Shown here one piece after another: positions 1 through 64,000 of a stretch of DNA of 64,000 nucleotides. The stretch's first letter is position 1. Every line of letters starts with the position of its first letter. The notes under the pieces were generated by a model that ran no database searches, had not been told where the DNA came from, and saw only the letters and a list, made by a program, of their open reading frames with translations. The position numbers were made by a program, and so were the translations under genes. This stretch comes from Anthoceros angustus (taxonomy: Eukaryota > Plantae > Anthocerotophyta). Location of the stretch: contig MU008169.1 of NCBI GenBank assembly GCA_010909165.1, positions 1,426,001-1,490,000 on the forward strand, in the 5' to 3' direction.

Positions 1-1225
1 ACTGCAAGAGCATTGGCAGGCCCCACCTGTGTACTCCACGATCGCCCGTAGTCTCACGGAGCAGACTTGAAATCACGTCTTTTTATCACGAATGGTATGA
101 ATGGAAGCCTCAGGAGGCAGGGTATCGCGTGGGCGAGCAAACAGCGGCTTATCAAAGTGGAGGGGCACGAAGGATCATTCTTAGGAAAGGCCATGTTTGC
201 TTGATGACAGGTGGATTGGCCTCGTTGGGATCGAGAGATGGATTAATGACGCGTTGAATCCCCGCTAGCAGAGGAACAATGAGATGTGGAGGCGAGGTGT
301 TTGTGGTGGACCGGAGGGGCAGTCCGTCACCGAGGGTACCTTGTGTGCGGCACAGCGATGCCAAAAGGCCGGGGAGTAGGAGGAGGCGGGTGGCGGGGCG
401 AGAGTGGATCACTCCGTCGCGGCCATGCTGGGGCGGGGCCAAGCGTCACTAGCGAGTGAGAGATGTCGAGGGGAAGAGACACTGAAGAGGTCAATGAGTC
501 GGGGCATCATGGGTACCTTTATTATGGAGCAAGGTCGATTGGCCGTCTGAGGGAAGGCGCGGTAGCGCCTGGGGGCCTAGCGAATGAATTTGGTTAGGGT
601 CTTTGCCAGGGCTGGACCTAAGAGAGCTTTCCGGAAGTTGTGGGTGGCGATCCCATTCGATAGGCCATCTTAGGACACATATCACGAGGCTATGATGCCC
701 CTAATAACAAAGGCGGTGTGCCCACCCGCAGAGATAATTCACAGTTTGAGATCCCCACCATTTGCACATGGGCTAGTTGGAGACGTCCGATTAGCGGGCG
801 GGGAGTGCGAGGCGCCCTAGGGGTGGGCAGCTTGCTCATACTGGGGAGGAAGGGTGATGAGCAACTGTACAAAGGAGGAGGAAACCAAGGATTAGGCGTA
901 GGGGTGCAGGCTTGTAAATGACCTGTAATGGGGTTCTTCTTGCGCTTCACCTTGTTCTTACAGTTGTGTCCCGAATAGAGAGTGTTGAGGGATCGTTGGA
1001 AGCCAGGAGGCGTGAGGGAGAGAAGAATTGAGAGAGAAGGGTCGGTGAAGGAGGGTCCAGAAGTTATCTGTGGCATGCGAGGTGTGAGAGGAGTGGAAAG
1101 AAGGAACATGGGGGAACAATGGGGGATTGGTATGTGGGGTGGCTGAAATCACCGATGCACTGTGAAAAGGTGCACATAGGAACAATGGCTACTGGAGAAA
1201 ATAGTGTGTGCGTGGCGCCCTTTGT

Positions 1226-1249
1226 TGTGTGTGTGTGTGTGTGTGTGTG
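1226..1249. repeat. (TG)12 microsatellite
   Basis: Directly visible perfect TG run. Confidence 0.95.
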
Positions 1250-1839
1250 GGGAACGGGTGTGTGATAACCTAGGAACTTAGTTTCACAAGTCGGCTGAGC
1301 ATAGGCTAGTGCGAGGAATAAAAACCCGCCCGTGAGTGGAGAGAGCCACTGCGTGAAAGCTGATGGCGCGCGTAGAGAGAGGAGGTGCTAGGGTTTGGTG
1401 TGGGACCCACCATGGTAGTTGTAACCACTACCCGGTGGTGGGAGAGCCACCGTGGTAGTACTGGGGCGGGAGGTCGTGGAATGCGCTCGGTAGTTGGCTA
1501 ATGTCGGTGTGATGGTTGAGTAGATGAAGGAGAGGGTATAGCCAAGTCCAACTAGGGCAAGGTCAATAGTGATAGAAGTTAACGTCTCTTGGCACAAACC
1601 ATTCCTTGGGAAGATCCTAGCCTACAGCGACATTGAGAGTAAATTCGGGACCTCTCTGGTGTCCTTAGACACAAGTTCACACTCCACAAAGACATGATTA
1701 CAACTGTGAGAAAAGTAGCCGACGCCAAGGGAAGGGAAGGAAATGAACCATGACTAAGAAAACCAAAAGTGTCATCCGAATCATGGAATTTAGTGCCCAC
1801 CGGTTTTCCCCGTTAGTTGTATATCTGTAAGCAGACGGT

Positions 1840-2704
1840 CTGGCCTTGCAGTATTCCACTTTGTATATTCAAATGGCTTCAAATATTATGTTGTTCCCGA
1901 GGCAAAGAGTGGATTTCTTGTTGAGAACAACTTGACAGGATTGTTCCATCGCATTCATGCATCTCTTCACTTAGCTCCGCCAGCGGGCTAAGATGAGCAT
2001 CAGCCCTTTCTCTTGATGCCATCCTGGCGTATGCAAGTCGTGAATCGACGCAGGCCACACCGCCAACAAGAAGAGGCGATGGCGAGCACGAGGTAGGAGA
2101 TCTGGTATGGGTGAAGGTCAAAATAATCGTTCTCACATCTGAAGGTAAGGCAAAGTTGGCATACAAGTATGTGGGACCTCCTTTGCCAGTGGTAAGAAAA
2201 TTCTGGGTTGCTTACTAGCTCGACACTTGCCCAACTTGGAAGATGTGCCTTAGTTTCATGGCCAGTCCTTGTTTAAGAAAATTAGTAGGAGAGCTCCACA
2301 GAAGTTCTTAGATGAGGGCAAGGCCTCACTCATGCTCGCTAGAGGAAGTGAGGAGGGATGTCACGATCGAGTAATCGGTGGCGGACCATGAGACAGCTTG
2401 ATGATAGATGCGCTATGTGATCAGCTGCGGACTGCGAGGCTAGCATAGGAAGGCCAGCGACAGCAGGCGGGCTAGGCGCGCGTTAGAGCTGATTTGAGGC
2501 AAATAGGCCAGGGTTCAATGAGTCAAATTAGGCAAGGAGGACACTAACCTAGCTAGCTAGTAACGGACTGGAACCCGGCCAGGCGAAAAGGACGTGAGAC
2601 GACAAGGCCGGAGTGAATTGATGCTCCCAAGAATCAGACATATCTCGTTCCGTCACTGCAGGCGACTTCGTGTCTTGGTCCTCTTGTCTCGAAGAATGCC
2701 GACA
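1840..2704 (+). mobile_element. Degenerate 3' end of a Ty3/gypsy LTR retrotransposon: integrase C-terminal GPY/F region, PPT and probable 3' LTR
   Basis: The + strand reads EVGDLVWVK...KAKLAYKYVGP, followed by frameshifted remnants typical of the gypsy integrase C-terminus. A purine tract AGAGGAAGTGAGGAGGGA (2341-2358) is followed directly by TGTCACG (2359). A candidate LTR end CCGACA lies at 2704. Confidence 0.7.
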
Positions 2705-2710
2705 CTGGTG

Positions 2711-3029
2711 AAGATCTCTTATTATGGTTTTGAAGTCCAAAATATGGTTATAACTCTGCGATGGTTCGGGAGGTTTGAGGGCTACCTACATGTATACATA
2801 GTTACATGGTGTATAATAAGAACAACAAACGATGGGTCAAATAAACTACACCTTGACGTGCGGCGGCAGCGAACACGCCCTCAGACCATCGACTCTTGTA
2901 GACCACGAGCACATTGACATACCATGCCAAGCCTCTTGATGCGGGCTTGACAAAACCCATGATTGTTGTTCTAATGAATTTTGAGGTCAATTGAGCTTTT
3001 TGAGGCTAGCTTTAGTTTGGAGTTTTGGG
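2711..3029 (+). repeat. Truncated, more diverged copy of the distal ~320 bp of the 2.48-kb array unit
   Basis: AAGATCTCT...GGTTTTGAAGTCCA...GAGGCTAGCTTTAGTTTGGAGTTTTGGG aligns by eye to 15053-15380. Confidence 0.9.
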
Positions 3030-3034
3030 AAGCA

Positions 3035-6000
3035 AACACGATAATTTTGAAGGGGAATATACTAACCCCTTGACGACGCACCCCTTGTCACGAAGAACAC
3101 CTTACCTAAAAGCGCATATGTGCCCTACTTTGATAATGCACACACCCTTTACGAGGTCATTACGTGATAAATGCCACACTTTCAAGTGAACACCCTAGAA
3201 ATGGAGCATGGGTGCGGGTGCATTTTTGTAGAATGTTTAGAGGGCTGCCATTTTCATATGTTTAGTACAATAAAACTTTTACTTTGAAGTGGTGGAACAC
3301 AATGAAAAACAATCTTGTACTGAGAGTCCCATTTTAATCGTCGTAAACAACATTGCAACAAACATCTGCTAAAGGAGGGAGTGGTCATCGGCGAGTCATT
3401 GAAGAGTGCGGCTGGCGACTCATCCATGCCTTGCAAACCGAGTCAAGAACCGCCATATTCTGGGTCCATATCTTCCGCCTCAAAGTTATCGTTCTCCTCC
3501 ATTGCTTGCTCGTCTTCAATAGTATCATTCACAGGCCCCATCGGCGGTGTGGGCCGAACATCTAGGGTTTCTTGACCCTCATCCAAAAGGTCGTGGTCTT
3601 CAACCGGCACTCAATGCAACCACTTGGGCAGGCAATCCTTCTCACTTATGCAAACCTCCTTTGCCCAGGCGGGATGGACCCTGCGATGCGGCTCGAGCGT
3701 TAGCTCTTCCTCTGCGTCTGGTAGGACTTGTACACCATGTGTCGTTGTTCAATGTACCGCGCACCTCAAATCGGCTTCAATCGCAATGCGATTCGGCCAC
3801 ATAGCTTGTCTGCCAATGTTGTCGTGCTCCGCCACATCCACAATCTCCTTCCACGGAGAATGTTTTGACAAGTTTTGTCATAAGGCCTAGCGGGCGTTGG
3901 TAAGGGCATACCACCCGACTTGTCGTGCGATAGGTGGACGACTTCTTGGCGGCGGTGGTGCCCAATAAGCATCCTTCCATTGTTGAAAGTCCCATGCATG
4001 GCGTTAGGCATCATAGGAACCCGATCTCTCGCACAACTTGCTTTTAGACACCATCCCATCACGCGTACTCGGGGTCTCAAATCCGCCTCATCGTTATTCA
4101 TGTTTGTCTTGTCCCGGATGAAGGACACCATGCCTCCCTTCCCACAATTTCATAGACTCCACATTGTGTGGGCTTCTTCAACTCCATGCAAGGCGATAAG
4201 CTGAACTCCTCGGTGGTCTTCTCTTCAAAACTACGAAAGCTGTTCCCAACATGGCCAAATCCATCCATAGGACCGATGTCAAACCCGAGGGGGCGTCCAT
4301 GACAAGCAAAGTGTATCTCCTTCCCGAGATAACCACGCATGTCAAGAACATTCGTCCTTCGATCGTCTTGGACACCTTTTCGATCGATGGAGCGTTGAAA
4401 GCGTGGAGTCCCTCTTGCAAGTCCTTGATGCGCTAAAGCCCGGCTCATTCTCAAGCCCTTCCAATTATTGATCTCAAATATGAAATGGCGAAACTCCGTG
4501 AAGTTTCGACAAGACCTCCACATCCTTCAATTGCCGCATGCAATCCAATGGTTAGCGAAGAATATCCTATACTTTTCCACGAAAGGGAACAGCTATTGCA
4601 ACAACGCTACGCCATCCTCGTCACCATTATTTCAACACAACGGGTGGCTCAGATGGCGCCTACCGCCGCCCTCCCCGGACCCGCTTGTGGCCTCGAGTGT
4701 GGTATGCGTGGAGCGAGGCGCCCTGGCCGGCGCCCACGGCCCGCTGCCAGAGACACCACGCAGTGGAGGGTGGCCGTCCGGCGCCCTCCACTGCACCACC
4801 CGAGGAGGCCCGAGGCTGGGCGGCGCGTGGCCGGCGCTGGGCACTGCGGCGCCACCCGCCGGGCCCCCACGTCGAGGAGGGAGCGCCGAGCCGGGCCTAC
4901 CGCCTCCACCGAGCACTCCGCTAGCCCGACGGGTGTGCGCAGAGGGCACACCGTCACCGCCACCCTAGGGGTGGCGTTGGAGGGCCGGCCGCCTTCTGAC
5001 GCAGAGACCCGGCTTGCATCCCAACGGGTGCGTAGGCGGCTGCCGCCGGCGCCCGCTGATATATGGCGGCGAGGGTGGCGCGCTGGGCCGGCCGCCCGCC
5101 TCCGCGCGCCACCCGGGAGGCCCACTGTGATGGGGCGCGGATGGCGCGCCGGCCGCTGGCGCCGCCCGCGCGCCACCCGGGAGGTGGATTGATGGGGCGA
5201 CAGGCGCCGGCCGGCCGCCCGCCTGCACAACACCCATTCGGTGGCTGGCCTGGTGGCGCTTAGGACGGCGCCGCCGCCCGGCTTCACACCACACGCAGAC
5301 GGGTGCGCAGCGGAGGGATGGCGCCCTCCGCGCACCACCCGCCGGGGTTACGGGCGTCCGCGATAGGAGGTCGCCGCGCCGGCGTGGTCCGCGTAGCGCA
5401 TTAACATTGGTCTAGTGTCGAGCATCCTTGCAAGTGGTTTCACGTGCGTGGCGGGATACACCACCACTTCCAAGTCCCGGATGAAGCTTTGTTGGATGAG
5501 GCATTATTGAGGGCCCCACAGCGGATATGTACTTCAGTATATCAAATGCTGGAAGGCAACAACGGAATGCCTGCGGATGAATGGGGACATAACGGAACCG
5601 AGAGGGGATGTTTCTCGGCAAGGCTGCACTCGACACGCATAATGAGCCGCTTCGGATTGGGGAGGTCTGACGTGAAGCCAAAAGCACCACGACTCATTTT
5701 CTTCTCCACCGTATCGCATCCACTACACAAATGCGTGATAGTGAGATATGGCAGAATACATAGTCCGCTGTGGTGGTAACCCATCTCGGTCCAATGCAGA
5801 GGAAAAAAAGGAATAAGGTCCATTACCTGAAAAACATACAAGAGGTATTTGTAATGAAATACTATCCCAGATTATGGGTTTGTGTTGAACGACGTAAACA
5901 TCTATATGTGGACAAAAAGGATAAGGGATAAGCTCATGAAGTTATGGGTTTTCACAATCATGCGAGTCAAAGTGCAGTCAAGATAGTGATGACAATGCGT

Positions 6001-6428
6001 GAGAAGCCGGACCTGATGATTTAAGGATTGAACTCGATGAGTGAAAATGAAATTGCTTTTCCCGGGTCCCAGAGTTAATTTTGTAAGTCTCGGTTGTTAA
6101 TGTGTTAGGAAATACGCCGTCTGCGGCTTTTGTGTCCTTCCTAAACCACATTTTCTCCCAAAACCGAAGTTTACAATGTCTTTTCCTAGGCAGAACTATC
6201 TCCTCACTGCTCTTACTTTGCATTATTCCTAGGTTCGGCTATACTCACCACCATTCCCCACAAACATTGCTGGATGGAAAGTAGTAACTTTATCTGCACA
6301 CCCTTTTTCGTGAGTTTTTCGCGAATGCCTTCAAACTGCTTTTTAGGGCCCATAAAAAACCCCCTTCAGAGATTATTTGCAGAAAACCCCCTTCGAGATT
6401 ATTCACCCTCTTCAAAAATTATCGTGTT
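3035..6428 (-). mobile_element. Putative TIR DNA transposon (3.4 kb) with decayed minus-strand coding remnants
   Basis: The left end AACACGATAATTTTGAAGGGGAATA matches the reverse complement of the right end (AACACGATAATTTTTGAAGAGGGTGAATA), with the first 14 bp identical. Subterminal CCCCTT motifs occur at both ends. The element splits GTTTTGGGG|CTTATCACAAG, which is contiguous in the other array units. No clean TSD; superfamily not assigned. Confidence 0.65.
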
Positions 6429-6532
6429 CTTATCACAAGTTTCCTCAAATCCTTAATTGTCAGAAAACGTTTTCACCAATACATATTCAGGCTATCATAT
6501 TGAAAGTCACACTATGTTCTAGACATATACCC

Positions 6533-7383
6533 TCATGGATCGATCTCCTCCTTTTTGTTTTGACAAGAGGTAGCCTCCATCAAGCATGTGGACAAATAGG
6601 TTATGATGTCATATTGGAATAGTACAAGTAACATGACTTGCAAAAGTAAATATTCACCGCATAAAAAGCATACTCATCATCGTTGGTGCACTCATCCTCC
6701 TTTTCAGCTTTTGACAAGAGGTCCCCTCACGTCAAGCATGTGGACAAATAGGTTACGATGTCATATTGGAATAGTACACAAGTAGTAACATGACTTACAA
6801 ACCAAAACAAAAAATCTTACCAGGATAAGAGCATACTCATCGTTGGTGCAGGCACTTGCCCCATGCATATCGGACCATGTAGCCAAAGATACCACATTAT
6901 GGATATCATGACCATATAGACTTTCGTCAAAACCAAAGCCACCCACAAAGCGCGCTATGGTTCCTTGCCCATGACACTTGCCGTTGTTTTGATTGAGCTT
7001 AGCAAATATAGTAAAACTCCCACATTTGGTGCTCGTAGCTCTCGTTATCTCAACAAACCACTTGTCGTGCTCTAAGCCAATCTTGGAGATAATCCACATT
7101 ATCGCAAGGTGCAGGCAAGAATCTTTGGCAAAAGACAAGCAATTAGCACACAAAATAAGTCATAAAGAGTAATTCTGCACATTTCATCCAAATTACGACA
7201 TGTTTCAAAAGCTTAGCGAAATTTATCATCTCGCTTCCATAATCTCGAACGAATTAAAGGTTAACATTGTCCCAAACTTTTGAAGGCGTGGGACATTTTC
7301 GCCACCAACTAATACTGACCTATATAAGCTCTACAACGAACCCCAAGACCACAATCATCCAACTAGACGTTGCATCCCGCCAT
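6533..7383 (-). CDS. Array gene, unit 1: 4-exon putative secreted protein (frameshifted as assembled)
   Basis: GCCATGG start at 7383, same exon/intron layout as the unit 12 copy, TGA at 6535-6533. Confidence 0.55.
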
Positions 7384-8499
7384 GGCTATCACTAATACCA
7401 AGAGGTCTTTGCTTAAAATTCAAGCAAGAAAGGTGTAATGCTCATACCACATCTTGCCACATATATATAACCTCTAACAAGTTTTGGTCTTGATGTTTTG
7501 TTTCAAAATTCGAAAGGATGGCAAGGTTTTGTTTTGTTTTAAATGAAGCTTTGATTAACAAGGTCTTTTGAAGAAAATGGGATGGGTTTTTTTGTTTGTT
7601 TTTCAAACTTTCCAAGACTTAGCAATTGCACATGCCGATTGCTAGTAATTAATAGGGATAGGCGGGGCGGATCTCGGGAAGAGGCTCCAATTGGGCCTTT
7701 GTTGTAACTTCGTCCCAACTACATGTCGCGGTGAGTGTGAGGGGTCATGGGGGAGAAAAGCGTAGTGTTGAGAAGAGACAATCAAGGGGCAAGAGTTTGA
7801 GTTGGTCAGCCGACTCGTCCTCTGGTTGTTGAGGACTTAGATGTTGTGGTGATGGCAGGATGACTTTCGGCCTTGGACTTCTATTCCCTTGGAGGGAGGA
7901 CGTCTTCAACTCGCCGTTGTGGTATGTATGGTGGACTGTGTGTAGAGGTTAGATAAAACTCAAGGACGAGGGTAGAATTTCAAGGCACTCGGCAAATGTT
8001 TGCACCAAATGAAACATCAAGGCGCACGTTGGGCTATGTACTACGTACCGTACCCCAAGAGGTGGTTCGAGAATAACTAACTTTTGAAAAACAGTAAGGT
8101 CAACACTTATATTTCTATTTTTGAGAGTTTCAACATTCTCTGCAAATATTGCTATCAGATTTTAACATTTATTAAAATTCATACTTACCTAGAACCAAGC
8201 ACATGTATTGTGGCGCGACTTTCGCTGACGGCCAGCCGGGCGCGCACAATCCCGTGTCGTTGTAGTAAGGAGTCCGTTCCCGAGAGAATGATAAGCTCCG
8301 TTTGCCGCGTTCGACTGATCCTTACCTTGCGTCCGCTCAACTTTAACACACGTAATCGCTGCTTTGCGCCTAACTACTCATAACGTTCACCGAGCAGGCC
8401 GGTGTGGCCAAACGCTTAAGGACCTGCTTGCCCCAGACGCCACCTTTAGTCCGTTCCTCTCATCACTCCTACCACGCCATCAACCTTGGAAAAGAACGC

Positions 8500-10365
8500 A
8501 AGTGGCTACACCGACCTCCTCCGTTGCTCAGCGGGCCTCTCGTCCGGCTCAGACGCCTCCCGAGTTCCTCCGCTCACATGCCCGTCCGCTGACGCCGCCG
8601 CCTGACGAACACGTCCCCGCCGCCTTCCCCGCACACACCACCACACGTTAGGGTCGTCACGGGACCTTGATCCTCCCGAGCCGCTCCGCCAGGACTCAGA
8701 CTCACGCTAGCATGAAGACACACAAGGTGCAAGCAGCATCAACACCAAGAGAAGATGATTTATTCAGAGCCTCATCTTATACTACGCCCAAGTCGGCGTC
8801 TTTATTACACTTATTCGAGCTGGTGGCACCCAAGACGCCCTAATCGGCCGCCTACCATCCTATTCCTCCCTCCTATCTCCTTCGTCGGTGGGCTGGGAAG
8901 GTCACAGGTTCCGTCTCGGGATTGGTGGTCCAATCTCCGTCTCGGGATTGGTGGTCAATCTCCCGTCGGCGATTGCGGCGCACAATCGGATGATCCGCGA
9001 GGCGGACCCCTTCCTCTTCCCGAATCCCGCCAGTTTTACAAGGCGGCCGACGACCGCCACACTACGCAACTTCCCCCTGCCCCCCCAAAGGTCCCTCCAG
9101 AGGGCCACCGACGCCCGCCTCCCCCAGCCAGAAGCCTGAGGGACCTCCTCGTTGCTCAGCGGGCCTCTCGTCAGACTCTGCCGCCCTCCGGAGTTCCTCC
9201 GGCTCCGTTCGGTCCGCTCGTCTTTGGGCGGCTGCTGCAGGCGAACACGGGTCCCCGTCGCTCTTCCTGCACACACCACCACGTTGGTCGTCACGGGACC
9301 TTGATCGATCTCTCCGGGGTGCCGTGCACTTTCGACTCGGGACTCACGTTAGCATGAAGACACACAAGGTGCAAAGCGGCATCAACACCAAGAGAAGATG
9401 ATTTAGCCTCGGCCCTCTTATACTCGCCCAAGTCGGCGTCTTTATTACCCTATTACGGTGGTGGCGGCCAGTCCATGTCGGCCGCCTACCATCCTATTCC
9501 TCCTCCTATCTCCTTCGTCGGCGGTGGGCACAGGAAGGTCACAGGTTCCGTCTCGGTATTGGTGGTCAATCTCCCGTCAGCAGTTCTGGCGCACCCAATC
9601 GGATGATCCGCGGGACCCCTTCCTCTTCCGGAATCACATCGGGTTGGGCGGCGGTCGGCGGCCGCGTTACCACACGTCTCCCCCCAGCTGTGGGTCCCCT
9701 CGGTAGAGGCCGGTATACGCTAAGTCGGAGGGACTCCTCCTTGCTTCGAGTCCGACTCGAGGTCCGGCCTCGACCCCGAGTCTCGAACTCGGAGTCCGCT
9801 TTATTCCCGAGTCCGGCCTCAGGTCCGGCTCATCTCGGGTTCGACCTCGTGGTCCCCTTATTACACGGGTCCCCGTCGCTCTTCCTGCACACACCACCAC
9901 GTTGGTCGTCACGGGACCTTGATCGATCTCTCGGGGCGTGCACCTTTCGATGACTCGGGACTCACGTTAGCATGAAGACACACAAGGTGCAAAGCGGCAT
10001 CAACACCAAGAGAAGATGATTTAGCCTCGGCCCTCTTATACTCGCCCAAGTCGGCGTCTTTATTACCCTATTACGGTGGTGGCGGCCAGTCCATGTCGGC
10101 CGCCTACCATCCTATTCCTCCTCCTATCTCCTTCGTCGGCGGTGGGCACAGGAAGGTCACAGGTTCCGTCTCGGTATTGGTGGTCAATCTCCCGTCAGCA
10201 GTTCTGGCGCACCCAATCGGATGATCCGCGGGACCCCTTCCTCTTCCGGAATCACATCGGGTTGGGCGGCGGTCGGCGGCCGCGTTACCACACGTCTCCC
10301 CCCAGCTGTGGGTCCCCTCGGTAGAGGCCGGTATACGCTAAGTCGGAGGGACTCCTCCTTGCTTC
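8500..10365. repeat. About 3 tandem copies of a ~620-640-bp unit inside the 6.4-kb insertion
   Basis: The marker GCATGAAGACACACAAGGTGC occurs at 8710, 9352 and 9970. Identical 82-aa ORFs occur at 9458 and 10076, 618 bp apart. Confidence 0.9.
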
Positions 10366-11968
10366 TGAGTCCGGACCTCGGGGTCGGTACTCAGTCGAAC
10401 TTGAGTGCCTTATTCCAGAGTCCGGTCTGCGGGTCGGTCTCATCTCAGGGTTCGGACCTCGGTCGAACTTGTCTCAGTCGGTCCCCAAGCTCCGACTTTA
10501 TCTCGGACCTCATCGCTAGGTCCTCATCCCTACCCACCGACCCTTGTCTTGGGTGGGTTGGCTTCCTCCTTCCGCGCCTTCTGTGGCCGCCTATCCTCCC
10601 GAGCAGTGTTGCGTGGACTTACCCCGAGATCCGTTGTATTGGCCTGGCCCGCCTCCCGAGGCTCTTCTCCCCGCTGCTGCCTCCAAACAGGCCACTAGGG
10701 TCCCCGTCTTGTCCCCATGCCCTTCATCCCTTGAGCCTTGGGTCCGTCCATGTGGCGGCGAGAGGCTTCTTAAGGAGCTCGGCGTGGTAGTAGGCAAAAT
10801 CCGAGTCAATTCTTTGGATTGCCTCTTCCACATGTGCGGAGCACCGATACTCCTTCGCCATTGGTGCTCGGGAGGCGTCTTTGTCGACTGGACCATCTCC
10901 CTGCCGGGTTTCGGTGGGCGGGGCGAATCTCGAGGCCACAAGGGCCGCCTCGGTCACCTCCAGCAACCGCTGTTGCTCACTTTGCTCCGGCTCCGTCGTT
11001 TCGCTCTGCGGCTTAGCCATAGCGCGGCGCTCCTTCCGCCTTCCTTAAGCGGACCGGCGGCTTCTTTTGCGTCCGGTGCTCTCGCTCCCGTTCATACGGC
11101 GTTAGCTCGCCATCTCCCTCTCCGGGCGGTCGGGCAACTCTGCCCGGATTCTTCAGTCCTTCTCCATTTGACGTCCTGCTCCTTGTTCCATCGCCTTACC
11201 TCCTCCGTCCAGCCTTTGGGGCCGCTCTATCTCGTTCGTGATCGTGATCACGCCTGATACCATTCCTCTCAATGGTAACTTGGGGGACTCGAGTCTCTTT
11301 GCGGTCTTCCATCTCCGCCTGTTGCTCCACCTCACGGCGGGGCGGAGATCCTCCATCTCCTTGCGGGCTTCCTTCTCCTCGGCATGGTGGCCCTTTGCTC
11401 GCCGCCTCCTGCTCCTTCTTGAGTTAGCGCGCTATCCCCGTCTCCCTCCACGGTTCGATCACGCCGATAGTGATCGCGGTCGATCTTAGCTTCCTCCTCG
11501 CCTTCACAGGCCCCCCGACTTGGTGGTCGGTAGACCGCCTCGGCCAGTCGCGAGCCTTCTGCTTCGGCCTCCTCGCCTCTGTGCGCTACCCCTCTCACTT
11601 GCGAGGTCTTGACCGCTTGGGCCTCATGCACCTTGTGCTCACCCGGTGAAGGAATTTAGTCCGGTCTGTCGAATGGACGGACTTCCCTTCGGCCTCCGTT
11701 TCCCTTCTTGATGCGGCCGAGAGCTTGCCTTCCTCCTCGCCTCTGGGCCTCCAAGCTGCTCTGGAGGAGCACCATCGCCTCCGGTGGCTTCTACTTCACA
11801 GGTCTTCTCGGTCCCATGAGACCCCCAGCATCATCCATGGTGGCAGGACGCCGTGTCTCTTCCACGGCCGCCACCGGTGAGACCCCAAAAGTCCGTAGTG
11901 GGAGGCGGGCATCTCACGGTCCGCCGAGGACCTCCACACATGATCGGAGTAAGTCGGGGTGGGTTCTC

Positions 11969-13795
11969 GGACCTAATCGGGCCTTAGGTCACGATTGAGT
12001 CGGAGCTTCCTCCTTGGCCCTCTTGGCCGCCAATTCCTTATTCGCCCTCTTAGTCACAGGGCTCGGAGGGTGAGGGGTTCGGGCCTTGCCTCTCCCGGTC
12101 GGCAGCAGGGGCAGCTCGGAGTGGGGTTCTTTGACCCCACTCCTTGGCGTCCTTTACGCTCTTCTCACGCCTCTTGACCTCTTGCCACTCCGTGGGCGGG
12201 GCAAAACACCGCTGAGTGCTGCGTTAGAGTGTGGCATCTTCCGCCTCTTGATTGCCGGCGAGTTCGTCAGCTCTCTTGCCGTTGTGGTGGTGTTTGTTGG
12301 CGTCGGGCCGTCTCTGCTGCCTTGGTTGCTCGTGAGGCACCAAGAGGAGGCGGGGATATCTTCCACACTTCCCTAGGTGGTGAGGGGTCCGTTCGGGCGT
12401 ATGGTCAGTGTCCCTTCGATCGTCCTCCTCCGGACCCGTTTGGCCCTAGGGGTCGGGCCTCTACCTCAGGCGCCTTTGCCGCTCTTACAGTAGGGCCGCC
12501 AACCCTTTCCGGGCGCCGCTCTACCTCCCCATCCTTGAGGAGTCGTAATGTCCCCATACATGGATCGGGTATGGGGATAGTCCAGCGGCTTCTCGCTCCT
12601 CGACACGGGCCTCTGGCTGAACGGCGAAGATGATCCTTCCCGTCCGCCTCTTGCCCCAGCGCATGCGGGAACACAAATTATCACCAAGGTGATCCACCTT
12701 GGTGAGCAAGTTCGATGGACAATGATCAGACTCGCCTCACCCCTGTCGGCGGTCGATATCAACCGGCCGTTGGTTGTCATTGCGTTCGGGCTTGACGCCG
12801 CCCTTCGCCTCTATCTTTCCCTCGCCTTGAGGGGCTGCGGGACTCGCCCCCATCCTCCTCCGTTGGGCGGTTGTAAGCCGCCTCGGACCTAATCGGGTCC
12901 CTTAGGTCACGATTGCCGGTCGGAGCTTCACCCTCCTTGGCCCTCTTGGCCGCCAATTCCTTATTCGCCCTCTTAGTCACAGGGCTCGGAGGGTGAGGGT
13001 GGGGCCCTTGCCTCTCCCGGTCGGCAGGGGCCCGGCTCAGTGGGTTGCCGGTGACCCACTCCTTGGCGGCGTCCTTTACGCTCTTCTCACGCCTCTTGAC
13101 CTCTTGCCACTCGTGAAACACAGCTGAGTCTGCGTTGGTGTGGCACCGTCTTCCGCCTCTTGATTGCCGGAGGTCGGGGCTCCTCTCTCCGTTGTGGTGG
13201 TGGGTGTTTGTTGGTCGGGCCGTCTCTGCTGCTTTGGCTCGTGAGGCACCAAGAGGAGGAAGCGGGGATATCTTCCACACTTCCCTAGGTGGTGAGGGGT
13301 CCGTTCGGGCGTATGGTCGTATCCCTTCGATCGTCCTCCTCCGGACCCGTTTGGCCCTAAAGGGGCCTCTACCTCAGGCGCCTTGCCTCACCCTTCAGTA
13401 GGGCCGCCAACCCTTTCGGGCGCCGCTCTACCTCCCCATCCTTGAGGAGTCGTAATGTCCCCATACATGGATCGGGTATGGGGATAGTCGAGAGCGGTGG
13501 CTTCTCGCTCCTCGACTTGCGGGCCTCACAGGCGAACGGCGAAGATGATCCTTCCCGTCCGCCTCTTGCCCCAGCGCATGCGGGAACACCAACAAATTAT
13601 CACCAAGGTGATCCACCTTGGTGAGCAAGTTCGATGGACAATGATCCTCCCTCACCTCATCCGGTCCGATATCAACCGGCCGTTGGTTGTCATTGCGTTC
13701 GGGCTTGACGCCGCCCTCTATCTTTCCCTCGCCTTGAGGGGCTCGGACTCGCCCCCATCCTCCTCCGTTGGGCGGTTGTAAGCCGCCTCGGACCT
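11969..13795. repeat. ~915-bp tandem duplication inside the 6.4-kb insertion
   Basis: CGGACCTAATCGGG...TTAGGTCACGATTG occurs at 11969 and 12884. The ORF track shows paired fragments (MEDIPASS, LLTKVDHLGDNL). Confidence 0.9.
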
Positions 13796-15485
13796 CAAGG
13801 TCCATCACAGGATCCTCCGGAGGTTCTTGGACGAACCTCCTTGTTGGCCGCCAACATCTTGAACTCCGGACGGGTACCTTGTCAAGCGTCAGACGGCTGG
13901 AACACGTCTAAGTGCCACTCTTGACTAATCCTCCGCTCCTCCTCGGCCCAAAGTCCGGATAGCGCGGGTTACAATGTTGCGCTCTACCGGGTTCCATGGC
14001 TCCCATACCTCCATGACCTTTTGGGTCCCATCGCCTTCTTCTCCTTTCGTGTTTGTAGTGTGCACGAGATCGGCGGCGATCGCCCTCTTGCTGCGTTGTT
14101 TTCCAACCCCAGCGGTGAGCGGCAGATGCTGGCGTTCAAGAGATAGCGCGGGCGGGTTGCGGGCGCAAGAGGCTGCGGTGTCTCGAGGTCGCAGAAATGA
14201 CCCTCCTCGTCGGCCGTGGAAATAACCGGGGCGGAGGTGCCTCTTCCCTGTAGCGCGGTGCGCATGGCTTACTCGACCTTGCGCGCGTACTCGGCCTTCT
14301 GTTGCGGTCAGCGGGCGTGAATACTGCCTGCGGCAGTCGGTCTGGCTGCTGCATGCCCGACCTCCACTCGGGGCCGTCCGTGGCGCGCTCGATCATCCTC
14401 ACGACTCAACTTACTTTCCTGGCGTACTTATCTGTTTTGACCGGGTGGGGTCGGACTTATCCGTTACCCGGTGCGATCCGTAGCTCGTCATAGTGGTACC
14501 GGGGTCCGTTACCTCGGTCGGAGTATACTCGGAGCCCAGTCCGGAGCACCATCCGTGCTTATTCCTCCCTTTCCGCCTTATTTTACTATTCGGACCTACG
14601 AAAAATACAAAACCCTGCTTATTTCCTAATCCCCAAGGGAAGTCCGTAGCCCACATGTACCTCCCCCAAAGAAACCCTTGTCTCCCAATCAAACCCTAGT
14701 TTCATCGAGCCTTCTTCTTTGGGAAAGCAGCCTACAAGGCCTCCAAGAATGAGCTGCGTGGGAGACCAGGTGTCCCATGAGGCCTCCACGACCAGCCCCA
14801 ATTCCACAACCCGGCTCGAGCTGGCCTCCCACTCGCCCTCTCGCTCACAGTGAGATTCTCACCACTAGAGTCATGTGCACTGGTGTTTTCGCTTTTGGCG
14901 GTTTCTAGTGATCGTTTCTCGAGGAGTCCATTTTGAGTTATTTAATTTCCAAAATTTCATTATTTTACATTTCCAATTAATTTCCAAGCACTCTTCGTGG
15001 TAACCTAGTTAGCTCCATTGCTTCGTGCATTCCACCTTCTCAATCCAATTAAAAGATCTCTTTTTATGGTTTTGAAGTCAATTGATATAGATCATAACTC
15101 GAAGTGGTTGGAGGTTTGAGCACTTTGCATACCTACATACCTACATAGTTACATGGTATGTAATAAGAACAACAAACACTTTATGGGTCCGACAAAACTA
15201 CGACGCGGTGACGTCGCGAATACGCTCCTCGAATTCCATACTCAGCTCTTGTCGACCACCGAGCACATTGACATACCACGCCAAGCCTCCTCGTGCGGAG
15301 CGACAAGCAACAATTGTTGTTCTAGTAAATTTTGAGGTCAATTGAGCGTTTTGAGGCTAGCTTTAGTTTGGAGTTTTGGGGCTTATCACAAGTTTCCTCA
15401 AATCCTTAATTGTCAGAAAACGTTTTCACCAATACATATTCAGGCTATCATATTGAAAGTCACACTATGTTCTAGACATATACCC

Positions 15486-16350
15486 TCATGGATCGATCTC
15501 CTCCTTTTTTGTTTTGACAAGAGGTGGCCTACGTCAAGCATGTGGACAAATAGGTTATGATGTCATATTGGAATAGTACAAGTAACATGACTTGCAAAAA
15601 GTAAATATCTTACCGCATAAAAAGCATACTCATCATCGTTGGTATCAGCTCCTCCTTTTTCGACTTTTGACAAGAGGTCCCCTCGTCAAGCATGTGGACA
15701 AATAGGTTCGATGTCATATTGGAATAGTACTTACAAGTAGTAACATGACTTACAAACCAAAACAAACAAAATCTTACCGGATAAGAGCATACTCATCGTT
15801 GGTCAGAGCACTTGCCCCGATGCATATCAAACCATGTAGCCAAAGATACCACATTATGGATATCACGACCATATAGACTTTCGTCAAAACCAAGCCACCC
15901 ACAAATCGCGCTATGGTTCCTTGCCCATGACACTTGCCGGTGTTTGATTGAGCTTGGCAAATATAGTAAAACTCCCACATTTGGTGCTCGTAGCTCTCGT
16001 TATCTCCAACAAACCACTTGTCGTGCTCTAAGCCAATCTTGGAATAATCCACATTATCGCAAGGTCAGGCAAGAATCTTTGTACAATAGACAAAACGCAA
16101 TAGCACACAAAATAAGTCATAAAGAATAATTGCATGCATTTTACGCAAATTACACGACATGTTTCAAAAGCATACGGAAATTTATCATCTCGCGTCCATA
16201 ATCTCTGAACGAATTAAAGGTTAACACTGTCCCAAACTTTTGAAGACGTGGGACATTTTTGACGCCACCAACTAATACAGCGCCTATAGCGCTGCACAAA
16301 CAGAACCCCAAGACCACAATCATCCAACTAGACGCGTGGCATCCCGCCAT
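15486..16350 (-). CDS. Array gene, unit 2
   Basis: Exon 1 is open in the ORF track: MAGCHASSWMIVVLGFCLCSAIGAVLVGGVKNVPRLQKFGTVLTFNSFRDYGREMINF. Stop at 15488-15486. Confidence 0.6.
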
Positions 16351-17957
16351 GGCTATCACTAATACCAAGAGGTCTTTGCTTAAAATTCAAGCAAGAAAGG
16401 TGTAATGCTCATACCACATCTTGCCACATATATATAGCCTCTAACAAGTTTTGGTCTTTGATGTTTTTGTTTCAAAATCAAAGGATGGCAAGGTTTTGTT
16501 TTTGTTTTAAATGAAGCTTTGATTAACAAGGTCTTTTGAAGAAAATGGGATGGGTTTTTTTTTTTTTTTCAAACTTTCCAAGACTTGGCAATTGCATGCT
16601 GATTGCTAGTAATTAATAAAGGGATAGGCGAGGCGGATCTCGAAGAGGCTCCAATTGGGCCTTCTTTCGTCCCAACTACATGTCGCGTGAGTTTGAGGGG
16701 CTATGTGGGGAGAAAAGAGTGTTGAGAAGAGACAATCAAGGGGCAAGAGTTTGAGTTGGTCGCTTGTCCTCTTGGTTGTTGAGGACTTAGATGTTGTGGT
16801 GATGGTAGGATGACTTTCGGCCTTGGACTTCTATTCCTTGGAGGGAGGGCGTCTTCAACTCGCTGCAATGTGTATGGTGGATTGTGTAGAGGTTAGATCG
16901 AACTCAAGGACGAGGGTAGAATTTCAAGGCACTCGGCAAATGTTTGCACCAAATGAAACATCAAGGCAACGTTGGGCTATGTACTACGACTGCACCAGAG
17001 GTGGGTCGAGAAAATGACTAACTTTTGAAAAAAGAAGGTCAATACTTATATTTCTATTTTTGAGAGTTTCAACATTCTCTCGCAAATATTGCTATGATTT
17101 TAACATTTATTAAAATTCATACTTACTTAGAACCAAGCATGTACCTCCCCAAAGAAACCCTTGTCTCCCAATCAAACCCTAGTTTCATCGAGCCTTCTTC
17201 TTTGGGAAAGCATGCCAAGGCCTCCAAGAATGAGCGTGGGAGACCGGTGTCCCGAGGCCCTCCACGACCCGCTCCCCAATTCCACAACCTTGACTCCCGA
17301 CAAGCTGGCCTCCCACTCGCCCTCTCGCTCACGAGATTCTCACCTTTTCTAGAGTCATGTGCACGTGTTTTCTCGCTTTTGGCTTTCTAGTGATCGTTTC
17401 TCGAGAGTCCGGCATTTTGAGTTATTTAATTTCCAAAATTCATTATTTTACATTTCAATTAATTTCCAAGCACTCTTCGTATGCAGAGTTAGCTCCATTG
17501 CTTCGTGCATTCCACCTTCTCAATCCAATTAAAAGATCTCTTTTATGGTTTTGAAGTCCAATTGATATAGATTATAACTCGAAGTGGTTGAGGTTTGAGC
17601 ACTTTGCACCTACATACCTACATAGTTACATGGTATGTAATAAGAACAACAAACACTTTATGGGTCCGACAAAACTACCAACGGCGTGCGCAGAACACAC
17701 TCCTCGAATTCCATACCATGAGCTCTTGTCGACCACCGAGCACATTGACATACCACGCCAAGCCTCCTCGTGCGGGCGACAAGCAACAATTGTTGTTCTA
17801 GTAAATTTTGAGGTCAATTGAGCGTTTTGAGGCTAGCTTTAGTTTGGAGTTTTGGGGCTTATCACAAGTTTCCTCAAATCCTTAATTGCAAATTTTTTCA
17901 CCAATACATAGGCTATCATATTGAATGAAAGTCACACTATGTTCTAGACATATACCC

Positions 17958-18708
17958 TCATGGATCGATCTCCTCCTTTTCGTTTTGACAAGAGGTGGCC
18001 TCGTCAAGCATGTGGACAAATAGGTTATGATGTCATATTGGAATAGTACAAGTAACATGACTTGCAAAAGTAAATATCTTACGCATAAAAAGCATACTCA
18101 TCATATGGTTGATTTCAGCTCCTCCTTTTCGACTTTTGACAAGAGGTCCCCTACGTCAAGCATGTGGACAAATAGGTTACGATGTCATATTGGAATAGTA
18201 CTTACAAGTAGTAACATGACTTACAAACCAAAACAACAAAATCTTCTGGATAAGAGCATACTCATCGTTGGTGAGCGGCACTTGCCCCGATGCATATCGG
18301 ACCATGTAGCCAAAGATACCACATTATGGATATCACGACCATATAGACTTTCGTCAAACCGAAGCCACCCACAAATCGCGCTATGGTTCCTTGCCCATGA
18401 CACTTGCGGTGTTTGATTGAGCTTGGCAAATATAGTAAAACTCCACATTTGTGTGCTCGTAGCTCTCGTTATCTCCAACAAACCACTTGTCGTGCTCTAA
18501 GCCAATCTTGGAATAATCCACATTATCGCAAGGTCTGGGCAAGAATCTTGTACAATAGACAAAAGCAATAGCACACAAAATAAGTCATAAAGAGTAATTA
18601 TGGCATTTCGCAAATTACACGACATGTTTCAAAAGCTACGAAATTTATCATCTCGCGTCCATAATCTCCGAGCGAATTAAAGGTTAACATTGTCCCAAAC
18701 TTTTGAAG
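17958..18708 (-). pseudogene. Array gene, unit 3: 5'-truncated copy lacking promoter, ATG and signal peptide
   Basis: A ~1.3-kb deletion is joined at the 8-bp microhomology TTTTGAAG (18701-18708). Confidence 0.65.
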
Positions 18709-19115
18709 TCCAATTGATATAGATCATAACTCGAAGTGGTTCGAGGTTTGAGCCTTTGCATACCTACATACCTACATAGTTACATGGTATATAATAAGAA
18801 CAACAAACACTTTATGGGTCCGACAAAACTACCAACGGCGTGCGCAGAACACACTCCTCGAATTCCATACTCAGCTCTTGTCGACCACCGAGCACATTGA
18901 CATACCACGCCAAGCCTCCTCGTATGGAGCGACAAGCAACAATTGTTGTTCTAGTAAATTTTGAGGTCAATTGAAGCTTTTGAGGCTAGCTTTAGTTTGG
19001 AGTTTTGGGGCTTATCACAAGTTTCCTCAAATCCTTAATTGTGCAAACGTTTTCACCAATACATATTCAGCTATCATATTGAATGAAAGTCACACTATGT
19101 TCTAGACATATACCC

Positions 19116-19950
19116 TCATGGATCGATCTCCTCCTTTTCGCTTTTGACAAGAGGTGGCCTCGTCAAGCATGTGGACAAATAGGTTATGATGTCATATTGG
19201 AATAGTACAAGTAACATGACTTGCAAAAGTAAATATCTTACATAAAAAGCATACTCATCATCGTTGGTCGACTCCTCCTTTTCGACTTTTGACAAGAGGT
19301 CCCCTCGTCAAGCATGTGGACAAATAGGTTACGATGTCATATTGGAATAGTACAAGTAGTAACATGACTTACAAACCAAAACAACAAAATCTTACGGATA
19401 AGAGCATACTCATCGTTGGTGGTGGCGGCACTTGCCCCGATGCATATCGGACCATGTAGCCAAAGATACCACATTATGGATATCACGACCATATAGACTT
19501 TCGTCAAACCGAAGCCACCCACAAATCGCATGGTTCCTTGCCCATGACACTTGCGGTGTTTGATTGAGCTTGGCAAATATAGTAAAACTCCCACATTTCG
19601 GTGCTCGTAGCTCGTTATCTCCAACAAACCACTTGTCGTGCTCTAAGCCAATCTTGGAATAATCCACATTATCGCAAGGTCTGGGCAAGAATCTTGTACA
19701 ATAGACAAAAGCAATAGCACACAAAATAAGTCATAAAGAGTAATTTGCATTTACGCAAATTACGACATGTTTCAAAAGCTTACGGAAATTTATCATCTCG
19801 CGTCCATAATCTCCGAGCAATTAAAGGTTAACATTGTCCCAAACTTTTGAAGACGTGGGACATTTTATGCCACCAACTAATCTGCTATAGAAGCGCCGCA
19901 TAAGAACCCCAAGACCACAATCATCCAACTAGACGCTGGCATCCCGCCAT
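19116..19950 (-). CDS. Array gene, unit 4
   Basis: ATG, four exons and stop are collinear with the other copies; indels at CG sites. Confidence 0.55.
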
Positions 19951-21563
19951 GGCTATCACTAATACCAAGAGGTCTTTGCTTAAAATTCAAGCAAGAAAGG
20001 TGTAATGCTCATACCACATCTTGCCACATATATATAGCCTCTAACAAGTTTTGGTCTTGATGTTTTGTTTCAAAATTAAAGGATGGCAAGGTTTTGTTTT
20101 GTTTTAAATGAAGCTTTGATTAACAAGGTCTTTTGAAGAAAATGGGATGGGTTTTTTTTTTCAAACTTTCCAAGACTTGGCAATTGCATCTTGATTGCTA
20201 GTAATTAATAGGGATAGGCGGATCTCCGGAAGAGGCTCCAATTGGGCCTTTGCTGTAACTCGTCCCAACTACATGTCGCATGGTGAGTGTGAGGGAGGGG
20301 AGAAAAGTAGTGTTGAGAAGAGACAATCAAGGGGCAAGAGTTTGAGTTGAGCCGACTAAGTCCTCTTGGTTGTTGAGGACTTAGATGTTGTGGTGATGGT
20401 AGGATGACTTTCACCTTGGACTTCTATTCCCTTGGAGGGAGGCGTCTTCAACTCGCCGTTGTGGTATGTATGGTGGATTGTGTGTAGAGGTTAGATCGAA
20501 CTCAAGGACGAGGGTAGAATTTCAAGGCACTCGGCAAATGTTTGCACCAAATGAAACATCAAAGGCACGTTGGGCTATGTACTACGTCTGCACCAGAGGT
20601 GGTTCGAGAATAACTAACTTTTGAAAAGCGAAGGTCAATACTTATATTTCTATTTTTGAGAGTTTCAACATTCTCGCAAATATTGCTATGATTTTAACAT
20701 TTATTAAAATTCATACTTACTTAGAACCAAGCACATGTACCTCCCCAAAGAAACCCTTGTCTCCCAATCAAACCCTAGTTCCATCGAGCCTTCTTCTTTG
20801 GGAAAGCACTGCAAGCCTCCAAGAATGAGTCGTGGGAGACGGTGTCATGAGGCCTCCACGACCAGCTCCCCAATTCCACAACCGCTCCGACAAGCTGGCC
20901 TCCCACTCGCCCTCTCGCTCACAGTGAGATTCTCACCTTTTCTAGAGTCCTGCATGCACTGGTGTTTTCGCTTTTGGCGGTTTCTAGTGATCGTTTCTCG
21001 AGTCAGGCATTTTGAGTTATTTAATTTCAAAATTCATTATTTTACATTTCCAATTAATTTCCGCAAGCACTCTTATGTATTTAGTTAGCTCCATTGCTTC
21101 GTGCATTCCACCTTCTCAATCCAATTAAAGATCTCTTTTATGGTTTTGAGGTCAATTGATATAGATCATAACTCGAAGTGGTTCGGAGGTTTGAGCCTTT
21201 GCATACCTACATACCTACATAGTTACATGGTATGTAATAAGAACAACAAACACTTTATGGGTCCGACAAAACTACCAACGACGTGCGGGCGAACACGACT
21301 CCTCGAATTCCATACCATGACTCTTCGTCCACCAAGGCACATTGACATACCACGCCAAGCCTCCTCGTGCGGGCGACAAGCAACAATTGTTGTTCTAGTA
21401 AATTTTGAGGTCAATTGAACGCTTTTTGAGGCTAGCTTTAGTTTGGAGTTTTGGGGCTTATCACAAGTTTCCTCAAATCCTTAATTATGCAAAACGCTTT
21501 CACCAATACATATTCGGGCTATCATATTGAATGAAAGTCACACTATGTTCTAGACATATACCC

Positions 21564-22395
21564 TCATGGATCGATCTCCTCCTTTTTCGTTTTGACAAGA
21601 GGTGGCCTCGTCAAGCATGTGGACAAATAGGTTATGATGTCATATTGGAATAGTACAAGTAACATGACTTGCAAAAGTAAATATCTTACCGCATAAAAAG
21701 CATACTCATCATCGTTGGTGGTACCAGCTCCTCCTTTTCAGCTTTTGACAAGAGGTCCCCACGCCAAGCATGTGGACAAATAGGTTCACGATGTCATATT
21801 GGAATAGTACTTACAAGTAGTAACATGACTTACAAACAAACAACAAAATCTTACGGATAAGAGCATACTCATCGTGCAGCACTTGCCCCCGATGCATATG
21901 CATCATGTAGCCAAAGATACCACATTATGGATATCACGACCATATAGACTTTCGTCAAAACCAATCCACCCACAAATCGCGCTATGGTTCCTTGCCCATG
22001 ACACTTGCAGTTGTTTGATTGAGCTTGGCAAATATAGTAAAACTCCCACATTTCAGTGCTCGTAGCTCTCGTTATCTCCAACAAACCACTTGTCGTGCTC
22101 TAAGCCAATCTTGGAATAATCCACATTATCGCAAGGTCGGGCAAGAATCTTTGATACACAAAGCAATAGCACACAATAAGTCATAAAGAGTAATTGCGGG
22201 CATTTTACATAAATTACACGACATGTTTCAAAAGCTACGGAAATTTATCATCTACGTCCATAATCTCCGCGAATTAAAGGTTAACATTGTCCCAAACTTT
22301 TGAAGACGTGGACATTTTTGTCGCCACTAACTAATACGCCTATAGCTAAGAACCCCAAGACCACAATCATCCAACTAGACGTTGCATCCCGCCAT
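21564..22395 (-). CDS. Array gene, unit 5
   Basis: Collinear copy; the unit carries the ~320-bp upstream deletion. Confidence 0.55.
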
Positions 22396-23699
22396 GGCTA
22401 TCACTAATACCAAGAGGTCTTTGCTTAAAATTCAAGCAAGAAAGGTGTAATGCTCATACCACATCTTGCCACATATATATAGCCTCTAACAAGTTTTGGT
22501 CTTGATGTTTTGTTTCAAAATTCGAAAGGATGGCAAGGTTTTGTTTTTTGTTTTAAATGCTGAACCACACAAGCTTTGATTAACAAGGTCTTTTTGAAGA
22601 AAATGGGATGGGTTTTTTTTTTTTTTAAACTTTCCAAGACTTGGCAATTGTACATGACATTGCTAGTAATTAATAGGGATAGGCGGGGCGATCTCAGGAA
22701 GAGGCTCAATTGGGCCTTTCCAGTAACTCGTCCCAACTACATGTCGCGGTGAGTGTGAGGGCTGGGGGGTGAAAACAGAAGGTCAATACTTATATTTCTA
22801 TTTTGAGTTTCAACATTCTCTGCAAATATTGCTATCGATTTTAACATTTATTAAAATTCATACTTACTTAGAACCAAGCACATGTACCTCCCCAAAGAAA
22901 CCCTTGTCTTCCAATCAAACCCTAGTTTCATCGAGCCTTCTTCTTTGGGAAGGCGACTGCAAGGCCTCCAAGAATGAGCCGTGGGAGACGGTGTCATGAG
23001 GCCTCCATCGGCCTCAATTCCACAACCGCCTCCCGACAAGCCCTCGGCCTCCCACTCGCCCTCTGACAGTGAGATTCTCACCTTTTCTAGAGTCCGCATG
23101 TGCACTTTTGGTGTTTTCGCTTTTGGCGCTTCTAGTGAGCTTTCAGAGTCCCATTTGAGTTATTTAATTTCAAAATTCATTATTATACATTTCCAATTAA
23201 TTTCCGGCAAAGCACTCACTCGGTAGGTAGTTAGCTCCATTGCTTCGCATTCCCACCTTCTCAATCCAATTAAAAGATCTCTTTTATGGTTTTGAAGTCA
23301 ATTGATATAGATCATAACTCTGGAAGTGGTTCGGAGGTTTGAGCACGCATACCTACATACCTACATAGTTACATGGTATATAATAAGAACAACAAACACT
23401 TTATGGGTCCGACAAAACTACCAATGCTGTCGAACCACCTCCCTCGAATTCCATACTCTGTCGACCACCGAGCACATTGACATACCACGCCAAGCCTCCT
23501 CGTGGAGCGAAAAGCAACAATTGTTGTTCTAGTAAATTTTGAGGTCAATTGAACGGCGTTTTGAGGCTAGCTTTAGTTTGGAGTTTTGGGGCTTATCACA
23601 AGTTTCCTCAAATCCTTAATTATGAAAACGCGTTTTCACCAATACATATTCAGGCTATCATATTGAATGAAAGTCACACTATGTTCTAGACATATACCC

Positions 23700-24548
23700 T
23701 CATGGATCGATCTCCTCCTTTTCGTTTTGACAAGAGGTGGCCTACGTCAAGCATGTGGACAAATAGGTTATGATGTCATATTGGAATAGTACAAGTAACA
23801 TGACTTGCAAAAGTAAATATCTTACGCATAAAAGCATACTCATCATCGTTGGTGGTACTCAGCTCCTCCTTTTCAGCTTTTGACAAGAGGTCCCCACGTC
23901 AAGCATGTGGACAAATAGGTTCTATGTCATATTGGAATAGTACTTACAAGTAGTAACATGACTTACAAACCAAAACAACAAAATCTTACAGGATAAGAGC
24001 ATACTCATCGTTGGTCGGTAGCGGCACTTGCCCCGATGCATATCGAGACCATGTAGCCAAAGATACCACATTATGGATATCACGACCATATAGACTTTCT
24101 CAGCCAAAACCGAATCCACCCACAAATCGCTATGGTTCCTTGCCCATGACACTTGCGGTGTTTGATTGAGCTTAGCAAATATAGTAAAAACTCCCACATT
24201 TCGGTGCTCGTAGCTCGTTATCTCAACAAACCACTTGTCGTTTCTAAGCCAATCTTGGAATAATCCACATTATCGCAAGGTCTGGGCAAGAATCTGTACA
24301 ATAGACAAAAGCATAGCACACAAAATAAGTCATAAAGAGTAATTGCATTTTACGCAAATTACGACATGTTTCAAAAGCTTACGGAAATTTATCATCTCGC
24401 GTCCATAATCTCGAGCTAATTAAAGGTTAACATTGTCCCAAACTTTTGAAGGCGTGGGACATTTTTATGCCACCAACTAATACTTATAGCGCCGCACAAA
24501 GCGAACCCCAAGACCACAATCATCCAACTAGACGTTGCATCCCGCCAT
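23700..24548 (-). CDS. Array gene, unit 6
   Basis: Collinear copy; upstream deletion variant. Confidence 0.55.
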
Positions 24549-25841
24549 GGCTATCACTAATACCAAGAGGTCTTTGCTTAAAATTCAAGCAAGAAAGGTG
24601 TAATGCTCATACCACATCTTGCCACATATATATAGCCTCTAACAAGTTTTGGTCTTGATGTTTTGTTTCAAAATTGAAAGGATGGCAAGGTTTTGTTTTG
24701 TTTTAAATGAAGCTTTTGATTAACAAGGTCTTTTTGAAGAAAATGGGATGGGTTTTTTTTTTTTTGTTTTTCAAACTTTCCAAGACTTGGCATTGCACAT
24801 GCTGATTGCTAGTAATTAATAAGGGATAGGCGGGGCGGATCTCGGGGAAGAGGCTCAATTGGGCCTTTGCCTTCTTTCTCCCAACTACATGTCGGTGAGT
24901 GTGAGGGGTCATGTGGGTGAAAGTGGTCAATACTTATATTTCTATTTTTGAGAGTTTCAACATTCTGCAAATATTGCTATCGATTTTAACATTATTAAAA
25001 TTCATACTTACTTAGAACCAAGCACATGTACCTCCCCAAAGAAACCCTTGTCTCCCAATCAAACCCTAGTTTCCTTCAGCCTTCTTCTTTGGGAAAGCAG
25101 GGCCTCCAAGAATGAGCGTGGGAGACCGGTGTCCATGAGGCCCTCCACGACCCGCTCCCAATTCCACAACCAGCTCGACAAGCTGGCCTCCCACTCGCCC
25201 TCTCGCTCACGAGATTCTCACCTTTTCTAGAGTCCGCATGTGCACCGGTGTAAAGCTTTTAAGCGGTTTCTAGTGATCGTTTCTAGAGTCAGGCATTTTG
25301 AGTTATTTAATTTCCAAAATTCATTATTATACATTTCCAATTAATTTCCGCGCAAGCACTCTAATGCTACTGGTAGTTAGCTCCATTGCTTGTGCATTCC
25401 ACCTTCTCAATCCAATTAAAAGATCTCTTTTATGGTTTTGAAGTCCAATTGATATAGATCATAACTGGAAGTGGTTCGGAGGTTTGAGCACACATACCTA
25501 CATACCTACATAGTTACATGGTATATAATAAGAACAACAAACACTTTATGGGTCCGACAAAACTAACTGACATAGAACACGCCTCTCGAGATTCCATACT
25601 CGCGGCTCTTGTCGACCACCGAGCACATTGACATACCACTGCCTCGCAATGCGGAGCGACAAGCAACAATTGTTGTTCTAGTAAATTTTGAGGTCAATTG
25701 AATGTTTTTGAGGCTAGCTTTAGTTTGGAGTTTTGGGGCTTATCACAAGTTTCCTCAAATCCTTAATTGTCAGCTTTCACCAATACATATTCGAGGCTAT
25801 CATATTGAATGAAAGTCACACTATGTTCTAGACATATACCC

Positions 25842-26687
25842 TCATGGATCGATCTCCTCCTTTTTCGTTTTGACAAGAGGTGGCCTCGTCACATGTGGAC
25901 AAATAGGTTATGATGTCATATTGGAATAGTACAAGTAACATGACTTGCAAAAGTAAATATCTTACCGCATAAAAAGCATACTCATCATCTTTGCATTCTC
26001 CTCCTTTTCAGCTTTTGACAAGAGGTCCCCTCACGCCAAGCATGTGGACAAATAGGTTCTGATGTCATATTGGAATAGTACTTACAAGTAGTAACATGAC
26101 TTACAAACCAAAACAAACAAAATCTTACGGATAAGAGCATACTCATCGTTGGTGGTAGCGGCACTTGCCCCGATGCATATCGAGACCATGTAGCCAAAGA
26201 TACCACATTATGGATATCACGACCATATAGACTTTCAAAACCGGACCCACAAATCGCGCTATGGTTCCTTGCCCATGACACTTGCCGGTGTTTGATTGAG
26301 CTTAGCAAATATAGTAAAAACTCCCACATTTGGTGCTCGTAGCTCTCGTTATCTCCAACAAACCACTTGTCGTGCTCTAAGCCAATCTTGGAATAATCCA
26401 CATTATCGCAAGGTCCGGGCAAGAATCTTGTACAATAGACAAAAGCAATAGCACACAAAATAAGTCATAAAGAGTAATTGCGGGCATTTTACATGGAATT
26501 ACGACATGTTTCAAAAGCTTACAAATTTATCATCTCGCGTCCATAATCTCGAGCGAATTAAAGGTTAACATTGTCCCAAACTTTTGAAGGCGTGGGACAT
26601 TTTTGTCCACACTAATCAATAGCCTATAAGCGCTAAACAGAACCCCAAGACCACAATCATCCAACTAGGCAGCGTTGCATCCGCCAT
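25842..26687 (-). CDS. Array gene, unit 7
   Basis: Collinear copy; exon 2 is largely open in ORF 25985..26458; upstream deletion variant. Confidence 0.55.
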
Positions 26688-27925
26688 AGCTATCACTAAT
26701 ACCAAGAGGTCTTTGCTTAAAATTCAAGCAAGAAAGGTGTAATGCTCATACCACATCTTGCCACATATATATAGCCTCTAACAAGTTTTGGTCTTGATGT
26801 TTTGTTTCAAAATTGAAAGGATGGCAAGGTTTTGTTTTGTTTTAAATGAAGCTTTTGATTAACAAGGTCTTTTGAAGAAAATGGGATGGGTTTTTTTTTT
26901 TGTTTTTCAAACTTTCCAAGACTTGGCAATTGCACATGCTGATTGCTAGTAATTAATAGGGATAGGCGGGGCAGATCTCCGAAGAGGCTCCAATTGGGCC
27001 TTTGCCGTAACTCGTCCCAACTACATGTCGCGGTGAGTGTGAGGGCTGGGCAGTAAAAGCAGTAGGTCAATACTTATATTTCTATTTTGAGAGTTTCAAC
27101 ATTCTCTGCAAATATTGCTATCGATTTTAACATTTATTAAAATTCATACTTACTTAGAACCAAGCACATGTACCTCCCCAAAGAAACCCTTGTCTCCCAA
27201 TCAAACCCTAGTTCCATCGAGCCTTCTTCTTTGGGAAAGCAGCCTGCAAGGCCTCCAAGAATGAGTCGTGGGAGACCCGGTGTCCATGAGGCCCTCCACG
27301 ACCGCTCCCCAATTCCACAACCAGCTCCGACAAGCCCGGCCTCCCACTCGCCCTCTCGCTCATGAGATTCTCACCTTTTCTAGAGTCTGCATGTGCACCT
27401 GGTGTTTTGGCGCTTTCTAGTGATCGTTTCTCGAGTCCCAGATTTTGAGTTATTTAATTTCCAAAATTCATTATTTTACATTTCAATTAATTTCCGCAAG
27501 CACTCTTCGTGGCACGGTGAGTTAGCTCCATTGCTTCGTGCATTCCCACCTTCTCAATCCAATTAAAAGATCTCTTTTTATGGTTTTGAGGTCCAATTGA
27601 TATAGATCATAACTACGGAAGTGGTTGGAGGTTTGAGCCTTTGCATACCTACATACCTACATAGTTACATGGTATATAATAAGAACAACAAACACTTTAT
27701 GGGTCCGACAAAACTACTAACGTGCGTCACAGGAACACAGCTCCCTCGAATTCCATACTGCTCTTTGGCGACCACCGAGCACATTGACATACCACGCCAA
27801 GCCTCCTCGTATGGAGCGACAAGCAACAATTGTTGTTCTAGTAAATTTTGAGGTCAATTGAGCGTTTTTAGGCTAGCTTTAGTTTGGAGTTTTGGGGCTT
27901 ATCACAAGTTTCCTCAAATCCTTAA

Positions 27926-28014
27926 TTGTCACGCCACCAACTAATCTGACTTATGCGCCGCATAAGCAGAACCCCAAGACCACAATCATCCAACTAGGCG
28001 TTGCATCCCGCCAT
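27926..28014 (-). pseudogene. Array gene, unit 8: only the promoter and the signal-peptide part of exon 1 remain
   Basis: A deletion joined at the TTGTC microhomology (27926-27930) removes the rest of exon 1 and exons 2-4. Confidence 0.6.
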
Positions 28015-29305
28015 GGCTATCACTAATACGAGGTCTTTGCTTAAAATTCAAGCAAGAAGGTGTAATGCTCATACCACATCTTGCCACATATATATAGCCT
28101 CTAACAAGTTTTGGTCTTGATGTTTTGTTTCAAAATTGAAAGGATGGCAAGGTTTTGTTTTGTTTTAAATGAAGCTTTGATTAACAAGGTCTTTTGAAGA
28201 AAATGGGATGGGTTTTTTTTGTTTTTCAAACTTTCCAAGACTTGGCAATTGCACATGCTGATTGCTAGTAATTAATAGGGATAGGCGAGGCGGATCTCCG
28301 GAAGAGGCTCAATTGGGCCTTTGCGTAACTCGTCCCAACTACATGTCGCGGTGAGTGTGAGGGCGGGGGTGAAAAAGCAGTGGAGTCAATACTTATATTT
28401 CTATTTTGAGGTTTCAACATTCTCTGCAAATATTGCTATCGATTTTAACATTTATTAAAATTCATACTTACTTAGAACCAAGCACATGTACCTCCCCAAA
28501 GAAACCCTTGTCTCCCAATCAAACCCTAGTTTCATCGAGCCTTCTTCTTTGGAAAGCTGCAAGGCCTCCAAGAATGAGTCGTGGGAGACCCGGTGTCATG
28601 AGGCCCTCCACGACCGCTCCCCAATTCCACAACCAGCTCCCAGAGCAAGCACGGCCTCCCACTCGCCCTCTCGCTCACAGGAGATTCTCACCTTTTCTAG
28701 AGTCATGTGCACTGGTGTTTTCTCGCTTTTAGGTTTCTAGTGATCGTTTCTCGAGTCAGGCATTTTGAGTTATTTAATTTCCAAAATTCATTATTTTACA
28801 TTTCAATTAATTTCCGCAAGCACTCTCGTAATGGTAGCTCCATTGCTTCGTGCATTCCACCTTCTCAATCCAATTAAAAGATCTCTTTTTATGGTTTTGA
28901 AGTCAATTGATATAGATCATAACTGGAAGTGGTTGGAGGTTTGAGCCTTTGCATACCTACATACCTACATAGTTACATGGTATATAATAAGAACAACAAA
29001 CACTTTATGGGTCCGACAAAACTACCAACGACGCGGCGCGTCATGAACCACGGCTCTCGATTCCATTCAGCCTCTTGTCGAGACTAATGAGCACATTGAC
29101 ATACCACGCCAAGCCTCCTCGTGCGGAGCGACAAGCAACAATTGTTGTTCTAGTAAATTTTGAGGTCAATTGAATGTTTTGAGGCTAGCTTTAGTTTGGA
29201 GTTTTGGGGCTTATCAAGTTTCCTCAAATCCTTAAGAAAACGTTTTCACCAATACATATTCGAGCTATATGAATGAAAGTCACACTATGTTCTAGACATA
29301 TACCC

Positions 29306-30142
29306 TCATGGATCGATCTCCTCCTTTTCATTTTGACAAGAGGTGGCCTCGTCAAGCATGTGGACAAATAGGTTATGATGTCATATTGGAATAGTACAAG
29401 TAACATGACTTGCAAAAGTAAATATCTTACCGCATAAAAGCATACTCATCATCGTTGGTTCCAGCTCTCCTCCTTTTCAGCTTTTGACAAGAGGTCCCCT
29501 ACGTCAAGCATGTGGACAAATAGGTTACGATGTCATATTGAATAGTACTTACAAGTAGTAACATGACTTACAAACCAAAACAAACAAAATCTTACCGGAT
29601 AAGAGCATACTCATCGTTATTCAGAAGGCACCCCGATGCATATCGGACCATGTAGCCAAAGATACCACATTATGGATATCACGACCATATAGACTTTCGT
29701 CAAAACCGAAGCCACCCACAAATCGGCTATGGTTCCTTGCCCATGACACTTGCCGGTGTTTGATTGAGCTTGGCAAATATAGTAAAACTCCACATTTCGG
29801 TGCTCGTAGCTCGTTATCTCCAACAAACCACTTGTCGTGCTCTAAGCCAATCTTGGAATAATCCACATTATCGCAAGAATCTTGTACAATAGACAAAAGC
29901 AATAGCAATACAAAATAAGTCATAAAGAGTAATTGCAGGCATTTTACGCAAATTACACGACATGTTTCAAAAGCTTACGGAATTTATCATCTCGCGTCCA
30001 TAATCTCCGAATCCAATTAAAGGTTAACATTGTCCCAAACTTTTGAAGACGTGGGACATTTTACGCCAATTCTAATACAGTATAGCGCAAACAGTAACCC
30101 CAAGACCACAATCATCCAACTAGACGCGTTGCATCCCGCCAT
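29306..30142 (-). CDS. Array gene, unit 9
   Basis: Collinear copy; its upstream region, including the TATA box, is duplicated (junction at 30827-30831). Confidence 0.55.
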
Positions 30143-32408
30143 GGCTATCACTAATACCAAGAGGTCTTTGCTTAAAATTCAAGCAAGAAAGGTGTAATGC
30201 TCATACCACATCTTGCCACATATATATAGCCTCTAACAAGTTTTGGTCTTGATGTTTTGTTTCAAAATTGAAAGGATGGCAAGGTTTTGTTTTGTTTTAA
30301 ATGAAGCTTTGATTAACAAGGTCTTTTGAAGAAAATGGGATGGGTTTTTTTTTTTGTTTTTCAAACTTTCCAAGACTTGGGTACATGCTGATTGCTAGTA
30401 ATTAATAGGGATAGGCGGGGCGATCTCCGTGAAGAGGCTCCAATTGGGCCTTTGCCGTAACTCGTCCAACTACATGTCATGTCGCGGTGAGTGTGAGGGG
30501 CTGGCGGGGAAAAGCATAGTGTTGAGAAGAGACAATCAAGGGGCAAGAGTTTGAGTTATCGCCGACCATCCTCTTGGTTGTTGAGGACTTAGATGTTGTG
30601 GTGATGGCGGGATGACTTTCGGCCTTGGACTTCTATTCCCTTGGAGGAGGGCGTCTTCAACTCGCCGTTGTGGTATGTATGGTGGATGTGTAGAGGCGGA
30701 TCGAACTCAAGGACGAGGTAGAATTTCAAGGCACTCGGCAAATGTTTGCACCAAATGAAACATCAAAGACGTTGGGCTATGTACTACGACTGCACAGAGG
30801 TGGTTCGAGAATAACTAACTTTTGAAAAGCAAGAAAGGTGTAATGCTCATACCACATCTTGCCACATATATATAGCCTCTAACAAGTTTTGGTCTTGATG
30901 TTTTGTTTCAAAATTAAAGGATGGCAAGGTTTTGTTTTGTTTTAAATGAAGCTTTGATTAACAAGGTCTTTTGAAGAAAATGGGATGGGTTTTTTTTTTT
31001 TTTTCAAACTTTCCAAGACTTGGCAATTGCACATGCTGATTGCTAGTAATTAATAGGGATAGGCGGGCGGATCTCCGTGAAGAGGCTCCAATTGGGCCTT
31101 TGTAACTCGTCAACTACATGTCGCGGTGTGAGGGGCTGGGAGAAAAGCATAGTGTTGAGAAGAGACAATCAAGGGGCAAGAGTTTGAGTTGGTCGACTGT
31201 CCTCTTGGTTGTTGAGGACTTAGATGTTGTGGTGATGGCGGGATGACTTTCGGCCTTGGACTTCTATTCCCTTGGAGGAGGGCGTCTTCAACTCGCCGTT
31301 GTGGTATGTATGGTGGGTGTGTAGAGGTTAGATCGAACTCAAGGACGAGGTAGAATTTCAAGGCACTCGGCAAATGTTTGCACCAAATGAAACATCAAGG
31401 CGCGTTGGGCTATGTACTACGTCTGGTACCAGAGGTGGTTCGAGAATAACTAACTTTTGAAAAGCAGAAGGTCAATACTTATATTTCTATTTTTGAGAGT
31501 TTCAACATTCTCTGCAAATATTGCTATCAGTTTTAACATTTATTAAAATTCATACTTACTTAGAACCAAGCACATGTACCTCCCCAAAGAAACCCTTGTC
31601 TCCCAATCAAACCCTAGTTTCATCGAGCCTTCTTCTTTGGGAAAGCGATAAGGCCTCAAGAATGAGTGCGTGGGAGACCGGTGTCCCGCGAGGCCCTCCA
31701 CGACCCTCCCCAATTCCACAACCGACTCGAGCCTCGGCCTCCCACTCGCCTCTCGCTCACGAGATTCTCACCTTTTCTAGAGTCCGCATGTGCACCGTGT
31801 TTTCGCTTTTGGCGTTTCTAGTGATCGTTTCTCGAGAGTCCGGCATTTTGAGTTATTTAATTTCCAAAATTCATTATTTTACATTTCCAATTAATTTCGG
31901 CAAGCACTCTCTTGTGGTACGGTAGTTAGCTCCATTGCTTCGTGCATTCCCACCTTCTCAATCCAATTAAAAGATCTCTTTTATGGTTTTGAAGTCCAAT
32001 TGATATAGATCATAACTTTCTGGAAGTGGTTCGGAGGTTTGAGTAATGCATACCTACATACCTACATAGTTACATGGTATATAATAAGAACAACAAACAC
32101 TTTATGGGTCCGACAAAACTACCACGTGCGGCATAGAACAGCCTCCTCGAATTCCATAGCAGCCTCTTGTCGACCACCGAGCACATTGACATACCACGCC
32201 AAGCCTCCTCGTGCGGAGCGACAAGCAACAATTGTTGTTCTAGTAAATTTTGAGGTCAATTGAACGTTTTTGAGGCTAGCTTTAGTTTGGAGTTTTGGGG
32301 CTTATCACAAGTTTCCTCAAATCCTTAATTGTCTGAAAACGTTTTCACCAATACATATTCAGGCTATCATATTGAATGAAAGTCACACTATGTTCTAGAC
32401 ATATACCC

Positions 32409-33259
32409 TCATGGATTGATCTCCTCCTTTTTCGTTTTGACAAGAGGTGGCCTACGTCAAGCATGTGGACAAATAGGTTATGATGTCATATTGGAATAGT
32501 ACAAGTAACATGACTTGCAAAAAGTAAATATCTTACCGCATAAAAAGCATACTCATCATCGCTGGTTAATTGACTCCTCCTTTTCAGCTTTTGACAAGAG
32601 GTCCCCTTGCCAAGCATGTGGACAAATAGGTTACGATGTCATATTGAATAGTACTTACAAGTAGTAACATGACTTACAAACCAAAACAAACAAAATCTTA
32701 CGGATAAGAGCATACTCATCGTTGGTCAGAGTGCACTTGCCCCGATGCATATCGACCATGTAGCCAAAGATACCACATTATGGATATCACGACCATATAG
32801 ACTTTCACAAACCGAAGCCACCCACAAATCGCTATGGTTCCTTGCCCATGACACTTGCCGGTGTTTGATTGAGCTTAGCAAATATAGTAAAACTCCCACA
32901 TTTCGGTGCTCGTAGCTCTCGTTATCTCCAACAAACCACTTGTCGTGCTCTAAGCCAATCTTGGAATAATCCACATTATCGCAAGGTCTGGGCAAGAATG
33001 CTATACAATAGACAAAACGCAATAGCACACAAAATAAGTCATAAAGAGTAATTGCAGGCATTTTACGCAAATTACACGACATGTTTCAAAAGCTTACGAA
33101 ATTTATCATCTCGCGTCCATAATCTCCGAGCAATTAGAGGTTAACATTGTCCCAAACTTTTGAAGGCGTGGGACATTTTGTCGCCACCAATACTATAGCT
33201 AGCGCACAAATGAACCCCAAGACCACAATCATCCAACTAGACGTTGCATCCCGCGCCAT
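32409..33259 (-). CDS. Array gene, unit 10
   Basis: Collinear copy; upstream deletion variant. Confidence 0.55.
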
Positions 33260-34837
33260 GGCTATCACTAATACCAAGAGGTCTTTGCTTAAAATTCAAG
33301 CAAGAAAGGTGTAATGCTCATACCACATCTTGCCACATATATATAGCCTCTAACAAGTTTTGGTCTTGATGTTTTGTTTCAAAATTGAAAGGATGGCAAG
33401 GTTTTGTTTTGTTTTAAATGAAGCTTTGATTAACAAGGTCTTTTTGAAGAAAATGGGATGGGTTTTTTTTTTTTTTTTGTTTTTTCAAACTTTCCAAGAC
33501 TTGGCAATTGCACATGCGATTGCTAGTAATTAATAGGGATAGGCGAGGCGGATCTCGGAAGAGGCTCAATTGGGCCTTGCCGTAACTCGTCCCAACTACA
33601 TGTCGCGGTGAGTGTGAGGGGCTGGCGGTGAAAAGCAGAGTCAATACTTATATTTCTATTTTTGAGAGTTTCAACATTCTGCAAATATTGCTATCGATTT
33701 TAACATTTATTAAAATTCATACTTACTTAGAACCAAGCACATGTACCTCCCCAAAGAAACCCTTGTCTCCCAATCAAACCCTAGTTTCATCGAGCCTTCT
33801 TCTTTGGGAAAGCAGTGCAAGGCCTCCAAGAATGAGTCGCGTGGGAGACCCGGTGTCCGCGAGGCCCTCCACGACCCGCCTCCCCAATTCCACAACCAGC
33901 TCGACAAGCTGGCCTCCCACTCGCCCTCTCGTTCACGAGATTCTCACCTTTTCTAGAGTCCGCACAGCCGCTAAGGTTTCTAGTGATCGTTTCGAGAGTC
34001 AAGCATTTTGAGTTATTTAATTTCCAAAATTCATTATTTTACATTTCCAATTAATTTCCACTTGCACGGTACTGAGTTAGCTCCATTGCTTCGTGCATTC
34101 CCACCTTCTCAATCCAATTAAAAGATCTCTTTTATGGTTTTGAAGTCCAATTGATATAGATCATAACTCCGGAAGTGGTTCGGAGGTTTGAGCCTTTGCA
34201 TACCTACATACCTACATAGTTACATGGTATATAATAAGAACAACAAACACTTTATGGGTCCGATAAACTACTAACATAGAACACAGCCCTCGAATTCCAT
34301 ACTCGCTCTTGTCGACCACCGAGCACATTGACATACCACGCCAAGCCTCCTCGTATGGAGCGACAAGCAACAATTGTTGTTCTAGTAAATTTTGAGGTCA
34401 ATTGAGCGTTTTTGAGGCTAGCTTTAGTTTGAGTTTTGGGGCTTATCACAAGTTTCCTCAAATCCTTAATTGTCTGAAAAACGTTTTCACCAATACATAT
34501 TCGTGCTATCATATTGAATGAAAGTCACACTATGTTCTAGACATATACCCTCATGGATCGATCTCCTCCTTTTCGTTTTGACAAGAGGTGGCCTACGTCA
34601 AGCATGTGGACAAATAGGTTATGATGTCATATTGGAATAGTACAAGTAACATGACTTGCAAAAAGTAAATATCTTACCGCATAAAAAGCATACTGTCGCA
34701 CGAGGTAAGCACTTGAATTCATAGAAGCACTTCCTCGGCCAACAACCAAGCAAACAAATCTAATACGCAGGTATATAGGTGCAAACCAATGCTGTCATGC
34801 CGTGTGATACTAATCTCTGCACTTGGGTTTAGTGTTT

Positions 34838-35025
34838 GATTAGCATTAATTAATCTAATTACCTATCTTTAAGTAAGTAATTAGTGTTAATTAATCTAAA
34901 GTGCTTATGTTAATTAAGCATTGATTAGTGTTAATTAATCTAAAGTGCTTATGTTAATTAAGCATTGATTAGTGTTAATTAATCTAATGTGCTTATGTTA
35001 ATTAAGCATTGATTAGTGTTAATTA
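34838..35025. repeat. AT-rich ~44-bp tandem repeat within the LTR (also at ~40374-40560)
   Basis: GATTAGTGTTAATTAATCTAAAGTGCTTATGTTAATTAAGCATT repeated about 4 times. Confidence 0.85.
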
Positions 35026-35450
35026 AACATGGTTAGCAATAGCTAAGTGGATAAGCTCAAGTAATATGCTTTGGCATATTCCTTGCATATTATAGTGTAT
35101 TCTTAGGATACAATAGCTAAGTGGATAAGCTCAAGTAATATGCTTTGGCATATTCCTTGCATATTATAGTGTATTCTTAGGATATTTCGCATATCGATGC
35201 CAATAGGATATCTTAGGAATATGCCGATGCGTGGGTCTAGTATATATAGACCCTTCCATTGAGGACAAGCTCAGATCATAGCTTGTCCTCTAGATATGCA
35301 ATGCAAGAGCGTTGTGAGGAGGCCAAAGCTATGACTCCGAGAGCGATGTGTGAGGAATTTGCGTGTTGTTCTCGTGGGGAGAGTGTGTTTGTGCCACGAC
35401 GTGCGAGCTACTCCCTCCTGTTGTTACAAGCTATGATCTCAGCTTGTGCA

Positions 35451-35590
35451 CGCTAGGTGATGCTAGGCGATGCTAGGCGATGCTAGGCGATGCTAGGCGA
35501 TGCTAGGCGATGCTAGGTGATGCTAGGCGACGCTAGGCGATGCTAGGTGATGCTAAGCGACCCTAGGCCATGCTAGGCCGTGCTAGGCGA
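35451..35590. repeat. 10-bp minisatellite (TGCTAGGCGA) x14 in the 5' LTR
   Basis: Directly visible; three units have CG>TG variants. Confidence 0.95.
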
Positions 35591-35671
35591 GGCTACGCGA
35601 GGCAACGCTAGTTCTTTAAGCAAGTAGGCAAGGGACTCTCTGAAGTGTGCCCAAGGCTTAAGGCCTAGAGA

Positions 35672-35872
35672 GGACCAAGCCCAAGGCGAGGAGAGGAGGA
35701 GAAGCTCAAGCCCAAGGCCAAGGAGGAGGCAAGAAGCCCAAGTCCAAGGCCAAGGAGAGGAGGCGAAGCCCAAGTCCAAGGCCAAGGAGGAGAAGAAGCC
35801 CAAGCCCAAGGCCAAGGAGGAGGCAAGAAGCCCAAGTCCAAGGCCAAGGAGGCGAAGAAGCCCTACCAAGGA
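35672..35872. repeat. ~33-bp purine-rich tandem repeat in the 5' LTR
   Basis: GAAGCCCAAGTCCAAGGCCAAGGAGGAGGC repeated 5-6 times. Confidence 0.85.
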
Positions 35873-36355
35873 GAGAATGAGGCCTCCACAAGGGCTGGCC
35901 TTTTAAGGCCAACCAACCAAGGGAGAAACAAGAGTATTTTACTCTTGGGCCCGGATTCAAGGGATAAGGGAAGCGGATAGACATGGGTATGTCATCAGTC
36001 CATTTGATTTCACTTTCTGTCCAAAACTCCTAGTTGTGCACCCCATCCAGGTACTGATCCACCCACGGGTGCTTAACTGGAGTTCTATGCCTTTGCTATC
36101 CAACTCACCCAGCTCACATTTTTGACAGTTAGCCTGCAGAGTATTTGTATGCAATTTTAACATGCATAGATACTTAGAGGTTTCACTAATCACGATCTAA
36201 GATAGCGGGTGTGTTAACCTTGATTAAGGGTTTGATCTAGCCACTAACCGCCTGGAGTGCATGCCGACACACTCGATCCGGACGGAGCTACCAACCAACA
36301 AGTCCATCGAGCGAATTCAAGTCCCGACCAAGAGGAGAAGTGCGACACTCGATTT

Positions 36356-36374
36356 TGGTACCACCGAAGGGCGG
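36356..36374 (+). promoter_or_regulatory. Candidate primer-binding site
   Basis: TGGTACCACCGAAGGGCGG starts 8 nt after the LTR end; the priming tRNA was not identified. Confidence 0.4.
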
Positions 36375-36494
36375 AGGAACCCAGCGACACAATCAACAAT
36401 CTTTGAAGGATCTGGTGGCAACACACAAGACACGTTAGTCTTGCCGGACAACTCGGTGAGCGGCGAGGAGGACTTGTCTCTTGGAGTCGTCAAG

Positions 36495-37345
36495 ATGGGA
36501 GGAGACAAGGATCGAATGGAGTTGTTCACAGGACGAGCGGCACCTTGCCACCGGAGGACTTCATCGAGAAATGCAGTGCGGTGTGTGCGGAGATGGAATT
36601 GAAGACCGGATACACGAAGCGATACGGCTTCATCCAAATGCCAAGTACTTGGGGATGAAGCATTGGCGTGCTATCGCGAGCACAAGGCGAGGCTTGAGGC
36701 CATGGAGGACCGATGAGTAGCAGTTCAAGCTCCGAAGGAACCAGTCAGACGGAGCAGTGGCACCGAGTGGGCACGATCCCATCGAAGAGATGTTTGACAT
36801 CTTCCGGCTGGAGTTTCCTGCAAGCACGGATGAGAAGATCTCCGAGCTGACACACTTCAAGATGAAGTCAGGCGAGACTGCGAAGATGGCTTACCGAAGA
36901 ATCGACCAGTTGGTACGTGACACCAAGATCATGAGTGATCGATTGGCTGCAGAGAAGTACTTGCAGGTATTGCCATATGCGCTGTGCATGAAGGTGCAAC
37001 AAGCAGTATACGGCACAAAGAGGCAACACTACACCCTTAAGGAAGTGTACAAGATGGTTGACGAGATAGGGCCCGCTGACACTTTCTCTCGTCTTTGTTG
37101 CAAGTGATTACTCCAAAGACAAGTAGGAGTGGTGGACGACATGACCGACGCGGAGGTCGAGTGGAGGAGCTCGGCGAGACAAGCCACCCACAGCCCAAGT
37201 GACGAGCCCTGCGTGAGGTGCCGAGGACGGACCATTCCCTCATGAGTGCGAGCATGCATTCGGAGGAGTCAAGGGTGAGGAGCCATGCCCTAGGTGTGGG
37301 AGGCAGGCACAATGAAGCGGCATGTTGGGAGAAGCATCCGAATTG
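36495..37345 (+). pseudogene. gag: gag (capsid-like region plus two CCHC zinc knuckles), frameshifted as assembled
   Basis: FDIFRLEFPASTDEKISELTHFKMKSGETAKMAYRRIDQL resembles retrotransposon gag. The knuckles CVRC.RTDHSLM.C (~37210) and CPRCGRQ.HNEAACW (~37285) are each recoverable with small indel corrections. Confidence 0.75.
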
Positions 37346-38079
37346 CGGCCTACGGGTTATCGAGCAGCAACCCCGCCAATGCATCTGCGTCAACCTCATC
37401 CACAAAATCGAAGAGCAAAGGCGCGTGGAGGAGGCGAAGTCCCGTGGACAAAAGAAACGGAAGCATCAAAGAAGACGATGGACAGCTACGTGGCACGCCT
37501 CGCAAAGCTGGAGAAGTTGGTGCGGAAGGCGAAGATCAAGGAGAGCAGCAGTTCATCATCAGAGGACGAAGAAGATGAGCACAAGCTTGGATACATGGCG
37601 GTGACCGGATCCAAGGGCAGGAAGAAACCTCGCAGCTACGAGAAGATAGCTCGAGGAAGAAGAGGATGTCTTGACACCGCAGGCGGAAGACACGGAAGGA
37701 AGCTTGGGGATCCTCTTCCGAACCTATGCCAAGATGCCAAAGTCGTTTGAGCCATTGCCAGCAGAGCAACTGTGGAGCAACATCAAAGTCCAGTGGGCGA
37801 TGTGGAGAAACCCATGCAGATTCGGAGACGATGGCACAAAAGCTTCGGAGATGCCATGTTTGACCTACAAGACATGGGGTTGAGCGTGAAGGAAGTCGGG
37901 GTTTGACTCGGCGGATGTTGACAACCCTTGAAGACGAAGCAAGTGTCGACAATGTGCCACAGTGGCAATGATGTCATTGCTTGACCTCGAGCCAAGCATC
38001 TCGTGGAAGCGGAATCTTTGCAGTGGGAGTGGCTTTGGTCAACAATCGGAGAGGCACATTGAAATCAATGGATTCGCAC

Positions 38080-38400
38080 CAAGGAGGTGTTGATTGACAC
38101 CGAGCACACCGGTGATCGTTGGAAGAAGAGTGAAGGAAGCGTTGGGTCTCCACCAAGAAAGGTTGAAGGAAACCAAGTGGAAGATCCGGACAGGGACCAC
38201 GGAGCATGTGTTGGGGTGACAAGGTACAAGCTGAAGGTTTCATTCAAACCAAGAACAGCAGACTTCACCTTTGTCGAGGTACACCGCTTGGTCAGATGCA
38301 CACTTTTGATGTCTTCTTTGAGGAGACGCTTTGTACAAACACAGGTCATGGTGGATTTGTGGACGGAGACAGTCTACTATCGACCAGTGGAGAAGCTGGA
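38080..38400 (+). pseudogene. Retropepsin-type aspartic protease
   Basis: VLIDT(G)A.PVIVG motif recoverable with small indel corrections, followed by FDVF...VDLWTETVYYRP. Confidence 0.7.
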
Positions 38401-38789
38401 GCAAAACCGATGACGGATTGCCCGCATCCCTCTGCAGCATGGCAAGGATCATGAGAACCTCATTGCCAGCGTCTACCCGTGTTTGGCGCCGTAGTGAAGG
38501 ACACGCCATACGTGCTTGAACCTCTTGGCGTGTGTCTAACAACCGCAATCGACGATGGAGGATTTCGGCGAGGAGGAGGAAAACAAGCTAGGGTTGCAAC
38601 CACCCTCGGAGGAGGTTCTTCAAGTCACTCGGGGCTGGTATGGCTGCGGCAATGAGCCGTGCAAAAGCTGTGGAGGATGGTGCAAGAGGACCAGTGTCCT
38701 ATGAGCCGGAGAACTGCTGTAAGTTCTTGCCTAGGGTTGAGCCTGTTTGTGACCTAAACACCCAGGTCATCACATGGCGACCTCGGGAA

Positions 38790-39700
38790 GACGGCATAGT
38801 GCTCGTGGAACTCTTTGGAGGCATCAGTACCGGCTTGGAAGCAGTGCTAAAGTGTGGCATCAAAGTGCGAAGATACGTGCATTGTGACCCGGATCCAAAA
38901 GCAAGGATTGTGTCACAGAAGCGCGTAAGAGACTTGATGGGGAGTACCTAACCTCGGCGTGGGAGTCGGTGAAGGGTTACCGGAAGCTGCGATGGATGTT
39001 CGCATGATAGGGTTGTCCCATTTGAGTTGTCTTGGGCAACCGGTGGACCTTGTCATCGCAGTTGGGAGTGTCAAGGACTATCCTCTGCAGCAAGGGTCAA
39101 GGTCTCAAGGATCCACGAACAGCATTGTTCTATGACTGATGAGGATCTTGCGCTTGATCCGAGAAAGGGCAAGAAAGGCCTTGTGGATACATGTTGGAGA
39201 ATGTGCCATGCATGAGCGTGAAGAAGCAAGTTCAGGAGGACTTTGCCACGATCCGAGGAGTGTTGGGTCGAGCTTCTATTGGATGCGACTCAATTTGGTT
39301 CGAGGGCTCATAGGTTGAGGTCCATGTGGACTAACCTTGCTCCCTTGGAACATTTGAAGTGTGCGAGGTCGCTCACCAAGCGACCTAATCATGTTGTCAA
39401 GGATGTGCTAGCATCGGAAGGCATGCCCAACAAGTCATCAAGGCGACAAGCCGCACTTCCGTGAACACGCTGGACACCCCATGGCGGCTTGGCCAACCTT
39501 TGTGTCTAAGTCCAAGTCTTACGCCTTGGAACCATGGCCCGGCGTTGTGGTGGAGACATGGCGAGGCCTTGGGAGAGCCAACAACCAGAGAGGAGTTGGC
39601 CATGGATTTGATCGGAGCCACGAAGACACCGGAGTGACCGAGAAGGAACGGTGTCGATTGCTTGGGCAAGCATTTGACGTGAACATGATGACTGGTTGTT
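38790..39700 (+). pseudogene. DNMT3-like C5 cytosine DNA methyltransferase domain within pol (frameshifted as assembled)
   Basis: Motifs appear in canonical order. I-II: IVLVELFGGISTGLEAVLKCGIKVRRYVHCD (38796). IV: PVDLVIA(G)WECQGLS (Cys codon 39069), then GLKDPRTALFYD. VI: YMLENVP (39197). VIII: DATQFGSRAHRLRSMWTNL (39282). X: GVTEKERCRLLGQAFDV (39631). Confidence 0.88.
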
Positions 39701-39869
39701 TAGCTGGGTACCAACGAAACCAAGAAGGCGGGGTTGAAGCGGTGGTTCGGTGGGTGAAGGACATTCCACTCGCATCTCAACAGGAGAAGGCGAGTTTGGA
39801 GGGCAAGGAGAGCGAGCACGTGAGGAAGCGTGCAAGCCATCGAGCCACAACCACATGAGTGGTTAACAG

Positions 39870-40171
39870 TCGAGTTGAAGAGCAATCAGCGGCGTGCTAA
39901 AGGAGTTGTTGGAGGCATCGCGACATGTGTTTGCTTTCACGCTTGCGGAGATGGGGAAGTACACCAAAGGGAAGTTCCACATAGAACTAATCAAGAATGA
40001 ACCGGTGTTGGAGGCACAGCTCGATGAGGCAAGAAGAAAATGGCGAGCAACCGGGGAGAGTAGTCCACATGACAGCCCATAAGGATCAAGACAAGCCTCC
40101 ACTCATGGACAAGGTTCATAACCTCGACGACATTCCGAAGGAGATTGGTTTTGTGCACAATGCGCTACATG
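39870..40171 (+). pseudogene. Pre-RT stub fused by deletion to a C-terminal PHD-finger remnant
   Basis: LKELLEASRHVFAFTLAEMGKYTKGKFHIELIKNEPV is typical of the segment preceding gypsy RT. No YxDD, RNase H or integrase core follows. The region ends LDDIP(x)GDWFCAQCAT* after one indel correction. Confidence 0.6.
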
Positions 40172-40229
40172 AGGTGCGTCGTGTGTAGTCCTACTAATGA
40201 TAATGTTTTGACTAGAGTCTCACATTATC

Positions 40230-40238
40230 AGGGGGGGA
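40230..40238 (+). promoter_or_regulatory. Polypurine tract
   Basis: AGGGGGGGA immediately before the 3' LTR. Confidence 0.8.
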
Positions 40239-40905
40239 TTGGTTGCACCTATATATCTGCGTATTCGATTTGTTGCTTGGTTGTTGGTCGAGGAAGTGCT
40301 TATATGAATTCAAGTGCTTACCTCGCGACAGCCATGCCGTGTGATACTAATCTGCACTTGGGTTTAGTGTTTGATTAGCATTAATTAATCTAATTACTTA
40401 TCTTTAAGTAAGTAATTAGTGTTAATTAATCTAAGGTGCTTATGCTAATTAAGCATTGATTAGTGTTAATTAAACTAATGTGCTTATGCTAATTAAGCAT
40501 TGATTAGTGTTAATTAATCTAATGTGCTTATGTTAATTGAGCATTGATTAGTGTTATTTAGACATGGTTAGCAATAGCTAAGTGGATAACCTCAAGTAAT
40601 ATGCTTGGCATATTCCTTGCACATTATAGTGTATTCTTAGGATATTTCGCATACCGATGCCAATAGGATATCTTAGGAATATGCCGATGCGTGGTCTAGT
40701 ATATAGACCCTTCCATTGAGGACAAGCTCGGATCATAGCTTGTCCTCTAGATATGCAATGCAAGAGCGCTTGTGAGGAGGCCAAAGCTATGACTCAGGAG
40801 GCGATGTGTGAGGAATTTGCGTGTTGTTCTCGTGGGGAGAGTGTGTTTGTGCCACGACGTGCGAGCTACTCCCTCCTGTTGTTACAAGCTATGATCGCTA
40901 TGATC
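40239..40905 (+). repeat. 3' LTR, truncated (~660 bp), with its first ~93 bp inverted
   Basis: 40239-40330 is the reverse complement of 34694-34789; the remainder is a direct repeat. It ends in a 9-bp duplication (GCTATGATC)x2. Confidence 0.85.
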
Positions 40906-42043
40906 GTTTTGACAAGAGGTGGCCTACGTCAAGCATGTGGACAAATAGGTTATGATGTCATATTGGAATAGTACAAGTAACATGACTTGCAAAAAGTAAA
41001 TATCTTACCGCATAAAAAGCATACTCATCATCGTTGGTCGGTACCAGCTCCTCCTTTCAGCTTTTGACAAGAGGTCCCCTCGTCAAGCATGTGGACAAAT
41101 GGGTTCTGATGTCATATTGGAATAGTACTTACAAGTAGTAACATGACTTACAAACCAAAACAAACAAAATCTTACGGATAAGAGCATACTCATCGTTGGT
41201 CGGTGGCGGCACTTGCCCCGATGCATATCGACCATGTAGCCAAAGATACCACATTATGGATATCACGACCATATAGACTTCGTCAAAACCAAGCCACCCA
41301 CAAATCGCGCTATGGTTCCTTGCCCATGACACTTGCGTGTTTGATTGAGCTTGGCAAATATAGTAAAACTCCCACATTTGGTGCTCGTAGCTCTCGTTAT
41401 CTCCAACAAACCACTTGTCGTGCTCTAAGCCAATCTTGGAATAATCCACATTATCGCAAGGTCCGGGCAAGAATCTTTGTACAATAGACAAAACGCAATA
41501 GCACACAAAATAAGTCATAAAGAGTAATTGCATTTTACGCAAATTACGACATGTTTCAAAAGCTTACGAAATTTATCATCTCGTCCATAATCTCGAGCAA
41601 TTAAAGGTTAACATTGTCCCAAACTTTTGAAGACGTGGGACATTTTTGTCGCCACCAACTAATACGCCTATAGCGGCAAATGAACCCCAAGACCACAATC
41701 ATCCAACTAGACGCGTTGCATCCCGCCATGGCTATCACTAATACCAAGAGGTCTTTGCTTAAAATTCAAGCAAGAAAGGAGTAATGCTCATACCACATCT
41801 TGCCACATATATATAGCCTCTAACAAGTTTTGGTCTTGATGTTTTGTTTCAAAATTGAAAGGATGGCAAGGTTTTGTTTTGTTTTAAATGAAGCTTTGAT
41901 TAACAAGGTCTTTTGAAGAAAATGGGATGGGTTTTTTTTTTGTTTTTTTTTTTCAAACTTTCCAAGACTTGGCAATTGCACATCTTGATTGCTAGTAATT
42001 AATAGGGATAGGCGGATCTCCGTGAAGAGGCTCCAATTGGGCC

Positions 42044-42398
42044 TTTGGTGCTCGTAGCTCTCGTTATCTCCAACAAACCACTTGTCGTGCTCTAAGCCAA
42101 TCTTGGAATAATCCACATTATCGCAAGGCAGGCAAGAATCTTTGTCTGTACAATAGACAAAACGCAATAGCACACAAAATAAGTCATAAAGAGTAATTGC
42201 ATTTTACGCAAATTACGACATGTTTCAAAAGCTTACGAAATTTATCATCTCGCGTCCATAATCTCCGAGCAATTAAAGGTTAACATTGTCCCAAACTTTT
42301 GAAGGCGTGGGACATTTTTGTCGCCACTAACACATACTGCGCTGTGCCTGCAACCCCAAGACCACAATCATCCAACTAGACGCGTTGCATCCCGCCAT
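42044..42398 (-). pseudogene. Extra partial array gene copy (exon 1 and the first part of exon 2) from an internal ~670-bp duplication
   Basis: Junction at the TTTG microhomology 42044-42047; ATG at 42398. Confidence 0.6.
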
Positions 42399-44018
42399 GG
42401 CTATCACTAATACCAAGAGGTCTTTGCTTAAAATTCAAGCAAGAAAGGTGTAATGCTCATACCACATCTTGCCACATATATATATAGCCTCTAACAAGTT
42501 TTGGTCTTGATGTTTTGTTTCAAAATTGAAAGGATGGCAAGGTTTTGTTTTTGTTTTAAATGAAGCTTTGATTAACAAGGTCTTTTGAAGAAAATGGGAT
42601 GGGTTTTTTTGTTTCAAACTTTCCAAGACTTGGCAATTGCACATCTTGATTGCTAGTAATTAATAGGGATAGGCGGGCGGATCTCCGGAAGAGGCTCCAA
42701 TTGGGCCTTTGCAGAACTCGTCCCAACTACATGTCGCGGTGAGTGTGAGGGCTGGGGGAGAAAAGCGTAGTGTTGAGAAGAGACAATCAAGGGGCAAGAG
42801 TTTGAGTTGCCGACCGTCCTCTTGGTTGTTGAGGACTTAGATGTTGTGGTGATGGCGGGATGACTTTCGGCCTTGGACTTCTATTCCCTTGGAGGAGGAC
42901 GTCTTCAACTCGCCGTTGTGGTATGTATGGTGGATGTGTAGAGGTTAGATCGAACTCAAGGACGAGGTAGAATTTCAAGGCACTCGGCAAATGTTTGCAC
43001 CAAATGAAACATCAAGGCGCACGTTGGGCTATGTACTACGTCTGCAGGAGGTGGGTCGAGAATAACTAACTTTTGAAAACAAGAAGGTCAATACTTATAT
43101 TTCTATTTTGAGAGTTTCAACATTCTCTCAAATATTGCTATCGATTTTAACATTTATTAAAATTCATACTTACTTAGAACCAAGCATGTACCTCCCCAAA
43201 GAAACCCTTGTCTCCCAATCAAACCCTAGTTTCATCGAGCCTTCTTCTTTGGGAAAGCACTGCAAGGCCTCCAAGAATGAGCGTGGGAGACCGGTGTCCC
43301 ATGAGGCCCTCCACGACCCGCTCCCCAATTCCACAACCAGCTCGACAAGCTGGCCTCCCACTCGCCCTCTCGCTCACAGAGATTCTCACCTTTTCTAGAG
43401 TCCGCATGTGCACTGGTGTTTTCGCTTTTGGCGGTTTCTAGTGATCGTTTCTAGAGTCCCATTTTGAGTTATTTAATTTCCAAAATTCATTATTTTACAT
43501 TTCAATTAATTTCCAAGCACTCTTCGTGGTACGGTAGTTAGCTCCATTGCTTCGTGCATTCCCACCTTCTCAATCCAATTAAAAGATCTCTTTTATGGTT
43601 TTGAAGTCCAATTGATATAGATCATAACTCGGAAGTGGTTCGGAGGTTTGAGCCGCATACCTACATACCTACATAGTTACATGGTATATAATAAGAACAA
43701 CAAACACTTTATGGGTCCGACAAAACTACCAACGACGCGGCGCGTCAGGAACGCCCTCGAATTCCATACTCAGCTCTTGTCGACCACCGAGCACATTGAC
43801 ATACCACGCCAAGCCTCCTCGTGCGGGCGACAAGCAACAATTGTTGTTCTAGTAAATTTTGAGGTCAATTGAGCGTTTTGAGGCTAGCTTTAGTTTGGAG
43901 TTTTGGGGCTTATCACAAGTTTCCTCAAATCCTTAATTGTCTCAAAACGCGTTTTCACCAATACATATTCGAGCTATCATATTGAATGAAAGTCACACTA
44001 TGTTCTAGACATATACCC

Positions 44019-44879
44019 TCATGGATCGATCTCCTCCTTTTCGTTTTGACAAGAGGTGGCCTCGTCAAGCATGTGGACAAATAGGTTATGATGTCATATT
44101 GGAATAGTACAAGTAACATGACTTGCAAAAGTAAATATCTTACCGCATAAAAGCATACTCATCATCGTTGGTCGGTACCAGCTCCTCCTTTTCAGCTTTT
44201 GACAAGAGGTCCCCTCGTCAAGCATGTGGACAAATAGGTTACGATGTCATATTGGAATAGTACAAGTAGTAACATGACTTACAAACCAAAACAAAAAAAA
44301 TCTTACCGGATAAGAGCATACTCATCGTTGGTCGGTAGCGGCACTTGCCCCCGATGCATATCAGACCATGTAGCCAAAGATACCACATTATGGATATCAT
44401 GACCATATAGACTTTCGTCAAAACCAAAGCCACCCACAAAGCGCGCTATGGTTCCTTGCCCATGACACTTGCCAGTGTTTGATTGAGCTTGGCAAATATA
44501 GTAAAAACTCCCACATTTCAGGTGCTCGTAGCTCTCGTTATCTCCAACAAACCACTTGTCGTGCTCTAAGCCAATCTTGGAATAATCCACATTATCGCAA
44601 GGTGCAGGCAAGAATCTTTGTACAATAGACAAAACGCAATAGCACACAAAATAAGTCATAAAGAGTAATTGCGGGCATTTCATAAATTACGACATGTTTC
44701 AAAAGCTTACGGAAATTTATCATCTCGCGTCCATAATCTCCGAGCGAATTAAAGGTTAACATTGTCCCAAACTTTTGAAGGCGTGGGACATTTTTGTCGC
44801 CAACTAATCTGACGCCTATAGCGCTGCACAAGAACCCCAAGACCACAATCATCCAACTAGACGCGTTGCATCCCGCCAT
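44019..44879 (-). CDS. Array gene, unit 12 (reference copy): 4-exon putative secreted protein, ~195 aa
   Basis: Exons at about 44879-44711, 44615-44307, 44213-44144 and 44060-44019. GCCATGG start context, three GTAAG donors, and introns of ~85-100 bp ending in AG. Exons 1 and 2 are each open in the ORF track (44592..44897 and 44303..44683). The N-terminus MAGCNASSWMIVVLGFLCSAIG is hydrophobic. Confidence 0.65.
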
Positions 44880-44957
44880 GGCTATCACTAATACCAAGAG
44901 GTCTTTGCTTAAAATTCAAGCAAGAAAGGTGTAATGCTCATACCACATCTTGCCACA

Positions 44958-44965
44958 TATATATA
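44958..44965 (-). promoter_or_regulatory. TATA box of the array gene (conserved in every promoter-bearing unit)
   Basis: CTATATATATG on the minus strand ~80 bp upstream of the ATG. Confidence 0.6.
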
Positions 44966-46505
44966 GCCTCTAACAAGTTTTGGTCTTGATGTTTTGTTTC
45001 AAAATTGAAAGGATGGCAAGGTTTTGTTTTGTTTTAAATGAAGCTTTGATTAACAAGGTCTTTTGAAGAAAATGGGATGGGTTTTTTTTTTGTTTCAAAC
45101 TTTCCAAGACTTGGCAATTGCACATCTTGATTGCTAGTAATTAATAGGGATAGGCGGGGCGGATCTCGGGAAGAGGCTCAATTGGGCCTTTGCGTAACTC
45201 GTCCCAACTACATGTCGCGGTGAGTGTGAGGGGGGGGAGAAAAGCATAGTGTTGAGAAGAGACAATCAAGGGGCAAGAGTTTGAGTTGGTCGACTGTCCT
45301 CTTGGTTGTTGAGGACTTAGATGTTGTGGTGATGGCGGGATGACTTTCGCCTTGGACTTCTATTCCCTTGGAGGAGGGCGTCTTCAACTCGTTGTGGTAT
45401 GTATGGTGGATTGTGTAGAGGTTAGATCGAACTCAAGGACGAGGTAGAATTTCAAGGCACTCGGCAAATGTTTGCACCAAATGAAACATCAAGGCGCACG
45501 TTGGGCTATGTACTACGTCTGCACCAGAGGTGGTTCGAGAATAACTAACTTTTGAAAAGCAGTAAGGTCAATACTTATATTTCTATTTTTGAGAGTTTCA
45601 ACATTCTCTCAAATATTGCTATGATTTTAACATTTATTAAAATTCATACTTACTTAGAACCAAGCACATGTACCTCCCCAAAGAAACCCTTGTCTCCCAA
45701 TCAAACCCTAGTTTCATCGAGCCTTCTTCTTTGGGAAAGCAGCAAGGCCTCCAAGAATGAGCCGTGGGAGACCGGTGTCCCGAGGCCTCCACGACCCGCT
45801 CCCCAATTCCACAACCAGCTCCCGACAAGCTGGCCTCCCACTCGCCCTCTCGCTCACAGATTCTCACCTTTTCTAGAGTCCGCATGTGCACGTGTTTTCT
45901 CGCTTTTGGCTTTCTAGTGATCGTTTCTCGAGTCCGGCATTTTGAGTTATTTAATTTCCAAAAATTCATTATTTTACATTTCAATTAATTTCCGCAAGCA
46001 CTCTTCGTGGTACGGTAGTTAGCTCCATTGCTTCGTGCATTCCCACCTTCTCAATCCAATTAAAAGATCTCTTTTATGGTTTTGAAGTCCAATTGATATA
46101 GATCATAACTCTGGAAGTGGTTCGAGGTTTGAGCACTGCATACCTACATATATACATAGTTACATGGTATATAATAAGAACAACAAACACTTTATGGGTC
46201 CGACAAAACTACCAACGACGTGCGCGGCCGCAGGAACACAGCTCCTCGAATTCCATACTCGCAGCTCTTGTCGACCACCGAGCACATTGACATACCACGC
46301 CAAGCCTCCTCGTGCGGAGCGACAAGCAACAATTGTTGTTCTAGTAAATTTTGAGGTCAATTGAACGTTTTTGAGGCTAGCTTTAGTTTGGAGTTTTGGG
46401 GCTTATCACAAGTTTCCTCAAATCCTTAATTGTCAACGTTTTCACCAATACATATTCGAGCTATCATATTGAATGAAAGTCACACTATGTTCTAGACATA
46501 TACCC

Positions 46506-47367
46506 TCATGGATCGATCTCCTCCTTTTCGTTTTGACAAGAGGTGGCCTCGTCAAGCATGTGGACAAATAGGTTATGATGTCATATTGGAATAGTACAAG
46601 TAACATGACTTGCAAAAAGTAAATATCTTACCGCATAAAAAGCATACTCATCATCGTTGGTCGGTACCAGCTCCTCCTTTTCAGCTTTTGACAAGAGGTC
46701 CCCTACGTCAAGCATGTGGACAAATAGGTTACGATGTCATATTGGAATAGTACTTACAAGTAGTAACATGACTTACAAACCAAAACAAACAAAATCTTAC
46801 CGGATAAGAGCATACTCATCGTTGGTCGGTAGCGGCACTTGCCCCCGATGCATATCAGACCATGTAGCCAAAGATACCACATTATGGATATCATGACCAT
46901 ATAGACTTTCGTCAAAACCAAAGCCACCCACAAAGCGCGCTATGGTTCCTTGCCCATGACACTTGCCGGTGTTTGATTGAGCTTAGCAAATATAGTAAAA
47001 CTCCCACATTTCGGTGCTCGTAGCTCGTTATCTCCAACAAACCACTTGTCGTGCTCTAAGCCAATCTTGGAATAATCCACATTATCGCAAGGTCCGGGCA
47101 AGAATCTTTGTACAATAGACAAAAGCATAATAGCACACAAAATAAGTCATAAAGAGTAATTGCGGCATTTTACAAATTACGACATGTTTCAAAAGCTTAA
47201 AATTTATCATCTCGCGTCCATAATCTCCGAGCAATTAAAGGTTAACATTGTCCCAAACTTTTGAAGGCGTGGGACATTTTTGTCGCCACCAACTAATCTG
47301 ACGCCTATAGCGGCGCTGTAACCCCAAGACCACAATCATCCAACTAGGCAGCGTTGCATCCCGCCAT
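46506..47367 (-). CDS. Array gene, unit 13
   Basis: Collinear copy; shows the TGACGTAG acceptor before exon 3 (46703-46704). Confidence 0.58.
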
Positions 47368-48984
47368 GGCTATCACTAATACCAAGAGGTCTTTGCTTAA
47401 AATTCAAGCAAGAAAGGTGTAATGCTCATACCACATCTTGCCACATATATATAGCCTCTAACAAGTTTTGGTCTTGATGTTTTGTTTCAGAATTCGAAAG
47501 GATGGCAAGGTTTTGTTTTGTTTTAAATGAAGCTTTGATTAACAAGGTCTTTTGAAGAAAATGGGATGGGTTTTTTTTTTTGTTTTTTCAAACTTTCCAA
47601 GACTTGGCAATTGCACATCGATTGCTAGTAATTAATAGGATAGGCGGGGCGATCTCGGAAGAGGCTCCAATTGGGCCTTTGTAACTCGTCCCAACTACAT
47701 GTCGCGGTGAGTGTGAGGCGGGGAGAAAAGCATAGTGTTGAGAAGAGACAATCAAGGGCAAGAGTTTGAGTTGGTCGCCGACTCGTCCTCTTGGTTGTTG
47801 AGGACTTAGATGTTGTGGTGATGGCGGATGACTTTCGGCCTTGGACTTCTATTCCCTTGGAGGAGGACGTCTTCAACTCGCCGTTGTGGTATGTATGGTG
47901 GATGTGTGTAGAGGTTAGATCGAACTCAAGGACGAGGTAGAATTTCAAGGCACTCGGCAAATGTTTGCACCAAATGAAACATCAAGGCGCGTTGGGCTAT
48001 GTACTACGTCTGCACTCGAGAGGTGGTTCGAGAATAACTAACTTTTGAAAAGCAGTAAGGTCAATACTTATATTTCTATTTTTGAGAGTTTCAACATTCT
48101 CTGCAAATATTGCTATCAGATTTTAACATTTATTAAAATTTATACTTACTTAGAACCAAGCACATGTACCTCCCCAAAGAAACCCTTGTCTCCCAATCAA
48201 ACCCTAGTTTCATCGAGCCTTCTTCTTTGGGAAAGCGATGCAAGGCCTCCAAGAATGAGCGTGGGAGACCGGTCCATGAGGCCTCCACGACCGCTCCCCA
48301 ATTCCACAACCAGCTCCCGACAAGCTGGCCTCCCACTCGCCCTCTCGCTCACAGTAGATTCTCACCTTTTCTAGAGTCCGCATGTGCACTGGTGTTTTCG
48401 CTTTTGGCGGTTTCTAGTGATCGTTTCTCGAGTCCGGCATTTGAGTTATTTAATTTCCAAAATTCATTATTTTACATTTCAATTAATTTCAGCAAGCACT
48501 CTTGTAATGCAGTAGTTAGCTCCATTGCTTCGTGCATTCCCACCTTCTCAATCCAATTAAAAGATCTCTTTTATGGTTTTGAAGTCCAATTGATATAGAT
48601 CATAACTCGAAGTGGTTCGAGGTTTGAGCCTTGCATACCTACATACCTACATAGTTACATGGTATATAATAAGAACAACAAACACTTTATGGGTCCGACA
48701 AAACTACCAACGGCGTGCGGACCGCCTCCCTAATTCCATACTCAGCTCTTGTCGACCGAGCACATTGACATACCACGCCAAGCCTCCTCGTGCGGGCGAC
48801 AAGCAACAATTGTTGTTCTAGTAAATTTTGAGGTCAATTGAGCGTTTTGAGGCTAGCTTTAGTTTGGAGTTTTGGGGCTTATCACAAGTTTCCTCAAATC
48901 CTTAATTGTCGAAAACGTTTTCACCAATACATATTCGAGCTATCATATTGAATGAAAGTCACACTATGTTCTAGACATATACCC

Positions 48985-49849
48985 TCATGGATCGATCTCC
49001 TCCTTTTCGTTTTGACAAGAGGTGGCCTCGTCAAGCATGTGGACAAATAGGTTATGATGTCATATTGGAATAGTACAAGTAACATGACTTGCAAAAGTAA
49101 ATATCTTACCGCATAAAAAGCATACTCATCATCGTTGGTCGGTGCCCTCCTCCTTTTCAGCTTTTGACAAGAGGTCCCCTCGTCAAGCATGTGGACAAAT
49201 AGGTTACGATGTCATATTGGAATAGTACTTACAAGTAGTAACATGACTTACAAACCAAAACAAACAAAATCTTACGGATAAGAGCATACTCATCGTTGGT
49301 CGGTGGCGGCACTTGCCCCGATGCATATCAAACCATGTAGCCAAAGATACCACATTATGGATATCACGACCATATAGACTTTCGTCAAAACCAAGCCACC
49401 CACAAATCGCTATGGTTCCTTGCCCATGACACTTGCCGGTGTTTGATTGAGCTTGGCAAATATAGTAAAACTCCCACATTTCGTGTGCTCGTAGCTCTCG
49501 TTATCTCCAACAAACCACTTGTCGTGCTCTAAGCCAATCTTGGAATAATCCACATTATCGCAAGGTCTGGGCAAGAATGCTGTACAATAGACAAAACGCA
49601 ATAGCACACAAAATAAGTCATAAAGAGTAATTGCAGGCATTTTACGCAAATTACACGACATGTTTCAAAAGCTTACGGAAATTTATCATCTCGCGTCCAT
49701 AATCTCCGAACGAATTAGAGGTTAACATTGTCCCAAACTTTTGAAGACGTGGGACATTTTTGTCGCCACCAACTAATACAGCGCCTATAGCGCTGCACAA
49801 ACAGAACCCCAAGACCACAATCATCCAACTAGACGTTGCATCCCGCCAT
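48985..49849 (-). CDS. Array gene, unit 14
   Basis: Collinear copy. Exon 1 ends TTC C|gtaag (49677) and exon 2 starts tacag|CA TTC (49579), a phase-compatible junction. Confidence 0.6.
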
Positions 49850-50994
49850 GGCTATCACTAATACCAAGAGGTCTTTGCTTAAAATTCAAGCAAGAAAGGT
49901 GTAATGCTCATACCACATCTTGCCACATATATATAGCCTCTAACAAGTTTTGGTCTTGATGTTTTGTTTCAAAATTGAAAGGATGGCAAGGTTTTGTTTT
50001 GTTTTAAATGAAGCTTTGATTAACAAGGTCTTTTGAAGAAAATGGGATGGGTTTTTTTTTTGTTTCAAACTTTCCAAGACTTGGCAATTGCACATCTGAT
50101 TGCTAGTAATTAATAGGGATAGGCGGGGCGGATCTCGTGAAGAGGCTCCAATTGGGCCTTTGCGTAACTCGTCCCAACTACATGTCGGTGAGTGTGAGGG
50201 GCTGGCGGGAGAAAAGCGTAGTGTTGAGAAGAGACAATCAAGGGGCAAGAGTTTGAGTTGGTCGACTCGTCCTCTTGGTTGTTGAGGACTTAGATGTTGT
50301 GGTGATGGCGGGATGACTTTCGGCCTTGGACTTCTATTCCCTTGGAGGGAGGACGTCTTCAACTCGCCGTTGTGGTATGTATGGTGGATGTGTGTAGAGG
50401 TTAGATCGAACTCAAGGACGAGGTAGAATTTCAAGGCACTCGGCAAATGTTTGCACCAAATGAAACATCAAAGCACGTTGGGCTATGTACTACGTCTGCA
50501 CGAGAGGTGGGTCGAGAATAACTAACTTTTGAAAACAGTAAGGTCAATACTTATATTTCTATTTTTGAGAGTTTCAACATTCTCAAATATTGCTATCGAT
50601 TTTAACATTTATTAAAATTCATACTTACTTAGAACCACATGTACCTCCCCCAAAGAAACCCTTGTCTCCCAATCAAACCCTAGTTTCATCGAGCCTTCTT
50701 CTTTGGGAAAGCAGCCTGCAAGGCCTCCAAGAATGAGCCGCGTGGGAGACCAGTGTCCTGCCGACAAGCTCGGCCTCCCAATGGCTAGTTGTTAATGTTG
50801 TAGGGGGTTACACCACATTGAAAATCGCTAGTTGTTTGTGCCCTGGAGAGGGTACTCCAGATTTAAAAAATTCCTTAGTGTGGGACTTCTATATATACTC
50901 TGAAGTAGAATTCTCTAAATAAACGTATATTGCTATCCAACTCACCGTTTTTTGTTTTGCATTAGAACGTCAAACACTTTTTAGGACGTGGTTT

Positions 50995-51807
50995 CTAAGA
51001 AAAAGAGTTGGCCGAAATCGTAACCCGCTTTGTGAAGGCGTAGACAAGCACGCCAATTCTGGCACCGGCAGCCGCAGGATGTCTATGGACTACTTGGACA
51101 TCAAAGTGCTTAGAGGCTTTTTTGAAAAATTGTGAATCCTTTTTCCACCTCCTCAGATGTCCCAGGAGGAGTGGAGGGCCAGGCTCAGCATCCTGGGAGC
51201 CCACCAGCCATTTGAGAGTGCGAATCAGCGGATCGAACAGCGTGTCATAGTAGACGACATCGGATGCCAGAATGAGATCGTAGGGCGCGTCCAGCGCTTG
51301 CACATCTTCCTGCACCCCCCACCTGAGCGTCCGCGCACTCAAACTTCCTCCCGCCCGCGACACATCCCCCTCATTCAAGGCCACGTTGTGCATCAGATTG
51401 GGCAGCACATGAGGCAAATCCGTGAGTAGCACCTCCGCCCCCAGGCGCGCGGCCATCATCCCCACCATGCCTGTTCCTGCCCCGAGCTCCAGTACCCTAA
51501 CCCTGCCTGCTGCAGCCCGCTTGGGTCCGGGAATGAGCGCCGACAATCCCTCGACGCCGCACCTCTCTTCCAAGTACCAGCACAGCGCGGAAGCCGCAGG
51601 CCAGAGCTGGAATGACAACCCTCTCGCCCGCAGCTGCCTCACCAAGATCGGTGCGCGGTTCTCCAGTATCCGCACCTCGTAGCCCACCTCCACGGCGTCC
51701 GCATTCGTATTCGCATCCGCATTGTCCCCTCCTCCTCCTTCCTCCCCTATCTCCGCAAAGCACAGGCTCTGTGCCGCCGACTCCTCTAGCGCAATGTCAT
51801 CTTCCAT
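50995..51807 (-). CDS. Protein-lysine N-methyltransferase, METTL21-like (Methyltransf_16 family), single exon, 270 aa
   Basis: GLSFQLWPAA, VLELGAGTGMVG (SAM-binding motif I), LTDL, LRWG and DLILASDVVY. Confidence 0.93.
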   Translation of the reverse strand: MEDDIALEESAAQSLCFAEIGEEGGGGDNADANTNADAVEVGYEVRILENRAPILVRQLRARGLSFQLWPAASALCWYLEERCGVEGLSALIPGPKRAAAGRVRVLELGAGTGMVGMMAARLGAEVLLTDLPHVLPNLMHNVALNEGDVSRAGGSLSARTLRWGVQEDVQALDAPYDLILASDVVYYDTLFDPLIRTLKWLVGSQDAEPGPPLLLGHLRRWKKDSQFFKKASKHFDVQVVHRHPAAAGARIGVLVYAFTKRVTISANSFS

Positions 51808-52521
51808 GCTGCAGCACCCCGGCTCCTGAAGCCGAGCTTGAGTCTTTTAGCCAGACGATGATTTGATACTCTGCCGCTATTCCACCAGACACGTCACAGG
51901 GCAATGGGACAATTTCGAACGCATCACAGCTTCACAAGAGTGTGACAATTTTGAATGCATCACTGTGTACATATCACCTGAATTTCTTCCAAGTAACGTA
52001 CATAAGAGAAGTCATTTGAGTCTTATGCTCATTGACTAACTTCGACCGTCTTGCGAAAATTCACAGACACCACACCAAGGATGCAAGCTTCCCCTGATGC
52101 CCCCGTTGAAAGCCAAAACAATACATGACTTTGACAGTACACAGGCACGCTAAGGGCTGGGCAGTATCCTGGATCCTCCAGCGCCGCATGCCGTTTACCG
52201 GCAGCTTTCACCCTAGGTGAGAGGGCTCTCACTCTAAACTGACGGAGTCTGCAATCGCCAGGAACGAAAGATTATGATCCAGAGTGGCAGGAACCTCCAA
52301 GGAAAAAATCTTGTAGGGGAAAAAACAACACTGTCTGGACTGAATGCTAGCGGCTAGCCTAAAGCACCTACAGCACCACCAATCCAGGAGAAGCCCCTGA
52401 TACCTACATGAACTGTACAGGCGTGACGACAGTGAGTGGATGCACACTGAAGGGCCACTCCCAGGGGATGCGTCACCCGCACATAGTCAACAGCTGCTGT
52501 TCTCCACAAACAGGTCGTGCG

Positions 52522-53418
52522 TTAACCCTCAGGCGGAGCCTTTCTCTTGGTGATGTTAAGCATCTCCTTCGCCTCCGCCTGTTCCTCCATCAACGTATCA
52601 CTGGTATACTTTTCCAGCAGCTCCTGCTTCTTCTTCTCCATCACCATCCGCTCGATCTCCTTCTCATCCGGGAGAGGAACATGAGCCACAAACTCCTTCC
52701 TAGGCCTCTTCTCATCTTGTTCTTCTTCCAGGGCAAATTCATCCACGTCTTCATCTGTGAACGTCATCTTCACCTTCGCAACCTCACCGCTCTTGACGGT
52801 TTTTCGAGCTTCAGCTTTCACAGCCTCTATCCGCTGCCACTCCCGTAACGCCTTCTCCCGCATCTCCTTCTCCGCCACTTTCTCCACCCGCTCCAGAACT
52901 CCGTCCTCCTCATCCCTATATCCGTAATAGTCTGCGTCGATGCGCTTGTACATCTCATACCTGGACCGCCTCTTGGTCTGTTCCGGCGGCTTCTGAAACA
53001 GCTCCCGCACTCCAGGCAGCTGCTTGGCTGCTCCAAAATACTTGTAGCCCGGGCCTCTGCCACTGGCCACTTCCACAGGCCTCCCTTGCGAGTCCGTGAG
53101 ATGAGGCCCGGTCTTGGCATAATTCGGGCCACCTAGCTCAACAATTCTCACCTCCCAATGCCCTTTCTCCCGTATCAGCTTGTTGATCTCGTCGTTCAGG
53201 TCCCGCAGTCGGTGCTCCCCCAGGCCAGGGTTCTGGATTTCCATCACCTTCCGGCCAATCTCCCTGGTAATCTGCGTCCTCCATTTGTCCGCTTCTGCAA
53301 GGTCCCGACACTCTGATGCTAGATACGGCCGTTTCTCCTTAGGCTTCTTCTTCTCCTCATTCTTGTGAGCCAAGAATCTGTTGAGCATAGACTGCGCTTT
53401 CTCTTCATTTCGCGCCAT
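52522..53418 (-). CDS. ISY1: Pre-mRNA splicing factor ISY1 homologue, single-exon CDS, 298 aa
   Basis: MARNEEKAQSMLNRF...LRDLNDEINKLIREKGHWE...GYKYFGAAKQLPGVRELF...YYGYRDEEDG. Confidence 0.97.
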   Translation of the reverse strand: MARNEEKAQSMLNRFLAHKNEEKKKPKEKRPYLASECRDLAEADKWRTQITREIGRKVMEIQNPGLGEHRLRDLNDEINKLIREKGHWEVRIVELGGPNYAKTGPHLTDSQGRPVEVASGRGPGYKYFGAAKQLPGVRELFQKPPEQTKRRSRYEMYKRIDADYYGYRDEEDGVLERVEKVAEKEMREKALREWQRIEAVKAEARKTVKSGEVAKVKMTFTDEDVDEFALEEEQDEKRPRKEFVAHVPLPDEKEIERMVMEKKKQELLEKYTSDTLMEEQAEAKEMLNITKRKAPPEG

Positions 53419-53434
53419 TGCATTCTACTCTCCG

Positions 53435-53592
53435 GTCCGCAGCAAAGCCAGACGCCAGACCCTTCTCTAACCAGAACGTCCGCAGCAAAGCCAGACGACA
53501 GACCCTTCTCAAACCAGGCCGTCCGCAGCAAAGCCAGATGCCAGACCCATCTCAAACCAGAACATCCGCAGGAAAGCCAGACCCTTCAAAAC
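53435..53592. repeat. 43-bp tandem repeat (~3.6 copies) immediately upstream of the ISY1 start codon
   Basis: (G/A)TCCGCAG(C/G)AAAGCCAG at 53435, 53478, 53521 and 53564. Confidence 0.9.
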
Positions 53593-54095
53593 CCCGAAAT
53601 GAGAGCTTCAACTACCTATCGGTAAGTGCATAAACCTAGTAATTTTGATTTAAAATAGCAATTACGTGCTTTCCTTATACAACTTCCTTGCCGCGAAAAG
53701 ACCTTTCATTTTAGCGTTATTGCTTGCGTTTTTGAGTTTTTGCTTTTTTCATTGCTTGCAATGGTTTTGAGGGCTTCGGGCTGCATACTTTACTCTTCTT
53801 CAAACCGCGACTATTACCACAAAACCAGAAGCCAGCGGCCATCAACTGCTCCCATGGTATGACAATCAACAGGAATTTGAAGGACACTTTGCAAACCTTC
53901 AAATGGACTACGAGTGTATGAGGAGCACCAATCTAACACCCCAACGTCTAGAGCTGCACAGAATTATCTACAAGTAGGACTATCTATCAGTAGGATCTCA
54001 CAGGAAGGGAGTATGTACACTTGATTGAAAGCTGAGCCAAATGCGGCTCCCCTGCGCTGGTGGACCGAGGTGTCAGCAGATTTCCCACGAAGAGC

Positions 54096-57000
54096 TTATA
54101 TTTCGAAATACTTAGGATTTGTAGGAAAGTTATACTCCGAATGCAGCTGCCATTCCCACTGCATGGGTCAGTTCGGTTGACAAGGATGTCCAGGCATGTG
54201 CTTAAGACAATGAAATGTCCCACCGACTGCTCTCTGCTTACCTTGCCTTCATCAGAATCGGATTGTCTGCGGGGAAACACTGCTCGTAGATCACCATATA
54301 TATAAAATCGTCGCTCGTCCTGTGAAGCCTTGGGTCCTGGGCTCATGGATGGAAGTCCATCCAAATCATGGCCACCTTGAGACTTGCCTCTGGTCTTCAG
54401 AGGCGGGCACGAAAATCGTATGTGCAGAGCATAACGGAGCACACTTCCGCCATTCTCTGAGTTCCCACAGCAAAGATTTGCTGTCTTGGTATTGGTGCGT
54501 GCCTTGGCTGAGTGGCTAGCACTCAACTCTGCTCTGACAGTCTGCTTGTTGTCCATGGAGCAGTAAAGCCTGGCTACATTTGCATTGCTCGGCAGTTTCT
54601 CGGATGGAGAACTGCATTCACTGACATCTACACCCATTTCACTGGGCTCTTGCACATCTGTACTGTTATGCTGCTGGGTTCCCTTGCTGTACAGGCCCAC
54701 CTCCTCCGTATTAACATTGTTGCTGCCTGGACTTTCACAACAAACCTTACGCCGAGGAACTTTCATACTGCTTGGAGACCCCTTGCCTGCTAGTGAGACT
54801 TTGTGACGTAGAAATGTCTACAGAAGGAAAACCCAACAAACAGTTTGCGAATTAAAGATGACAGACAGAAATACAAGAACTTTTATCCTACAAAATCTCC
54901 CCTGCAAAATGTCACTCACCTTGGTACCCGGTGGCATGTCCGTCAAGTCATAGCTACAAATGAATGTATGAACAGGTGTTAGTTCTGGGTTGCTGAGAAC
55001 CTGCAGAGGAACAACTCCATCTTATTACGCAACATTCTTGAAACAGCACAGTCAAACACGGGTAAGAAGGCAAACAATCAAGCAAATAACACAAACAAGG
55101 GAGTGGGAAGGACGACTCTAGTACCAATTGTATGCGGCCCCTGCTTGGAATTCGATAGCGATTTTTTACAGATTTGTTGTCGACAGTGCCCTTGTTACCC
55201 TTCAAGTTTTCAGTTGTTATGATATCTGCCAGATCAATTGATGCATAGTACAGCTGTGAGCTGTCTCCATCCACACAAGTGACAGAGAAGGGCAGCTTCT
55301 TGATTGATGGGAACCAGCTTCCACCAGTAACACTCAACAGAGCTAGAAAACCGTGTATCCTCTGCAAGATTGACAAATTTGGCATAAGTTCCGATGTGAT
55401 GCTCAGACATACGAAATCACTGAAAAGGACACAGAGTGTACATCTGCCTGCCCACCCCTTTTAACTGGATTGCCCCGTCAACGATAAGAAAACCAAAGAA
55501 AGCCCAATGCAATTATGTCTGAACATCACACAACCTGCAGGCAGGAATACTAACTGAAAGCGGTAATTAATATACGCAACACACCTGCGAAGGCTTTCCA
55601 GACAAGTAGCGCCCTGACAACAATGACTCTTCGAAAGATCCAACTAATGACCTCCGGACAGATGCTCCATGTCCGGAAGACTTCAACGCTGAGGAAGATA
55701 TTGAATGGAACTCTACTCCAGAGCCACCTCCAGCATTTACTTGCTTGAAGGTGGTGCCTGGCATCCAATATCGGTATGCATCGCCTGTTTCCTCAAACAC
55801 TCTCCCACTTGCTTCCTCTAGTATGTCTTCATCGACCAAGTGTCCTCGTAGATAAAATGGATCTGGTAAAGAATGCCGGCGGCTTGGTGGAGAATACATA
55901 CAAGCTCTTGACTCCCATATTCTCATTCTATTAGGAGACAACCCAAGGGAAGCTGAGCCAGATCGAGGCCCGAGAGGTGAGAGAGATAAACCAGGTGAGG
56001 GGCCACTATGAGGTGACCTGACATTTCTCAGCAGTAATAATTCGCCATCAGTGGAACCTGACTCCACTGATTTATGCACTGGATATTCAATCAATGCAGA
56101 TTGGACATCAGAAGTGAAAGCTCCACGTTCGAAACTGTCACCTACCTGACTGGTTAACAAAGGTCCATCAGTGCGTGGACCAAAATAGTCTCGAGCCCGC
56201 AGATGTGTCCTTGTATGCAGATCCTCAGAGGGCCTAGGGATTGGAACAGGCGTGCTTGCCTGGCTGCAATTCAGTGAATTCTCTACCATTAACATGGTGG
56301 AAGAAAAATTATTGTCACCTGGGCTACTGGGCATGAACACTGAAGCATGTGCTGGAATCAAGCAATTAGCCATCATCCCCTGACTAGAACACTGTTCAGC
56401 AGCAGAGGAGGTAGAAAATGGTAATGGACATATTGGACCATCTGAATGCTCAATGATATGTTCACCTCGTAAAGTCCTTTGTGTGCTATCAAAACTCCTT
56501 GGCGTAAAACCAGGCGAGCTTGTGCAGTCGAGTGTGACTGGAACATAAAAGGTCCCACTTGACACACAGCTCTGGTCCACATCACAAGCTCTTGACACTG
56601 TATGATTGCTCGGAAAGCAGACTCCTCCAGTTCCTGCTTTCAGCTGACAAAATTCGTCTCCAAGATTCAACTTCTGAGTAGTCGTCAGACATCCTTGATT
56701 TGTGAACTCAGGAACCTCAGTCAATCTGCTTTTCACAGCTGCTGTTGTGGATATTTCTTGTGACCCCCATCCCCCCCCTGCATCTCTGCTCGTAGACACA
56801 GGGCAAGCTCTCTTGGTGTCCTCCCTGTGCTGGGAGAAGTTGCCTTCCAACACACCTTCACGACCATCCACTCCTCTGCCATGAACTTCTTGCCTTCCAT
56901 TGTGCAAATCAAAGCCTGAATCGGGTGCGAGGAGCTCCAATAGAGGTGATATACTCTTCTTTCTAGTCGATAGACATGGGTGCTCCTTTGATCCAGAACA

Positions 57001-57702
57001 CCTTCGAGCACCTGGTACTATTCCAGACAAATCTAGGGCAGTAGGCTTTGCACAGGTGTTTAGACTATCTGTACTCTCCTTAAGTTTGGTCTCGAAGTCA
57101 ACGTTTTTAGGCCCTGCAGTATCGGCAGGCGAAGCAGTCTGGCAGGTTGAATTGGCGGGATCAAATCCCAGAATAATTGAAGTCGGCTCATCTGACCCTT
57201 GCTGAGCCTTATCACTCTGCCCTCTGCTGCCCTTCCCAGCAGAGGCAGTATGAGATGGGGGTAGATATTCCCATACTGCTTTTCCTGGTATCAGGGCCTT
57301 CTTTGCAGATAGGTCAGCTAGTGTGCTCCAGCCTGACCCTGTTTTGCTGCTGCTTGCAACGGTTCCTGAAAGCTCTGCTATGACATTTCCACCAGAGCAG
57401 TCACAGTATTCCAAAGTGCTACTATATCTCTCTAGAGGAATAGCTGATGATAACATCGGTTGCTGAACGCATTTTCCCGGTCCGGGATTGGGCAACCTCT
57501 CAATCCCGAGTTCCTTGCTCAATCTCGATACAACTCGGGGAAGCGGCACCACAATGTGCTGGTCCTTCCCCCTGCAAACACAACTACCTTCATGACTACA
57601 TCCAATACCCACTCCAGAGGGCTGCTTCTGCGTGCAGGCATTCAGAATCACATGCCCATCTGGTGCTTCGTCACTAGGATGGGGCAACCCCATCCTTTCC
57701 AC
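54096..57702 (-). CDS. Atos homologue / FAM214 (DUF4210 plus C-terminal domain), 5 coding exons
   Basis: Exons 57702 (or 57693, MGLP)-55585, 55361-55125, 55000-54920, 54817-54242 and 54146-54096, all with GT-AG introns. Motifs [27 protein letters not shown]|[13 protein letters not shown]...[11 protein letters not shown]|[16 protein letters not shown] and PTNPKYF. Confidence 0.92.
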
Positions 57703-58876
57703 ACAACTACTTCGTCGCTTTGTAGCTCGACAACTCTAAGATTCCATCTTCAAGCACCCAACACACTACTGCGCACTGCCATGCCGGGTGCTCTTAGCTA
57801 CAGATAGCTTAGAACCATTTCAATCCATCGAATAACTTATCGCAGTCAGTGCATACATCACCACATAACTAGAGAACTGCTGCGATGAGCCCCATCCTGC
57901 TCTCGAACTGGGGCACAGTCCTCCATCCTCGGAACTACTCTTGGAAAGGCAGAACGTTCTCTGCCACTGTCCTCACAACCAGCCACAGTCACTCCACAGC
58001 TGGTACCGAATTCTCCCAAACCATCCCATTCCAACATGGTCAAGAGACACTCAAAAAGGTGCCATCACTGTCTCCGAAGCTCCAACAAGCCAGCCAAGCC
58101 AAGCTCACCTGACATCACGGCCCAACATCACTTTCTTCCTGCATCTCCGATCAACCGAACTGAAAGATTGGGTCACCAATCATCAACACCACCATCCCAG
58201 TCTCGCTCTCCGCCCACAAAACCCGTCTCCTTGTCTCTAATCATGGACCTCACGTCGAGAGCTGGCAGAATGACCAACAGAAGCCCGTCCTGCACTTTGA
58301 GAAACCCCATCTTCCCGGGCGGTCAGGATGAGACGAGATCCACAAGCGCCAAGACCCGACCCACGATCTTCCGACTCCCAGGAATACTCGGCTCCTCCGA
58401 CCGTCGAAATTCCAGAAAACGAAAGCACACAGGATCCGCACATTCCCTCAGGCTCGAATTGCCCCACCCAAGATCCCGCAGAAGCAGAGCCTTCTCCAGA
58501 GCCCCGCGCTCCGTCTATCACCGCACTCCAGCGAACCCATCAATCGAAATGTGCTCTAACTCCAACTGGAACTCGACCCACAGCGGGACAAGACTGAAGC
58601 AAGCGGCAGGCCAGCCGCCCAACACCCCTGTCATCGCCCACCAGACCAGCCGGCGTCAGTTGCCTACAGAATTGCAGCAAGGCGGGAAGGCGGAGAAGGA
58701 GCTGCCGCCGGGGAACCCGGCCAGCGCAGATCGCCTGGCCTCCCGGGCCCGCATTACGCAACAAGCCAAGCAATCCAGACCAGCCAGGGCCTCACCAGCG
58801 ACAGCCACAGCGAGGGCGGCTGCTGCGGAGCTCGGGCCATCTCCGGGGGCGATGCTCTCCTTCCCTCTCTAGCCTG

Positions 58877-58900
58877 GCTGCTGCTGCTGCTGCTGCTGCT
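58877..58900. repeat. (GCT)8 microsatellite in the probable 5' leader of the Atos-like gene; (CCTGA)n at 59178-59201
   Basis: Directly visible. Confidence 0.9.
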
Positions 58901-59623
58901 CCGAGCACGCAAGTCGGGAATCTGCCTTGGACCCTGCGTCCTCCTTGGCCTCGGCCTTCGCTTCGACGAAGGTGGGCTGTGGGCGACGGTGCGTGGGTAG
59001 GTGACGATCCTGGCACGGGGTGGGCTGCGCGAAATGCGATGGACCTCAATGGAAGCGATGCAGGCAGGGAGGCAGGTAGGAGCAAGAGGGAGAGAGAATC
59101 GATGGTGGAAACAGTGGGCGACGCGGGGAGAGAGATAGTGAGCCTTGCTTTGGCCCTGTGCACCACATCTGGCCAGGCCTGACCTGACCTGACCTGACCT
59201 GACGGGGCTGCCACATGGCCGTCCTGCAACCTGCCCCCTCGGCCTCTCAGGATCCTATCCCTGGCCCCTGGTTTGGTGATCACATCCCTTCATCGCCCGG
59301 CAGTAGATACGGCGCCATAGCCTTTTCTCGGGACACGACTAACTTTGCTATTCACAGCAGTGGCGGAAGAAAGTTCCGTTCTTGACACTTTCTTTATATA
59401 CAACAAGAAACTCAACGGAGGTGAAGTCTGGTTCCTACTGAAATGAGGCTTGCGTGAGAGACTCTTCCTCCTCAGCAAGGCTGGACAGTCTGGGAAAACC
59501 AAAGAGCTAACTGTTGATCGCATAGCCCTCACATCGGTGCAGAGTCTGGACTCAGCGCTGCACACCTGTCACGAAAGCACGGCAATGTGCCCTGCCTTCC
59601 CCTGCACCGACCTGCCCTGACCT

Positions 59624-62600
59624 TTACTGGGGCCTGTCCCAACTGGTTTCAGATGTGGACAAGTTGCCGTAGTAGACTTCTCCCGAGGAGCTGTCCCAGA
59701 ATGCCTGCAGCACGCAAGGGCGGTTAGCAGTGTGTCGTTTCTGCTGCACGATCGATATGGGCGGGTTATTGGGGACGTTTATTTTGTACCTGCCATCCTG
59801 AAGGCAGACCCTTCTCGAGCTCCTTCAGATCAGGCTTCTCTGCTTTGGACCCCGCAGTTTCACCGGCCGAGGATTTTGTCTCCGTCTTTTTGGCACGTTT
59901 CACTCGCTCCCTCCTGCAGCCACAGGCCATGTTCAGTGAGGCGATGGACTTGTCAGTTGCCTCCCACGCTCCATGCTCCTTATCAAGCGTGCAGAGGGCC
60001 TCTTACCAGTCTGCAATCCCCAGAGGTTGAAAGTTTGCATTATCCAAAGCACCCCCACTAGCAAGCTGCTCCCGTCGCCATTCCTGGGAAGAGATTGGAT
60101 TGTCACCACTGCAATTTGAACCAAAGAGCTAAAAACACTTCTTGAGAAGAGCAGCACACCACATTCCATTATACCTCTATCTCTTTCTGCCGCTTTTTCT
60201 CCATTGCATCAATGTCGTACTTGTCATTTTCTTCTTCATCGCTCTCTTGAAGTTCCTCCTTCGCTGCTATCCACTATTATAGGACAAAGTAGGGTAATTG
60301 ATCAATGAAGAAGCGCTTGCTTCGAGATTCCCCGAGCAGTACAACAGAGATCTATCTGGACAAGAAGACAGTACCTTATTCACCAAGTTTGACACCTTTT
60401 TGTTGGACCTCAGAGTTGGAGCAACTGCTGTGCTATGTGGCCTTTTCTTACCGCGGCTCACTGAAAGATAACAACAGCAAGTTAGCTATAAGGCAAAGGT
60501 GGCAGAGGTACAAAGCAACGGCTCCAAGAATGGTGACCAAAAGGTGTTCAACAAATTACAATTTTCACCTTTCGGTGGTTTCTTTGAAACTGTGCTGGTG
60601 CTAGCACTCTCTGTTGCTACTGATGGAGCAGCTTCCTTGGCACATGTGGAAGGTTTCAAACTAGCTTCGTCAACTTGGCCAGCTTTTGGCTCAGACCTTC
60701 CATCCACAACAGCGCCTGTCCAGCCATTCGCTGTGCCATTTACAGTCCCATTTGAAACAGCATTTACTGTCCCATTTGAGACACCATTTACTGTCCCACT
60801 GACCATCCTATAACCATTCAAACTCTGCGCGTAGTAGTACATGCTTGGTGCTGAAAAATAGCTGTAGGAGGTCCCAGGTATAAAGTGGGGAGCTAGCATA
60901 GCCGTAGCAGAAAAGTCACAAGTAAATTCAGGAGGAGGAGGGGGGGGAGGTTCATCCGGAGGTGGAGGGGGTGCAATCTCAGGGTCAGGGGGTGGAGGCG
61001 GTACCCAATCATCATCAGGAAGAGGAGGAGGAGGTGGTTGTTGTTGCCAGACATCAGTTGTCAATGGCATTGGATACATAGACATGGGGAAAGGCAAAGG
61101 GTAGGGAGATAATAAACCAGGGCCTGCAGACCCTGCATGTGAGGGATCCCCATAGTTCACAATACTATGGACACAGTAATCCCCTGTAGGAGCAGATACA
61201 GATGCCACTGCAGGTTCCTCATCACACGCACCATCGTCGACATCCATATCGACTTCCATGTCAACTTCGTTACTCACGTCCAATGGACCAGCATTACCTA
61301 GGTCCACGGGGCCATCTTGAGGCTCAATCAAGCAGGACACAGAAGGCTCTGCGTGCTGCTCTAATGTCAAGGGTTGGACAACATGTTCTGCATCCACTTG
61401 AGAAGGTTCTGCTGAGTCGATTGAATTCTCTTGGCTGATAAGCCCTTCATCCTCAACAGCCTCATCCATCACAGGCCTTACTGATTCAGCTGGGGCCCCA
61501 GCATCAGACTCAACTTGATGTTCATGAGGCTCCCTGTCCTCCGCCTCATCACCAGTGTCTGAGTGCTGTGCAGAAACTGGAGGACGAAGTGCTCGGAAAC
61601 CTGTCCTTCCAGCTTGAGGGGCCTCATTAATTGACCCTGCATTCGATGACTGGAAACTTCTTTCTAGTGTCCTATCCACTGCATTTTGCTCAGCCTCAGC
61701 TGATGCAGCAGCTTCCTCCACTGGTATAGCTTCCTCCACTGGAGTAGCTGACTCCAACCATTTCAAGTGCTCTTCACTGTAGCTTCTGAAAGTTTCATCC
61801 AAACCCCCTTCAGATGCAAGATTTTGACAATCTGATACTCTAATCCTGGCTTCAATTGCAACACGGACACACAATGGAAGTGCTTGCAAACCGTCACTGC
61901 ACAACCAAAAAAGCCAAATCAGAAAAAATATTCAAACTGAACTATTATGCTAGGTATAACACCAAAGGAGATCACCAGCCAAGGAATGGGTAACTAAAGC
62001 GAACCCTGCAAGAACTTCCAGGCGACATGCTACTGACTCTCCCCAGGCAAGGAATTGCTTCAGTTGTTCTTGATGACCTCCATCATTTCCTATCAAGGCA
62101 GCTACACCTGAGCGGGTCTCAGGGTTATTACACTGCTCTCCGTCCAGCATAACATCTTTCCTACCAGCGTCTTGAAGGTGAGACGTGTCTTCTAGACAAG
62201 CTGAGTCCAATACCGCCAGAGATGTGGTGATTGCCTGCTCAGCCGACAGACCATTCAGCTCACTGGCAAATGTGTCATCCGAACTAGCGTTTTCCCACCC
62301 TAGCTTCTGAAGTACCGGGACTGCAGATTGAGCATCACCTTGCCCACTAATACTTGGTCCTTCTAATTCCAATTCCTGTGCAGGCATGCCTGTGGGCTCA
62401 GATTCTAGTCCTACCAATGGCATAGACTCCCGACCTACATCCTGCGTTGTTTCAGTAATACAAGGTTCTATCGTGTTCCCATCATTTTGAATGTCAGCGG
62501 CTGCCACATCCTCCATGTGATGATCCAACATGTGTTCCACTTGAGACACAGACCTATAATTCAGTTCTTCCCTTAAGTTAGTGGCAGCAGGTTTCTCCCA

Positions 62601-63904
62601 CGTAGTTTCACCAGTTGTTGTGTTCCAATAGTAATAATCTCCACTCTCAGGATCGAGCACAACTTTCCATGCCACAGTCCCATCGTAAATGTGATTCTCA
62701 GGCATCCCCCCATTCACATTTGGTCTGGACAGGCCATTGGAGGTCTGATACCTCCATAACCTGTCATCTTTCCTCTCTCCCTTATCCTCCACGGGCTTGG
62801 CTACAACCAAATCTTCCACACCTCCCACCTGCCCATTGACTCCAGTGGTTTGTGCCTTGCCAACTGCAACATCAGCCCGTATGGTACCTCCAAGTTCATG
62901 TTCCAGCAGGCCACTTGTCTGCAAATCTGCCATGAAATTTGCCACCTTCATGGCGAAACCACTGCATCAGATCAAGGACCCAGAGGGACAAGGGAAGCAC
63001 CTCCTAAAAATGAGTCAGAAACTCGCTCCCAGCCCTCCAGGACAGCTCCCAAAATCTCACCTGCTCATCCACAGGGCGAGGTGGCAGTGCAATGTGCCTT
63101 CTTGTTCCATTCTCCGGCCGTGGTACCGCTATGTCACATTCTTCCTCCTCGTCCTCGTCACTGTACTGCCCCAGAAGTGATAGGGGATTTTCGGTACTCG
63201 CACCTGCACCTGCACCTGCACAACCCACACCTAATGAACCCCGGAAGTCACACCCTCAAAAGATGACAAAAAGAACTGGGCGTTAGCTGCATCGGTCTTC
63301 GTGTGGGTCAGCAGTTTGTTTAAATTGACAACAAGTTATGCTGAGCGTTAGGAGCACGGACGCTACTAGGGTCCTAATTGGTGTGCTATGTTCTATGCAG
63401 CAGCCGTCTGCTGTGGGTCGTGGCAGAGGAGAGCATATGACATACGACACACCCGACACTCTCATGGCAACGGGTCAGGTTAACAAACCAAACAAAGCCA
63501 GAAACATACGAACCGAGATGGCAATTGCTGCCGGCTGCATTCTCCACCCGCTCTGGTTCAGTGAACGTTGCCCTGTACGGCCATACTGACAAAGTAGAAG
63601 CAAGCCTGACCTCAACAAAGCTGAATGTCATTCAATTTTCCCTGCTGCTTGCCGCCCTGATCTGACCCTTTGTTGGTTCCCAACATCAGGGCCACCCTAC
63701 AGGCCCCAGAATCAATCTCTCCAGCCACAACTCTGGAGGTATCTGAATGGTCCCAGAACGAGTGCCTTTGCATGCAAGCACTGGCTTGCACAGGCACCAT
63801 GGAGGCAAGCCCTATGAACCCACCTGGAAGCAGTCGTGGAGACGGTACTCCAGCGCTGTTAAACTGACTCTCATCACCGCCGGTTTGGTCGTTTGCACCA
63901 GTTT
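59624..63904 (-). CDS. WW-domain protein, formin-binding protein 4 (FNBP4)-like; 5' end lies beyond the window
   Basis: Exons 63904-63824, 63230-63061, 62945-62005, 61896-60569, 60460-60375, 60273-60175, 60083-60007, 59913-59790 and 59704-59624, with phase-compatible GT-AG introns. Motifs NPLSLLGQYSDE, WW1 WKVVLDPESGDYYYWNTTTGETTWEKP, a poly-Pro tract, KKVSNLVNKW, NANFQPLG.DWRERVKR and WW2 LPSGWQAFWD...YYGN...TSWDRP*. Confidence 0.92.
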
Positions 63905-64000
63905 CTGCATCATTCGACATGCCAACACATGCCAGAGCCCATCAACCACGAGTCTCGTACCAAACCCCCACAGCACCAGCCACAGTATGCACACTGCTTA

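Follow-up and report, generated by a model that had tools for sequence, protein, structure and literature searches.

A macrosatellite array of Anthoceros angustus and a candidate hidden orphan gene in its units

A 64,000-nucleotide stretch of the Anthoceros angustus genome (GCA_010909165.1, contig MU008169.1, positions 1,426,001 to 1,490,000; hereafter the window, in whose numbering all coordinates are given) contains a real tandem array of a long monomer, in which we find the elements of a candidate hidden orphan gene, though not a demonstrated one. Our tentative reading, which we hold at somewhat less than an even chance, is that of a macrosatellite whose unit contains an orphan gene with about two exons, or a recent relic of such a gene, most of whose apparent breaks would be long-read errors.

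Extent and layout of the array

Self-BLAST shows a head-to-tail array at 6429-50758, about 44 kb long and made of about 17 whole or fragmentary units (2.15-2.48 kb), the long unit having the 2.48 kb originally predicted. A single monomer of about 2.5 kb (43% G+C) is repeated many times, some units being a 2.15-kb deletion variant and others rearranged, and the array is contiguous apart from two later, unrelated inserts. The proposed gene region is spanned in full by 11 copies and in part by 3, in agreement with the 11 full-span copies of 14 counted earlier. The layout is given below, where reference positions are those of the reference unit.

2711-3029, minus strand: diverged copy (79-81% identity) of the segment that would come before the array's left edge, lying 3.4 kb away from the array
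6429-50758, minus strand (gene-like module): whole tandem array (macrosatellite), from self-BLAST
6429-8200, minus strand: leftmost partial unit, reference 738-2497, with a full-span gene copy at 6429-7496
8201-14651, no strand: GC-rich (58-61%) insert splitting the array, itself tandemly duplicated in places and without a Pfam domain
14652-17138, minus strand: full 2.48-kb unit with an open exon 1 (MAGCHASSW...MINF, within ORF 16153-16386)
17138-20732, minus strand: rearranged 1.5 unit, reference 3-1602 fused to 416-2497, with one truncated and one full gene copy
20732-27165, minus strand: three short 2.15-kb units without reference 2055-2381, the segment upstream of the TATA box
27165-28483, minus strand: short unit missing reference 772-1619, that is, most of the gene region
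28483-33738, minus strand: long unit, partly duplicated (28483-31571), followed by a short unit (31571-33738)
33738-34694, minus strand: fragment of a unit (reference 1-984), interrupted by the 6.2-kb insert
34695-40903, no strand: 6.2-kb LTR-like insert with direct terminal repeats of about 600 bp and a perfect 122-nt duplication of array sequence on both sides
40904-43185, minus strand: post-insert unit fragments, reference 864-2017 then 1345-2497, with two partial gene copies
43185-50637, minus strand: three full 2.48-kb units (43185-45665, 45665-48161, 48161-50637), mutually 94-95% identical as assembled

The near-identity of the copies, as first described, is not what the assembly holds, where self-BLAST gives only 90-95%; in the columns lying off CG/CHG sites and homopolymers (hereafter clean columns), however, the difference is only 1.4%. 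The resulting 98.6% identity, as opposed to the 79-81% of the fragment at 2711-3029, is that of a homogenised array, and the fragment itself resembles an old array edge because it is located where the next unit segment would be. Apart from this fragment, the unit has no similarity to the two inserts or to the rest of the window. Such an array may have been built and kept uniform through unequal crossing-over in this non-seed land plant, to be split afterwards by two mobile or foreign segments.

The array is flanked by an Isy1 gene, whose best match in the protein collection is at 86%. In the contig of the closest relative (L001, Logan SRR33208241) only Isy1 is common to both, at 77% nucleotide identity, with neither synteny nor an array.

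The gene-like module

Each 2.48-kb unit carries one gene-like module on the minus strand, consisting of a TATA promoter, a leader of about 50 nt, GCCATGG, a putative hydrophobic signal or signal-anchor of about 29 residues, a proposed intron that is short and rich in T, and an exon 2 of roughly 100 codons. Its parts are best seen in the following copy, the only one in which exons 1 and 2 are both open.

43887-44992, minus strand: best copy, carrying open exons 1 and 2
44957-44965, minus strand: TATA box, 86 nt upstream of the ATG
44711-44879, minus strand: exon 1, GCCATGG start, 56 codons plus 1 nt (MAGCNASSWMIVVLGFLCSAIGVRLVGDKNVPRLQKFGTMLTFNSLGDYGREMINF), then GTAAGC
44616-44710, minus strand: proposed intron 1, 95 nt, GTAAGC...AAAG, 32% G+C, T-rich
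44303-44615, minus strand: exon 2, 103 codons FLPAPC...NDEYALIR (44306-44614), then TAA (44303-44305) from CGG|TAAG
44019-44213, minus strand: proposed exon 3 (44144-44213), intron 3 and exon 4 (44019-44060), within an internal duplication of about 150 bp

Essentially all copies have the TATA box, at the same distance of 86 nt from the start, the GCCATGG, a hydrophobic N-terminus and GTAAG. The promoter and start of the original prediction are borne out by TATATATAT followed by GCCATGG in 12 of the 13 copies with a 5' end (the remaining copy has GCTATGG), and the stretch between TATA box and ATG, which is without any CG or CHG site, is nearly invariant between copies. The start of the predicted protein (MAGCNASS), in the most scrambled patch of the alignment, leads into a hydrophobic stretch of about 21 residues, with VGG|DK as a possible cleavage site. 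The signal peptide proposed for it is right as to the hydrophobic stretch, but there is no basic residue at the start, and the predicted segment is compatible with a signal peptide or with a signal-anchor.

Two of the 13 copies have an exon 1 that is open all the way to its donor, starting at the ATG, and one of the 13 has exon 2 open in its intended frame. The proposed intron 1 is poorer in G+C (32%) than the exons (46-47%) and the unit (43%), and is similar in size and T-richness to the real introns of the flanking genes; this T-rich 'intron' also translates to a signal-like peptide itself. When it is removed from GT to AG, exon 2 in the best copy is shifted out of frame by one base, the two exons being joined in frame only with the 'ACAG|CA' acceptor variant (2 copies). 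The same best copy has, unspliced, an ORF of 126 codons from an ATG at 44683 to the TAA. In exon 2, GC1 (0.54) exceeds GC2 (0.39), a single frame is open over the invariant first half, and the stop falls at, or not more than 16 codons from, the proposed second 'donor'. The modal variants of some patches favour other frames, with CACCGAAA (5 copies) leading to TGA and CATCGGG (9 copies) giving a different tail in place of ...QVPLPTNDEYALIR, and a clean C/T difference produces a TAA in the preferred frame of 5 of the 13 copies. A coding gene should be represented by at least one uninterrupted, correctly phased ATG-to-stop ORF, and none of the copies has one as assembled, although the probable assembly errors weaken this test. 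Likewise, the consensus protein first put together by hand is encoded by no copy, even though each of the peptide pieces quoted for it is present in some copy.

The original model had four exons and three introns. In most copies GTAAG does come after all three of the proposed exon ends, and the last exon is closed by GATCCATGA; the four-exon model, however, does not hold. Exons 3 and 4 are an internal 150-bp duplication, whose common DNA would be read in different frames, the GPLVK frame of exon 3 runs on into AGC TGA, and exon 2 stops earlier. The 'x' in the manual consensus masks a stop or frameshift. These 3' 'exons' are probably untranslated sequence, within which the duplication would lie, and the candidate gene would have about two exons and encode 160-180 residues.

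The length of the ORFs has no discriminating power in this unit, since ORFs of 110-168 codons without any family are also found elsewhere in it and both strands have long open paths once frameshifts are tolerated. The combination of signals is rarer: when the unit was resampled 1000 times under a first-order Markov model, an ATG ORF at least 50 codons long that had a hydrophobic N-terminus, a TATA box between -40 and -130 and a Kozak context appeared 3 times, and never when GTAAG was added, these criteria having been picked after the data were seen.

That the putative protein belongs to no recognisable family, as first noticed, holds throughout the searches, which, like the fold prediction, took the exons separately, the nucleotide consensus serving only to measure variability and frames. 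A word-indexed search of 5.8 billion clustered proteins with the 157-codon ORF containing the first frame variant and with the exon 1 ORF found no homologue; neither did a full phmmer search of 1.84 billion representatives with exon 2 in its second frame variant (103 codons) find a genuine one. Its single match was rejected as a spurious translated satellite ORF with a repeat-inflated score (10/29 identities repeated five times). With E up to 10, Pfam gave no match for the large ORFs of the unit, exon 1, the exon 3 region or either frame variant of exon 2, and the transposon protein that would have contradicted the original prediction did not appear among the unit's ORFs. Exon 2 matched no sequence in the PDB, and two exact-pattern scans of metagenome contigs with its invariant strings had no match. 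The structural check of the frame variants proposed at the outset yielded little, AlphaFold2 giving from the single sequence a pLDDT of 41 and no confident fold. An array of structured RNAs is not indicated either, as no Rfam match in the window reached the gathering score and no tRNA was present there.

Differences between units and competing readings

The differences between units are distributed in a peculiar way. They affect 17.1% of the alignment cells within 2 nt of a CG/CHG site versus 2.9% elsewhere; half of them are indels, 70% of which fall in 27% of positions; transitions (380) are about as many as transversions (334); and one patch of 45 nt has 13 versions in 13 copies. Variability tracks CG/CHG density and not the exon/intron layout: the exons vary at least as much as the proposed introns 2 and 3, the comparison gives no signal of selection, and clean substitutions are few. 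CpG itself is not depleted (95 observed, 114 expected). Base modification is a known source of nanopore basecalling error (PMC7501810), and the clustering at CG/CHG sites, the share of indels, the near-equality of transitions and transversions and the small difference in clean columns together suggest that the apparent breaks are probably long-read consensus errors at methylated cytosines, with homopolymers as a further site of error. If so, the array would be heavily methylated and mostly silent in the sequenced tissue. Since the breaks are probably assembly noise, they are neither evidence against a gene nor proof of one.

The real decay of a once-functional small gene, amplified and then broken by true frameshifts and stops, would also account for copies that are all broken as assembled, for the clean change of C to T that makes a TAA in 5 of 13 copies, and for the unit that has lost most of the gene as well as those truncated or rearranged. 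We nevertheless find such decay improbable, given that the breaks sit in small CG/CHG and homopolymer patches, include indels as half of their number and show no excess of transitions, while CpG is not depleted and clean columns are so little different; a patch scrambled differently in each of 13 copies would also be an implausible mutational history. More weight, though still on the unlikely side, goes to a plain non-coding satellite, in which promoter- and ORF-like strings are fossils or products of chance, with no protein product and with a structural or heterochromatic function, if it has any. It would be in keeping with the lack of a homologue, domain or confident fold, with the similar ORFs elsewhere in the unit and the non-discriminating statistics of these, with a dense, heterochromatin-like methylation suggested by differences that track CG/CHG sites, with the invasion of the array by two inserts, and with the fact that long-monomer satellites are known in plants (PMC7004042). 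Less easily reconciled with a non-coding satellite are the rarity in resampled units (0-3 per 1000) of a TATA box, Kozak ATG, hydrophobic N-terminus and GTAAG together, the match in exon/intron G+C contrast and intron size to real neighbouring genes, and the one open frame over the invariant first half of exon 2. As for an origin from a transposon (e.g., LTR or retrotransposon internal tandem repeats), the 'gene' being its remnant, this is a common source of long-monomer plant satellites (PMC7004042), and the diverged unit fragment at 2711-3029 does lie outside the array; but the ORFs of the unit contain no transposon protein domain and the unit resembles nothing else in the window, which makes it very unlikely.

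The reading that we lean to is accordingly worded with care: an amplified lineage-specific (orphan) gene, or a very recent relic, with about two exons. A stronger version, for which we would claim a rather low probability, is that of a TATA-driven orphan gene in an early-diverging land plant, producing a small secreted or membrane-anchored protein from at least 11 intact near-identical copies, which repeat masking and long-read errors at methylated sites would have masked and which would be on only in particular conditions or tissues. Whichever applies, standard repeat masking takes out such a locus ahead of gene calling. The assembled array, moreover, appears 5-10% diverged and rich in frameshifts, a pattern expected from methylation-linked long-read errors; without accurate reads, both the calling of pseudogenes and the dating of divergence would then go wrong in arrays of this kind.

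Comparison with known systems

Among plants, long-monomer satellites are often derived from retrotransposons (PMC7004042). The present array is similar to them in its kb-sized monomer, tandem arrangement, homogenised core, diverged edge fragment, monomer length variants and transposon insertions. It differs from them in having no likeness to transposon proteins or to the elements of the window, and in a unit with a 5' module like that of genes transcribed by RNA polymerase II. Tandem arrays of plant genes whose small products are secreted or contain cysteine, on the other hand, usually consist of diverged paralogues of recognisable families with intact ORFs. The short gene, the hydrophobic N-terminus, the few short introns and the local amplification would be shared with these, whereas units that would be about 98-99% alike, a co-amplified spacer of 1.5 kb and the lack of relatives set the array apart.

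A third likeness is to D4Z4, whose gene DUX4 is of the double homeobox family and intronless within the unit. In human, the D4Z4 array has units of 3.3 kb, each with a DUX4 ORF (PMC10620044). Both arrays have a kb-sized monomer in tens of head-to-tail copies, each unit with a single gene-like module and a promoter for it, and they may also share dense cytosine methylation, the probable silencing of most units and a copy number changed via unequal exchange. The candidate ORF described here, however, is an orphan with an intron in a plant host, in contrast to the recognisable, intronless DUX4, and the likeness would be a resemblance in how the array works rather than membership of the same class. 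Should the module be a working gene, it would be a plant counterpart of the coding macrosatellites: a young orphan gene with a dose set by the length of the array and an expression gated by methylation.

Layout of the array and its surroundings

Self-BLAST of the window reveals a head-to-tail array at 6429-50758, the existence of which is certain, and which was invisible to TRF at its period limit of 500. When compared with the reference unit (45665-48161), on which unit positions are numbered here, five units belong, in full or nearly so, to a 2.48-kb class, whilst four measure 2.15 kb and all lack reference positions 2055-2381. The array also holds several pieces that are truncated or rearranged, and it ends in a 120-nt stub.

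Units of the array, from self-BLAST, and the inserts splitting it
8201-14651, foreign GC-rich insert (58-61% G+C)
14652-17138, 2.48-kb-class unit, full or near-full
20732-22879, 2.15-kb unit
22879-25023, 2.15-kb unit
25023-27165, 2.15-kb unit
27165-28483, short unit, most of the gene region also missing
28483-30839, 2.48-kb-class unit, full or near-full
31571-33738, 2.15-kb unit
34695-40903, foreign 6.2-kb insert with ~600-bp direct terminal repeats
43185-45665, 2.48-kb-class unit, full or near-full
45665-48161, 2.48-kb-class unit, full or near-full (reference)
48161-50637, 2.48-kb-class unit, full or near-full

Comparison of 20732-27165 and 31571-33738, of the short class, with 43185-50637, of the long, shows that the 2.15-kb units are missing ~330 nt from between 270 and 600 nt upstream of the TATA box. 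All of the three units at the right end are long, and they are mutually the most similar. To the left, 3.4 kb outside the array, the unit segment to be expected next past the array edge recurs at 2711-3029 with 79-81% identity. This copy looks like an old, non-homogenised edge, probably split from the array by an insertion; the intervening 3030-6428 is GC-rich and has no recognisable ORF.

No Pfam domain was found in the ORFs of either insert. The first (8201-14651), with overlapping ORFs on both strands, contains a tandem duplication of ~618-nt period (8513-10461), which includes a 100% identical 300-nt stretch, and another of ~915-nt period (11966-13795, 88% identity). The terminal repeats of the 6.2-kb insert (34796-35438 and 40333-40896) are 88-96% identical, and at its left end a 90-nt segment (34701-34790) is an inverted copy of 40238-40325, which lies just before the right terminal repeat; the insert also carries a (GCTAGGCGAT)n microsatellite (35452-35600) and 32-nt repeats (35675-35863). 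The array sequence flanking this insert is duplicated over a perfect 122 nt (34573-34694 and 40904-41025), far longer than a usual target-site duplication and 100% identical where array copies otherwise differ by 5-10%. It may have arisen at a join in the assembly, or by exchange between units once the insert was in place.

A compact row of minus-strand genes (50995-62951) directly adjoins the array on the right.

Genes and ORFs of the right flank
50995-51807, minus, Methyltransf_16, single uninterrupted ORF
52522-53418, minus, Isy1, single uninterrupted ORF
53987-54766, minus, Chromosome_seg
55567-57702, minus, 711-codon ORF, no Pfam domain
60486-61904, minus, 472-codon ORF, no Pfam domain
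61950-62951, minus, WW-domain ORF

Short, T-rich, intron-like stretches are seen near 61905-61985 and 55390-55580, and directly before the start codon of Isy1 a 43-nt unit is repeated in tandem (53435-53582; 3.4 copies, 88% matches). Isy1 is equally close (75-77% identity) to lycophyte, Ginkgo, Sphagnum, Marchantia and fern proteins. Its best match, 86% identical, is in one Logan contig, which shows no synteny with the window; an exact match to the protein is on no record. The window would thus belong to a land-plant lineage missing from the protein collection, which the equal distances and the density of genes tentatively suggest to be a hornwort. It is not of human origin, and no sign of a virus, pathogen or toxin was seen.

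The gene-like module and its proposed exons

The gene region was aligned on the minus strand in 14 copies, 13 of which include the 5′ end. In 12 of these 13, TATATATAT is followed 86 nt on by GCCATGG, which the remaining copy replaces by GCTATGG; the nearly invariant stretch between the two motifs is free of CG and CHG sites. From the ATG, exon 1 continues through MAGCNASS, a hydrophobic run of ~21 residues and DKNVPRLQKFGTMLTFNSLGDYGREMINF to GTAAGC. Downstream follow a T-rich stretch of ~95 nt (32% G+C), the real introns of the flanking genes being likewise short and T-rich, and then ~100 codons starting with FLPGPCDNVDYSKIGLEHDKWFVGDNESYEH.

The four-exon secreted protein of the original prediction finds no support: as assembled, exons 1 and 2 are broken or out of phase, the frame of exon 3 runs into a TGA, and exons 3 and 4 are a duplication. 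In the assembly, only copies 15360-16464 and 43887-44992 have an exon 1 without a break between ATG and donor, and exon 2 keeps the intended frame open in 43887-44992 alone, where two compensating shifts give HLKCGSFYY instead of HQMWEFYY. That copy has one extra base at the end of exon 1, and one base precedes TTC in exon 2, because of which its GT..AG splice falls one base short and hits a TAG; exons 1 and 2 join in frame only with the acceptor variant ACAG|CA, found in two copies. The frame proposed for exon 3 (GGA CCT CTT GTC AAA AGC TGA) stops after GPLVKS. Moreover, the end of exon 2, intron 2 and exon 3 on the one hand, and the end of exon 3, intron 3 and exon 4 on the other, form an internal duplication of ~150 bp. 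Its two copies differ by a 2-nt indel within the supposed coding part, so that in any in-frame model the DNA they share is read in different frames (DLLSKAEKEE vs ATSCQNEKEE). A repeated peptide under selection does not look like this. Exon 2 stops at CGG TAA in copies with CCGGTAAG, and extends 16 codons more in those with CCGTAAG, ending in ...ALIRKILFVLVCKSCYYL and a stop. At most, the sequence supports a two-exon model of 160-180 residues.

Differences between the units

Cells differing from the consensus make up 17.1% within 2 nt of a CG/CHG site and 2.9% elsewhere. Indels make up about half of what differs between units, 70% of the indel cells fall in the 27% of positions near such sites, and homopolymers show an additional, smaller excess. 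A 45-nt patch in the hydrophobic core is scrambled differently in each of 13 copies, and invariant runs among copies reach 61 nt. Decay by deamination produces an excess of transitions and a loss of CpG. Here, transitions (380) barely exceed transversions (334), and CpG is not depleted (95 observed, 114 expected). This pattern, which is not that of deamination decay, is probably due to errors in the long-read consensus at modified cytosines, the repeat being beyond the reach of short-read polishing. Base modification is a recognised cause of nanopore basecalling error (PMC7501810). Over the whole array (6429-50758), the differences bear the signature of such errors at putatively methylated CG/CHG sites and homopolymers. 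However, the first insert has a 300-nt duplication that is CG-rich and yet 100% identical, hence some CG-rich stretches are unaffected.

If this interpretation is correct, the array is methylated in CG and CHG contexts, a mark of silenced repeats rather than active genes. The copies, described earlier as near-identical, would probably be so in their true sequence. As assembled, the units differ by 5-10%; where a column lies 6 nt or more away from every homopolymer and CG/CHG site, the difference is only 1.4%. Frameshifts would then be poor evidence of pseudogenes, and the assembly would not allow the true frame of exon 2 to be recovered in its middle or at its C-terminal end; modal variants at two patches even favor other readings. 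Divergence dating, and pseudogene or variant calls, within 6429-50758 would be unreliable from this assembly.

Relatives and readings of the array

Relatives were sought exon by exon. The second frame variant of exon 2 (44306-44614, minus), in a full phmmer search of 1.84 billion representatives, gave one match and no homologue, that match being rejected as a translated satellite (10/29 identities repeated five times). Neither a 157-codon ORF with the first frame variant nor the ORF of exon 1 had a match in a 5.8-billion protein collection; searches of Pfam (E up to 10) and the PDB were likewise empty, as were scans of metagenomes. No family is known for the unit's other ORFs (110-168 codons), the window contains no RNA family or tRNA, and AlphaFold2 without an alignment was uninformative (pLDDT 41). 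Given that the closest sequenced relative is distant, this absence shows only that the sequence is lineage-specific. A transposon origin seems very improbable.

A putative two-exon orphan gene is possible, and we lean, tentatively, towards an orphan gene that has been amplified, or a very recent relic of one, with breaks that are mostly artefactual. That the array is a non-coding satellite whose signals are fortuitous or fossil is rather unlikely. The best copy also has an unspliced 126-codon ATG-to-TAA ORF starting within the ‘intron’. Translation of the T-rich leader of this ORF likewise gives a signal-like peptide, which shows that such N-termini arise cheaply in this unit. An ORF with a hydrophobic N-terminus, TATA and Kozak context arose in only 3 of 1000 Markov resamples of the unit, and in none of 1000 when GTAAG was added, figures that are a rough guide only, the criteria having been chosen after the data were seen. 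Pure chance is thus an unattractive explanation of the 5′ module, which is better than chance. A truly decayed pseudogene array, to which the broken frames would testify were they not probably errors, is improbable.

In kind, the array most resembles coding macrosatellites, of which D4Z4/DUX4 is an example (PMC10620044), and the long-monomer satellites of plants (PMC7004042).

Follow-up and report, generated by a model that had tools for sequence, protein, structure and literature searches.

An internally deleted Ty3/gypsy retrotransposon copy from a multi-copy family bearing a DNMT3-like cytosine methyltransferase domain

The element at positions 34694-40886 of the window, the whole 64,000-nucleotide stretch of DNA analysed here, is very probably an internally deleted, non-autonomous member of a multi-copy Ty3/gypsy family with a DNMT3-type domain. 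It is a Ty3/gypsy LTR element in which gag, an aspartic protease, a DNMT3-like domain and the start of the segment that precedes reverse transcriptase (RT) follow one another in that order. Our best explanation as a whole, namely a deleted copy of a DNMT3-bearing gypsy family that likely methylates its own new cDNA, we hold with a probability of about 0.6. A preliminary description of this DNA had proposed that a gypsy-type element carries a DNMT3-like domain as an integral part, and the polyproteins of relatives, profile searches and a structure match all support that proposal. As that description noted, DNMT-bearing retroelements have been known from Klebsormidium since 2018 (PMC5890265); in the literature searched, published elements of this kind were found for algae only, and the window element would extend their host range. 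New here are a predicted Tf1-type self-priming leader, a copy of the primer site past the 3' LTR together with the lack of a short target duplication, a 100-bp segment inverted between the LTRs, and a tail weakly resembling a PHD finger.

The DNMT3-like domain and its family

A DNMT3-like C5 cytosine methyltransferase domain, full-length, unpermuted and without introns, occupies 38784-39705 of the forward strand, on which all features of the element described here lie. Every C5 methyltransferase motif named in the preliminary description is present in canonical order, spread over three different frames: motif I (ELFGG, 38808-38822), motif IV (W-E-C, 39063-39071, with the catalytic Cys at 39069-39071), motif VI (ENV, 39197-39205), motif VIII (RAHRLR, 39303-39320) and motif X (RCRLLGQA, 39649-39672). 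Motif IV reads Glu-Cys instead of Pro-Cys; within the string DLVIA(G)WECQ given earlier, the motif itself stands, whereas the bracketed G corresponds to no reading of the window, the frame switching at that point. The frameshift-aware search advised at the time was run with a profile of 11 relatives. The alignment spans columns 1-319 of 322, passes through 14 frame segments without meeting a stop codon and scores 285.6 bits, where 12 triplet shuffles and the reverse strand reach 15-22 bits; this profile was built from matches found with the window and is hence not independent of the search for relatives below. The advised search with PF00145 failed on the window's own sequence, with no match on three whole frames or 12 fragments, and intact relatives match that profile weakly (13/25 and 19/28). 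A word-index protein search with two window fragments gave no match either, which is weak evidence. When a single frame, with stops read as X, was compared with PDB chains, all 19 matches at E<=10 were DNMT3A/B/C (best E 0.016). The resemblance of the domain to a C5 methyltransferase is more than chance.

Ranked by similarity of sequence and fold, which is not a placement in a tree, the domain is nearer to DNMT3 than to the enzymes of the DRM and DNMT2 types or those of bacteria and phages. The family profile matched DNMT3A in the PDB at 1e-24 (90 bits), ahead of DRM-type enzymes (2.5e-15 to 6e-12) and M.HhaI (6.5e-9), and the best of 80 viral loci reached 69 bits; a structure model of the relative P0009 matched DNMT3B/3A at E 1.5e-19 with a TM-score of 0.81-0.85. 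Our trees contain no named host DNMT3, CMT, MET1 or Klebsormidium sequences. In the unrooted DNMT tree the window domain groups with elements that carry the DNMT before RT. With a phage outgroup its position is loose, joining the other architecture not being rejected (AU p 0.52), and a clean clade of the window domain with the DNMT-before-RT elements was not upheld.

A single-frame query recovered 274 relatives (protein clusters) at E<=1e-3 among 1.84 billion, the best at 3e-19. Among the best 150 of these, retroelement domains surround the DNMT in 86, and the other 64 are too short for a decision; the 86 comprise 73 with the order RT/RNase H-DNMT-integrase and 13 with gag/protease-DNMT-RT, P0058 and P0099 being kept as RNase H-DNMT by profile despite weak tblastn matches to the protease region. 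The domain is retained in the polyprotein in both positions, before RT and between RNase H and integrase, and the two architectures fall apart in the DNMT tree and in the RT tree. Single ORFs in P0076, P0106, P0168 and P0169 have the order gag-protease-DNMT-RT; gag, protease and DNMT share one ORF in relatives and are frameshifted in the window copy. Of the best 150, 30 were looked up by name; five from Closterium and one from Coleochaete belong to the DNMT-before-RT relatives, and no K. nitens element sequence was identified among the 30. Of 25 relatives scanned with Pfam, 22 have RNase H and integrase-zinc domains, 18 a PHD finger and 13 a PF00145 match. Across near-complete family domains, at about 35-40% identity, the catalytic Cys is kept in 107 of 108, and the residue before it is most commonly Glu (65/108), with Pro in 35/108. 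Glu for Pro is a family trait and not peculiar to the window copy; given its presence in 65 domains, we rejected the reading of Glu-Cys as a sequencing error.

Of the 30 bins along the element, all are covered by contigs of organism A and 29 each by contigs of organisms B and C, and the domain is covered just as the rest of the element is; because of this coverage of the whole element we regard it as a family and not as a captured host fragment. In one set, X1, 916 contigs map to 1671 bases of the element, summed contig depth not being taken as copy number. No contig linking DNMT to RT in this host was found, nor any spanning the entire element. The metagenome contigs scanned contained no relative, and none of 80 viral-contig loci carried RT, RNase H or integrase. 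For both architectures the nearest Atlas cluster is one eukaryotic, mostly streptophyte PF00145 cluster; viral clusters score equally, and the Atlas match therefore does not separate hosts. A single host gene, compared with references that include neither a hornwort nor Selaginella, supports the non-seed land plant host suggested in the preliminary description and rejects algae, mosses and liverworts; the host is likely a hornwort or a lycophyte.

Anatomy, priming and insertion of the window copy

The terminal hallmarks of an LTR retrotransposon are present, with two LTRs ending in TG...CA, a primer site and a polypurine tract (40230-40237), one LTR start of ~100 bp being inverted. The 5' LTR consists of an outer segment of ~97 bp, 'a' (34694-34790), which starts with TG, and a body, 'B' (34793-35428), which ends with CA and contains 44-bp and 74-bp internal tandem repeats. 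In self-comparison the 3' LTR (40238-40886) is made up of an inverted 'a' (40238-40331), 92% identical to the 5' segment in reverse complement, followed by 'B' (40333-40886) as a direct repeat with 15 mismatches in 563 aligned bases and 8 gap runs. Because five X1 contigs extend past the TG end of 'a' into variable DNA, this end looks like the true outer terminus at other loci. We had initially read the 5' end as the inverted one and set that reading back: the X1 contigs favour the 3' copy, without settling the matter. Among the contigs listed, none shows an inversion joint at either boundary of 'a'; this is uninformative, since the window's own left junction does not appear among them either.

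Between the LTRs, a capsid-like part of gag at 36772-37059 and a pair of knuckle-like Cys/His motifs at 37204-37340, both frameshifted, are followed by the frameshifted aspartic protease (38043-38386), the methyltransferase domain and the segment that precedes RT in relatives (39897-40013). Against a profile of the relatives' gag, the gag region scored 46 bits in a single frame and 73.6 bits frameshift-aware (16.7 shuffled), tblastn with P0042 also supporting 36772-37340; Pfam gag and zf-CCHC models gave no match on the window. The protease scored 87.0 bits against the relatives' profile (17.0 shuffled), with no Pfam protease match on window frames or fragments; its label leans on the D-T/S-G motif of the relatives, which we take to be that of a retropepsin. 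The pre-RT segment scored 50.9 bits (17.1 shuffled), and 10 of its 14 best matches are DNMT-before-RT polyproteins. Protease and pre-RT segment bracket the domain as the preliminary description had it; it mentioned neither the absence of RT, RNase H and integrase nor the mutual inversion of the first ~100 bp of the LTRs. In the window, profiles of the relatives' RT, RNase H and integrase scored 24.3, 16.3 and 18.6 bits, close to the shuffled 16-19; this copy keeps only gag, protease and pre-RT of the gypsy gene order that is seen in full in relatives. We place the internal deletion that removed these domains approximately at 40014-40060, the breakpoint being inferred, and one X5 contig continues for 255 different letters past 40009. 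Further on, a tail at 40120-40172, ending in a stop codon, is weakly like the relatives' PHD-finger ends by eye; the likeness is not significant (23.7 bits against 20.4 shuffled) and has no Pfam match. We rejected DIRS identity, as no tyrosine recombinase matched in the window frames or the 25 relatives (Pfam), 22 of which have integrase domains. Neither an adenine methyltransferase nor a chromodomain was seen in the window element, the chromodomain was also absent from the Pfam matches of the 25 relatives, and an Rfam search gave no match. Many of the frameshifts are likely long-read errors, because units of the adjoining host tandem array differ per ~1 kb by 21-41 gap openings against 15-29 substitutions, while host ORFs reach 722 aa.

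In tRNA-primed elements the primer site starts with TGG. Here the primer-binding site identified from sequence and fold directly after the 5' LTR (35429-35438) has no initial TGG and is complementary to the transcript's predicted 5' end, the arrangement of Tf1. Transcription is predicted to start at 35274, about 26 nt downstream of a TATA-like box (35241-35248), and the predicted self-primer at 35274-35283 is the exact reverse complement of the primer site, with pairing that reaches 21-22 nt with one mismatch. The leader RNA folds at z = -4.4 and -4.9, with 0/200 shuffles equally good in each, and repeat detection shows 10-bp (15 copies) and 32-bp (6 copies) tandem repeats at 35452-35863. As in Tf1, reverse transcription would need no tRNA: the first 10 nt of the transcript would pair with the site after the LTR and serve as the primer.

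The element sits in the host tandem array between two identical copies of a 122-bp array stretch, at 34573-34694, whose last base is the first base of the element, and at 40904-41025. Their identity alone is not diagnostic, since a third array unit (32432-32553) is identical too; excising the element with one 122-bp copy restores a normal unit, to which 12 other units can be aligned through the junction. Directly after the 3' LTR, 40887-40903 holds a 10-nt copy of the primer-binding site and then a short re-copied filler. Integrase makes a 4-6 bp target-site duplication in Ty3/gypsy elements; none was found here, where the 122-bp duplication, the primer-site tail and the filler stand instead. 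Because of the primer-site copy and the lack of a short target duplication, the window copy was likely inserted independently of integrase. It was likely made by RT supplied in trans and would have entered the array by repair or recombination. Tf1 cDNA often retains a primer-site copy, which is used for integrase-independent insertion (PMC11042837). The atypical junction concerns the insertion of the window copy, not the family.

Possible roles of the enzyme

Cytosine methylation is the host's main weapon against plant retrotransposons. We propose that the methyltransferase would be packaged with RT and freed by the protease inside the particle, where the nearest substrate would be cDNA, and that cDNA methylated beforehand would arrive resembling host heterochromatin. 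Intact copies probably encode an active enzyme; that the element's own cDNA is its main target we put at even odds. CpG depletion, considered as a sign of self-methylation, was not seen, as the observed/expected ratio of the element (0.74-0.82) lies within the range of four host exons (0.31-0.82).

Alternatively, the domain of the same element might mainly bind or shield DNA with little catalysis, serving as decoy or scaffold either inside the particle or during integration. We consider this unlikely, although 65 of 108 domains have Glu instead of Pro ahead of the Cys, the element shows no CpG depletion, and yeast DNA was not methylated by KnitGypsy-Dnmt3 in an experiment whose outcome its authors call inconclusive (PMC5890265). 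Against it, the Cys, the ENV-type Glu and the R-x-R motif, needless for pure binding, are conserved over 108 divergent domains, and SymbioDIRS-Dnmt3 domains are active, with de novo CG methylation shown (PMC5890265).

Less likely still, an active enzyme might work in the nucleus, methylating the insertion site or other loci after integration, perhaps aided by a PHD reader, and so add to or disturb host de novo methylation. PHD fingers in 18 of 25 relatives, the PHD-like tail of the window copy, weak as it is, and a high copy number, as judged from contig coverage, would suit such a role. However, the domain sits in Pol, whose products are made in low amounts and packaged, and the tail is not significant. 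The K. nitens methylome, moreover, is described as ordinary and plant-like (PMC5890265). That a host DNMT3 fragment was inserted once into this copy, or that the assembly is chimeric, is highly improbable and already largely refuted: the assembly is error-rich at this locus and no single contig runs across the element, but the domains most similar to it, at 39-41% identity, are carried by elements and sit at the same place, some within single ORFs of the same order, the domain is intronless, and contigs of three organisms include it.

Pre-methylation of cDNA also enters a broader picture, which we offer tentatively. Self-priming gypsy elements that carry a DNMT3-type writer, often with a PHD reader, may form an old clade spanning the green lineage, the writer having shifted between two positions in Pol; this clade would have stayed active until recently, in many copies, in a land plant resembling hornworts or lycophytes, with an active Glu-Cys enzyme pre-methylating cDNA before insertion, and the order in the window copy, with the DNMT ahead of RT and a PHD-like tail, would connect the two architectures.

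Relation to known elements

In KnitGypsy-Dnmt3 of Klebsormidium nitens, too, the gypsy polyprotein of a streptophyte host includes a Dnmt3-like domain that is intronless and unpermuted and keeps its catalytic residues (PMC5890265). Its host is an alga, whereas that of the window element is likely a land plant, and its DIRS-like repeats run A-coding-B-A-B, compared with a-B-coding-inverted a-B in the window copy; the available text mentions neither self-priming nor a PHD finger, and the likeness is drawn from the published description (PMC5890265). Unannotated gag-protease-DNMT-RT polyproteins of Closterium (GJP34393.1, CAI5973665.1, CAI7855100.1, CAI7859113.1, CAI7911866.1 and CAI5934949.1) and Coleochaete scutata (EP00245 P000413) share the window's domain order, mostly have Glu-Cys and give the best matches to the pre-RT segment. 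They differ in their algal hosts and in a domain identity to the window of about 37-39%; several are partial, and no PHD was found in them. The data point to a family wider than one alga, with hundreds of clusters and two architectures, reaching seed-free land plants and multi-copy in at least three related organisms.

SymbioDIRS-Dnmt3 and SymbioLINE-Dnmt (PMC5890265) and EpiLTRs (bioRxiv 10.64898/2026.05.21.726589) are also retroelements with a methyltransferase but, from the accessible accounts, belong to other element classes or carry a different DNMT clade. Tf1/sushi elements and plant Tcn1 share a primer site complementary to the transcript 5' end (here predicted) and a primer-site copy at the 3' end (PMC6317226, PMC4600332, PMC11042837); they belong to the chromoviruses, for which the text available reports no methyltransferase, and the comparison concerns the priming features, the window copy having no RT. 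The self-priming leader and the integrase-independent junctions offer a testable replication model, and the self-methylation hypothesis of 2018 would become testable in a transformable small-genome plant. PpDNMT3b, a host DNMT3 of a seed-free plant, has an unpermuted DNMT3-type domain as well, but in a host gene outside any polyprotein (PMC6453930); some of the DNMT3s counted in such genomes may belong to elements.

A DNMT3-type methyltransferase inside a gypsy polyprotein

The DNMT-bearing element is real. The C5-methyltransferase motifs of the preliminary description are all found, in canonical order, on the plus strand at 38784-39705, where they are distributed over three reading frames. 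A frameshift-aware search had been proposed there. With a profile built from 11 of the relatives, it gave 285.6 bits and aligned columns 1-319 of 322 along a path of 14 segments with zero stop codons, whereas 12 triplet shuffles and the reverse strand scored 15-22 bits. PF00145 left the window frames and 12 fragments without a match. Intact relatives themselves match PF00145 weakly (13/25 at E<=1e-4; 19/28 at E<=1e-3). Since the 11-relative profile derives from matches found with the window, it confirms the completeness of the domain and is not an independent detection. A single frame with stops as X, compared with solved structures, matched DNMT3A/3B/3C only (19/19 matches at E<=10, best 0.016), and the same frame over 38103-40061 found 274 matches at E<=0.001 among 1.84 billion proteins, 42 of them at E<=1e-10.

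The domain is assigned to the DNMT3 type by similarity ranking, not by a tree with named host DNMT3, CMT or MET1. Searched against the PDB, a profile of 28 relatives put DNMT3A at the top (E 1e-24, 90 bits), followed by DRM-type chains (2.5e-15 to 6e-12), with M.HhaI at 6.5e-9. A structure model, made for the relative P0009 and not for the window, had DNMT3B and 3A in its top rows (TM-scores 0.81-0.85). Of 80 viral loci, the highest-scoring one reached 69 bits with a profile of the same 28-relative alignment, and none of the 80 had an RT or integrase adjoining the methyltransferase. Among 108 near-complete domains taken from 150 listed matches, the rest being too short, the catalytic Cys is present in 107; it is preceded by Glu in 65/108, which makes Glu a family state, and by Pro in 35/108.

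That the methyltransferase is integral to a gypsy polyprotein, as first read from the window, is borne out by four database relatives (P0076, P0106, P0168 and P0169) that encode gag, protease, DNMT and RT in a single ORF. Among the best 150 of 274 matches, 13 have the DNMT after gag/protease or before RT, 73 after RT/RNase H or before integrase, and 64 show the DNMT domain alone. By Pfam, 22 of the 25 relatives scanned carry RNase H and integrase-zinc domains, and 18 have a PHD finger. Among 30 relatives looked up, an organism name was attached to six of the DNMT-before-RT kind, five from Closterium and one from Coleochaete, and to one additional Closterium protein that is a cluster member. 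The two architectures separate in both the DNMT tree (109 rows) and the RT tree (44 rows), with SH-aLRT 99 each. In the unrooted DNMT tree the window lies on the DNMT-before-RT side, which forms an unresolved base when the tree is rooted with eight phage enzymes and includes 22/69 other-type rows; the AU test (p 0.52) does not reject a topology joining the window to the RNase H-DNMT-integrase kind. The window domain is 41% identical to its nearest relatives. The larger group, the 73 of the best 150, has the order RT-RNase H-DNMT-integrase-PHD, some members also carrying G-patch or Tudor domains by Pfam, and no description of this order was found in the available text of the literature examined.

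Copies, defects and a possible role

The possibility that the domain is a one-off host-gene fragment is contradicted by contigs from three coded organisms, which cover 30, 29 and 29 of 30 element bins, methyltransferase included. The contigs of sequencing run X1, which is possibly the window's own source and so not independent, number 916 on 1671 bases of the element; summed contig depth is not usable as copy number, and no contig among the short pieces aligned links DNMT to RT. Such coverage fits a multi-copy family in which the DNMT would be a fixed part. At 34790, eight X1 contigs carry the outer ~100 bp of the LTR (segment a) on into different sequence, and at 34792 one contig of run X5 has different sequence ahead of the LTR body (segment B), so these segments may be shuffled between subfamilies.

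On present sequence, the element would be nearly whole, young and multi-copy, with a testable replication model, the window copy being defective. Gag (36772-37340, 74 bits), protease (38043-38386, 87 bits), the DNMT3-like domain (38784-39705, 286 bits) and the pre-RT segment (39897-40013, 51 bits) all lie on the plus strand and score well above the 17-21 bits of shuffled sequence. Profiles of the relatives detected no RT, RNase H or integrase in the element (24, 16 and 19 bits versus 16-19 shuffled); the middle of pol is therefore deleted. A stretch resembling the end of a PHD finger, its score not significant, closes the frame ~150 bp past the pre-RT segment. The LTR bodies differ at 15/563 sites, an upper bound that includes read errors; the insertion is therefore young. 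The frameshifts may be real decay. However, gap openings outnumber substitutions between nearby units of the host tandem array, and the longest ORF is 722 aa in host unique DNA versus 148 aa in the element; many of the frameshifts are thus likely to be unpolished long-read errors.

Across divergent elements the domain is retained inside Pol at two positions, complete and with its catalytic residues. We propose that the protease would free the methyltransferase inside the particle, where it would methylate the element's new cDNA, as de Mendoza et al. proposed for such elements (PMC5890265). Two observations count against this mechanism: the Klebsormidium domain was inactive in yeast, a result that its authors call inconclusive (PMC5890265), and no special CpG loss was seen in the element. 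The element is poor in CHG (0.56-0.75), a depletion that host exons (1.13-1.24) do not share and that is in keeping with ordinary host silencing.

Predicted self-priming and a proposed route of insertion

The 10-nt site directly 3' of the 5' LTR is the exact reverse complement of 35274-35283, a stretch 26 nt past the TATA box, and the pairing spans 21-22 nt; the leader fold has z -4.4 and -4.9 against shuffles. This complementarity between primer site and predicted transcript 5' end resembles Tf1 and Tj1, self-priming elements with the same primer-site layout (PMC4600332), and self-priming has been predicted for the plant Tcn1 and TAR elements (PMC6317226). In their first ~100 bp the two LTRs run in opposite orientations, which may be a one-off, a family trait or an artefact. 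Five X1 contigs extend past the TG end of segment a into variable DNA. This suggests that the left end has the usual terminus of the family and that, of the two copies of this segment, the 3' one is more probably inverted.

A copy of exactly the 10-nt primer site follows the 3' LTR, and between it and the array DNA lies a short filler that has been re-copied. The two junctions of the element lack a short target duplication, and a 122-bp stretch of the array unit occurs on either side of the element. In Tf1, a primer-site copy is retained in about half of the cDNA and guides integrase-independent insertion (PMC11042837). We infer that the window copy entered by a similar route; an assembly join would look similar at these junctions, as would a truncated tandem copy.

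Precedent and genomic surroundings

The Klebsormidium precedent first cited for the element stands: the Gypsy-DNMT3 kind is published for K. nitens (PMC5890265), and a 2026 preprint cites it as 'streptophytes (Gypsy-DNMT3)' (10.64898/2026.05.21.726589). In PMC12344493 the DNMT3 elements of streptophytes go under LTR Copia, although both the 2018 source and the relatives found here have the gypsy order. The available text of PMC12344493, PMC10952607 and PMC6453930 holds no land-plant case, and none was found in the literature covered, which was mostly open-access main text. The element lacks the repeat layout described for KnitGypsy-Dnmt3, and on this comparison of descriptions, not of sequences, we do not assign it to KnitGypsy-Dnmt3 itself. 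The element likely extends a known principle into a further land-plant lineage, a reach that is probably unpublished.

Compact host genes lie on the minus strand at 50995-62966 and encode a Methyltransf_16 protein, a single-ORF ISY1, a Chromosome_seg-domain protein and a WW-domain protein. ISY1 shares 75-77% identity with its counterparts in lycophytes, gymnosperms, mosses, liverworts and ferns, and 68% with that of Klebsormidium; the best 120 of 1611 matches include no close relative with a name, and two match labels we take from their id prefixes to be Ginkgo and Spirogloea. Trees of 35 and 25 selected rows, without hornwort or Selaginella, place it on a branch of its own within the land plants. 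Grouping with algae (AU p 0.010), mosses (0.004) or liverworts (0.007) is rejected, and grouping with ferns (0.06) or Diphasiastrum (0.09) is not. By elimination, the host is somewhat more likely than not a hornwort; a lycophyte of the Selaginella type is the less likely candidate. For this one gene, the non-seed land-plant look attributed to the flanking genes is upheld by its place among land plants and the rejected algal grouping.

Two long host exons are CpG-poor (o/e 0.31 and 0.43), which hints at past gene-body methylation; such methylation is reported absent in Anthoceros agrestis (PMC10952607). The host tandem array at ~6400-50800 comprises no fewer than 13 units, which are 91-95% alike and measure 1.2-3.6 kb, most of them 2.1-2.5 kb; Rfam gave no match for it. 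A second insert in it, at ~8200-14600 (GC ~60%, internal repeats of ~620 and ~920 bp), had no Pfam match in six frames and may be a further decayed element, in minus-strand orientation. Window positions 1-6400 hold element-like frameshifted DNA with no Pfam match, within which 2711-3029 is a diverged piece of an array unit (~79%).
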